Shown in pieces: positions 1 to 64,000 of a DNA stretch of 64,000 nucleotides; position 1 is the first letter of the stretch; each line of letters begins with the position of its first letter. The stretch is from Ramazzottius varieornatus. Taxonomy: Eukaryota > Animalia > Tardigrada. The translations under genes and the position numbers were made by a program. The DNA lies in assembly GCA_001949185.1 (NCBI GenBank), contig BDGG01000003.1:1811164-1875163 (forward strand). Reading direction: 5' to 3'. Under the pieces are notes generated by a model. It saw only the letters and a list, made by a program, of their open reading frames with translations, was not told the DNA's origin and searched no databases.

Positions 1-3000
1 GGAGAAAGTTGACTTCGAACAAGCCATTCTCCAGGTATTCTACTGGAACTCCGTAAGGAACATAGATACTGTATTCTCCCGATATCTCCGCGAAGCCTGA
101 TACCATGGCGCCACCTACGAAAAGTGCATGACGTACGGCGGATAGACGCATATGTATGGATGACGTACGTCCTGTAGGTGGCGCCACGAGTAACGGGGTT
201 CGCGAAGATATCGGCGGAATACAGTATACTCGTCCAGCGGTTAGCAGAGACGAGAATAGATTTCTAATTATCACGACAGTTATTCTGTTTTTCTTCGAAG
301 GACTTGGAAATGCTGCAAGTTAAGTTCGACAAGCTTACCCACACTTCGGATAGCTTCGAGCTTCTTCTAAAGTATGCCGAACAGATGATTCGGGAAGGTA
401 CTGCTTATGTAGACGATACCGAGCCCGAGAAAATGAAGGCTGAACGAGAGGAGAGGAAAGAATGTGCTAGCAGGTCCAATAGTAAGCAAAGACTTGAACC
501 ATTTTAACTAGCTTTTTCTCGCATGACTTTCGAACATAGGAGTATTTTGCCGTAGGTGTGGAGACTAACCTGAAGCTTTGGGAGGAAATGAAGAAAGGTA
601 CGAAGAAAGGTCAGCAGTGCTGTGTTCGTGCGAAGATCGACATGAAGTCCGATAACGGTTGCATGCGCGACCCGACGATCTACCGATGCAAACCACAAGA
701 GCACCCCAAGACCGGGAATAAGTACAAGTAAGCACAAGAGAACTCGGAATATTCGGGAGCCCAGTAAATGAAACGTACAAAACCTTGAGTGGCGCATGCT
801 GTCAGCCAGTAATAATGGAAACGTGCGCCACTTGCGCCATCTTGTACGTTTCGTTTGCCGGCCTCCTATTTTGTCTTTAAAATGGAAGACTCTCAATCAA
901 AATCGAGTGAAAATTTGTGTGGATGCTACACGAATGTAGGACTTCTGTGGAATTTTTATGGAGAATTTCGTGTAGGACATATCCAACGTATGACTTCGCG
1001 TGTCCCATCGTGGACAGTGTGGAAGGTGTGACGCACGCTTTGAGGACCACAGAGTACCACGATCGTGATGAGCAGTACGAGTGGTTCCTCGACCAGTTGA
1101 AGCTGCGAAAGCCGCATATTTACGAGTACAGCAGACTCAACTTGATGTACACGCTGCTTTCCAAGCGGAAATTGACGTGGTTTGTCGACCAGAAACTCGT
1201 TGACGGATGGTAAGAAAAGCTTATCCTTGTCAAGCTCACTTTCGCATTACCTTTCAAGCGTAACATATAAAAGCTATCAGTTGTATTACTTCTTAGGGAT
1301 GATCCTCGCTTCCCAACTGTGCGCGGAATCTTGCGACATGGAATGACGGTGGAAGGCCTGAAGAACTTCATCGTGGCTCAGGTAACCTTCTTCGAACTTT
1401 TTCACTTTCAAAACTCAAGATCGTTACCTTTTGTTGTGTGTTGAGTCTGGCTTAGGTTCACGAGATCGTTGTCTTAGTAGAAAACCTATCCAGGTAGTTT
1501 TCTGTTAGGGTAATTTTTGGTATTTTGTTTAGGGTTCTTCGAGGTCCGTTGTGATGATGGACTGGGATAAGCTTTGGGCGTTCAACAAGAAGGTGATCGA
1601 CCCGATCGCTCCTCGCTATACAGCCGTCCTCAAGTCCGACCACGTTCCAGTTTTCGTGTCTAAAGCCGAAGAGAAAGCCAACTCGGATGTGGCGAAGCAT
1701 CCCAAGAACGCGGAAGTGGGCATGAAAACAGTCTGGTATGGCCCGAAGATCCTCATCGACTCTGTGGATGCTGAGGTCGTGAAAGAAGGCGAAACAGTCA
1801 CTTTCATCAACTGGGGCAACCTGAAGATTAAGAGCCTCAAGAAGAATGGTCAAGGGAAAGTCGAAAGTATCGAAGCCGATCTGGAACTGGAAAACACCGA
1901 CTTTAAGAAGGTTCGAAAAATAATTTAGAAACTCTAGCAGACTCTTATTGTATTGTTCTAAGAACACCATGATTTCGCAAACCTGCGTACTCATGTACAG
2001 CAGTCAATCACGTTCATTTGGATGCGGGTGAATGGGAAAAGGACGACAGGCAGATAGCGTCAGAATGTCAGGAACCTGCGTACTTTGTTATCAGGGTACA
2101 ACCTTCACTATGTGTATGCAGGTTTCCGAAGGTGGTCGCACTTTCTGCAGCTTGATCGTTCTTTGGTTTTTTTGCAGACGACGAAGTTGACATGGTTGGC
2201 AGTGACGGACAAAGCTCCTCTGGTTCCCACGGTTTGTATTGAGTATGGGTACCTTATAACGAAAGGGAACTTGGGTAAGGACGAAGAGTGGAAGGACTTT
2301 ATCAACAAAGACAACAAAAAGGAGCAGGAGATGCTTGGTGATCCTGAGCTGAGGAACGTCAAGAAGGGAGACATTATCCAGCTTCAGCGACGCGGCTTCT
2401 ACATCTGCGATAAGGAAGCAAAGGGTGACGAGCCCATCGTGTTGCTGTACGTTCCCGACGGGAAGGAGACGTCGACGTCAGCGGAAGCCGATCTGAAAGC
2501 CAAACAAGGTACGTCTTCAAATTCTCTTTTGTACAATCGTTTCATACGAAAGATGTGAGATAAAGAGTAAGTTACTAATTGGGTGGGTTTGTAGAAGTGA
2601 AGAAGAGCGAGAAGGAGAAGGCTTCAAAAGAAAGCCAGCAAAAATCGTCGAAGGAGCCCAAGAAGGTTGCTTCTCAACAAAACGGAGTTCCCGAAGATGG
2701 ACCTGTAAAGAAGTCCGGTGAGGAGAGAAAGAAGCGGAAGGAGGAAGTGCAGGGTGATGGGAAGAAGGCAGCTGACGGTCCGAAGCAGGTCTCTGATGGA
2801 CCCAAACCGGTGGTGAATGGTGAGAAGAAGTCTGGTGACGGTGGTGGAGGTGACAAGAAAGACAAGAAGGAGAAGCCTCAGAAAGAGAAATCTCAAAAGG
2901 AGAAGCAAGGCGACAAGAAACAGGACGGTGGAGACAAGAAGAAAGCCGGTATGTAAACAGTTCGGCCTCTTTGAAAATTTTGTTGGCATAGACAGTAAAG

Positions 3001-5392
3001 TATACCTGCGTACTTACACGCCTTAGATTTATTTGGACTACGGTACGTAGGTTCATGATGAATGCTTGCATTGGTTCATTTCAGTATGAAAACTGATATC
3101 GCCGGTCTGTTTCAGTTGTGGATTGTCATTCAACATCTTGCGTTATGTTTTAGGTGAAGGTGGCGGTGGGGACAAGGGTGGTGGCAAAGGTGGCGAGAAG
3201 GGGAAGACCCGGCTGGGTATCGAGGTGAAGAAGGACGAGGACCTGTCAGAATGGTACGCTCAAGTTATCACGAAAGCTGAGATGATTGAGTACTACGACA
3301 TCAGCGGTTGCTACATCCTCCGTCCCTGGGCGTATTCTATCTGGGAAGAAATACAGAAGTGGTTTGATGCGGGCATCAAGAAGATGGGCGTCCAGAACTG
3401 TTACTTTCCCATGTTCGTCTCGCAAGCGGCTTTGGAGAAGGAGAAGGACCACATCGCTGACTTCTCGCCTGAGGTTAGTATCTTTCCGTCCATTCAGAAC
3501 TCATCTGCCGAAGTTCTCGTTGTTTCTTGTGCCATTATTCAGGCTTTTTTTCAGGTGGCTTGGGTGACCAAATCAGGAAACACCGATTTAGCCGAGCCCA
3601 TCGCCATTCGACCAACGAGCGAAACTGTCATGTATCCGACGTTCGCGAAATGGATCAAGTCTTACCGAGATCTTCCTTTGAAGATTAACCAGTGGTGTAA
3701 TATTGTCGTAAGTATGAATTTGCTTCGGGCCTGAGCTTCATGAACGAAGTTTAGCAGGAATGGACTGATGGACCGATGTGGCTTTTTGTAGCGGTGGGAG
3801 TTCAAGCATCCTCAGCCATTCCTTCGAACCCGTGAGTTTCTTTGGCAAGAGGGCCACACCGCCTTCGCCACACCCGAAGAAGCCAAGGAGGAAATGTACC
3901 AGATCCTCGACTTGTACGCTGGAGTGTACGAGCACCTGCTGGCGGTCCCTGTCATCAAGGGGCGGAAGACCGAGAAGGAAAAGTTCCCCGGCGGCGACAT
4001 CACGACCACCATCGAAGCGTACATTGCAGGCAGTGGAAGAGCCATCCAGGTATATTCTTCCTGAAGCTTAGCCAGTTCGCGTTCTAAAACTATTCATGAA
4101 TATTACGGTTGGCAACTTGCAAAATTCAAACGGTTATGAAATTCGAAATATGACGTTGAGATGGTGGGACGTCGGTAAACGGAACTCGGCTCTCTGTCCC
4201 GTAGCTGCATACGTGTAGAGTGTAGCTCATGCAAGAGCTCGTGTATGCAGATAAAATTAATGAGCAACCAGATTATTTCGTTCAGTGCCTTCTGGTCTTT
4301 AATAGTAAGCTTCGCACGATTTACTCCGGCTTTCACTTTGCAGGCCGCAACATCCCATCATCTTGGGCAGAACTTCTCCAAGATGTTCCAGATCGTCTTC
4401 GAAGATCCCACAACGGGTCAACCAAAATGCGCCTATCAGAACAGCTGGGGCCTCACGACAAGAACCATCGGTGTCCTGACCATGGTGCATGGTGATGACT
4501 TAGGCCTGGTCCTTCCTCCTCGAGTGGCTTCCATCCAGGTGCTTACATGTTTAGATCTTACGAAAAGGAAACCGGTGATTTGTACAGGTGAATGTATTTC
4601 ATAGGTTATCATCGTTCCTTGCGGTATGACAGCGAGCATGAAAGAGGACGAACGAGGGCAGCTGCTCGCGAAGGCGGAAGAATACAAGCAGAAGCTGATC
4701 GAAGCTGGCATCCGCGCCGAGAAGGATGTGCGTGATAACTACTCTCCCGGCTGGAAGTTCAGCCACTGGGAAGTAAAGGGTGTGCCTGTCCGGTTGGAAG
4801 TGGGTCCGAAGGATATGGCCAGTCAGACCTTCGTGGCGGTCAGGCGAGATACCAGTGCGAAAGTCACCGGGCTGAAAGAGGCCGAAGCAGTAGGAAAGAT
4901 AAAGGAGTTGTTGGATGATATCCATAACAACCTATTCAACAAGTAAGAAGCAGCTCGATTTGTTTCACGAATAGTCTGGATTCTAACTCCGCTTTGCAGT
5001 GCAAAGAAACAGCAGCAAGAGAATCTTGGCGTGGTCGACTCGGACTGGAAAGAGTTCTGCGACAAGCTAGACAAGAAGATGATCTTGATGATTCCGTTCT
5101 GCGAGGAGAAGGAATGCGAGGAAGTAGTGAAGAAGGAGAGCGCACGGTTAGTTACTGTGGATATTTTTTCCTAGTTTCCTCTGTGCGACTGAGTTTGTTT
5201 CGACGAATGAACGAGGGCTTTCTGTGCTGCAGGAACCAAGTTTCTGTGGAAGCTGGAGCTCCAGCCATGGGTGCCAAGAGTCTCTGTATTCCATTCGAGC
5301 AGCCCAAGAAGCTGGCACCAGGAACCAAGTGCCTGTCACCCGGATGCAAGAACGAGGCAAAGTCCTTCACACTGTTCGGCCGAAGCTACTGA
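1..5392 (+). CDS. EPRS1: Bifunctional glutamyl-prolyl-tRNA synthetase, multi-exon, 5' end outside the window
   Basis: Spliced exons give GluRS motifs ([77 protein letters not shown]). A K/G/E-rich linker follows, then ProRS motifs ([76 protein letters not shown]-terminal LFGRSY*). Introns checked are GT-AG. Confidence 0.97.
69..224. mobile_element. MITE of the pogo/Tc2-like family in an EPRS intron
   Basis: Imperfect TIRs CTGTATTCTCCCGATATCTCCGCGAA / TTCGCGAAGATATCGGCGGAATACAG with TA on both sides. Reverse complement of 25443-25599. TIR matches the ends of the element at 48328-49970. Confidence 0.9.
786..834. repeat. Family A intronic palindrome core (27-bp spacer), EPRS intron
   Basis: tgagtggcgca-N27-tgcgccacttg, with degenerate outer arms about 755-868. 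Confidence 0.85.
1981..2123. repeat. Family B module, two units, EPRS intron
   Basis: acctgcgtac-N29-ggatgcgggt (1981-2029) and acctgcgtac-N30-gtatgcaggt (2074-2123). Confidence 0.75.
3004..3052. repeat. Family B module, EPRS intron
   Basis: acctgcgtac-N29-gtacgtaggt. Confidence 0.7.
4203..4252. repeat. Family B module, EPRS intron
   Basis: agctgcatac-N30-gtatgcagat. Confidence 0.7.
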
Positions 5393-6027
5393 GTCCCAAC
5401 TTTTTTATTTGCTTCTTATGTTAGCTTTTTATACGCCTCTTATCTTTGCTGTTCGCGTTGCTGCTTTTGAACTGTTGCTGCTACCTGCCGTCGAACTATT
5501 TTTCCCTCATCGATGCGTTGTTCATGCGATGGTCAATTGATCACGCCAACCAGGTACCGTCAGATATGTGCTCCTGTCCATCGTTAGTTTCCACGTGAAA
5601 TATCCTGCAGTAAATCTATCGACTTGGCGATCGCATTCGAGCGAACGAAAGCTCAGGGAAACACATAACGACTCGTCGTACGGTCGTGGAAAGCCCATAG
5701 CTATTCGCGTTGATTGGAAGCTTGATTGACTTCACTTGCCTCATGTTTCTTCACTTTCCAAGTCGTATCGCGGCAAAAGCGGCGTAGCTCCCGAAGAGAG
5801 AAGACGACGTTTCGCTAAAACGCTTTATAACTCGAAAAGCATGTCGAGACACAAAGATTTCCAGTTCATTCTTTATTCATGTCCCGCATGGAGAAGGGAA
5901 ATTATGAGATGGAAAGCATGACTGGCGCAGGCTTCTGAACAGCAACATCGACGATACCATCTACGCTTGTAATGTCTAGATAGTCCCGAGTTTAACTCCA
6001 GCCTGTTCAGCTCCCAGAATGATATTT

Positions 6028-6372
6028 CTAATCCAGCTGCAACAAGAGCAAAGTGCCAGAATGATAATGTTTCCGAGCGCAGACAAAAAGGAGCATTCTT
6101 CTACGACACTCTCTTCTCACCTTCTTGAATCCGATCTGGCTGGCGTTTTCTCTGAAACACTGCCTGCAGACGTTCAGGCTGTACTTTCTTATGAGACCAT
6201 GTCCATTTCCACATACCCGGCTACAAACAAATACGATGAATGAGGTTAGGAAGACAGCTGTCCAGAAAGGATGATCGGCAGAAACAGGAAAGGAACAATC
6301 AACCACTTACCATGCGCGCGATCCCGGTCCGAACTTCCTCGGATGCTGGAAATAGATGTTCTTGTGACCCAT
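6028..6372 (-). CDS. RPS29: 40S ribosomal protein S29 (uS14), 3 coding exons
   Basis: Spliced translation [56 protein letters not shown]. Confidence 0.97.
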
Positions 6373-7096
6373 CTTGGCAGATTCGTAGAACAGAGGCTCC
6401 TTTCACCTAAATCCTTCGTCAGCTGGGGAGAAGAGGAGATTCTGCGCAGGAATGAACGAGGTAGACGCTGGAGAGTCGAGGTCTTCCTTCTGCTTTGAAC
6501 GAACTACGAGTCTAAGGCCCATTCGGAAATCGGTGAGATGATTTATTTCCCGGTGATTTATTTATTTATTTATATCGTACACCATTATGACATGACATAA
6601 CGCACAACATGGCATATAAACCGACATGGTGACGTCATGGTACTGCGTGACGGACCAAGTTGAACTTGAATTTTATCGACCTCGTCCTTGAAACTGCTTC
6701 CGCCTCAAGACACCGAGAGGCTTGTGATAGCTAACTAAGCATTTACAAAGAGACTTGAGAACCACGATCAGGATTATCGATATCATGGCCGGAAACACGC
6801 TACAACGAGCAGGATTCCTGCTGCAGGAACAACCAAGAAAATCGAAAGCTATGACTCGGGAATCAATGCGTATTACCCACAGCCCAGCCAAGCTTCAAAC
6901 AGTTCCGGGTCTTCCGCAGGATCAAATTAGAATCGAAGACAAAAAACCACTATTCACTAGCAAGTGCCAGGACCCGCTGCAAATTGAGGAATTCTCAAAA
7001 CAAGAATAAATGCTAACCAGACATCAACAAGGAAGTTTATCACAGACTACAACCTTGAACGAGAAGCACAAACGATAAGCAGCCACTCTTCTACAT

Positions 7097-7869
7097 TCAC
7101 CGCTTTTCCACCGCCTTAAACCGAGCTTCTGAAAAAAGACAAGATCACCGCTGAAATGAAAACAACCAATTAAATACTGCCAGACTTTGAGGGAGCACAG
7201 TTACCAAGTTGCTTTGCATAGGTATCTAATCGGAAGATAGTCCGCTCCAGTTCATTAACCTGAGTTTCCACCAAGTCTATCCGATCCAGGAAAGGCTTTA
7301 TACAGCTAACTGTAACGAAAAACATCATCTTATAGGTCGGAATTGTTTCAAGATACCACCAGTAGAGAGTAAGCACTACGAATTTAATTCATACATCGGT
7401 CGTTGGTGGTCTTGAGGGATGTCTTCGCGTTCTTCGTAGTGACGAGGAGCTGAGCATACTTTTCCGTCGACACGTTGTTCATTTCTTGAATAAGACGGTA
7501 ATCTTCCGCAGTCACTACAAGAGAGATGTGGTTTGAAATATCCGAGAGTTAATGAAGCGAAGAAGTACCCAGCTGAAAAGAACCCCCCAAGACCCCTCCG
7601 CTGAGGGGGATTAACTTTTTCCCCTCAGCCATTTAGCTCTGCAAAAACCATCCCATATGCTCGTGCATTCGCCACTATTTAAAGGCACCTTCGAATTCAC
7701 TCTTGAGGTATTCGGAAGTCCTTCCGAGTAGGTTTTTGTACAGTCTTTGGATTTCCTCCATGTCGAACACCGAGTCGACCCCCTCGGATACGTCCGAGAC
7801 AGCAGGTACCCGATCTGGCTCGGACGGATGACCCTCTATCTTTTCAGCTGTCTCCTGTCGTCTCTCCAT
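7097..7869 (-). CDS. BLOC1S2: BLOC-1 subunit 2-like coiled-coil protein, 4 coding exons
   Basis: ...RTSEYLKSEFE/VTAEDYRLIQEMNNVSTEKY.../IKPFLDRIDLVETQVNELERTIFRLDTYAKQL/EARFKAVEKR*, matching the BLOC1S2 pattern. Confidence 0.85.
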
Positions 7870-9113
7870 CTTCCTAGAATAAAATTTGATGTTATGCCAT
7901 ATTTTTCCTTGATGAAAAGAATCTGAGATGGTAGGGCATACCTTTCAGAATTCAGACAGTGAAGGCGGCAGTTTGGCGATGGCTTCCCGCAACACCCCCC
8001 GCTTCTCCGATCTCAGGGGAAGCTCACACGCGACGATCCTTTCGGGTACCTACGATTTATATTTAATCAGATACTTATTGAATATATTCCTAGCAAAAGG
8101 AGGACAAAAATGACCGGAAAGTGGTCAGAAACGGCCACAAAAACATGGCGCTTTTATAATGGTGCAGTCTTCTGGTTGAGGGCTATAATCAAATCAACTG
8201 GTGCATGTGCATGAGCCTTTTGCAAGGTGTGCATGCACAGCGCGCCGACGGCCTGGCCCAGGTATAAGGTCATTTCGATGACTCAAATTAGACAGAAATT
8301 GTGGTTGGATGGCTAACGGGAAAGTCCCCAATCAGAAGCAGGCCATGATGTTACTGGCTGTTATCCTGCTGGATCGGTTTTGGCACCGCCTACCTCTCCT
8401 TGCTTTCGTATAAAAGCCACCCGCGACCATGCGGTTCATCTCCCACAGTCGCGCTCACTTTTTCAGTCTTGCTTTTCCACTTGGCGAGGAGGATTTCCAA
8501 CACTGTACCTAGGTGCGCGCTGCTTTTCCGTTCAAGAAGACGTAGTGCGCATTGTGCGCAAGAAGCTGTGCATCATCCCACTGATGATTTGGAACCAGTC
8601 TCCTCTCTGAGGCTCTGTCTCATCTCTCGGGCTGATTGCGTCCTCATTTTCATTCAGACTTAACACCTGTGGTACCATCCAGGTAAACAATGAAACAAAA
8701 CTTTTGAATTATCGAGGTTACGTACTTTAGGACTAGAAAGTGATTGCGAAATTGTGGACTTCCAACCGTGCAGTCGTAGAAGGCGGCCTTTTTCTGCTAA
8801 GCAGCTTTGTCTTTCGCCAGCTGAATCAGAAGTAGGTCTGTACTTAGGTGCATGGTGCTCGTAGAGATATTAACGCGCGCGGAGCCATTGCGCATCGGTC
8901 ATATAGATACATCTGCTGTGTGATTTCATGTGGTTACTTGCTGCGTATGTGGGTGTCGCGGTGTGCATTTCCATTGAAACTGCGCATCATCCTGTTCAGT
9001 CCATTGATTGTGTTTGTTGATTTTACAGGTTTCATCCTGGTAGATTTCGATGGCAGTTTCGACGCTCTTCTGATCCATCATTTTGTGGGTTTTAACTATT
9101 CTCATCTGGACGA

Positions 9114-12100
9114 ATGACAATAATGGATGTGGAGCAGCAGGCTGAAGCCGGAGCGCAGCTGGTCGACAAGATCCACGGGCCCCACACGGTCGACTCGCCA
9201 CCGCCGTCTTCTGGCCAGCATCTCGACAATCTCGTCTCATCGTCAGTCTCGTCGGATAACAGCAACAGCACTCACCATGACGAAGGTGAAACCCAGCCGG
9301 AAGAACCTGTGGAGGTGGATAGCAACAAAGTGGAGAACGAGGCCGTGAAGGAAACAAGGATAATCACTGTTGAACCACCAACTGAAGAGTTACCTGTCGC
9401 AACATCTTCGTCTTCGCCCCCACCTCTTGCTATCTCAGAAGAAATTACGGAAGAGAAACCAGAAGACACTAAGACGAAAGCTGTACAGAGTCCACAGAAC
9501 TCACAAGCTGAAGTTCAACCAGAAGAAACTCAACCGGAAGAAGTCAAACAAGAAGTGAAAGCTGAACAAGTCAAGGATGAAGCGAAGAACGAAGAAGCCG
9601 TGGATGCTTCTGTTGAATTACCTGTTGTTCCTCCGCAGAACGTTGAGGAGGTTGAAAAGCCAAGTGAGCTTTGTTTGCATAAGAAAATAAGCTTTAGAAG
9701 TTGACTAGCTTTTTCTTTCTAGGAGAAGTTGCGCCGGTCGCTCTGCCTTACGTCCCATCGCCTCCACCATCAACAGAGAGCCGAGCTCCGGTCATCAACG
9801 GCATCGTTCAGCCATCTTTCATGCTTCCGCCTGGCCGAACTCCTGTCCTGACCAACCAGCTTAGGTTTCTTCAAAACAACGTCATCAAGGCTATGTGGGC
9901 CCATAAGTTCTCGGCGCCGTTTAAAGCACCCGTCGACGCTGTTCGGCTGAACTTACCGGACTACCACACCGTCATTACGCACCCGATGGATATGGGGACC
10001 ATCAAGAAACGCCTCGAGAACTTCTGGTACGGGTTTTATGTAAAGTTTGAGTAACGAGGCAAGAGTAGCGAATCGGTCATCGTCTATCTGCTCTGTACGT
10101 CACCCATGGGGAGCTAAGGGGTGGTTGAATTACGAGTCACGCCCCCTGTTAGAGGGGGTGCCCGGTTTGCGCTATTTGCCACGAATCGTGCATTCGAGCT
10201 GCAGAAAGATTTGCTCTTAGTCCTTTCAACTTGTTTTTTCATGAGGAATGTTTGGTGCTCTTCAGGTATACATCGGGGCAGCAGTGTGTTGAGGACTTTC
10301 GTCTGATGTTCAACAACTGCTACCGCTACAACCCTCCTGGCCACATCATCTACCAATGGGCCCAGGAGTTGGAAAAGAACCTGAATTCTCGCCTTTCCAG
10401 CCTTCCTACGCCTGAACTGATCGTTCCGTTCGCCACCAAAAGCAAGAGCAGCAAGAAGGCACCAGCTCCGAAGCGAGCAGCCAACCCTGTCGTCAAGAAC
10501 GAAGTCTCTTCTTCCAACGGTGAACGTTCGGCCTACAACGCACAGGTGGGAATAAACCTTGCCAATGCGAGTCAGTCCAACAAAGAAGCGCAATCTTCTC
10601 AAGCTGGTCTAAACTCTGCTGTAAGGGCTTACTTGAAATAGTGGCGTCTTTTAATGTTGGGAGCTACTCGGGAACACCCGACGAGATTGATTTCCCAAGT
10701 GGCGCACGTTCCGGCGTTGTTGGCCGAAAGCGTACGCCACTTGGAAGAACTATCTTCTGCGGTTGAGCTTCCTTACAGTTTCATAATTTTTCATTCGGAA
10801 AGTTTTCAATGTTGTAATTTACTCTCTTTAGCCCGTCTTTCTTCGTAATGCTGGTGGTCCTTCCACGAACGAACCACCCATTATGCCCCAGCCCACAGTG
10901 CAGCCGACGACGATGAAGGGCATACCAAGCACCAAGAAAGGTGTAAAGAGGAAAGCGGACACGACCACCCCGTTAATGGAGGCACCCATCTCGTTTCGAC
11001 CTTCCCTTCCGCTTACACCTCAGAGTTCCGTGGGCCAACACCACAGCAAGCGCACAATCAAGGCTCCCACACGAGACCTACCCGACGAAGTCATACCGCA
11101 TAAGATCAGCAGCAAGAACAGGCCGCCGATGTCAGACGCTATGAGGTACGTCTAAACTTTTCCATCAGAACACCAGAATCCAGATGTTTATGAGCAGATG
11201 ACTTGAAACCAGATTGATTCGCAAGTGACACACGCTCATGGCCATGAACACTGCAGACGTGCGCCACTTGGGAAAACGGTGTGGTTCAGTTCGTTTGCCC
11301 GCGTCTCATACTGCCCTGCTAACTTGACACTGCTTTCTTTAGGCACTGTTCGAATATCCTGAAAGAACTACTCGGTAACAAGCATTCCGCCTATGCTTGG
11401 CCCTTCCGCAAGCCGGTGGATGTAGCAGCGTTGAACTTGAGAGACTACTTTGACATTATCAAGCACCCGATGGACTTGGGGACCATCAAGGAGAAGATGG
11501 TTAACAGGGAGTACAGCACGGCCAGGGAGTTCGAACAGGACGTCAGGCTGGTCTTCACCAACTGCTACCGATACAATCCGGCCGAGCATGACGTCGTCAA
11601 GATGGCCCGTCAACTTCAGGTACCAAATCCTCGAGCTGAAAAATAATCTGGATGGATTATTATGGTTGGGCTTTGTGTTCTGTAGCAAGTCTTCGAATCG
11701 AAGTTCGCACAACTGCCGGAGGAGATTTACAACGCGCCAGTTCCGTCGAAACCTTCGACGAGCAAGTCGAAGAAGCGACCTCGCGGAGACGAGACGGATG
11801 CATCGTCAGGAGACGAGGAGGATGGCGAAGACAGTGGAACGGACTCCGACGAGTCTGATGATGGGAAGACTGCCAATTTACTGGCTCTACAACAACAACT
11901 GGCCAAAGTAACTACTGAAGTATCTGTGAAAATTTTTTGCGTGTTTCTAGAATTCAATCCAAAATCTTTAAATGGAAACTCGGCAAACACGCTTAACAAA
12001 ATTATTTTCCCAAGTGGCGCACGTTTCCGGTGCTATCATCTGAAAATGTGCGCCACTTGGAACAACGATCTTAGCGAGTGCGCCCAGGTCCCAGATGTTT

Positions 12101-13323
12101 TTGGACTGGTTTGCCAACTTCGCTTGGATTGGTTGTAGGTTCAAGAGCAAATTAAGGTATTGGCAGAGCACAAACCAAAGAAAAAGAAGAAGAAAGTGCC
12201 CGAAGGCGAGCGAACATCCAGTACGCCGAAGCACGGTGGCGGTGGGCAGAAGAGAGGACATTCCAGTAAGGTGGCGGGTCCTCATTCACCAGCCACCTCG
12301 GCTTCGGTCTCTCCGCCGAAAAAGAAACAGAAGACCGGCGGTACCGCTGGTGGCAAGGACAACGCAGCGTACAACAAGCCGCCGACGACCAAAGCCAAAA
12401 GTGGAACTTCCACCAACAGTAAAAAGTAAGCTGGAATCTTCATCGTGAAATATTTCTGATCGTTTGTTCTTAAAGTTGCTGTTTTCTTTTAGGGCCTCTT
12501 CGAAGTCGAAACCAAAGACTCCCCAAACCAACGGTGGCTTCGCTCAGCCTCCCACTTCGACGGCTGTCTACGATAGCGATGCGGAAGACAACGAGCCACC
12601 ACCGATGTCGTACGACGAGACGAGAAAGCTCAGCTTGGATATCAACCGTCTTCCTCCGGAGAAGTTGGGCCGCGTCGTTACCATCATTCAAACGTAAGAC
12701 ATTGAACGACGATCAAAACTCGAAAGGGTTTGCGAGACAGATCGTTTTTCTAAGTGGCGCAAGCCTTTCGCCAGTACCACCGGAGACGCGATTCACTTGA
12801 AAAAACCATCTGATCGAATCTGTTTGCCGAGTTCTTAACTTACCTCACGACAGCATTTGGAGGTTCTCCCCCGACGACATTTTTGCGAGTTATTCAGATT
12901 TGTTCTTGGTTTTGATAATATTAATATGTGCGCTTCTTTTGCAGGAGAGAACCGGGTCTGAAAGACACCAATCCCGACGAGATCGAGATTGACTTTGCCA
13001 CGTTAAAGTCAGCCACACTGCACGAACTACGCACGTACGTCAACTCGATTCTCCATCGTCGTGGACGACCTCCCGGCAGTGGGGCTTCGAAGCCCAAAAA
13101 GACGTTGCAGTCGGGCGAGAAGAAGGCACCCGGCAAGAAGCCAGGTCCCAAGAAGGGGGCTAAAGCTGCCGCCGCGGCGGCGGCTGCAGCAGCTGGAGGT
13201 GGGACAGCTTCTAGCGGAGGTCTGAAGAAGGTGCCGGGAGCTGAGAGCGGCCACTTGAGTGACAGCTCGTCCTCGTCGGGCTCGTCGTCATCTGGCAGCT
13301 CTTCGGATAGCGATAGTGATTAA
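9114..13323 (+). CDS. BET-family protein (BRD2/3/4, fs(1)h-like): BD1, BD2, ET domain and Ser/Asp tail
   Basis: BD1 (TNQLRFL...[31 protein letters not shown]...MFNNCYRYN), motif [16 protein letters not shown]2 ([11 protein letters not shown]...[11 protein letters not shown]...[19 protein letters not shown]), ET ([26 protein letters not shown]...[13 protein letters not shown]), SSSSDSDSD*. Confidence 0.95.
10696..10743. repeat. Family A intronic palindrome core, BET intron
   Basis: caagtggcgca-N26-tacgccacttg. Confidence 0.85.
11222..11270. repeat. Family A intronic palindrome core, BET intron
   Basis: caagtgacaca-N27-tgcgccacttg. Confidence 0.8.
12011..12059. repeat. Family A intronic palindrome core, BET intron
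   Basis: caagtggcgca-N27-tgcgccacttg, perfect arms. Confidence 0.9.
12751..12799. repeat. Family A intronic palindrome core, BET intron
   Basis: taagtggcgca-N27-cgattcacttg, with outer arm ...tctgtttgccgagttc. Confidence 0.75.
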
Positions 13324-13810
13324 GGCCGGCAATTTTCTCTTCTTTTTCTCTTCTCTTATTCAATGTGCCGATGGCAACGACGACTAGCGTTTGTGTAGTT
13401 GAAACTGTACATTTTGTTCGACTTTGACTTCTGAGTGACGGACGATGTGTGCGGAGACAGCTTCGAGGAAGCCGTGTCGAATACGGAATGATGGCTAAAC
13501 CATTTTTGATCGAAGAATGAATTTCTTGTGTTCGAATGAAAGGAAAATGGATGAGTGGCGAACAAGCTGAGAAAAAGTTTTGTTCTTGATTTTGAGTTCC
13601 TTTGGTCTCTTTTGTTTTTTGTTTGACGGAAAATGCGGAAATAAACCGAACGAGAAAACTGCTGGCTTCGTTCCACACCCGGATGACTGCTGCCCGCAGT
13701 CGTTTAATGAAGATAATCGAACAAAAAAGAATAGAGTTTTCGAGAAGCCTCTGGAGTGAACACTACGCAAAGAAGCAATTCGTACAAAGCGAAACTTCCG
13801 GACGCTGCGT

Positions 13811-15755
<1,945 letters not shown>

Positions 15756-17534
15756 TCTTGTATCTATACAACAACACACCGTCGTTAACGCATCGCAGCT
15801 TCAGCACCAAAGAAACACGAGAGGAAGACAGCGAAGTAAGAGAAAGGACGTGAACGAAATTCAGTCATCACATCGTTTCTCCTCGTGGACCGTAAACAAG
15901 AATCGTAGTAAAGCTTCTTGTATTCAAACGCCACGCTCACGTCGACTTACCAGTTACTGTGCAACCTCAGTGAAGAATGAGTCCTCCCGACGCAAGTTTC
16001 CCTTGGAGAATGTAGGAGCAATAGAAGGCAAAACCAGAGTGATACACGTGCCGAAGCTGTTTGCCGTGCCAGGCTTTATAGCATTGAATAGCATGGCACA
16101 ATCACGCGGAGAGTTGGGTTTGGCAGGCTATGGGGTTCTTTTACCAGTGGGAAAAGCAGCAAGTTTGTTCTGGCTAGTGTTCAGCATTGCTCTCAGTGAA
16201 CTGACGCAGCTTTGACTTTTCTTCCCACTCTGTCAAGCAACTTTCTGCCGGATCCGTTGTTCCGTTTAAATGTTAGATTTTGAGGGCTACCCTTTTGCTC
16301 AAAGGAAAAAACATGTGCGGCCACTGCGAGCCGGTAGAATAATTAATACAGTAGTAAAGTTAATTGCGTGTTACAAACTGTACTCGAATAACACTTAAGA
16401 CCACGATCCTACACACACTGTCTGATGTGGCATACTTCCACCAAACCAATCAGACATCTATTCGGACAGGTTTCCTTTTCAATCTTGTCATTTTCACACA
16501 TGCAAGTGCTGTTACCCACCGATGCTGCTTACGACGTCACAGATCACGTGTGCAATATACGCGACTACAGCACGTGACCTAGAAGTCACCTTTAGCTCTA
16601 TTTGGGCGGAGTTACATTATCCAATCCCAGTGGAGAACTTCTACGTCATCCAACTCTCCTCGTGATTGTCTATCAGAATTTTGGTACATTTTGCACGTGT
16701 ATCACTCTGGCAAAACTGTTTCCTGAAACGATTAAACGAAAATAAATCGCACGGTGACGTCACGCCTCTTGAAAGTGTCCAGTCATTTTTTGATTGCTTC
16801 AAATGACAGGCCCTTAGACTGCCACAGTGTTGCCGCTGTAGCCTTAGAACCATTTCTTCGATTTTGGATTTATCGATCTTATCGATCCGGGATCCTCGTC
16901 CTCAGTATGGGTTGTGTTATGGCTCAGAACGTGTTCAACAAGGTTCCCTCTCCCTATTTTCCGAAGCAGCAGGAAACAGAGTACTTCAATGGCTTGATGA
17001 GGGGCAAACTCTGGTTTCTCACGCGAAAGCTAGAAGTTCTCTGACAGTTCGACCGACCTTCCTTGTCGAAGCCGTCCGAATTTGAACGGCGATGCACAGT
17101 TTTCAAGTCTTGCTTCAGGGTGCATGGGTATAATATTACGCTGTGTTTAAAACATAAACAACAGTAAAATTTTTCAAACGTTAACATGCGGTTAATCGAA
17201 GCGTAACCACCAACAAAACAGCGCCAAACAGAGGAAGAGGAAACCATTCAAAAACAAAACTCAAAAACATCTTCTTGCAATGTCAAATAAAAAACGCAAC
17301 ATTATGATCCTTTCTCCTTCTCAGTACTAAATAATAATAACACTACAAAATGCAGGACTCTTTTGCCACCGCGGCGTCCACTTGTCACGTCGTGCGTTCC
17401 CTGTCAGCAGCGCAGAACGTCTTCTGAGTATCTTTGGAAAGGCATCGGAGAATAGGAGTTGAGCAGTTACGTTACCAACAATGACAGCTCGCCAGTGTCC
17501 AGCACGATACTGGTTACTCTCCCTACGAACCTTG

Positions 17535-19680
17535 TCATGAGCCGGTGGCGTTACCGTGGCTGTCGTAGGGAGGACCTGTCGGCTGTCCAGGCTTGTATTG
17601 GCTCATGGGGTTATACTGCTGCTGCTGCTGCTGCTGGCTGGAAGGTACGTTACCGTAGTAGACTCCGTGAACTCCGTGGTTAGGTTGTCCTTGTTGCGGA
17701 CTCTGTTGATACTGGGCGTACTGCTGATGCTGTTGTTGTTGTTGTTGTTGTTGTTGCTGCTGCTGCTGCTGCTGCGCCTGTTGAGGCGGGTACCCCAAAG
17801 GAAGCTGCTGTTGCTGTTGGTACGCCATTTGCGAAGGTGCTTGCGGTTGTTGCTGTTGCTGACCTATCATATGGCCTAAGAAAACCGAAACGAACGATTA
17901 GTGAGTACTATGAAGTACTATGAAGTACATAAACATTTTTAGAAATTTTCCTGCGTTTGAAAACTGCAGAATTTTGAGCGGAAATTTGAGAACAGAAGCG
18001 TTCAAAATTTTCACAGTACCTTGAGAAGGATGTGAAGACACTGTCGGTCTGTATGAGTTATTACTCGAGGAGGACCTCCTTGGCTGCATCTGCGGCGGAG
18101 GCATCAAGGAGTAATTAGGGTCCATCGGGGATGTGTCTTGCTGTGGCGGATAATTTGGGTGCGCGCTGGCTGGATATCCTTGCGGTGTGCTCATACCTGG
18201 GCAGAACGACACGGCATGTTTCTGCGACTCTTTGCAAAGAATCAAGGTCGGGAATGACTTACCTCTCGACTGATTTGGATGGTAAGGATAATTCTGGGGT
18301 GGAGGCATCGACATATTGCTCATCGGTGCTTGCTGTTGTGGCGGGTGCTGCTGTGTTGTGGATGGATGTGCTTGTGGTGAGCCGTATGGTGAGCCTTGCT
18401 GCTGCATTGTAGGTTGCTGTTGATGTTGTTGTGGTGCTGGTTGAGAATACTGTTGAGTTGGCTGTTGTCCGGACCGATTCGGTGGTTGGACGTAACCGTT
18501 GACCATCTGATGGGGTTGCTGGAATGGCTGCATGGAGGGAGAACGTGGTGGGAAGGCTCCACCATGCGTACTTTGGGTCAGTGGCGAGTACACAGGCTGC
18601 GGTCTCCCTTGTTGCGGCTGGAACGACGGTGGGCCGTTCTGATTGCTGTAGGAAGGTGCCTGGGAAGAGGTGCCGGGATAGGGAGAAGGTGCAGCGGCAC
18701 TCGAGGGCCGTACCGGGAGAGGACTTTGCGAGATTCGAGCGTAGGACGAGGAGGTGGTGGCAACGTCAGTTGGGGAACTTGCTTGCTGCGGAGTCGATGC
18801 ACCGCTAAGCGTCTGGATGTTTTTACTTAAGGCTTGCATGAGTTCTCCGACAACTTCGGGCTGGTTGTCCGCCATGGCTTGATTGATCCGAAGTATGAGG
18901 TGTGCGTTGCTGTCGAGAACCTGGAAAAAGAGCACAACGATCAGAAGAACCCAGTTGAAACAGAATAAATGAAACTGAATCAAACAACACAGCTTTCGAC
19001 AATATGTAAACTGACTTTAATTCTGGCTGATGTGTGGCCACACAACTATCAAAGCATGAAAGGCCACAAAATGCCAACAAAACAGTCAAGACAAAAGCGT
19101 GTATTCCGGACAATTTCGAAAGCTATGGTAATACCGAACGGACTGCTTAAGGAGGAAACAACAGTGGAACTGATCACAGCAAGGCGTGCCATACCTTGCT
19201 GAAGTAAGATTCCTTTTCCGCGGAAGAATTCGCAGGAAAATTACTAGGATTCGGTACAGGGCTCGGTTGTGAAGGTACAGGGCTGGAATGGCTATATCCG
19301 TTCTCTGTAATCTGGCCGCCGCCGCGACTCGATGAGGAAAAGGATGCAGGAGAGGGAGTTTGTGATGGACTGCTGTTATTCATTAACGTCGAGCCATTCA
19401 CATTCGGACTGACACTGGGGAAACTTTGGTGTGGTTGCATTGGCAGGAAATTTGAAGGTCCACTTGGTGGATAGTTGGACATGGGATATCCACCTTCATC
19501 CCTGTAGGCTGGATGGTAGTGCGGGGAGGCTTCATTGCCGCTTAACCGGGAAACAACCGGGTTGTTAAGTTGCAAACTTTGCTGCATGCCAATATTCTGA
19601 GGCTCTTCTTGGTTATCACTTCCTGCACTTCCTGCATTCTTTTTCTTGGACTTTGATGGCCTGTCCTTCTTTGACGGCAT
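17535..19680 (-). CDS. SS18/SSXT-like QPGY-rich protein (putative BAF subunit or coactivator)
   Basis: Spliced segment FSKVLDSNAHLILRINQAMADNQPEVVGELMQALSKNIQTLS fits the SNH pattern LDxNxxLI...LxxN(L/I)xxL and is followed by a long Q/P/G/Y-rich region with polyQ. Termini are inferred. Confidence 0.6.
17614..17860 (-). repeat. CAG/CAA trinucleotide tracts encoding polyQ
   Basis: (tgc)n and (tgt)n runs on the + strand. Confidence 0.9.
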
Positions 19681-21031
19681 CGTAGAGCAGGAGAAGAGCA
19701 CGATTTCTCTGGACGATCAGCAGAAGAAAACCAAAAGAAAAATAAATTGGATACACAGTTGGATCAAACAATCAGCTGTCTGAAGGCGGGCTTAAATCCA
19801 TGGCGTCAATGGGAAATTTCTCCTTCTTGCAAGATAATCCATCGTAAAATTCGATGTGTTCAAACTCATTCCTTCAAAACCTGAAAATACAAGTAAAACA
19901 TTCATTCAATCAGTACCGGTTCGACATAGCGACTAAATGGTCAGTTTGATGTCAAATGAGCTCTGGAAAAAAATGCACTAGTTAGTGTTTACGACGCTCC
20001 TGTCATCGTCAACCCATCAAATACACGACCTCAAACTCCTGCCAGAGCGGACCTGCTACATCCAAGCATCCATTGATGTATCGCTGATAAAATTATGCCG
20101 TCGGATTGATAAGAAAGTTGGAAATTACGCGGTTTTGTCACATGCAAAAGAAGACCCATTCATCTCATTTGTGCAAACCACACAAACAAAACTGCCATTG
20201 CCAGATAAATAATTAACTCTCAATGAAAATAATTCCGCAGACACGAAAAGTCCGTGCTGGCACGGGTTGAATGGAGGCACGGACGTCATCGGCATGATCA
20301 ATCCGCCTCCAAGTGGCCTCGGCTTTAACCCCAGTCACCAACGGGGTTGACTGCAGGCCCTGCTGTGGCCGGAAGTGTTTATTCGGTGATTTTGACACAG
20401 GCTTACCCCCAACGGCAACGCCGAAGTGAAGGGGATGTGGCACGCTCTGCCTCTTTCTGACGGTCCGCCCACGACGGGGTGGAGTAGCAGCTTCGGTCAC
20501 CAGTCAAGAATTCTGCTTGGGGCAGGCCGACCAGTGGTGTCAGTCGGACCAGTTCGAACTTGCAATCGGCGGACCAGCGCATCTTCCGGCGCGCTCATCC
20601 AGGTTTTCCAGGGCAGCCATGTTTTTGCGTGTTTTGATCTTCGTCTTCCTCGCTATCTTATCTTTCTCCTTTTTACCTGATCCCCAGCTCAATACTGGAT
20701 AACTTTGCCTTTGTGATCTCGTCGATAGTGGTACCCAGCAGCCCGAACAAAATAGCAATCGTGGCGTCCGCACTGGATTTCCCAGTGGAGCACACGTTGG
20801 ATACGGACACTGAATACGCTTCCGTTTCCCGTGGTGTCACTCGCAAATCTATCCCCGAAACCATCGTCAACGAAAACTATGAGTTATGTGAAGCTACACT
20901 TCGGTTTGTGGTCGATTCTATCCACTGGCTTCGAATTAACATCGCTTGGAGGCCGGTCGAAACTCTCTGGTGTTGCTGACGATGAAACTCCCTTCAGTCC
21001 CTCGTTTTTATTCCTTTTTTCTTTTTTCCAG

Positions 21032-24000
21032 ACTGGCGACCGCAACTCTCCGGGTTCGGCAGGAAGCGTCAAGCAGCTTGTACAGAAGTTTAGCGGGATC
21101 GACGCTAGCAGCAGTCAGGGCTCGATGTCGCTGAGCCCAAGATCGTCCAGTGGCAGCTTTCGCGAGAAGAATCGTTCGAACTACTCATTCGGCGGAATGC
21201 AGCGACCGCTTGTGGAAACCAACCTCGAGTACTACAGCAAGGAAATCATGAACCTGACCACTCCGGAGAAGAACCCAGCAGATAACGAGACGTGGAACAA
21301 CCACCGAAGCATCGACACCATCCAAGAGCATACTGGGTACGATGGTCCTTCTTTCTGCGGTTTCTTAACCCTCCTACTCTTTTCTGCTTCTTTTCTTGCA
21401 GAGAAGGTCCTTCCCAACATCGTGTAACTTCCTTCCGAAGCGATGTGCCGAAGGAAAGTTTGCTGGAGAGGTTCAACGCATCTTCGAAAGACAGCCTACG
21501 AAGAGAACCACAAAGGTAGAATCTTTCGTCTTTCTGCGCTGAATCTCTTCTACTCACATTATTTTCCCTTGCAGCTATGGAGAGGCTCGTTCTGAGCACG
21601 ACTATCCATCCTTCATCAGTAGTTCCCCCACGACAGAGCAGTCCTGTAACTCTTTTAGTAACAAGCCGCAGATACTCTCGCAAGCTCCAGTCTCCGACAA
21701 GCCGTTGTCACCTTTCATTCTGCGGCTAAACTTGGTCAAGAAGATCGTGGAGGTCTTGAAGTTTCTTCGCGACTCCAACCTTTTGACTGTCCAAGATGAC
21801 AAGGACAAGAGCAGCTTGGGTAGTAATAAAGCCGAGTCGCAGCTGAACGAGAGGACCACTGCGGCGCTGGAGTTCTATCTGGGCCAGCACGGAACGCTGT
21901 CTAGCGCTGTCAGCCGCGAAGAACTGGAGCGACCAGCGAGACCCAGCTCGTTCACTGTAAGACACCTTCATTCAAGCTCAAGGGAGAACGACTTATAGTC
22001 TCGAACCGACATTTTTGTTTCCAGGAAATTTCAGCTGCGCGAAACGCTTTGCTGGATCCTTCGGCGGAAACTGACCAGTCTTATTCGACTGAAACGGATG
22101 TACGGATTTTTAACTCTTTTCTTGAAGTTGCAGATTGACAGAACATTTGCAGAACTCCTCGCTGATAACGCAGGAATTTCCCAGTGAAATGTTCTTTTGA
22201 ATGTCTGTTTTTGTCTAGAAGGGCGGATTTTGGGGCGTGACCGTTATTTCACGCTGAACATATTTATAAATGCTTCTCAAAGTTTCTTTTGTGTTTGCTC
22301 ACACAGGACTACAAGCGCCAGTATTTGGCCTACTTGAAGTACTTGATCAAGTACACCAGCTTTGACGTGAACGCTTTCGACAAGGATCCTAAAGCCTGGT
22401 TGGAACGCCTGATGGCGAACCGTGATGGACAAGAACGCAAGGAAGTGGGGGATTACGTCAACGCCTGTCACCTGCAACCGGCCATCGACGCTGCTTGGGA
22501 CCGAGAACGTAGGAGCAAGCTGAAGCGCACTGGGTCCTACTCAAAGTTCTCCCTGGCCATGCACAAGTTCGGGCAGCGAGTTCTCCATGTCGGCGACTAC
22601 CGACGACGCTGCGAACTGTGGCAGTCCATGTCGAAGGACATCTACTCCAGACCCCAACAGACCACGACTCAGCGAGGTACGGTAGCAGAAGAAAAAAAAA
22701 GTATAATCGTAGTCTCTGAAATCGTTGATAAAAGCAAACGGACAGACTGGAAAAATTTGAAGTTGAAAATTAAAGTTACTTTAGCAAAAAGAAACCGGGT
22801 AGCATTTCATGTTAGTTCGGATGAGCGTTCTCTCTATAATATGTCCGATCCTAGTGGAGAAAACTAGTCGATTAATCTTATCGAAATTAAAATTGATATT
22901 TTCAGGTTGAAAGGTTTTTGATTTTTTTCGGTTTCCTAAAGTTCGATTCTTGCTTTCGAAAGAAACCGAATTAGTTTTACCACCGTTTCAGTTGGTTGTG
23001 TTCGTTCAGCTGGATACGCTGTGCATCCGTGTCCGGCATTGCTGGACGTCACCCGAGGCGTCACAGCGGGCGACGGTATCTTGAAGAAGGAACCGGTGTG
23101 GGACTTGGAACCATGGAATGTCCACAGCGTCATCATCAGAACCTTGAGGGCTGAGGCTAACGCGTATGTCTTGGCTATCCAGCCGTTCTTCATGAGCAAG
23201 AAGGCGTCCAAGTTCGGCAACATGGTCGACGCGGTGGAACTGCTCAACTCAGCAGAGTTCCCCAAGGACCAGCAGTCGGCGATAGTCTTCACGGCGGAAG
23301 TACAGCACTTTGCTGAATCGGCCTACGAATTCTGGTCGAGTGGCGAGCTGGAAGAAGCCACCAAGCGAGAGGGATTAAACGACAGTGTGCCTGGGGAGGG
23401 AAATCGGAAGGAACATAGCTTCGTCTCGGTCCATAACGATAAAGGTAACAGTAAAATGGAAGAAGAATGGGATGGGATCTCAACAAGATGGTATTCTCAA
23501 GTGGCGCACGCCTATGGTATTATTGGCTGTCAGCGTGCGCGACTTGTGAAACCGATCTTATCGGGTTTGTTTGACAAGCTTTCGAATTCTGTTGAATGGG
23601 TTTTATGAGTTTAACTTGCTTGTTCTTAGGTTCGATTGGATATCAGTCGATGGGTGGTTCGAAGGAAGGTTCGAAACATGACGTGGGGGCTAAAAGTGAC
23701 AGCTTGAAGAGAGGGACGCAGTCGCTGGGTAAAGCTCAGACCTTGAACCTCAAGTGCGATGGAAGTTCGAAAGGTAGTAAAGCAGTGTTCTCGCTTTCCG
23801 TTTGCCTGTCTTTTCCCAAATTTCCAGGTTTTCAGCAAATGTTTTAACTTGAATGTTTCTGTTTGTAGGGGAAGGAAGTCCGGGCCGTAAGGACTTATCA
23901 CTTCCGCGTCACATTAGCGGGCTGCTGCAGGAGATTCGACAGTTCAGCTTCCACAATGCTACTCCACGAAGTAGCGGGAAGAAGAAGAGCGGAAGTGCCT

Positions 24001-25257
24001 CGAAAATGGCGAAACAGAGCGGCGAGAACCTCAACGAAACTTTTATTGGTATGTTGTACTGATTATTAGTCCCTTGTGCTGTAAAGAACACGGACGTAGC
24101 TAATCGATAATCATGTCTGAACTTATTGTAGTTTCGGAATCCAGCCCGATCCTACCAATAGGGCCAAAGGGAACTCCTGTCAGCACGGTTGAGAACCTGA
24201 ATGAAATTGTGACCGGTAATTTTGATCTGTCCTTGCGTCAGACTGAGCCTTGAACTGTATTCACTATCCATGTCATGTTGCAGTTTCAAAGACCAGTACA
24301 ATCGAGTACTTCACGAAGAATGGTGGAGAAGCTGTGACGAGGTCCACCTGCACTACTACCATCGATGGAACTCCGCCGAGACTTGACTCTAGCGATACAA
24401 CCGAGTCAGACAGGTATATAAATTCCACTCTATGAAGATCCCGGAGAGGTTAATACATCTTTCTCCTGTTTCAAGGCTGTATGTGTCGTCTGTTCCTGAT
24501 GAAGTGAGAATGTACTGCTCGGACATTGCTGGTGCTTCTTCCCACCCGGCCTCGCCCATCGCCAGTGGAGGAACCACCGTTTACTCCAGCGTCCTTTCTC
24601 AGTACAACAGGCAGAGTGTTTCGCCAGGCAAGTCAATGGAAACCCTTCGGAAGGTTTCTTTACTTTGAACAGGCTATCCTTGTAGGTTTGTCTGGCAAAC
24701 GAAAGAAGGCGGAGGAGTTGAAGAAGAGCGTCGACCAAAGTCCAACGTACTTGCGAGGCGTGGCCTCGGACCAACATGTTCCGAGCTTCATCCCGCTTAG
24801 CTTACCTCAAGATGGTAAGTCAGTCATTCTTTTATTCACAACGTTGTTGAGCTTGTCTTGCAAACAGTGCGAGTTTCCTTCACAGAAGTGATTCAGGAGA
24901 ACCAGGAAACTCATGGCGATCAAGTGAGAAGCAGCATCGGCGATTCGGTCGTTCTGAGCGACAAGCAGAAACAAGTAAGGGCAGTTTGCGTTGAATATAG
25001 TATGTATTTGGAAACCCTGGACTGGAACGCTGATGTGGCCTTTCAGAATCTGAGCTCGCCGGATCAAGCCACGAGAGTACGCATTCTTGACGAACTGGGA
25101 TACTTGGGAACTCAGGTTTGATAGTCAAGTAGCATGTCAAGTCTTATCCGTCTGTTCAACTGGACTGTCTACTTTTCAGGAAGAACCACCTGATCACATT
25201 GTCCTGGATTTCGGCCAGATTAAGGCCGATGTTGCTGGTGTAGATAATTTCCGATGA
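21032..25257 (+). CDS. Orphan multi-exon protein of unknown function; start codon uncertain
   Basis: Chain of open exons with GT-AG introns, e.g. DYKRQYLAYLKYLIKYTSFDVNAFDKDPKAWLERL..., EPVWDLEPWNVHSVIIRTLRAEANAYVLAIQPFF..., last exon EEPPDHIVLDFGQIKADVAGVDNFR*. No family recognised. Confidence 0.65.
23498..23546. repeat. Family A intronic palindrome core, orphan-gene intron
   Basis: caagtggcgca-N27-tgcgcgacttg. Confidence 0.85.
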
Positions 25258-25442
25258 GAACCTCATGTCCTCTCTTTTGTTCCTTTTCCCGATGTTCGAA
25301 TCTCTTTTGGTGTTTTCCGAATCTTGGCGTCTACTGTAGGATTTAATGTTTTTGTATCCTCGAACTTGATACTTGGTGTATTTTGCTCTTTTTCCTTTTT
25401 TCTTTGCTAACATCAGTCAATCTGGACGTGAAAGTTGTAGTA

Positions 25443-25599
25443 CTGTATTCCCCCGATATCTTCGCGAACCCCGTTAATCGTGGCGCCACCTACTGGACGT
25501 ACGTCATCCACACATACGTGCCCATTGGCCGTACGTCATGTACGTTTCGTAGTGGGCGCCATGAGTATCAGGCTTCGCGGAGATAACGGGGGAATACAG
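25443..25599. mobile_element. MITE of the pogo/Tc2-like family between two convergent genes
   Basis: TIRs CTGTATTCCCCCGATATCTTCGCGAA / TTCGCGGAGATAACGGGGGAATACAG with TA on both sides; inverted copy of 69-224. Confidence 0.9.
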
Positions 25600-25733
25600 T
25601 ACTGTAATTGCCAAACAAGACGATAAAATAGTGCGGATGGTTGAATACAAAAGTTAAGCTAAAACTTTGCGAACTGTGATGCATCAGCCAAGTTACAAAA
25701 GGCGGTAAAATTCAAAATATGGAGGCTGTTAAA

Positions 25734-26991
25734 CTATGCTAAGCTATCGATCAGGGAATCTCGCATCTTTGTGGCGATGTTAGACGGCTGATGTCCTTCG
25801 GTAAGGCGGAAGACGGACTCTATAACGGAGATCTCTGTGCTGGTTGTGTCCAAGCCGCAGAAAGCTATCCAGTCGTTAACAATCAATCCACCTCCGATCA
25901 CATCGCTGCCACGATTCACGGTTCCAGCCTGAAAAGGATATAAGCCGGAAAATTAATCAAGTAAGCCAGGAAGTCGTGTTTGGGATGTCGGTAACTGAAT
26001 TCACCCAAAGTGTTCGAAAGTGGCGCATGAAAACATGCGCCACTTTTGAAAACAATATACTGAGCTCCCATTTCGCAATGCAGAAGCAAGAACACTGTCC
26101 GATCTTACCACGAGTGGTACTTGAAGCAGTGAAGAAAGCTCATCTTGGTCCTCGATCTTGGCTTTGGAATGGACCAGTCCTCCCTGATTGCTCAACGCAC
26201 AGTAACTTCCAACCAAAACGTTGTCGGCTATAGCGTGGCGGAAGACTTCCACTTTCAACACGTCGGAAATTATTTCTTCCGTTTCCTACAGCAGACAGAA
26301 ATTAGTCTTTTGTTACCGCAGGGCAGGGATAGGGAAACTGTGTTCTTACTCTGTCCAGATCAGGGTGTACGAGTGCGACGTAATCGTTACAGGCTATAAC
26401 GTTTCCCAGTGCGGATAACCTCTCTTCGACTCGCTGGATCTTGACTGAGTCTGGAAGGCTGTTCCGGAAATGCTGGAGCTCTTGATCGGTTGTGGCGTAA
26501 GGGACAAGAAGACCGTGACGATTTCCTGACGCGCGCACGAAGCAAAATACAGTACGCGAATCGTATACGGAAATAAGAATATCGTATACGGAAATAATAT
26601 CTCCCTTCAGCCAGCCGAGCATCTGAGCAGAACGGAAAGGAGCCTGACTCTTACCTGCAGTCAGTCTACCGATGATCCGACTTCCACCGATGGAAGAGTG
26701 TACGACGGGAATGGCATCTGACAGATCAGATTCAAAAACACTGCAACGAAAAATAGACTAAACAGTGCACCTCGACCAACAGATCAATCAAGAACAGATT
26801 TTAGAATGGAACATTTCGGATGAGCGAAGATCCACCGATCATCGTCCGAAAAGATTCTGGCACACACAAAATTAAGGATCTCACCTGTAGAAGTTCTGAG
26901 CCCCTCCGATGGCCACAAGGCAGTATGAGTTGGTTAGTTTGGTGAAGACGCCGACTTCGTTGCTACTTTCAAACTGGGTGCGAACAGCCAT
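25734..26991 (-). CDS. EIF6: Eukaryotic translation initiation factor 6
   Basis: [30 protein letters not shown]..., [48 protein letters not shown]...[14 protein letters not shown]...[10 protein letters not shown]. Confidence 0.97.
26017..26046. repeat. Family A core with an internally deleted spacer (8 bp), EIF6 intron
   Basis: aaagtggcgca-tgaaaaca-tgcgccacttt, outer arm ending gagctccc. Confidence 0.75.
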
Positions 26992-27650
26992 GTTGAAGGT
27001 GTTATGTAGCAAGAACCTTCGAAGTGATCTCTAAGATCCCTCAGCATATATCTCCGACTGAATCCTCCGTTGACGATCTAAAAGAATCAAGAACACAAGA
27101 AACTAAAAACCGGGCCTGAGAAGCGTAAGAAGAAATGGCGAGGATGTTGCGAAAATCCATTTTAAAGCACAATTTTGGAATGATCTCATTTGAGCAGTGT
27201 TCGGCGGATGAACAGCTCCCTCGCTTCCATATCGCTCATCAAAATCATACCGCCAGCCGGTGTGTGGTGCGCCGGACAGTGTTTCGTCCTCGGTCGAGAA
27301 CTGTTTACCTGCATTTGAGTCGTTTTCGTGCGTGGTCAGTTCGTCGCCCATGTAACTTCCCAGAAGCAGTTGGTAAACAGAACGAAGCAGGGCGTCCTGT
27401 GTATCTGAGGTACGTGACGTAATGGTGGTGCGGAGCGTCTAGCGTAGAAAACAGCTCAATGCGGCAGCCGCCTTTTCGCTGCGGCGAGATTTTCAAACGA
27501 ACGGCGCCGCTGTGAGGGAAAGGCGATTGGCGAACAGCTGATTTCACTCCTTTTATTATTTCCGTTTCCAGCGGCGAGAAACCTCGATCGAAACTCTACC
27601 GAGGACTGGCTTCGTTCCGTGTCTTTCCAGTTTGATAGCACATCTTCAAC

Positions 27651-28368
27651 ATGGACGGAGGCTCAGACGACCACTTGGCGCGGATCGCGGCATCGTTCAC
27701 GATACATCCTGACTTCCCCATCAAAGGTGTCAACTTCAGGTAAGAGCCTCGCTCGCGTATTGTAACAGTCTGACGGCTAGTCCTCTTTTTCTTCACGATC
27801 GTTCGAGTCGATTCTTGGTGCGGATAGTATGTTTCTTTTCTCGTAGAAATATCCTTCCTGTGATGCGCGATCCACAACTCTTTGGTTGGCTTATCGATGA
27901 GTGTGTCGCCCGTATAAAGGACAAGTTTTCTCAACCTATCGACCTAGTCATCGGACTGGAAGCTCGTGGTTTCTTGTTTGGTCCTGCCATCGCTCTACGG
28001 CTGAATTGTGGATTCGCACCGATAAGGAAGCCTGGGAAACTACCTGGCAAACTGGCGACTGTTAGTTTCAAAAAGGAATATGGTGAAGTACGTCATCTGC
28101 TTATGTCAACTTCCGGTCGACGATCCTGAGTGTGTATACTGTTTCGTAGGATGTGTTTGAGATCGAAGAAGACGCCATCATGCCAGGTCAAAGAATCGTG
28201 ATCGTGGATGATGTACTGGCAACGGGCGGAACGCTTCGGGCAGCGACTCAATTGATGGAGCAGCGGAAGGCACTTCCGGTGGGAACATTCGTCATCGTGG
28301 AACTTCTCGGTCTTGGAGGGCGGAATCGCGTCCCGTCTTGCGAAGCTCTTTTTAGTTTCTCTGGATAA
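27651..28368 (+). CDS. APRT: Adenine phosphoribosyltransferase, 3 exons
   Basis: PDFPIKGVNFR, GLEARGFLFGP, IRKPGKLPG, KEYG, PRPP-binding motif IVIVDDVLATGGT. Confidence 0.96.
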
Positions 28369-29140
28369 CTGCTTCTTTGCTAATACTGTGTCCCGCTGCC
28401 GTGGACCCGTGATGGTTTTCCTTCCTTGTTTGACAGTATGGATCCCAAAGACGAAATTTTCATTTTACCGTCTAACAACTCGTATATAGTAAAAACTAAG
28501 AAGCTTATTGAGCTCTCCATGACTCGACGAACTGTTGTTAGAAATTTTCTCTTCTTCTTAGGAACCTTGTTTCAGTTTTATGTTGACGCGAACATTGGTT
28601 GGTAGTGCGGGAGAGCTTAATAAATCGAAGAACTGTTTGCAGTCCTCAGCACACGGGTTACGAAAAGAGTGTTGAAAGTATGTCATGTAATATGTGGAAT
28701 GTTACGTAATGCATGTGACGTAATGATCTGATGTTGTTATCACTTATCACTGACAGCCAGCTGTGAGCCTGGACGTTTATCTCTTCATCAGTGGCCTGTT
28801 CACACCTCCGGTAGACTTCACCTTCGTTGATTTCTTCCCTTCGTCGCTGAATTCAGACTGTAGGGAGAATCATATATCTGCACGTCAACATTAGAGCCGT
28901 GGACCGACTTTGGACATCAAGCGATGGATGGGATGAATACGCGAAGCAAGCTTGTTCACACTTCCGGTGGCTCTCTTAATCAACGCCAGTGCCTTTCAGA
29001 TGCTTCTTCTCTGTACTGACGGTCTGGAATTGAGGAGAATCATCTTAAAGCGATGTTGAAGTAAGTATGTTTCGTCAGTGCTCGTTCGTTGGATGTGCAT
29101 GCCTCCAGACATTAACGAATGCTGTTTTGCCCTTCAGGAC

Positions 29141-31005
29141 ATGGCAGGCGCACCTTCGTTAAGTAATACCGTCGGACGGGATCTACTCGCTCCGAAGATT
29201 GTCCCTCACCTTGCCACGTTCTTCGACGGAACCAGCTCTCCAGGCGACACTATGGCGCTGAAAGACGGCGATGAGAAAACGCTGAACTTAGCGAGGCCCT
29301 TCGCTTCACGTAGCGCTACTGTGGTTCGTCAAGCAACCGGAAATGATAGACTGGTGGTCAAATACGTCCTGTCCAGCCTCAGTGCCTTCGTTGCTGAATT
29401 CGGTACACTTTTACCGGAGTCTTGTCTATGTTTCCAGTGGAGTAAAACATGACGAATTTTTCTGATTTTGTTTTGGAATTTTGTAGCCACTTACCCGTTG
29501 GATCTGGCAAAGACACGGCTGCAGATTCAAGGCGAGCGCGGGGTTGCAGGTCAGCGTCCATCTAAAAGCAATCAGCCTTATCGCGGATTGATAAAGACTG
29601 CCGTCGGAATAGGTGAGTGTCTGGTCGAACTATTCGGTGACAGATATCTTGAACTGGTTCGATTTGTTTTGTAGTGGAGGAAGAAGGGTTCTTCAAGCTG
29701 TGGTATGGCCTGTCACCTGCCTTAGTACGACATGCAAGTATGGTGGTATGCATTTCGAGATGATCCGAGAAAGAAAGTGCAAGGTGCAAAGCAGATTTTG
29801 TAACGTAGTATACACCGGTTCCAGGATGACGCTTTACGAGAAGGGTCGCGAGATTGTCTTTCACGCAGACTCCAAGGACTCGATTGCCTTATGGTATGTG
29901 GTACCCTCACTTCCGGTTCTTTAATGCACCGTGAAAACTTGAGCTTTTCTCTGTTGCAGGCAAGCAGTGATATTGGGAATGGGCTGCGGAGGACTAAGTC
30001 AGGTCATGGCGAACCCGACGGACGTAGTCAAAGTCATGCTTCAGATGGAGGGTCGACGTCGCCTCGAAGGAAAGGCACCTCGGTTAGGACATCACGTTTC
30101 CTGCCTGTCCTCCAAAACTTTCTTTCTGAACGGTGTGATGTGCTTTTTTGTATCAGGGTAACGGGAATGGCTCACGCGTTCAAGACTGTAGTAGCCGAGA
30201 GCGGATACCGGGGACTAATGCGCGGTTGGGCGCCCAATATGCAACGAGCTGCCTTGGTCAATCTTGGAGGTATGTTCTTCCATATTGGAGCTATGGAATA
30301 TTACAACGGTACTGTTCTTGATTTTTCAGATTTGACTGCCTATGATACGATAAAGCACGCATTTATGTTGCACACTCCGCTGAAGGACACTCCAGTAACC
30401 CATGCCTTATCCAGCCTCTTCTCCGGCATCGTTGCAGCAACCTTCGCAACCCCAGCCGGTTTGTGCTTCTGCTAGTGCGCCTTATGGCTTATGTTGTAGT
30501 CCTTATACCGTGAACACGTGCTTTAGATGTGGTGAAGACACGGATGATGAACCAACCGTTCGACGAAAAAGGAAGGTGAGAAGTCGGGTCCAACACCAAG
30601 GTTGATATGCTGTTCGATATGTAAAGGACCGGAAGTCTGGGTCTACAAGGGTTTCACTCTTTCCAGACCTCTCTTTTACAAGTCCTCGATGGAGTGCCTT
30701 TCCAAAACTATAAGAGATGAAGGTCTTCTTGCCATTTACAAGGGATTCTTCCCCGCTTGGTAATATACATCTATCCGCCAGGCTAGTTTCCTAGCGTTGG
30801 CTGCCACGGGATACTTGAACGCTTGATATTGACAGGATGCGAATGGGTCCGTGGAGCATGACGTTTTGGATGGTGGGTTGTTCGAGTATGGCCAAACTTC
30901 ATTTGGCTTATCTAAGTGAGGTTCTTGCAGGTTTACGAGCAGTTACGCCGGCTGAGCAAACCCGTAGCGGAAACACCCTTGCCACCCGAAGAGCTAAGAA
31001 AATAA
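29141..31005 (+). CDS. SLC25A27: Mitochondrial uncoupling protein 4-like carrier (SLC25 family); start may lie in an upstream exon near 29052
   Basis: Three carrier signatures TYPLDLAKTRLQIQGE, NPTDVVKVMLQMEGRRRLEGKAPR and TPADVVKTRMMNQP, plus WAPNMQRAALVNLGDL and WMRMGPWSMTFW, typical of UCP4. Confidence 0.88.
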
Positions 31006-31301
31006 CAGTTTCCTCATGTAAAGCACAATTTGTATATACAGTGTTTGTACAGTAATTATGCAGTTACCCACTTTGTTAAGGATGGTCGGATTTTGGTTAT
31101 TTGACATTGTACTGTATGTTTGGCTCCCGGTGGCGATTCATTTCCTTTCCCTCGTCTTGATTACTGTAAGAACTTCGACCAGCCGCATGCAACGTTCCTC
31201 AGACACGGTCCTTCGCCCTGTGTAGCTTGTGGTCGGTTTGCCGGCGGATTCAACACCTCTGCGAGGCCCGAGATAGTTGATGAGGGTCGATAGACGTAAT
31301 T

Positions 31302-32017
31302 TCAGTAACTGCTTGTAACCCAAGCTCGAGCCTCTATGTTGATTTCCGGAACTTCCTTGGCGGAATCAACCGAGACCATTCCCATTGCTCTCTGAAGCTC
31401 ATCCGACGCTTGGCTTTTGGCTTTTGCAGGAACTTGCGCAGTCGACGGCCAGGAGAAATGTGGACACAACGTCCCGTAGAACTTCCCTGCAACGATAAGT
31501 ACATGTGGCCCACGTCAAACCTCATTTGAAATCGTTATCTCCAGTGGCGCACCTTTTCGTTCTCCTTGGCCGGCCATGTGCGCCACTTTTGAAAACGATC
31601 ATCTTCAAGTCGTCATTTGCCGACGTCCCTATTTTGTTGCGGACAGCTGGCATTTACCTACTGCAGACACACCTTCAAATTCTTCCAGCTCCAGAAACTG
31701 GCTAAACACAATTGCACCTGTTCCTCGCTCCAGAAGTGGTAATCAACCCCTTCGACTTCCCCTTCACGAGTTACTCGACTGGTCGCCGGTGGATAAAGAA
31801 TCGTCCCGACATGCTCTCACGGATGACCGTCTGCATACGACGCCAAACTTGAGACCTGATGTCGCTGCAGACTTCCATGTGGAAAGGTCTCGTCGTGCAG
31901 GAACCTGAATAACTCAAAATCGAGCCCAAAATGGAAACCTGACGTGACGGTCGACTGCAGAGCTTCTCTTTTGTTCCATAGGTTTCTCCTCCGCTTGTAG
32001 ACAAACTGGCAGACCAT
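31302..32017 (-). pseudogene. Frameshifted MAGI-type guanylate-kinase-like fragment
   Basis: Pieces in different frames: FRFLHDETFPHGSLQ / QTVIRESM / ATSRVTREGEVEGVDYHFWSEEQ / FLELEEFE-(intron)-GKFYGT. They are collinear with the MAGUK GK motifs TTR..REGEV.GVDY.F and YEGNYYGT. Confidence 0.5.
31541..31589. repeat. Family A core in the intron of the GK-like fragment
   Basis: ccagtggcgca-N27-tgcgccacttt. Confidence 0.85.
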
Positions 32018-32320
32018 AAGGAATAAATTATGCCCTCGTACTGATCAGCGTCCAGCCAAGCACATGGTCGGTGACGAGCCGTGCGGGTCCTGACCGGACC
32101 GATTCCAGGCCAGTCGGATCCGGAAGTAAAATTTCCTCGAACTTTATTATTGTGGCTACTGACCATCAAATACCTTGCAGTCTCCCCTCCATCGTTACTG
32201 GTTAACATGCAGTACTGCATCTGACTGTGTCAAAAAACCCCACGCTTAAGTCCCAAACAGGCTGGGTACGTACGGGCTCAGCGAACCTTCTACATTCCAG
32301 GTCCGGATCCCACAATATAT

Positions 32321-33091
32321 TTACGATACTAAAAGCTTTAGTTGTTGTTCAGTAAAAAAGGTCGTGTATTCCGAGTCCCACACATTCCTCGGTACATCCA
32401 TATTCCGCATCAGGAAGCAAACCCCTCTGGTCTTTTTATACGCCGCCACATTACAGTCCGGATTGTACAGACATGCCAGACTGCAGACTTCTTCCTGGTC
32501 CACATCGAAGCGGCGTATCTTGTCGCCCCAGTAGACCTGTCCTTCCACCCGATGAAGTCCCGGTTGTTCCTCATAGATGAGTTTCCAATGTCGAGCCTGT
32601 ACCGGCCGGACGTTATCGGTCTTCTCGGAGAGCTGGTGCAGGCAACAGAACCCCGTCTTCTTCCCGGTCCCGAATGTCACCAGCTCGCACTTTGCCGCTT
32701 GTTCGCATTTCTGCCAGCACTGCGACTCGTTCAGCTGGGAGTAGCGATCACAGGAAGATTCCGCACCCTGCATCGTCCATCCGTTCAGCGTGAGGATACG
32801 AGGTGCAGTGGGGAGGAAGGCTCGTTCAATGATGGCCAAGGACTCACTGGCTGACGCTAACCATTCCGTAATGCTGATACTAAAAAAAGGAAAAGAAATA
32901 TAAATCGGTAGGGGTGGTTTCTCCCTAGGTAAGCGTACTTTCAGGTGGCAGTAGACTTACTTTTCCTCTGGTGGATGAATGGAAATATTGGAAAGAGGAT
33001 GCTGGATCTGCACGTCCAGTGGCGTAGCGTCAAGCGGGCTAGCGCAACTTAGGAGGGAGGCTATCCACAGCCCGATACGCTTTGGCAGCAT
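32321..33091 (-). CDS. Secreted protein with two PAN/apple-like modules, 2 exons
   Basis: Exon 1 MLPKRIGLWIASLLSCASPLDA... is signal-peptide-like. Exon 2 has CWQKCEQAAKCELVTF...CCL and CSLACLYNPDCNVAAY...CFLM (C-x3-C-x5-C...C pattern). Confidence 0.7.
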
Positions 33092-33187
33092 GGCTTCGCT
33101 GGTTCCCTGGCTTGAACACGGACCTCACACCGACGGCGAAGATAGAACCTGGACAGCTTTCTCCGTCCACCGGTTACCTGCCGGTAC

Positions 33188-33195
33188 TTTATATA
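33188..33195 (-). promoter_or_regulatory. Candidate TATA box of the PAN/apple gene
   Basis: TATATAAA on the minus strand about 100 bp upstream of the ATG at 33091. Confidence 0.45.
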
Positions 33196-33626
33196 CCAAG
33201 GACATGCGCTGCTTGGAATTGACGGCCGGGGGCGATACTGGCTAGGCCAGTCCAGCCTATGCATAGAGGACATTCTTTGAATGCCGCCCTGCGTTTCACC
33301 TTGATTCGCGGAATGCATAGACTGACGAGAGATAATTTATTTGTCAGTAATCGAAGGAAAGAAGAAAGAGCTAGTAAAATTCACATCAAGAAAAGTTCGA
33401 AACAGGATGGGTAAAAGACGCACCATTATAACTTACTGCAGTCTAAACGAAACTTTTCAGTACACGTATCCCCTATAAGGCTAAAATTTTATGCGCGATG
33501 TACTCGTACGAAACAAAGAAAACTACATGCAACGGCATATCTGAGGATATAACATGGTGTAACGGGTATTTCGTTTGACTGAGCTCTTTCACTAACGAGT
33601 TCCTGTACCATGTTTGAAGTAAAGTA

Positions 33627-36600
33627 TCACACAAAGCCAAAGTTCTTCGTCTTGATGGCTAAGAGCAACTTGGACCGGATGATGGGTTTGGCGGAGTACA
33701 GCGGGATGTACAACCTCGAGATGCACTACGAGCAAGAAAGAAAAGTCTGAAAATCCCATCAGTGGTTGGAAGAAGTTGCACTGCTTACAGTGTTAGCCGT
33801 GGGAAGATGGACGTCGTCGGCCGGCCGGATGGTAATGGAGGGTAAAGGCGCGAAGCCCGCCTCACTAGCTGGCATAGCTGAACTTCCGGTCCAGAAGTAC
33901 AACTGGGAAAAAGTACCACGTTACCACCAAATCGAACAAGGAAATATACCAGGGACGTCGGCGAACTACTTGAACGCGTATTTCCCAGCTGGCGCACACA
34001 TCAGCCAAAAACAATGCACCGGTGCGCCACTTGAGATAACAACCATGTTCAGTTCGTTTGCCGACGTTTCAGCTACTTCAAACCCTTACCAGTTCTTGCT
34101 TCTCATCGGGGCTGAGTTTATCCACGGTATTCCAGAACCAATGTTTGAACTTGGTTTTGTCCTGAGTCTTGTCGTTCGTTTCGTCCTGCCAGTTAGTCCA
34201 TGAAGCCAGCTGCTGGATGTCGATGGCACGATCGACACCGTTCAAGAGCAACCGGAAGTCTTCCGGCATGACGAGTTCCAGCGCGTCACTTCCGATCACT
34301 TCATGCACTCCTCGTTTCAATGCCTGCGCAAAACACAAACGCAAGAACCATCACGGAACAATCCCGCATTGTTCTCAGTATTCTCGGGCTGTCAAATACG
34401 TACATCAAGGGCTTTCTCCACCACTCGAAGCATCCTGGCTTCCGTCGCTAGCTTGACGAAGTCGTAAATGTTGTCCCGCGTTACTGCACGTTCGCGTCCA
34501 TTCGACTCGAGTTCCAACTCTTTATTACCCTGAGAGAGACAAGAACTCAGTCGTGTCCTAATTCTGGCTGCATAGAAGAAAACCCTTACTTCTTCTACGG
34601 GGACATCGATCGAGAAGTACAAGTACAGGCTCTCCAGTTCCTCATCGCTCATGCCATTCTCCACATCGACCACCATCTTCCTCAGCGTTTCGAACATGAC
34701 TGGATCGTGGAAAGCAAAGTCACTCCAGTTGACCTGCCTTCCCAGAATGTGCTTCACGGTGGCCCGCGTAAGACAGATGGGAAGAATCTCGCCTTGAAGC
34801 AAGGCCAGCCCAATCAACCTGCAAGATACAAAAGACCATCAGTCCAGTCATGTCATATTACATGACACGCTATCAGCTGGTCAGAATTACATGCCAAACG
34901 CTATGACATACAGTACATGTCATTTCAATGGAGCTTGGTGCGTCATGTCATATGATATTACATAAACGGATTATGACACGACGGCAATATTACCTTCCAA
35001 CATTCTTGAAAGCGGTCAGTCTGGCTGCCGAATTCTTCCCGGGTCGCACAGCATAGATGCCCGGTCGACCAGGTTCGTAGAAGAGCGGTTCGTCATCGTC
35101 GTTCAGCTTCTCATCGTGATTGACCCCAGTATCGCTCTCTTTCGCCGGGCTCTTGGCAGCGGGTACCTGAGCCGCTGTCGGTTGGTACGAGTAGTCTGAT
35201 GGCATTGCCAGAATACCATAGTCTGCTGAATGGTACACGGCATCTGGGCCCCGCTGGCTCACTAAGGCCTGCATGGCCATGTCGACGCGGGCTGACAACA
35301 TCTCGGGGTCCGTCAGGATTCTTTCTAGCGTGCTCATGTCCAATTGCATCAGCATTCCGGTCACCTGCAAAGAAACCATCGATGAAAATTCCACAATAAT
35401 GTCTAACAAAAACACTTTCAGTTATACATCGTGTTTGTCAAGTTAATCGCAGCATCGAAAGCCAATGCCATTATCCTTCTTCACCTGCATACACTGAACC
35501 GCACGGTTGCTGCAAAAAACAAGTTTGCAGGTTCACGCCGCGATACATTCAAGCAGAATCAAATACCTCCATACAAGTGTCAGTGCACATAATACGGTGC
35601 GCGAGTAGACCTGAGGATGGTGTGGTTTCACCACACCACACCACACCGAAAAAACCCACTCTTTTTGGTTTCGGTGTGCTTGAAACACCAAATCGAAAAA
35701 TTGGTGTCCGAGTCACACCGAATTTGCCGTTTCGGTGTCTAGGAACACCACATCACACCAAACCGAAAAACTTTTGGTGCACCAGATTTAATGAGCTCCC
35801 CTCTGAGCGATGGTTTTCGCGTGCTGGTAAGGTCGTCACCAAGCCTAGAAGTTCACTAGATAGTACGATCGTGCAAGTTTCGATGTGTTTGAAATCTTGG
35901 TAGTTTTTTGAGTTTCCTACAGCGCAGTTCGATTTGTCGATGACGGATTAATAAATTGTGAATTCGCTCTTTGAAACTTTTTTCGGTTTTTCGATTTGGT
36001 TTGGTGTGGTGTACCGAAAGAGTGGTGTCCGAACCACACCACACCGGAAAAAGTGGTGTGGCTTTCGCACCGAAAAACCAGTTTCGGTGTGGAGAAGCAC
36101 CGAACCGAAAAACACCACACCACACTTAATCACACTTTTCTCAGGTCTATGCGCGAGTATGCAGGCAGATGCCACGATGCGGATAAAGGGCGAGAAACTC
36201 GTCGTGAACCTGCATACACCTGGCCTCATGCTCATTACGACAACCGAGTATGCAGGCTGGGAAGTAGTGCAGTAGTAGCACAGTACATCTTCCGGTTTTT
36301 GAGTGAATCAACTAGATGATTACCTGCTGGACTGTGCTGGCGCTCATGCTGGGTCGAGCACTTGCAATGTTCCTCTGCACTGCTTCGGCCATCTCGGCTC
36401 GTTCCGCCGACATGGCATGGCGATGTGCGCTGCCTCCACCCGGTCGAAAGGGAGGTGCGTTCACATCAGGCCAAGTTCGGCTGGCGCGAGACTCGAGGTC
36501 CAAGACGTCGCCTTCAGAGATAGTGCGCCGACTGTGGACGCTCTCACGCATGAAGCGCAAACGAGTAGTGTCAGCTGGTGGTATCCAACGGACACGTTCG

Positions 36601-39600
36601 GTGTGAGCGTGCGAGGCTGGTGGAGGAATGACGGGAGCTGGTCGGTCCAGCTGCGGAAGCTTCTCGGTCTGAGACGACAAGGCCTAAAACAGTATCAACT
36701 GAACACAGTTCTGGAAAACCGGGACAACCAAGCCCTGACGTCGGCAAGTGAACTGAGTATCGTCACTATCCCAAGTGACGCACGTTTCTATAGGCTGAAA
36801 GTGTACCCCACTTAAGAAAACAAACGTCTTCAAGTCACAACTTACCTCTCCGATGGCCGTGAAGTAGCTTCGGGCCACGCCATTTCCCTCGCCGGGTTCA
36901 TCGCGGAAAGTCACCTTCAGTTTAGAACAGGCATGTGGACCGGGCAAGCTGCATCGCTTGTTGAAAAAGACGTTAAGCAGCGCGAATGACTCGGGTATGA
37001 GGTCTTCTCGAGGACGTGCAACCTAACAGAAGAAAAAAACAGCAGTTAGTGACCCAGTCCTCTATGAAGAGAGAGCTGGACGCACGTTGAGGACTAAATC
37101 CCGTTGTTGAGAAGTCCGTAGTCGTTCCATCTCCTTCCTGAACTTGGCTTCCCTTGTTGGGAAAGGCGCGATATCCCCGATCAACGAGGCTGGTTCGGTG
37201 CCGACGTCTTCCGAGAAGACTCGACTGAAGATGTCCAAAGTTTGGCGCCATCGACCAAGCACCAAATCTTGAGAGATGAGCGCTCCAAGAATCTTCCGCC
37301 TATACCAATAAACAATCAGTCAGTCGAGCAAGGCTGGCGAACGACAAGTGAAAGATCGTTGTATCAAGTGGCGCATTTTTTCATTGTAATTACCAGGTAG
37401 TATGCGCCACTTAAGATAACGATCTTGTAGGTTTCCTCTGCCTCCAAAATATTCTCGAAAACTCGGAATAACATTCCAAAATTGAGCAAGATTTTACTAG
37501 TTATGATAGTCTGATTGAGGCTTTAGCTTACCTTGGTGAGACTCGATTAGCATCGACTGATCGATCATCCGCCGATTGCGCGCTCGTGCCTTCTTCGGCG
37601 TTGTACTCATCGTCCGAGTCCGTCCCCGGAGTCCACAAGCGACTATCTTCCTGTCGGTTGGTTAACGATAACCGAACAGGTGGACTCTTGAAACTAGCCG
37701 GACTGCCACTAGGGATCTCCGAGGAGTAATCCACCAGCTTAGCACCGAAGAGCTCTTCGCGCCTTACGCTGGGTATCAGGAGCTGTGGTCGATCAGCTAA
37801 AGGCAGACTTTCTGTCAGAGACCTTTGAAAGGGGTCGGGTTGTGAGCTACCCAAGTAGCACATCGACCGAGATCGACGGAAGAACGGGTGTGTTCGAGTG
37901 GCCTCCACGGGCCGCGAGGATCTTTCGGAGTCCGTAAGTTTCGCCGGCGAACCCAACTGCAATAATAAAGATTACTCTTCAAATTCACGTGATGTGTAAA
38001 CAGCTTTATAAGGTTCAAGTCATAACTTCGGTAAAAACGTCGAAAAAATCATTTTTCCAAGTGGCGCACGCTGTCGGCGAATAACAATCTAAACTGTGCC
38101 ACTTGGAAATAGCGTTACGAATTTGTCTGCAAAGCTCGTATCTGCTATTTGTTTGATAGATATCTTGTTTTATTGATCGAGGATGAATGTTACGAAATTA
38201 ATTGGCGAAAACGAAACAATTTCGAATGCAGAATTCTTTTAAGGAGTCTCACAGTAGGGAAGTCTTTGGCGAGGCTTTCCATGCCTTCCTTGACGCGGTC
38301 TTGCCACGTCACTGAGGTGGACTTTGCTCGATCTCTGGCTTCTTTCTTCAGGTCCAGCAGGATCGAAGCGTCGGTGGTCACGCGGACATAGTTGATCAGA
38401 GCGTCGAAGATGTAAGCCACGTGTTTCAGAGCTGAGACGTCGACAACCGGAAGCGAGTCACCGTGCTCCGAGTTGTGCGAACGCATCAACGAGAGGGCGT
38501 AGTTCAGGAAATCAGAACGAGCAGGCGCTGAACCATCTACAATAATCATAACCATAAGTACTTGCTCCGATTTAATGCACAATATCTGTTATTATTTATT
38601 CATCTATGGATTTTCCTAGGACTAGATTTATCTTTTGAAAATCCTCGAAAGTAAATCCTAAATTAGTCGGAGTCTTTGAAAGAAAAGAACTTACCTCTGG
38701 TTGTTCGTCGCTGAGAAGGTAAGTGCAAAGAATGCGAGCTTCGCAGCAGCATTTCCTCGTCGTGATCGCGAGAAGAGGCAATCGACCGATCACGTTGCGG
38801 GTGGGCCGTCACCACGTCGCTCGAATGGTACAACGCGTACCCGAACCTCAGCTGGGCTTCCGTTGAATCAAGGATGTTGCAGACCCAGCTCCAGGTTCTT
38901 TTCAAACTTTCGTCCACAAAGTTCTGGAACAAAATGACGAAGTAATTTTAGTAATCGTTCAGCGAAATTTCAACAGCTACCTACATACAGCGACCTTTAG
39001 GCATACTGCGATCTACATGAATGCAGGTACTCGTACTTGCAACAGTAGCAACGAATTAATTCTTCAATGGTTTCAAGACCAGGTAGCCTACCTCAAGTCG
39101 ATCCATCTTGCTGCTTTCAATCTGAGATACATCAGTATCTTCAGAACGAACTGAAGGGTCTCGAAGTTCAGCCATCAGCTCCGCCACCTCTCGAATGATG
39201 ATACCGTAAGACCTAGCCAGGTTGGAGAAGGTGGTGTTGAAGGAAGTACTGCTTGAAGAACTTCCTTCGACCTTGCGGACTGCCCCGGAGGTGTCGACAT
39301 ACACATAACTCCCTCCTCCTGAAAGACAACCAACCAGTTCAGAAACTTTTCAGCTTCGTTGTGTAATTTCAATTCGGGAGCCCAATAACCAAGGGCGTCG
39401 ACAAGATTGTTCTCCAAAGTGGCGCACATATTCAGTGTTACTGGCCGGAAACGCGCGCCACTTGTAAAAACTATCCCGCCGAGCTCGCATTCATCCATCA
39501 AGTCTTACTTGACGAAGCCAATGGATGGCCGCCAAACAAGTCGCGAGAAGACCGTGGAGCATTTCGAGAGGTGGACGACTGGGCTGCCCACTGGATACCA

Positions 39601-42600
39601 GGTGGTAGAGTAACACCAGTAGAGGCACGCGCTGGGTAGATGGAGGACATGGAGGGAATGCCATGACGGAAGAGCCCGCCACCGCGACCTGCGTCCATGA
39701 ACATTGGATACAAGTGCTCGTCCTCCCCATCGATCGAGTTACTCTGTCAGCAAAGCATAAACCATCATCAACCTTACGAATACTCAAAGCTGAACAGTTT
39801 AGAAGATCTTACGCCATCGTCCATATCAACTTCTTCACTTTCGGCCTCGTCTTCTTCTTCGTCGTCCTCTTCTTCGTGAGTTCCCGTTGATGAATGTTCA
39901 GAATCCGAGTGGTTGTCTTCGGAGAAGGTTTCATGAGCCACGCCTGTAAAGACGGAACCTTTTAAGCTATGTAGCGTGTTGAAAAGGAGAAACAACATTG
40001 ATACTCACTGTCGGGATCTCGGTCGTGGGTGTCCGCGTCTCGTAAGGCAGAGTCGCCAAACCTAGGCATGTTACCATTCTCCGAGTCTGTACCGTCCGAG
40101 TCGGGATCTTCCTCGATGTCCATGTCACTCATGTTCGCCAGAACATCCATCTCATGCAACGGCTGGCCATGAGGCGGCGAAGGTATCGAGAAGATGGAAG
40201 AGGGCTCGTTGGCGGCCGAAGCGTTGAAGACTGGTGGCGTACGAACTCGAATGGTACCGGTGGTGCTCGCGCGATCACTCAGTCTCCTGTCCGAACTCTG
40301 AAAGATAACGCGAATCTAAACATTCGGGCGAAAAAATATTGTATCAGCTTAAACTTACATCTGGCGGAATGACGATGTCAAATTCATCTTCAAAAGGGAT
40401 GGCGTGGACAGCGTCCATGTCGGCATCCCTTCCCTGGCTGCTGGGTACGGACATCAGCGGTTCCCTGCGTCCTCTTGCTCGGCGTCGTTCAGCTAAAGGT
40501 TCCACGTTAAAGACCTCATCGCTCGCTCTTTGGCTTGTATGGTCAGCTACAGCGTTGGAGGTAGAAAAGTTGGCGCCGGGCCGAGCTACTCCAAGACGCA
40601 CCGGAGCTATCAGAGCTTCTGCGGCTTCGCAGAGCTCTACCACTGAAGACATGGGTAGCCGTCGGAAAACATCACGAATCTTCTGTACTGGCTTCGGAAT
40701 CGGCAGGGATACACTGCAAATATTCGTGATGTCACTGACGTTCATCTGGAAGGTCGACCAACAAAGTTTACAGTCTTTCGTCCACCTCATACACAAACAC
40801 CAATGTTAAGTGCCTAAACACGGTATGCAAGTGTGTGCAAGATAGGCAGACTGTACACTTTGCACACACTTGCATACACCATATCGTTCATATCCTACGA
40901 CCTTCAGTATGCAGGTCTATGCAAAAGTGTACTTGCCGGTCTTTGGCATTTCACTGGCTTTTGAAAGAAGAAATCCATGACGACAAAGCACTACGTACGA
41001 TTTATTTTTGGTGTTGACACTGAGAGAAGTTTCCGCCGTTAGGACGACGAAGACTCGGACGATGGAGCGGATGAACCTGCTGGTCATTTCTTGCGCTTCA
41101 ATGCTAACATCCTGGCCTTCGCACAGGTCGCCAGCTGCGGATCGAACCGTGTTAACGAAGACATCGATATGCTCGGCCTTACACTTCGTCAAGAGGATGT
41201 GGATGAAGCGGTCCAGCAGCGCTGTCCCACTTTGGTAGCTGAGGTGAAACTGGTCTTCTTGTACTGCCGTCGAGAAGGTGGCCAGGCGAGGGTTGGGATA
41301 CCCCGTCATCAGAGTAGTCTTCAGGGCGTCGTAGTTGCCCAGAAGTAGCGTCAGAGCTAGCTGACAGAATCTAGGCGGGTTCAACACTGCAAGAAACGCA
41401 AGCTAAATTACACACAAAATTCAAAGTTTCATTGCATGTTATATTTTACGGTCTTGACGATCTTCTCCTCGGCCAGATTTCAAGAAGCGCTGCTCTCCAA
41501 GCTGACGGCCAACGGTGTAGACCAAGTACTGTAGCAAGTACTCTCCCCTGCAAAAAAGACACATCTGAACTCAGTTCCGGCTGATATACGTTCATCAGAA
41601 AGTTGGAGCAGTTTCCGTACTTGCTGTTCGGTCGGACGACCAAGTCAGTGGACATGCTGGCCAATTTGGTGAATAGCTCCAGCCGGAAGTTCTCATCTCC
41701 AGAGACCAGGCTCTGGCACTTGCATTTCTCCCAACAGTCACAGTACGCTGTCGGAGATGACCTCTTGATTTTACAATCGTGGCCGCGATGACAAGTTCGC
41801 GCACATTCGGTACAGCAACACAAGGTCCCGGTCAGACCACAAGTCCGACATTCCCAAACGTCCTGCTGGATGTGACCTGCAAATAAATTTACAATTACTT
41901 CAATCAATTAATTTACTCTTTTTTAAAATCTGGAGTTTTGCTGAACTAGTCTGTTCGAAAAGCAAGAACGTCGACAAGATCGTCTCTTCAAGTGGCGCGC
42001 ACTTCCGGCCAGTACGATTGTAAACGAGCGCCACTTGGGAAAAACGATCTTGCGAGTTCTTTTCCATCTGAAAACCACGGTTGAATCTTGCTTACGTGCA
42101 CCCGTCCACGTATAAGTGCAGACGTCGTTCAAGCACAGCAGGAACAACGGTGAGTCGTCTGGATTGGACCCAGCAGGGTACAGAATGTCCAAGACGAGCG
42201 AGTCGACCGTTCGAGCGTTGACTGAAGCTTGCTTCCCGGTAGTCAGCTCGGGATAAGACTCTTTGATGGCAGCGAAGGTGGCGTCTAGAAGAACCAGTGC
42301 TGCTTCGTACGAACGAATCAACACTGCGTACATGAAGGGCGTCATGCTCATACAGTTCCTGAAAAAGAAATCTCGTCAATCGATCCTTTTCAGCTTCGGT
42401 CGAAATACAGCTGGAATGTCAACCTTGGTACTTGGGAGCTCGGCAAAGAAACTCGACAAGACTGTTTTCCACAAGTGGCGCACGCTTTCGGTACTATGGC
42501 TGGAGAACTGCACCACCTTGCTGAGTATATTTGCCGAGCTCCTGTTTCATCTAATTTCCTAAAATCGTTTCTTACTTTCCAGCCATTAGTTCAAGAAGGA

Positions 42601-45600
42601 CTTTTCGAGCGCCACGGTGTTGGCAAATCTGCTTGGTAATTTCCAGCGCTCGTTTCGCGCGAGCTGGTCCGCTCTCTTCCGGTACCGTGTCGTCCATTAG
42701 TAGGGTATCCATGCCTTCTGGTTGCACCGGTGGTTCGGGGTTAGGTGGTCGATAACGTTCGCTGCCTGATCGTCCGCGAGCCAGATCTACCCCTTCACCG
42801 CGAGCTCGACGCATGGCTTCTACCATGTTCCCACGACGGATCTTTAGAAGCTGATGGATGTGGTCAGGTCCAACACCAAAGTCTTCAGCCAGAGGAAAGT
42901 CCAGAAGGTCTTCGTCTCGAAGAATGTGGCGACCGAAGCCATGATCTGTGAGGAGAAAGTCGTCACATAAATATAGATTTCGTTTAAATACCGTACTTTC
43001 ATTTTTGTCTTGTCGTAATGGATTATATTTTCGAGTCTCTGAAACTGAATTTTATTACCTGGGTCATTTCGAGACGCTTGTAGATTTTTCGGGAAGTCTT
43101 TCCGTGGTTGTGGGGCACACACTGCCGCACAGACATGCAGGATGTTACGGTTACCATCCGCGCATTCCCGGAGGTACTTCTCAAACAGGGCACCAGTGGA
43201 CGAGAGAATCTGCGTCACCTTCTCACCGTCCACTTCAAAGACGCTTTGGACCAACGAGTGCTCATGAACGACAAAGGCCACAGCTGCGCAAGGAAACTTG
43301 CTGCCTTGTCGGCTAGGCACCGTGATCGTCCGAATGTATGTGCTGAGTGAGTAGACGGGCGAGGAGTTGAGGGCGTGAGGAACCCGCAGGTTCCCATTGT
43401 TGTCTTTCTCCAGCGGGTAGAAGCACTTGTTACCGTCTAACATCATTGTAAAACCATCCTACGAAACATAAGCTCAAAATCTAATGCCGGGACGATTACT
43501 ATGGTATTTGGAATCTCGTATGACAGATCAGCAGATGCTAATAAGACAATCTTCAGGCACCTGCATACACAAAACCACGGCAAAGGTATACTAGCCGTGT
43601 ATGCAGGTACATTGGGATACAACCTTCGTGTACCTACACACAACCCAATGGATCCTTCAGTGCGCGCAAGTATGCAAATGCTTGATACAACTGTGTTTTG
43701 CTTGCTGCGAATGTCAAGTTTCTGAGTTTCTTACCCGACCACCTGTCGCTAGCCTGATGTTACATTCCGAGTTGCCCAAAATGTACTTCGCTTCACACAG
43801 AAACCTGCTCTGGGAGTCCTTCTTTCCGCTTTGGAGGTTATAGTTGACCAGCGACAGCTTGCCCGAGACGCCCAGGACGACCATCTGGATGCTTCGAGTG
43901 TTCGGTGCACAGGCCAGGACCTTCTTGCAGCTGGCACTGATCCGCAGCTTCTTCGGCGTCTTCTGGACAGAGTCAGTATTCTTCGTGGAAGTGCTAGTCG
44001 ACTGCGCACCACGATGCAGCGCTAAGTCACTCTTTCTGATACACTTCGAGTCTTCTAATCCTCGAGAAGAGCCAGTTTCGGAGCCCGGAAGATCCTGAGA
44101 GAATGTCACGTAAGCGTGATCTTCCGTCAGCTGGAAGATAAGAAGAAATTCGTATTGAAAACACCGACGAACAATTCAGACGAAATTTCGTCAGCCAGAC
44201 AACCGACATACAGTACCTTTGTGATCTGGCCGATCAACGGTGCTTTGACGCCTTCGTCTATAATGACGACATCTTTCGGCTGCCAGGATTCCGTCACGAA
44301 CTTCGTGTCGACTGGCTCAATTTCCGATGGACGCTTCGCTCCAACGTGGTGCTCGACTGGTCGGACATCTTGGTTGGAAGCCGAGCCCTTTACTGGAGAG
44401 ATGGGCTTTCCGGTGGCTGGATTAAGTAACCGGAAACGAGCGACACTCGAAAGGTCCCACACTACAAAACAAAAACGTCTTCATCGCCGGTTATAATCGG
44501 AATGTTCGAGTAACTTACTGTTGTCCAAAAGCTCTCCACACTGTAATTCGCCCCAAATGTTGACACGGAAGCCGATGGCACCAGGCTGGTAGACTGCACC
44601 GGTTCGATACACTACCGTGGAACCAACTTGCAGGTCACCCATGGACGACGGCTGCTTCGGACGTTTGGAAGGCTTCGATCGAGTCTTCTCCCATAAACGA
44701 TGACGATAACCCAGTGGCATCACACCCCTTAGAAAAGAATACAATATCACAAGGTTCGTCGAATGGCAGCGATTTCGTATCATTCAAATGAGTTCGACAG
44801 CCTTATCGGAAAACAGTTTTGGATCATACTTACCACCAGTAAAGGCATCCTGACTCGACACGGACGCAGGTATACAGAAGCGAGACGTTCACTTCCAAGA
44901 CAGTTTCCGTTTGGAGCTCTTGGAACGAAGTCGCCGGATGTTCTAACTTCTTCGCCAGGACAGACATGCTTTCATCAACCATCGTTGCGAGCTACAGACA
45001 GAAGGAGGAAAAGGATAAGCTACAAAATTAATGGTGACCGTCGAGAAAGTATGAAGAGACCTACCTTTCCAGACTTGGTAAGGAATGTGGCGCGGATACT
45101 ACACACGGCCATCATGGTGACTTGCTCCCTGTGCAGCCCCAAAGCGACCGACTTGGGATGAGATCCAATCTGGTTGACGGACACTTCCATGTTGTCTAGA
45201 GTCGCGCCAGGCTCGAGTTCTAAGTTCAGCGAAGGAGTCTCTGCGTAAGCATGTGGTTCTGACCACTGCCACTGATAGATCTGCCCATCTTCCCCGAGGC
45301 ACACCAGCTCGGAGTGCATGGCACCTATCGCTGTGAACTTCGGAACAACCCGCGTTTCCTAAAAGCAAAATACGAATATAGTACTGCTTATTTTGTAGAT
45401 CTATGCAAACCAAACAATAGAAGCGACATGGGCAAATGATTCAAGTGGCGCACACTTTCCGCCACTGACAATGAAAACGTGCGCCACTTCAATTATCGAT
45501 CAGGTTCAGTCCATTTGCCTCCATCCCAGCTGGAGTTTGCATTTACCCAATCGGGGAACTTGAAGCATTCGATGTTATCGCCCAGGACAGGCGAAGCAGT

Positions 45601-47537
45601 AATGGGTTGAGCCGAGTTCCACGAGCTGGCTTTCTCCCGGCGTTCTCGGGTAGTGTTGGCGCTGCTCCAAGGACCTGATACCGAATATCGCGACGACACT
45701 GAAGGAACGTAGGGTGGTGGCGCCGCACCACTTTCAGCGCCGGAAGGATCCATGGCGTCTTCCATCAAACTGATCAGCATTTCATCTGTCGAAACTCAGT
45801 TCGCTCAGTACACTCACGACGAACTAGGTGAAACCAAATTCTGATATTCGTACTCAGCGCTTACTATGACTGGCTATTTCTTCCGATTCGTCCACATCAT
45901 CGTCTTCTCGACCCAGCAGATTATTCACCGCAGTGTTGACGTCCAAATTCTGTAAGTGGAAATGACTTCAAAACACTCAAATACTTTAGGAACTCTAAAT
46001 ACTCAGCAAGAAGTTCTTTACCGTTCGAAGAAGCTCTCGAACCACAGTTCGCCTAGATTTCCCTTGGAGAATTGTTTGGACCTGGAAAAGTGAACAACAC
46101 CAGTGGGAAACGTTCCGCGCGGCTTTTTTACTTGTACGAACTAACCTGAGCGACCAGTTCTTCCGGGACCGACGAGGAAGGTACCGTCACTCGCCTGACC
46201 GACACTTCTCGATTCAGCAGCGGATCGACTACGGCAGTTCGATGGAAACTTGCAGAAGCCAGTTGTGGAGGCTGTACTTGGTGGGCCGCCGTGGACGCTT
46301 CCGCTGGCAAGTGCGACGCGCTACCTCGACCTCTGCTCAACACCAGCGGCGCATGGACCAGTCCTTCCGTCCCCAAACGACGGGCTGCCGAGCGTCGTGT
46401 CGCTTGGATGACGGCTGCGCTTGGCACGGTATTGGCCGGAGCACGGGAGGATGAGGAAGTCAATGTGGAGGAACTGTAGAGACGCGGATTTCGTCGTTGC
46501 TGGAGCTGGATATCATTGATGGCTTGTTGAACGACTTGACTGGTCGTTCGGACACTGCTGGAGGTTTCAGTGTCCATGTGCGACTTCTTTGGAGGTGGCC
46601 TACGGAAAGAAAGATCTATGTGTACACTAACTAAAGAAACCCGAAAGGTCCGACGAATTTTTCTGTGTGAAAGTCCTCATATGGGACGTGGTCAAATGAT
46701 TACAGCCAGATCATTTGCTTAGGTGGCGCACGTTTCCATTGTTATTAGCTGAAACAGTGCGCCATCTGGGACAGCGATCTGGTTCAAGCCATCTTTCCAC
46801 GTCCCATATCTGAAAATTATGAACGTATAATATTGCCAGAGTATTCGCAGTTCAAAAGCCTGTTTCGGCAACGAACGTTCAGCTTCGAACTGTATCCAGA
46901 AGATGGTCAAGATACATAGTATTCAGAAAATTTCTTACTCTTGTCCGACGCGACTCTTGCTGCTGGCAGATTCTAACGCAGCCGCATTTTCTGGCTTGGA
47001 ATCACAATCGACGCTGTAAGATATTCGCCTCACAGTTCCATTCTACAGAGAAAACAAACACGGTTCAAGCTGTTCGAAGATAATACGAACAGGAATGAAT
47101 CTGGAATTTTCGGATTCCGGAAAACTCTTACATCGAGCAGGAAGGCCAAGTATTCCGGTCCAACACCAACTTGGCTGATTCCCACTTGGTTCAACTCTTG
47201 CAAAATTCCCGAAATGTCTGGAAATCCATTTTGTTCCTGAATCGACTCTTCTAGCCTGAAACATTAACAGGAAACTCAAACAGCAGCGGGAACAGCCTGT
47301 TCCCGACCAAATTACACGAGTTAATTAACCTCTTTTGTCCTTTCGTCCCGACGACACGACGATGAAGTACGTCGTTACTCATATTCATAAATAAAACAAC
47401 CAGACGATCACAAATGAAGCTTACTTTAGGTTTATGGCATCGACGGGTGCGGGGAGTCCATGGAGGAAGAATCGGAGAGAGGTGGTGGATATCTTCTTGG
47501 CTGTATATTCTTCGAACAGCTGACTGGCGACTGCCAT
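33627..47537 (-). CDS. UBR5: HECT E3 ubiquitin ligase UBR5/EDD/hyperplastic discs, multi-exon
   Basis: N-terminal [12 protein letters not shown]; UBA ([44 protein letters not shown]); UBR box ([34 protein letters not shown]...[11 protein letters not shown]); [25 protein letters not shown]; [17 protein letters not shown]; MLLE-like segment; HECT with [18 protein letters not shown] and [10 protein letters not shown]. Confidence 0.96.
33986..34033. repeat. Family A core, UBR5 intron
   Basis: cagctggcgca-N26-tgcgccacttg. Confidence 0.8.
34847..34985. repeat. Degenerate (CATGA/CATGT)n pentamer-like tract in a UBR5 intron
   Basis: gtcatgtcatattacatgacacg...; similar tracts at about 6585-6650 and 28678-28740. 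Confidence 0.5.
35483..36257. repeat. Family B array of three units; the middle unit is split by a hAT-type MITE; UBR5 intron
   Basis: 35483-35532 (N30); 35565-[insertion]-36166 (N30 after removing the insertion and one TSD); 36208-36257 (N30). Confidence 0.85.
35606..36149. mobile_element. Non-autonomous hAT-type element, 544 bp
   Basis: TIR TAGACCTGAG / CTCAGGTCTA; perfect 8-bp TSD TGCGCGAG (35598-35605, 36150-36157); many subterminal CACACC/GGTGTG repeats. Confidence 0.92.
37365..37413. repeat. Family A core, UBR5 intron
   Basis: caagtggcgca-N27-tgcgccactta. Confidence 0.85.
38058..38105. repeat. Family A core, UBR5 intron
   Basis: caagtggcgca-N26-tgtgccacttg. Confidence 0.85.
38979..39028. 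repeat. Family B module, UBR5 intron
   Basis: acctacatac-N30-gaatgcaggt. Confidence 0.7.
39416..39464. repeat. Family A core, UBR5 intron
   Basis: aaagtggcgca-N27-cgcgccacttg; outer arms gggagcc...ccgagctc. Confidence 0.85.
40784..40916. repeat. Family B module, two units, UBR5 intron
   Basis: acct-catac-N30-gtatgcaagt and acttgcatac-N29-gtatgcaggt. Confidence 0.75.
41989..42037. repeat. Family A core, UBR5 intron
   Basis: caagtggcgcg-N27-agcgccacttg. Confidence 0.85.
42434..42542. repeat. Family A element with well-preserved outer arms, UBR5 intron
   Basis: gggagctcggcaaagaaactcgacaagactgttttcca-caagtggcgca-N26-tgcaccaccttg...tttgccgagctcc; core 42472-42520. Confidence 0.85.
43559..43679. 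repeat. Family B module, two units, UBR5 intron
   Basis: acctgcatac-N30-gtatgcaggt (perfect, 43559-43608) and acctacacac-N28-gtatgcaaat. Confidence 0.8.
45442..45490. repeat. Family A core, UBR5 intron
   Basis: caagtggcgca-N27-tgcgccacttc. Confidence 0.85.
46720..46768. repeat. Family A core, UBR5 intron
   Basis: taggtggcgca-N27-tgcgccatctg. Confidence 0.8.
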
Positions 47538-47805
47538 TTCCAGTACTCCCTTTCCGCTTCAGTCGACACTCATGGGCGCTGGAGTAATCTTCTTCGAACT
47601 CACAACCACTCAGAAATCAAGATTGTGGCTTGTAGGAGATGAAATACCGTTGAAGACGAAGACTTCAAAAGGCAAGACGTGAACTTGAGGAAAACTTCGA
47701 GGAAAAAGAACTGTACCAGTAAAAACGGAGTCTACGCGTACGGAGTCGTGCGCGTAGACCAAGCCCGGGTACACGCGTGCAGCAGTTCCAGACAATCAAG
47801 TTGTA

Positions 47806-47941
47806 TCTGAAATCAAACGGGAGATGCTACTTAATCAGACGATCAATTACCGGAACAACATTCAAGGCGGTTGAATCGTCCTTGTCCTGGCATGTTTCAA
47901 TCCTTGTCTGATTAAGTAGTATCTCCCGTTTGGATTTCAGA
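47806..47941. mobile_element. TA-flanked MITE, 136 bp
   Basis: About 35-bp TIRs tctgaaatcaaacgggagatgctacttaatcagac / gtctgattaagtagtatctcccgtttggatttcaga, with TA on both sides. Confidence 0.8.
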
Positions 47942-48327
47942 TACTGTATTTTTATTTATTTCTTTTCAATGTGAAATTGCTTTATTCAAACAAATGACTT
48001 TTTCTTCAAAAGAAGACCACAATGAAGCACGAGACTAAATCAAAATCAACAAGTTACGTGAACACGGTTCTTCCCTTCCTAAGATCCAAAACATAGAATA
48101 TTTCTTCGAGTCCTTTAGTCTCCTTCGCAGTACCCAAAACACAAAAAGCGTTACCCCGCTGTATGTCAAGAGACAAGCGCTGTTTGAAATATTGAAGAGA
48201 TCTAGTCTAAAAACAAAACTGAACAGACTTCTTCCCGATCGCGTTGATCAATTCCGTCGCTGCAGGTCCCCAAGATCCGAAGGTCTCGAATCCCAAAGGA
48301 ACGAAGAGGTACTGTGAAGCGAAGACA

Positions 48328-49970
48328 CTGTATTCCCCCGATATGTTCGCGAAGCTACGTCACACTTCAGGAATTTTAACCACCAGGGGGCAGATTTACC
48401 CAATTTCAGTTAATCAACAATCACTCGAGAAGCTTTCCAGAGAAGAGTCATCTGCCGCTTCTTCATCAGAACCTCCCTCGACAGAGCTAAAGCTATACTC
48501 TAAAATGTTTCTTTCGTCTTCTTCAAGAAAACCTTGGAAGCCAACTCTTACGTTGGTTCAGGAAGGATTTGAGCTCCTACCAAGGCGTTCTCGATCGTTT
48601 CAGGGGTATTTTGGCTCCAAGCTTCGGAAACGAAGTTTATGAAGTCCTGTCGAGATGGTTTATTCAAATATCGTTTGCTTGTCGCATCAGTCCTGACTTT
48701 CCTCCATTCATGATATGCCTTCTTCATCAGTGCTTTGAAGGGCGCATCAACACCAGCGTCAAGTAGTTGATACTTGCGAGTCAGCCCCTTCGGGATGAAG
48801 ACTTGGTGCACTTTCATTTTTTTCCAAAAGCTCGGCGCTCTCGAACTTCAGATGTCCAGGAAAATTATCACGAAGAAGGAACAAGAAATCTGGGTCTTTG
48901 CCATCAAACAAACCGTCGATCCATTCCAAATCTAGACGAGAGTTCCACCACGCCGTTCGTGTACTGTACACGATGACGTTTTCCGGTATTATCAACTTGT
49001 TTACGATCCTTCCCGATAACTTTCCGGTCTTCGCTCCCCCTTTGAAGACTATAGCAGTAGGAAACTTTTGCCCATCGCCAGTTACGACACGTCCCACCGT
49101 AAATCTTTCTCTCTCACCCGATGACTGACACAATCACCTGCTTTCCACCAATCAGCGACAGAGTTTTACCCGTGTTTTGCAGTGAAACGCTAGTCTGATC
49201 AAAATTTATGCTTCTGCTTACGTAAGTGTTCTCTAGCGTGACGATTTCTTCAATGCGTTCCATGAACTCGTGCTCCTCTTTCTGTCGAAAGGAATACCGG
49301 TTCAGCGTATGACAAATCTTTAAGCAGGGCTGGGAGGAAACACCAAGAATTTTAGGCGGAAAATCAGAGGCTGTCTTACCTCATCTTCAGCCGAAGGTTT
49401 GGTCTTTCTTCCCACTTTTGTTGTTGCTCTGTAGGTCGAACGGTACTTCTTCATTCGATAAAGCCATCCGTTGGAGGCTTTCAAGTCGGCTTTCAAGTTG
49501 AGGATTTTGCAGACTGCACTGCCCAGATACGAATGTCGGTGTCGCGGACCGGAAGCCCAACGTTTCTTTTCCTTACAAACTCCGTGTAAGCCCGTCTCTC
49601 AACGTCTTCGAAGACTGGCTTTCTTTGGCTTTTGAACGTGCCTTCCGCTAATTGTAACCAGTTTCGCGAACGCATTCACCGACTTCCCACTCTGTTCCTG
49701 TCCGCTCAAATTCCTCCGTGCTTCGCTGACTCTATACACAGCATGTGGTCTCCCCATCTCTAGCGTTCAAGACCAAAACACCAGAGCCCACACAAAATCT
49801 CTCACTGGTATCTTCTTCGTCCGAAAACTTGTTGGGAAACTTATACATCAGTTTTCTCGCGAAAATGCTGATCAAACAATCAGTTGTATGGCCCAGGCAG
49901 TCCTTTTCTACTTGCGGGCAGTCTGTACGTACGTTGGACGTAGCTTCGCGAAGATATCGGGGGAATACAG
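48328..49970 (-). mobile_element. Decayed pogo/Tc2-like (Tc1/mariner superfamily) DNA transposon
   Basis: TIRs CTGTATTCCCCCGATATGTTCGCGAAGCTACGTC / GACGTAGCTTCGCGAAGATATCGGGGGAATACAG; TA on the right and CA on the left; internal transposase remnants. Confidence 0.9.
48548..49848 (-). pseudogene. Frameshifted pogo-type transposase (CENP-B-like HTH plus DDE_1)
   Basis: Fragments in different frames: FEDVERRAYTEFVRKRNVGLPV, KASNGWL, NFDQT, ERERFTV, TAWWN, LLRDNFPGH, FIPKGLTRKYQLLDAGVDAPFKALMK, PSRQDFINFVSEAW. Confidence 0.85.
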
Positions 49971-50332
49971 TACACCTTGATTGACTGACACTGCTGCACG
50001 CGTGTCCCCGAGCTTGGTCTACGCGTACGACTCCGTACAGGGTCGTACATTACGAAGATCAAGGATCTTATCAGCAGATCTTCCCCACTAGCGAGATGAT
50101 CACGAGGTGATCTCGAGGTGATCAACTTTATGGAACGGCCATTTGATAGCCGTTCAACCTGTTTGAACATGCAGAGCTAAATCTGGGCAGAACTAGTCTG
50201 CAGGAAGTTTACCGTTTGGGGTCTATGGTTGGTTGAACAGAGCTTACAACAAGTTTTTGCAGTTCAATTGTACCTACGTGGGCTACATCTGACCAGTGTT
50301 GTACGATGGCGTACATTCAATGTGCAGGCAAG

Positions 50333-50911
50333 TAGGGTTGTTAACGGATGGATCACACAGTCATCCGGGAAGCAGTCGGATGGATAGAACTCCCATCCGA
50401 ATCGGTTGCCGATGGATGGGTCTTCTATCCGGACGATCCGGATCTTATCCGGATAAAAACTCGAAGCTTGGATTAGAGCCTCACAGATGCCCCACTAATT
50501 ATAATTCGTAGGTTATGACATGCTGTGTTGCCGGACAGCATAGTCCATCCAATTTAATAATCCTCCGTCAACATAGTCTGCATACTTCTACTCAAAAATT
50601 AAAACCCAAGTCTTTAAATGACAAGACAGAGATTGCGTAAACAAAACTACGCTAAAAAGACAAGCTTGTAGTGAGATTGCGAATTTCTGTCGGATTACCC
50701 GCTGGTGTATTGGACTGTTTGATTGCGCGTTAGTAGTTTTGATTCTATCAGGATAGAAAGCCGGATAGATGGAGAGCTCATCCGGATCCCATCTGGATCG
50801 ATAGGATCTCTATCCGGTTAACAGCTGGATGGATAGAATGCTTATCCAATCCAACTCCTGTCCTGATTCATCCGGATCCATCCGATGTCGGATTGGATAT
50901 CAACAACCCTA
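50333..50911. mobile_element. Non-autonomous hAT-type element, 579 bp
   Basis: TIR TAGGGTTGTT / AACAACCCTA; perfect 8-bp TSD CAGGCAAG (50325-50332, 50912-50919); subterminal ATCCGG/GGAT repeats. Confidence 0.9.
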
Positions 50912-50944
50912 CAGGCAAGCAAGTACAAGCCTGGATTCGCGTAC

Positions 50945-51405
50945 AGCACTGTAGAACACTGGGCCGCAGGTACAAAAGTACGCTGCAACTGTGCTGCGCA
51001 CATTACCAGGGCGCTGTCCGCTGCGCTGTGCTGCACAACTTTCATGCCCAGTGGCTAAGCAGCTGTGCTGCAGATGCACGTTGACCTGGTGCAACTGCGC
51101 GGAACGCCAATGTATTGAGGTGGTTTGTAATTCAGTCAGTGAAATCGGTCGTCAACCTGGAGAACGTTGCCCTAAAGTACAGCTTCGCCGTACTTTAGGG
51201 CAACGGCCGACGTTCGAATGCCCAAAAACTGAAATTTTTGTCAGGTTTTGGTAGGTGCATCTGGGCGGTAGTCTATGGCTTTCTGCTGTATGCTGTGCTG
51301 TGCCGCACAAATTTCGTCAGTTCACGCGCTGCAGCTGTGCTGTGCTGCAGCACAGCTGCAGTACAGTACAGCGCATGCGGTCAGATTCCGTGCTCTACAG
51401 CACTG
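50945..51405. mobile_element. Probable older non-autonomous DNA element with CTGTG/GCTGC subterminal repeats
   Basis: Imperfect termini cagcactgtagaacac / gtgctctacagcactg and mirrored tgtgctgc-rich blocks; no TSD found. Confidence 0.45.
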
Positions 51406-52464
51406 GGTACACAAGTGTTCTCCGCCGAGCACACGTGTAACAACGCGCACTTGCTAGGAACCACGTGGCCCAAAAAACCTAACGTCTCGAGACAAAATAA
51501 ATTTTGCTGGCTTGTGTCCAGTTCTGCAACGTGCTGCTACGTCACGCTTTGCCAGTCAAAAACCAGGCCAGAAAAATCCGCCCAGAAGGTACGGTACTGC
51601 GACGTACTTGTACTATGTGCCTGTTTCGGTCGGTTCCATAGCAGGTTCCTGCAGTTCGAAAACAACGAATCAGAAAAACTGGCGCAACGAAACTAAGCTG
51701 GGGAATAAAGCAATAAGCAGTTCGACGTGTTCTGTTGTTCCTCTGTTCTGCATATTCAAATTCCGTTCCGTGCGAGTCGTCCCTGCTCTGCTCTTCCAGT
51801 CTACCTCTACTTCGATTTCGCGCGTCGCAGTTTTTGCAAAACATCTGATTTTGTAACCTTTGCTGAGATTGCTCTTTAATTTGCTGATACTCCTGCGCAT
51901 TTCTCATCGAGATTGACGCTTTCGGGGCTTCATGTTTTCCAAGGTAAGGAACAGAACAGGACTCTGTTCTTACAAGTACATAGCCTTCTCTACCGCAGTG
52001 TACGCCACCGGATGGTCCAGAAGTCGGGCTTGAATCCTTAGCGCATAACATGGTTGTACTGGGTTACCGCGAAGAACGCAGTACGAACCGAAATTACATT
52101 GGTGCTGTTTCTTTACAGAGTTGCCTACGAGCTTCCTCCCAGCCCTTGAGATCAGATCAGACGTCGGTCTTCCAAGGGAACCGAGAGAGGACCCGACAGC
52201 ATCCTCTTATCCTACTTGAGACAGTTCCCCGTCATTTCCTGCCGGTATGTGCCATGTTTCGTTTCGGTGACAGAAGCCAGCTGCTTAGAATACTTTCACA
52301 TTTTCCTGAATTTTCGACGAAGTTCTTCGTCTAACAGATGAGATTTGTGGGTAAACGCAATTGGAGATGTGGGCACAGAATCACGGTTCTTCTGAAGATA
52401 ATCAAGTTTCTTGCATAGGGCGCAGCCGCGCTGACGTCATCATTCTTGTCAACTTGTCAGTCAT

Positions 52465-53792
52465 TAGACTGCGTGCGCAAAATCAATCAACCGCTCACAT
52501 TTGCCCTCTCACATTACGACTCTCACATTTGGTCCGGACCGACTCCACCCCGACTTCGGTATTGGGCGAAGGCCGAATGTGAGCCGTCAGCCGTCATGTG
52601 AGCAGCTGATGGCTCACAAACTCGGCGATGAAATGTGAGAACGACGAACGGAAATTTTCATCCCTCACATGTTTCTGAATTTCCGCTGACTCCGATTATT
52701 AGAACGGCAACATCGGGAATTAAGACGCAACGGAAGTGCCCAAGTTTTGATATGTAGTTTGATTCAAATACCGGTATAACCATACCAAGAAGAAGGCCGC
52801 CTTTTCAATCCTTGATCTTTCGGTGCTTCTAGAGGGGAAAAAATCTGTGCTCGTGCATTTTGGCCAGGAATGGCGGACGATGGATGGAACGGACTCGATC
52901 TCCTGTGGGAAGCAGCGCTTTCCCGTGAGTCGGCTGGTGCAGACTTATCCGATGTCGTCAGCTCTGAAATTACCTCCAGCACTCCAACAGTAACGCTGTT
53001 CTCTTCACCTCGACAATTATTTATGACTCTCCCGGGCAATCAGCCAAAAAGAACCGGCACTAGCAGCAGGCCGTCTGTAACGCGCGGACGTCCGGCGCAA
53101 GTGCAAGACGCACCATCAGTTTCTCCCACATCAGCGTCGTCTTCAGCTGCTCTAGAGACCAACCACAGGAAAAGAGTACGCGGTTCCAAACCATGGACTT
53201 CGAACGCAGGTCGACAGCGACGTGACAGAGATTCCGAAGCCGAAAAGACAGTCGAGGAAAGAAATGGACAGCGACACTACTGCGCCTCGTCCGAAGTTAA
53301 CTCGCGAAGAGGAAACGCAGGAGAGACTGCTGGCTGTGGATGATATCAATCCCTATCAGAATCCTCCCGGAAGAAAGCGATACGGTTGACTCGGCTGTCA
53401 ATGCGGTGATGAACCCGTGGAAGCGAAACGTTCGTGTCAGCTGAGCTGACAACCGACAAGCTATCGCCCCATTCTTCTGCCGCCGTCTTTCCGGTAACCA
53501 TCTTGGTAGCGATCGGGGTGAGTCCGCTTTCTTTTATGGATGAAAGTTCTGCAGAGTCTGGATGTTGGAGGGTGGCAAAAGCTAACAGATCAGTTTACTA
53601 ATTCAGAAAACGGAAAATCCGAACTGTAAGATGACGAAATGTGACGGATGATCGCAGCTGCGCACGTGAAAAGCAAGATGCTCACGTTTCCGTCACCAGA
53701 ACCACAACAAAGGTCGATTTGATTCGGTCAATTGTGAGAGATTATGTGAGAGTTCGAAATGTGATCGGTTGATTGATTTTGCGCACAGTCCC
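52465..53792. mobile_element. About 1.3-kb TIR element (possibly PIF/Harbinger-like) containing a 157-aa ORF
   Basis: About 60-bp imperfect TIRs gactgcgtgcgcaaaatcaatcaaccgctcacattt / aaatgtgatcggttgattgattttgcgcacagtccc; ctcaca/tgtgag subterminal repeats. The superfamily is inferred only from the GGG terminus. Confidence 0.7.
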
Positions 53793-55401
53793 TATTTTGC
53801 TGTCTGTTCACATTGAAAACATGACGTCACGTGCAGGGTTACGGGGTATCATATTTTGTTGGTTGGTCAATCAAGAATTACAGTGGTGGCGGTGAAACCG
53901 TAACCTCGGTACCGGCCACCACGGTCCACGATCAACGTGTTTGAAAGCTCCACGACTTTTAGTCGCTGTGTTTAAGACATACAATATCCATACCGTTCGA
54001 CTGCGTTCCAGCTTTGAAGCTGTTTTTGTTCTGCAGGAAGTTGGCCGTAAGATGGCGGCAGAATTCAAGACTGCCATCGGGAGAAAGATCCGTTTCGGCA
54101 AGGGACGCCGCCAGTCGTTGAAAACCCTGCTTGGTGGTTCGAAAGCAGGATGAGCAGTCGCCTTGATGAGTTGGAGGTCGGGATGAATGGGATTGGCAGT
54201 CGGGTGGGCGAGCTGGAAACTTGGATGAACCACCGATTTGTGGATATGGAGAAGCGGACCAACGAGCGTTCGATCCAGCATTTGGAGAAGGAAGTAAGTG
54301 CAACGCGGTCGAAAAGGTTTCAGCTCACGCAGGCCGCTCATATTTTTCACTGCCTATCATCATTATAAATTTTTTTGTTTCAACCTTGGTGTGTTTTTTC
54401 CAGTTGGCTAAGATCAGCACTCCCTCCCGCAAATAGAACTAGCACCGGCAAAGACGAAGACTTATTCCTTGTTTGTTGGTTGGTTGAAGTGTTACTGGTA
54501 AACAAACTTTTTCTTTCAACTGGATTTTGGTTTTTGTATCTTTTATGAGACACGCTCTCGCTTTCCTTAGTGGATGATCTTTTGTGAATTTTGTCTGACC
54601 GAAGGGTGTGATGCCTTACTGCATATCCCGTGCTTTTTTCCAGTGACTTTTTTCCGAGACTGCATCTGTCGTTTTCAGCTATGGTATTGGCAGCTTTCTT
54701 TTGAATATTGTTGTGTTACGAAGTGGATATTTGGTCTATGTAGCGGTATCGTTTACCTTCTGGAGAGACACTGCATTTTGGCAAGCTCAAAGAATCGCGT
54801 TAGATCGACGGAATGTTTTGATCCATGGTGACGCGCAGCAGATACAGATTAGTTCACTAGTTCTGCAGACGCTGTAATGGAATTCACCGTGAGAATGTTG
54901 TGTAGGACTTCGTTCAGGTATTTGATACCGAAAGAAAACTGTCATGTGCCACGTAGCGACGTACGACAGCTGCAAAGATAACTTGCCAGAATCACTGAAC
55001 TCTGTGTGTCCCACATTCCCGATCAGTCTGCAATCTGAACACGTGGGGTTCCTGTTACAAGCTCTTCATCTTTGATTCGCCGTAGCAAACGATATTTTGT
55101 GTCCGAAAGTTGACTTACCTATTTGTTTAATGTGTACGAGCAGCTCCGCCGCTCACATTATAGTAGGTTACCGTCTTCAAGTCTGGCACGAGCCTGGTTT
55201 TCCCAAACAAACGATATACCTTGGCAGAAGGCCATGGTGAAAGGAAGTTGAAGGTATTTCTGTCATCGAAAAACTAACAAGTTGTTCGGCGAGGCACGAC
55301 TGAGATAACACACAAATAACGAGGCGAAATTTCATCTGAGAGATAAGTTGTACAAGTACTCGTACGGGGTCAAAGAGAAATTAGTTCACTAATTTCCATA
55401 T

Positions 55402-55706
55402 TTATCCGACGTAGGAGAAAACAGTAGCTTTACAATCGCCGCTGTCGTTCTTGACTTTCACTTCAAATTTACCAGCGTCCTTCCGGTCAGGGTCCTTGAT
55501 TTCCAAAGTGCACAGGTATGAGCCGTTGTCCAGCTTGTTGGCCAGGACGTGGCGACCTCCGGGTTTTACCTTTAGATCGTTCTGGAACCATGCAACTTCT
55601 GGTTGGGTGGCTGAGGCAATGCGGCATTCGAACATAAGTCGCGTACCTTCCGGGTCTTGGCGAATGAATGGCTTCTCTATGAAGGTCGGAGCGCCGGTTG
55701 CCGCTC
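55402..55706 (-). CDS. Small I-set Ig-domain protein (twitchin/DIM-1-like), last coding exon; start exon not located
   Basis: GAPTFIEKPFIRQDPEGTRLMFECRIASATQPEVAWF...LCTLEIKDPDRKDAGKFEVKVKNDSG...*. Confidence 0.75.
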
Positions 55707-57016
55707 TACAAAATAACATCACGTCAAACTTGAATATTGATGATGCATATGGATCTGGAAATGAGGTACTGCAAGATTACACGTACGCTTTTGCTGCCAT
55801 TCAAGCCCGATAATTCTTGCCGATTCGAGAAAATAAACAGGAAAGCCTGAGAGGGATCACGCGGAAAAATTGTCCGCTTAAGCGTTGTCAAATATCCGGT
55901 CGCTTTGAGATAATCCAACAGACACGAGATCAATTCCGTACTTCGGATACGAGGAAGAAGCTGTTCAGTTCTCGGAAGAGTCCACAAAATGTGAGAGAAG
56001 TGGATTGTCCTGCTAGGCAAGGATCTGGGTGGAATCAAAAACGTGACGATATTATGACAGCCCTGCAAATAGGAGGCAGTTTACAGCAGGGAGAATAATT
56101 TCAGTCGGATTTGTAGTGGATCCGAAGCGCAAGATAAGGTCTCATGCAGCCGGAAATATCGGCGAACTCCGTGCCAAAAGAATTGCGGACGATTAGACAA
56201 GGACGAAGAGCAGCATATTTTATAATGATCCTGCAGACTGACTTGTGATTAAGTGTGCCGCATCGGTCACAGTGCTTTCTTGGATTCTTGGTTCTCGATC
56301 GAGTCACTGCACAGTACAGTTGCTGTATGTTTTGATAGATGTGAAGTTGGAAATTGAACCCATTATTTCGTCTGGGCATGTTGGTATGTTGTTGACAGTG
56401 AGAGAATCCACACTATGTGGCTCTTGTCTTGGTAAAGACTGAAGGAGAAAGTACATCAGAGCGAAAAGCAGTTTAGATAACTCGATAGCCTGCATGCTTG
56501 GTCACACCATACCACACCCTGATATGCTGCAGCAATTAGCGCCGCAATTAGCGAGGAAATTAGAAACAGCGAACTAGTTCCCTCCGATCCAGATTCGCAA
56601 AAGTGTATGCAGCTGTCTGGTTTGTTTCAGCCTTGCTTCAACTCGGATCCGGAAGTGCAGCCGCGGCATAAATCATTCTGATCCCGGCCGAGGCTATTAC
56701 GCTTTAAAGTTGTGCTCGAATGATCAGATAACGATTACCGCCGACTTGATGGTTGGGTTAACAGCCGAATGCTGTCCGCGTACGTACAATACATCTAGTG
56801 AAGGAAATGAGTCGATCGGACATGAAATTAAGGCAAGTTATGTATATATTGGGTACTTGGTGGCACAGTTGTTCGGTAAGAGCTCTTCGGAGAGCGTTTT
56901 CGTGCATGTTGATCGATGGAAGACGTTGTTCCAATCAGATTCAACAGACAAGAGCAAAAACCTCGTACCGGAAATCATTAGAACGTGGGCAAATGATTTG
57001 AAATAGATTGTCTGCC

Positions 57017-57063
57017 GAACTGGCGCACACTTTCAGCACAACACAATGGAAACGTGCCACTTG
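57017..57063. repeat. Family A core, not in a recognised intron
   Basis: gaactggcgca-N27-tgccacttg followed by ggaaaacgatct. Confidence 0.75.
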
Positions 57064-58711
57064 GGAAAACGATCTGGTTCAATTCGGTCGACCACGTCCC
57101 CGTTGGTCCTTGGGCTACAAGACTGATAGTCTGATCCATTCCAGGCAATTATGACCGAGAAGAAAAGGGTCTCACACCCATATGGAGTGTGGAAAACACC
57201 ATCAGGAAGTCCCCGTCTCCGCGTTTTATCGGCACTTTCCGGTTGCATGCTGATGGAGCTTGGCTCTCAGTCCAGAAGCTGTGCCCGACGCGAAGTGCAC
57301 TTAGCCGTGATCGTTGTTTGACTTGCAAATGGGTTTTCGTCCGAGGCTAACGATCCACTGGTACCAAGATCTAGTTGCGATTGCAAGATCACCAAGGTCA
57401 AGATTAGTTCTCCTAAAATTATGCAGCGGACAGAGATCACTGAAGCGTTTACGACAGGATAGACGAGTCTCAAGTACGCAACTAAAATTCGGCTTATATA
57501 TCCAGAAACACCCTTGGATTTTATCCAGGAAAAATTCTAAGTCTGCGGAAGTAATTATGTTTTCGTCAGCGTATAAAAGGTGCGGTGAAGTACTCACCCG
57601 AATAATCGGCAGCATGGGGCGATCATTCTTTACGTCACAGCTGCACCCGGAAGTACCAGGTGTACGCGAGCCAGTGATTTATCTTACCATGGTTACGTAA
57701 TACAGTCAAACGTACTGCTGGAAACCATCATCGCGGGAGTGAAAGCGGCGTTCTTCTCACGGTTCGGTTCAATTACGGTCTAACTATCCGTGGGCAAACG
57801 TCGCCGTGTGTATTTAGTTCGATTACCTTCCCGGAAGAGATTGTTCGGAATTCTGGTGTACGGTCTCGAACGTCTACAGGAAGCCCAGATTTGACCAGGG
57901 ATCAGGGAAGGTGCAACCGCGGAACTGCTCCGGCCGGAACTTTTCGCTGTTTCCACCTCGGGAGAACATCTGTTTTCACTCAGTTGCAATCTTAATTGAG
58001 AACCGCTGATTGCAAACCGTTTAGTGGTAGTCCAGCGACCGATAAAAACATCGTGGTCCCTTATACCACTTGTTGATTCACTGATACAGCAACTCTTGCA
58101 AAATCGTGCAAAAATAAAGGGTGGTCGTCTGAAAACAAGATTTCTCGAAATGGTCTGAATTGTTTTGCGGAAAGTAAAAACATGAAAGCGTAGCCAAATT
58201 CATGAGCTATCTGAACCACAAACTGCCTGAGACAGACTGCGCCAAAATCAGAGTGCCGGAACAACTTTCAGAAAAACAAGGTTCGCCTGAAGTTAGTTTG
58301 ATCTTCTTGCGATCCATTCCAGTTTTCGATGAGCACCTAGGTAGTTATACCCACGCTGAAATCAAATTGGGGATGGATTCTCGAACAGGGAGTTCCACAG
58401 AGCCTGTTTCATTCGTGGCGAGAAGTCTTCCTCACCGGAAGTCATGCCAATCAAGTTTCTAACTCTGGTCTCAATGCATGCAAATGAACTATGTCTCTTT
58501 GAGAAGGGCTTGAAAAGTTGAACGAAATCTGTGAAGGACCGAAAGGAGAGCCAGCACTTTGAATTTCTTCTGCGCTGAAGTTCCAGGTGGTAGCAAGTTG
58601 GCGTACTCACCCTGTAGTTGGCTGACAATTAGCTCCCGCACCTTTTGATTAACCGAACCAAATGATCGCTAATTTAAAGCAACATGCCGAAAATTCTATT
58701 AATGATATAAT

Positions 58712-58840
58712 ATGGCCGATGTTTCTTATCAAGGGATCGTCTTCATGTTGTTGGAGCTGGCCTACTAATTAGCTCTCGTAGGTAATAGTCTGATGACAGC
58801 TGCTTTGCGAATGCCTAACCTGCGAACAGCCGGAAACGCC
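58712..58840 (+). pseudogene. Truncated duplicate of a GPCR intron end and exon start
   Basis: ...ctaattagctctcgtag...tgatgacagctgctttgcgaatgcctaacctgcgaacagccggaaacgcc aligns with about 59790-59917. Confidence 0.75.
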
Positions 58841-59328
58841 GTACAGTATCATCTTCCTACCTACCGATGAGGTCCCGAACGATAAGATGTCGGACAGGCA
58901 CTATGCAGCGCTCCACGGATAAGGGCGTAATCCCCACCAGCCGTATGTCAGTCCTTGACTTTTTTTTCATGCATACGACTTGTTGTCCCGTTTCGCCTCC
59001 GGCCGTGTTCGCATGTAGTATCCTTTGTATTCCCAATATACAGCACTCAGTACGTGAGCGCGATTATAAGCTGGCTGAATTTACGAGACCCCTGTTGCTC
59101 GTCTGTTTCTTCTTCCCTTGTGCATTTCAACATCTTTCTCCGTCCTGAACCATATCAAAGAACTGTTTATGGTTTTTTGCGCACGTAGTGAAGTGATTGG
59201 GCGCGGGGACGCCAAGGATAGCTACATTCACCTGTCCCACTATGCGTTTTCTTTGATTCCCGTCTCACCATAGAGCTTGAGCGACAACCCCAGCTTTGGA
59301 GGAAGCGAAGACTGCCGGTTGACCCCGT

Positions 59329-62148
59329 ATGATGTCTTACATGGGACCCGGTTTTCTTCAGGTAGGTGCACATGGAACTCTTGACATCAAGATCTGTTTG
59401 CTAAGCACGGAACGCAGACCGTCCTCGGACTGGCACTCCGAGGACCCTCAGCCGATCCTGTACACAAAAATGTTGCTCCCTGCAGGACAAGGTCAACTCT
59501 TCAATAAAATTTCCAAATTCTCCTAATGAATCCTTCAGCGGAACGACGGCCGTCCTCAACCATCACACCCCTTCCGGACATCCACTTGATGCTTACCCGG
59601 CACTGCAGTGCTTTTTCGTCATTTGTCTGGCGATTCAGAGCGTCTTCGGCACCATCGGAAACATTCTGGTAGATTTTAACTGAACTTTCTTACCAAGCAA
59701 CCGGATGATAATTAATCCAGTGGAGGCTAATCCGCCAGTTGAGAGGCTAAGCTCAATGTTTCTACAAGTCATTTTGTGGAAGTTCGAGTAGGGCCGATAT
59801 CTCTAACACAGGGATCGTCTTTGTGATAAATTTGTTTAAAGCCGGTCTGCTAATTTGCTCTTGTAGGTGATGGCAGCTGTTTTGCGAATACCCAACCTGC
59901 GCACAGCCGGAAACGCCTTTATCGTCAACCTTTCGTTGGCCGACATCTTCGTCACGGCTGTAACACAACCCTCAAATATGATAGGTAATTTGGAATGCAC
60001 GCGATTACTGAATGCAATTATGTAATTGAAAGTTATGAGGCAGATCCTTAATGCGACATTATTCTTCCAGAAATGGTCGACAACCGCAAATTCGAAACCG
60101 TCCAGTAATATAGTTCAATGTGTCCTCTACATGTTAACCGGCAAAATTGACCTGACAACTTTTATAGTTTTCAGGATATAAAATTATGAAGTTGGTTGGG
60201 TCAACTCGGAAGCAGCCCTTCTGTTATCTTTCGGAGAGAGCGATCGGGTACACTAGGCCTGTGTATGCTGATTTACTAGCCGTTGACTTTTGTGCCATGC
60301 AACCCGATCACAATTAAGATTGGACCAAAAATAGACGAATGATAAAAAAACTTATCCAGAACACTTTCTAGAGCGAAAACAGTTGTTTCCACAAAGTTTT
60401 AGTTCTGTAGACCGCGACCGTCTGCGTTTCTTGAGAAATCAGCCTCCAAAGTGAGTTGCTCTCCCTTTTATCAAAATTGCTCGATTGGCGTTGCAGGTCG
60501 CCGTTTGAAAAAACTATCACTTTGTACGCGAGGTTGTTGTCTACAACTTTAGTACTGGTTGGCTCTTGACCAAACGCACGAGTCGTGATAGAACGGTGCA
60601 AAACCAAAATCGGTTTGTGGGTCCACAGCAGCGCACTTCTGCGTCTTTGTGCGTTGCGCGCACCAGTAAATTGTATCATGACCATTGCTCTAACAAACGG
60701 AACGGTCTTTACACGGAAAACGTAGCCCCATCTCCCGTATTTAATTGTTTCCCAGAAGGGCCATAATACGCGATAACCTTCCCCTAAGGCTGTCTCTTTG
60801 TAGGCGCATTATGGGGTGAAAAATGGTTTCAAGATCGCCCTATCCTCTGTTCCAGTAAGTGATGTTCTTTTTTAATGACTTGCAATATCACTCCTCCGCA
60901 CTTTCAATTTGCCTGAAGGGAGGATCTCATTTCGTACTTTCCGTAGTATCCAATACATTTTCTTTCAAATCCGATGTTTACGGTTGCCCTTTGACAGTAA
61001 TCGGGACCTTATGCGCAACGGGGTGCGTAGCTTCAACGTGGAATATTTGCATGATTTCCATCAATAGGTAATCTTTCGATCGAACCGGCTTAGATAACCC
61101 AACATTTTCCCACTGCTGTGCATCAAATGGGACGGCGGCAAATGGCGCGAACATAATCGTTACCCCAAGCGGCGCACATTCTCAGCCAGTGACAATGATG
61201 ACGTGCGCCATTTGAGACTGACGACCGTGTTCAGTTCATCTGTCGACGCCTCAAATTGAGGGTATATCTTCATGCAGTAATCGCCATTCGTTTGCCTGTA
61301 GATACATATTGATCTGTCATCCTGACCTGTACGTCGAGGTCTACACCAAGAAGCGGACGATTTTACTGTGCCTTGCTGTTTGGTTCTTGATATACTCGAT
61401 CGAGCTCCCCAACCATGTCGGTTGGGGCGACAAGCGGTTCTCCGTTGTCTTTTACGTCTGCACATTCGCCAACCACGTTCATTCCTACGCCCTGTTCTAC
61501 ATGGGACTCGGGGTTTTGGTCCCCATCGCTGCAAGCTTTCTAGCCTATCTCGGCATCTACCTCAAAGTCCGGCACTCTACCCTTGTCCGGAAGCGCATCA
61601 GTAGCCGGCAGGCCGATCACAAACTGTCCAAAGCTCAACGTGCGCGACTTCATGTGAAACAGCGGGTCTTTCACGAAGACGTTAAAGTGGCGCATGCCCT
61701 CTTCCGGGTCTTTGTCATCTTCTTGTTGATGTGGCTGCCGGTGGCTGTTCTGATTGTGATGGGAAGGGGGACGGAAGTCTCACCGGTTTGGTACATTCTA
61801 ACGATTCTCTTGGCGCACGGAAACAGCTCCATCAACTGTGTGGTGTATGCTGCGTCCCTAGAGAGCTTCCGGGATGGGTACATGAAGGTGTTGGGAATCC
61901 GGACGAAGCATTCGGAGGGGAAACCGTGGTCTCAAGAGTGTGCGATGGCTATACCCAGTTATATGACTTTGCAGAAAGGGGACAGTCCGACATGCGAAGT
62001 GACGTCTGCTGGGTTGCAGGGTGTGATCGGACGGAGTCGGTTGAATACGCTGACTTCGAACAACGGTTGTATTGAGCTGAACCAAAAGCGCCAGTTTCCT
62101 CAAGAAGTTTCCGTCCGCGAGCAGACACTTGGCTTGTGTACTCCATGA
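59329..62148 (+). CDS. Rhodopsin-class GPCR, melatonin-receptor-like, 6 exons
   Basis: TM1 GTIGNIL; LRTAGNAFIVNLSLAD; TM3 ISINRYILICH (NRY motif and CH, as in melatonin receptors); TM6 FLLMWLP; TM7 AHGNSSINCVVY. Confidence 0.88.
61166..61214. repeat. Family A core, GPCR intron
   Basis: caagcggcgca-N27-tgcgccatttg. Confidence 0.85.
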
Positions 62149-64000
62149 TGAGGTGATCAGACGATTTTAACTTGAATTTTAATTCATAACAGGCGATCTG
62201 ATGTCCCACATGGAAAAACTCAGTAACTTTGACATAAGATATGTCATTCTGTTGCACAATTGAAGTTGTTTCTGTCTTTAAAATTCCACTCATGAACGCT
62301 TCCCCAGCAGCGTCGAAGCATTTTCACTGAGCACAGCTCCACCTGTCGCGTTTCTACCACTTTGTACGCAGGCGTACTACCTAGAAAGGATCCGTGGAAG
62401 GGTTGCCTGTAGGTGGCGCAACAGGATTTTGCGACAGGCCAGCCGTACCCATGCTCTAGTACCGGCGCCCGAGCGGGCTTTCAATCTCATCCAAGCATCC
62501 AGCAGACAACTACGATCGGCGATGTTCTGGCCGAATTCAAGGTCTTTAGTGGCTTACTGCGAAAGCTGTTCCGGACTGCGAGGAAGCAGTGCGAGGAGCC
62601 CGATGCTTGGGTGCCTGGAAAGTCACGAACGTCCGGCGAGGACCTGCGTATCTGCGTTTCAGTATGAAATTGCCGTTTTACGAACGCACAGCTATTTCAA
62701 AAAATTTTGTCTCTCCTAAGAAGCAATTGTATGATTCCCTTTTCTCGCTGAACATTTTGGACGTCGTGCTCTTTCGTTTGAGCATGAGGAAACTTCCCTT
62801 CAGCCTTGTACTTAAATTCTGGAGCCCTTCTAGTCCGTGGCAAAATTTTGAACATTGTGACTTCCTCGTTAAAAGAATTGCTTTGTCGACACCAGCGTTT
62901 CCAAAACTGCGTACGCTAGGTCGAAACGTACGTATCACGGTATGGGTGCTATCGACTTCCAGTTTCAGGTCTGACAGAACAAGTCTTGTTCGGAAAACTT
63001 ACAGAGGGGAAAAAATGCTGTAAAAACTCACTTTTGTGAACAGAAACGTTCTCCCCTATTCAACGCTGCGAGAAAAATTTGGTGGTGCAAAACAAGTAGA
63101 CTTTGTCGTTGAAGTTAGACATCAGCCGAATTTCGAAAGCCGTATTATGACGCAGAAACGAAGTTTTGAAGTGCTATCCCAAAGAGCGGCAAGTTCATAC
63201 TGAAAGACCTAATACATCATCCATTGATACTGATTCATACCGATAGCGACGCTGAAAAACTTTGCCTATTGTCGGCATTGAGGGAAGAGTCTGCCATGGG
63301 ACATGTGGTGGACATTCCGCGCGTGGTCGTGGCAAATTAGGCGCATCTTGCGCAAAGCCCAACAAGAGGACAAATGAGTATGTCCACATTGAATTACTGC
63401 TAGCGGAGCGTGGAATGTGCTTGACAAAGTAGCCGGGCTAAGTAACTCGGCCAAAAAGAGTGGAGGATGACGGCATTGAGGAGTAATTTCTTGCATGAAA
63501 GACGTAAGACAAGCTGTTCTTTCTCATCAATGACATTTGGTCGCTCCATCCATCCGTGCATCAATCATCTTCTTTAGCCAAAGAAATGTTTGTGTCCTCT
63601 AATTGACACTGCCCAATTGCGTACAGTCCATTTTCTTCTGACGGAAACTCGAGGTCCCGAGGGAGGTGTCGTAATATACCTGAAGAAGGTAAATGGGTTA
63701 TGGCAGACTCGTATTGCAGCTGGTCTCTCCTGTTTAATAAGCCGGCCATGGTAGGGAAGGCAGTCCACCTTTTGAAGGCTGGACTCGCGGCTGGATTAGC
63801 TCGATGGACGCCCCGCTCGTTCGCTGCAAAGTGATTATCGGACAACAATCCCGCAATTTGTCCCAGCATGTGTCTGCAGAATGTGTTGGCTCAAGCGGAA
63901 GATATGAGATGTGCGCTTGTGTCCATCACAAGTAATTTGCACGGATGTGACTGCCGAGTACCGACAAAGGCCAATTATCTCAGCGATACTCAAGCTTAAC

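Follow-up and report, generated by a model that had tools for sequence, protein, structure and literature searches.

Paired inverted boxes at a near-constant distance, mostly in introns, form a large dispersed family in Ramazzottius varieornatus

Bacterial REP/BIME/REPIN sequences are built from two short palindromic motifs in inverted orientation; the spacer between them keeps its length but is less well conserved than the motif. The shortest class of Paramecium IES has short conserved inverted ends, a free interior and a quantised length. In alpha satellite DNA the CENP-B box is a short box that is kept by the binding of a transposase-derived protein while the repeat drifts. In a 64-kb stretch of the genome of the tardigrade Ramazzottius varieornatus (the window) we analyzed a repeat family, Family B, in which a unit consists of two inverted 10-base boxes (arms) located 29-30 bases apart around unrelated sequence. 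A description of Family B was not found in the literature searched.

Family B shares with REP/BIME/REPIN the inverted motif pair, the conserved spacer length and the better conservation of the motif, but the latter are bacterial, extragenic and RAYT-mobilised with alignable spacers, whereas Family B occurs in an animal, in introns and with unrelated spacers. The likeness to the Paramecium IES and the V(D)J RSS is one of logic only, lying in short end motifs, a free interior and a length that is set by a complex. The RSS carries heptamer, spacer and nonamer inside one signal whereas Family B is a dyad pair, and unlike IES and RSS the units remain in the assembled genome and avoid exons. With the CENP-B box Family B has in common that a short box is kept while the surrounding repeat drifts, its reader being putative; it differs in being dispersed in introns with no satellite array and in having inverted pairs at fixed spacing. 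The 21U-RNA minigenes of C. elegans are similar in that thousands of often intronic loci combine a constant motif with a diverse short sequence a fixed distance away, but their motif is one-sided and drives a capped small RNA, whereas that of Family B is present on both sides and inverted. Finally, the intronic MITEs and fold-back elements of compact animal genomes, represented here by a second family (Family A), are also short and intron-rich, have inverted arms and thousands of copies, and cause an insertion-like lengthening of otherwise minimal introns.

A preliminary description of the window listed 14 Family B units. All 14 starts carry the module, 11 of them clean (no more than 4 of the 20 arm bases mismatched) and three degenerate or disrupted. 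The sequence CTGCATAC was found 14 times in the window against 1.1 expected. The units are as follows (window positions; no strand assigned).

1981..2029, Family B unit, the first of a doublet; 29-nt spacer, 3 arm mismatches
2074..2123, Family B unit, second in the doublet with 1981 (start-to-start period 93); 30-nt spacer, 1 mismatch
3004..3052, Family B unit; 29-nt spacer, with a compensated pair (A7>G with T4>C) and a G-T pair
4203..4252, Family B unit; 30-nt spacer, 2 mismatches
15207..15257, degenerate Family B unit, doublet partner of 15291; spacer of about 31 nt, 5 arm mismatches
15291..15340, Family B unit; 30-nt spacer, 2 mismatches
35483..35532, Family B unit; 30-nt spacer, within the 959-bp intron 35365-36323 of a minus-strand gene
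35565..36166, split Family B unit; its insertion of about 520 bp has inverted ends of 11 bp and a direct repeat of 6 bp (TCGCGC)
36208..36257, Family B unit; 30-nt spacer, also in intron 35365-36323, 66 nt downstream of its 5' splice site
38979..39028, single Family B unit; 30-nt spacer, central in the 168-bp intron 38924-39091
40784..40832, degenerate Family B unit; 1-nt deletion in the 5' arm
40868..40916, Family B unit, forming a doublet with 40784 in the 285-bp intron 40714-40998; 29-nt spacer
43559..43608, Family B unit, the only perfect one in the window; 30-nt spacer, genome-unique
43632..43679, Family B unit, doublet partner of 43559 (period 73); 28-nt spacer, 4 mismatches

Removal of the insertion of about 520 bp from the unit at 35565, together with one copy of the 6-bp repeat, restored a 30-nt spacer. 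The unit at 38979 is 63 nt away from the 5' splice site and 55 nt from the 3' splice site. The 3' arm of unit 40784 and the 5' arm of unit 40868 together form an 18-nt perfect inverted repeat.

In the 55.8-Mb genome, perfect ACCTGCATAC-N-GTATGCAGGT pairs occurred 243 times, against none for the reversed-pattern control. Across the spacer scans the total was 245 perfect pairs, and in 231 of these (94%) the spacer was 27-32 bp long, with a mode at 29-30. Other lengths were rare, with two pairs at 0-19 bp, six at 20-26 bp, six at 33-45 bp and none at 46-63 bp. The sharp peak that had been predicted for the distance histogram at 30 bp was found at 29-30 bp. Perfect 10-mer arms numbered 1,854 genome-wide and 68 in the control; by these genome counts 486 of the approximately 1,790 real perfect arms belong to perfect pairs. 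The size of the family was estimated from the arm counts at about 3,300 units, with an arm divergence of about 11%. Among 19 perfect arms lying outside the ascertained units, 17 had a partner with at most two mismatches beside them. Unpaired arms are almost absent, and the arm counts leave scant room for many lone ends. A chance origin of the pairs is excluded.

In units ascertained via one arm only, the partner arm was about 89% conserved while the spacer was at random level, which supports the earlier proposal that Family B is not a neutrally decaying repeat. The conserved half-site is longer than the 10-bp arm because a TCAT-NN flank (NN-ATGA on the other side) with a conservation of 60-75% adjoins each arm on the outside. 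Spacers proved as unalignable as first described: their all-vs-all similarity equaled that of shuffled spacers, except for one segmental-duplicate pair, and the identity of the interior to a 'consensus' was at random level. When compared by BLAST with the genome, four spacers and two linkers matched only themselves, giving no sign of recent copying, and no young subfamilies appeared in the all-vs-all spacer comparison. The free spacer sequence that was also proposed did not hold entirely because inner positions +1 (A) and +8 (C) are weakly conserved at about 50% each; the strand bias given below had been overlooked as well. The spacers had the folding energy of shuffles, with no internal structure, and unit-specific complementarity was not found in flanks or spacer. 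Their composition was that of the local intron, including a T-over-A skew on the sense strand. Around the units no direct repeat of 2-8 bp exceeded chance at offsets of 0-13 bp outside the arms, in agreement with the absence of a TSD noted before. Doublets are frequent, with linkers of 15 to 40 bp and notably of 23-24 or 31-40 bp. A CRISPR-like array was rejected, since the repeats are inverted and occur only as singles or doublets with linkers of this range.

A diverse segment of 29-30 nt at a fixed distance from constant motifs, present at thousands of loci, could also mark minigenes for small or guide RNAs. By analogy with C. elegans 21U-RNA units or crRNAs, the constant arms would then serve as handles or as promoter-like signals, and the product would be the variable 30 nt, whose length is in the piRNA range. 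Tardigrades possess small RNAs resembling piRNAs, with a mode at 26 nt and a bias to 5' U, which are clustered and of the ping-pong type (PMC4323106). That reported organization itself speaks against dispersed minigenes. Moreover, the four BLASTed spacers matched nothing else in the genome and thus yielded no target at the sensitivity of BLAST. The spacers also begin mostly with A, or with T when read on the sense strand, and do not show a clear 5' U signature. We consider such minigenes highly improbable.

The units had been reported to lie only in introns. Spliced RNA contigs place six window units within three GT-AG introns. The intron context of most other units, and the gene strand, were taken from a codon model that is crude, self-trained and checked against a single gene; by this model about 75% of the units are in short-intron contexts, while about 8 of 37 classifiable units do not fit this pattern. 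Since the location is largely model-inferred and these misfits occur, 'only in introns' has to be relaxed to 'mostly in introns'. Introns represent about 34% of the non-coding DNA in this genome (PMC5531438), and setting the crude codon model against the genome fractions of that study gives a roughly two-fold intron enrichment. In the RNA-supported gene all seven introns of at least 158 bp contain a Family A or Family B unit or another inverted repeat, and the remaining five introns are 61-69 bp long. In the three RNA-verified introns the distance from Family B units to the splice sites is at least about 55 nt.

The spacer is also biased relative to the predicted strand of the host gene. GG at -9 to -7 before the 3' arm was present in 19 of 31 units, compared with 4 of 31 for the mirror CC, and the interior motif was biased by predicted gene strand with a ratio of 16:3, compared with 76:64 for pseudo-spacers. 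At spacer position 8 the sense 5' side had C10/T15 and the mirror side G19/A5. The arm cytosines showed 3 C>T changes in 124 sites. If the asymmetry at position 8 is mutational, the arm cytosines are far better preserved.

The mostly intronic location, the distance from splice sites and these biases relative to the gene (16:3 for the interior motif, 19 versus 4 for GG and CC) would be compatible with a stem-loop in pre-mRNA. The arms would pair over 10 bp, or up to 16 with TCAT/ATGA, around a 30-nt loop, and the hairpin would be read by an RNA-binding protein or RNase, or would compact extra intron sequence in a genome with default introns of 61-69 nt. In the predicted minimum-energy fold the arms indeed pair in 77% of the units. 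The changes within the arms are less favorable to a stem. Uncompensated single changes greatly outnumbered compensated ones, by 69 to 13 and by 43 to 6. Paired double changes were found 13 times where 4.9 were expected and 6 times where 1.9 were expected, and unpaired control doubles 11 and 9 times with 6.1 expected in each case; the enrichment of paired doubles is about 1.7 times that of unpaired controls, which gives the stem some support. G·U exceeded A·C on the sense strand by 18:6, as pairing would predict, but this excess was close to, and not significantly different from, the mutational asymmetry of 54:38 measured in Family A interiors. Wobble strand and polarity were unlinked (24 versus 19 in a by-eye tally of 69 single-mutant units). 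Given the weak compensatory enrichment and a G·U excess in line with mutational strand bias, the arms appear to be independently conserved boxes and not a selected stem. Relative to expectation, unpaired doubles come close to paired ones in their enrichment, and the two arms decay almost independently.

A structural role would, in addition, not require an identical stem sequence across 3,300 copies. No Rfam family matched the 64-kb window at gathering score, and in four RNA assemblies, in which small or unstable RNAs are invisible, no contig or splice joint terminated at a Family B unit. The 3' arm includes CAG|GT, which would suit an RNA-level role. The bases that follow are N-N-A-T-G-A, with no G at +5 and mostly a non-A at +4, whereas 12 real 5' splice sites were mostly GTAAG or GTGAG, with two GT(A/G)CGT. 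With the +5 G lacking, a role as recursive splice site (pyrimidine tract-CAG|GTRAGT on the sense strand) finds no support. Taken together, an intronic stem-loop is possible but doubtful.

Family A is informative about the origin of the units. It is also intronic and has a core pair at 26-27 bp and doublets with a period of 72-82 bp; doublets with a period of 72-93 bp are common to both families. Its interior is still alignable (71% to the consensus), with outer arms at 57% and cores at 88-92%. By analogy, Family A looks like a younger version of the kind of element that Family B represents. Family B itself has the terminal inverted repeats of a MITE, represented on each side by the 10-bp arm and its TCAT-NN flank. 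It is unlike MITEs and fold-back elements in lacking a TSD, a common internal sequence and young copies, and its conserved part is the 10-bp box pair and not the outermost termini. The architecture shared with Family A points to an origin of Family B from a repeat element rather than to a purpose-built signal. The cores of Family A are better kept than the rest of their own copies, so box-specific constraint exists in this genome.

The same observation bears on a neutral explanation, according to which a mobile-element process placed two inverted copies of the end sequence at a distance of about 30 bp, enclosing DNA that was already present or filler. Such relics would have been born with unique spacers, all positions would have drifted equally by about 11% with no selection, and the spacing would reflect the geometry of the insertion machinery. 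Assuming about 1 indel per 10 substitutions, an arm divergence of about 11% corresponds to about 0.3 indels per 30-bp spacer, which fits the spread of 28-31. The match of spacer to local intron composition, sense T>A skew included, the genome-unique sequence of four spacers and the absence of young subfamilies agree with this scenario as well. However, the clearly better preservation of Family A cores is at odds with equal drift, and the position-8 asymmetry implies either C>T decay that spares the arm cytosines or an oriented birth. Moreover, no transposition mechanism known to us would produce a pair of inverted ends around 30 bp and no TSD. Neutral relics thus seem rather unlikely.

We tentatively favor, with somewhat less than even confidence, that Family B units are relics of palindromic mini-elements whose box pair, together with its spacing, is maintained as a dyad site for a DNA-binding protein. 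Family B would be an old set of miniature dyad elements, about 3,300 in number and mostly intronic, whose amplification is over and which most likely descended from a palindromic (fold-back or MITE-like) repeat built like Family A. What would remain of each copy are two inverted TCAT-NN-ACCTGCATAC boxes and their distance of 29-30 bp, the rest having drifted. The boxes would be retained as double-stranded DNA sequence for a candidate protein that would contact both inverted half-sites when they lie a fixed distance apart. The putative reader may be a homodimer or a pair of monomers, with a transposase-derived or other host DNA-binding factor as the natural candidate, and spacer length would matter while spacer sequence would not. 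From the contrasts within units we infer that the boxes are probably under purifying selection; a common origin with a fold-back repeat, suggested by analogy, protein recognition at the DNA level and a host function would complete this picture.

This dyad-site proposal retains much of the geometric dimer or ruler signal first suggested for these units. The fixed spacing and nearly independent arms fit inverted half-sites, but the likeness to Family A suggests a repeat-element origin and the parallel with RSS is only logical. Some observations are not accommodated. Dimer binding on DNA alone leaves the roughly two-fold intron enrichment unexplained, and likewise the gene-strand bias (GG in 19 of 31 versus CC in 4 of 31 units); both would follow more naturally from a role at the RNA level. 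The centers of the half-sites are separated by about 40 bp, a long distance for a simple dimer, and the enrichment of paired double changes still exceeds that of unpaired controls about 1.7 times.

Conserved short inverted ends, a free interior and a quantised length (27-32 bp in 231 of 245 perfect pairs) are also what a geometry-dependent recombination or excision signal would display. A domesticated transposase would then cut or synapse the boxes, and some cells would remove or invert the spacer. Independent decay of the arms would be expected of such protein sites. Yet the units persist in a whole-animal assembly, they avoid exons, which would be needless if they were precisely removed from DNA, and the orientation of the interior motif is fixed relative to the gene, which argues against inversion. 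The probability of this explanation appears very small. A broader version, in which Family B is a spacing-dependent processing signal and a complex reads the boxes at about 40 bp centre-to-centre and acts on the enclosed 30 nt, is improbable too; it might cut, excise or mark DNA in some cells, or the loop might be freed from intron transcripts as a small RNA. If true, Families B and A would be signals read by their geometry in the manner of IES or RSS, but in an animal and spread over thousands of introns.

The elements account for the seven longer introns (at least 158 bp) of one RNA-supported gene. If neutral, Family B would indicate a new way of generating inverted ends around unique DNA. 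If the boxes are under selection, about 3,300 intronic sites together with a comparable Family A would constitute a large class of cis-elements in an extremotolerant model animal, read by spacing and not by spacer sequence, which we did not find described in the searched literature. Genome editing reportedly exists for Ramazzottius varieornatus, which makes the case directly testable. If selection is at work, identification of the reader would bring to light a domesticated transposase system or else a new process, at the RNA or DNA level, that is linked to introns.

The Family B module, two inverted 10-bp arms around a spacer of about 29-30 bp, was found at all 14 starts listed for the window in the preliminary description. 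Of these units, 11 count as clean (spacers of 28-30 bp, no more than 4 mismatches over the 20 bases of both arms), and 15207 and 40784 are degenerate. For the 8-mer core of the arm, 14 occurrences were counted in the window where 1.1 are expected, and the full arm pair with a 26-34 bp gap had 0 occurrences in shuffled sequence, so chance does not explain Family B. One spacer carries an insertion:

35565: Family B unit split by an insertion of ~520 bp; removal of the insertion restores a 30-nt spacer
35620-36140: the insertion within the spacer, ~520 bp; inverted ends of 11 bp, CTCAGGTCTAY; direct repeat of 6 bp, TCGCGC

The inserted sequence holds many short GGTGTGG / CACACC and CCGAAA-type repeats and is overlapped by RNA contigs of other copies (about 2% different).

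The census was extended to the 55,842,812-base assembly in 200 contigs; published values are 55.8 Mb in 199 scaffolds with an N50 of 4.74 Mb (PMC5034306) and a span of 55.83 Mb (PMC5531438). Perfect arm pairs with a gap of 20-45 bp numbered 243 in the whole genome, versus 0 for a reversed-pattern control. Merging this gap range with two further ranges gave the following distribution.

Perfect Family B arm pairs in the genome, by spacer length
0-19 bp: 2
20-26 bp: 6
27-32 bp: 231
33-45 bp: 6
46-63 bp: 0

The sharp peak expected in the preliminary description is thus present, with 231 perfect pairs at 27-32 bp; the commonest spacer lengths are 29 and 30, both among roughly 50 listed units and in a 43-unit sample. 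In the genome, 1,854 perfect 10-mer arms were counted, versus 68 for the control, and 486 of the ~1,790 real perfect arms belong to perfect pairs. A perfect partner for 27% of perfect arms implies a divergence of ~12% per arm site and ~3,300 units. Unpaired arms are rare, since, of 19 perfect arms lying beyond the ascertained units, 17 were partnered at 27-32 bp by an arm with 0-2 mismatches. One atypical, compressed array (G000:C14:1117007-1117105) packs four perfect arms together, separated by 23, 18 and 18 bp.

Flank, polarity and context statistics rest on a 310-kb sample with 43 units, of which 15 had been picked for perfect arms. A conserved TCAT (or TCAY) lies two bases outside each arm, so that a half-site reads TCAT-NN-ACCTGCATAC and the unit measures about 62 bp. 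At the first spacer base 48% of half-sites have A, and at position 8 C accounts for 51% and G for only 7%; no other spacer position stood out. The spacers were described as free, which holds for their sequences as a whole and less so at these two weakly conserved positions. In all-against-all comparison the best ungapped matches were at the level of shuffled sequences, except for one pair (L019:3952-4000 and L025:253-301, inverted and about 120 kb apart on one contig) with 1 difference in 29 bases. The flanks of this pair match too, which points to an inverted segmental duplication of recent date and not to a transposed unit. Spacer composition equals flank composition, and no unit-specific complementarity beyond the consensus was found in flanks or spacer ends. 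About 60% of the 43 units form doublets with a start-to-start period of 71-93 bp; triplets were absent from this sample. Among 49 loci whose inner arms are perfect, and for linkers of at most 40 bp, the linker length is bimodal: 16 loci have 23-24 bp and 20 have 31-40 bp. An interior GAACC/GGTTC word resembling the tRNA B box was present in 17% of half-spacers versus 11% of controls and was dropped.

Four spacers and two linkers of two doublets matched only themselves in the genome, and target site duplications were absent at any offset, as previously noted. Spacers folded on themselves no better than shuffles or adjacent 30-mers. An Rfam scan gave no match in the 64-kb window. Two functional readings concern the spacer itself. 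If the arms marked DNA for excision or inversion, the spacer would be the moved segment; we regard this reading as very improbable. Equally remote is that the units are small-RNA minigenes.

Family A, a neighbouring family of inverted repeats, offers a comparison.

CAAGTGGCGCA-N26/27-TGCGCCACTTG, Family A core pairs in the window: 10696, 12011, 14319, 23498, 37365, 38058, 39416, 41989, 45442, 61166 and others

There are 22 copies in the window and 45 in 310 kb, the gap being 26-27 bp in 42 of 45, and a ~130-bp palindromic repeat is centred on the core pair. Identity to the consensus is 88-92% in the cores, 71% in the interior, which is alignable, and 57% in the outer arms. Pairwise identity outside the cores has a mean of 0.47 and a maximum of 0.68, so Family A is old as well. 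It also forms doublets (period 72-82 bp), and its orientation relative to the predicted gene strand is unbiased (13:9). From this comparison, Family B resembles an element of the Family A type of which only the box pair has survived.

The genomic context of the units was defined best in one gene. Contigs of four public runs, which are probably RNA as judged from a word share of ~50%, delineate a minus-strand gene across 35300-41100 with 12 GT-AG introns, five of them 61-69 bp long. Six Family B units lie within three of its introns (959, 168 and 285 bp) and keep a distance of 55 nt or more from both splice sites. All seven introns of at least 158 bp contain an inverted repeat, which is Family B, Family A (one degenerate) or other. 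Two introns of ~160 bp have no clean unit of either family:

36684-36845, minus-strand gene: intron without a clean Family A or B unit
38537-38694, minus-strand gene: intron without a clean Family A or B unit

In one of the two the inverted repeat is a degenerate unit of Family A, TAAGTGGGGTA ... TGCGTCACTTG, and in the other a different 8-bp inverted repeat, GGATTTTC-N21-GAAAATCC. Run X11 showed some 17 exon differences from the assembly (roughly 0.7%) over 36300-41100, which suggests that a divergent strain, or a close relative, carries the same species label; the other three runs agree with the assembly. A recursive splice site was also considered and rejected, its 5' splice-site consensus being at odds with the flank.

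The remaining units were placed with a crude self-trained dicodon model. By this model, 11 of 14 units in sequence not selected for arms lay between same-strand coding segments, versus 16% of random non-coding 50-mers. With published fractions of 22% introns and 43% intergenic DNA (PMC5531438), this placement corresponds to about two-fold enrichment in introns. The earlier statement that units occur only in introns therefore stands as an enrichment, with six units in RNA-defined introns; exclusivity is unsupported, as 29 of 37 classifiable units fit (coding segments of the same strand no more than 400 bp away to either side, crude dicodon model).

Polarity was assessed on the predicted sense strand, all strand calls coming from the dicodon model, which was validated on one gene only. 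A GG starting 7-9 nt before the 3' arm is present in 19 of 31 units and the mirror CC after the 5' arm in 4 of 31; scored, this interior motif gave 16:3 versus 76:64 for pseudo-spacers of the same introns. Position 8 is C10/T15 at the 5' side and G19/A5 at the mirror side. Because this is symmetric at the purine/pyrimidine level, part of the bias may reflect strand-biased C>T decay. Only 3 of 124 arm cytosines are now T on the sense strand; under C>T decay, by which neutral C sites would largely have been lost, this argues for strongly constrained arms. With an intrinsic polarity, the units would be oriented with respect to transcription. Under either C>T decay or intrinsic polarity, Family B is more than a simple neutral relic. 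We regard a neutral origin, in which the spacers were unique from the start, as unlikely.

Covariation between the arms was counted over the whole genome, with every other arm position required to be perfect.

Arm changes in the genome
Pair 5/6, G-C to A-T: 69 single, 13 compensated in both arms, 4.9 expected if independent
Pair 7/4, A-T to G-C: 43 single, 6 compensated in both arms, 1.9 expected if independent
Control, same two transitions, cross-arm, unpaired positions: 11 doubles, 6.1 expected
Control, same two transitions, same arm: 9 doubles, 6.1 expected

The excess in the controls shows that age heterogeneity alone raises doubles about 1.6-fold. Beyond this, paired doubles are weakly enriched, by a further factor of about 1.7, and single changes predominate. 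On the predicted sense strand, G·U exceeded A·C by 18:6. In the unpaired Family A interior, the same strand carries a 54:38 excess of C>T plus A>G changes, so the G·U excess is not significant and mostly mutational. A by-eye tally of the 69 single-mutant units of pair 5/6 gave no link between wobble strand and interior motif (24 versus 19). The arms behave as two sequence boxes in near-independent decay. They are predicted to fold together in 77% of units, as either single strand would. An intronic RNA stem-loop, which would better account for the intron and strand biases, accounts less well for this decay pattern, and we consider it a doubtful explanation.

Full-text searches with the arm and Family A core sequences returned, by title, primer or construct matches only. 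Searches of the tardigrade literature on repeats, MITEs, inverted repeats and piRNA/small RNAs turned up no description of either family, genome papers giving repeat content only in bulk (PMC5531438). A metagenome scan for the module gave 9 matches, none with the Family B flank features; they were longer, unrelated palindromes from other organisms, simple inverted 10-mers without the flank, or a sequencing-adapter artefact. The last, a perfect arm pair around Illumina-adapter-like sequence at the extreme end of a GC-rich contig (L038:9149-9199, OBIC01000563.1), is likely an assembly artefact unrelated to Family B. We rate Family B as belonging with miniature inverted-repeat elements, in a form without description in the searched literature.

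The geometric signal proposed in the preliminary description gains from the sharp spacing, the unrelated spacers and the near-independent arms; its dimer or ruler reader is putative. Our leading, still tentative, interpretation is that Family B units are relics of palindromic mini-elements in which the box pair and its 29-30 bp spacing are selected as a protein-read DNA dyad. The ancestor would have been a palindromic mini-element, selection would keep the inverted boxes and the distance between them, and a putative protein would read the pair as a dyad site on DNA.
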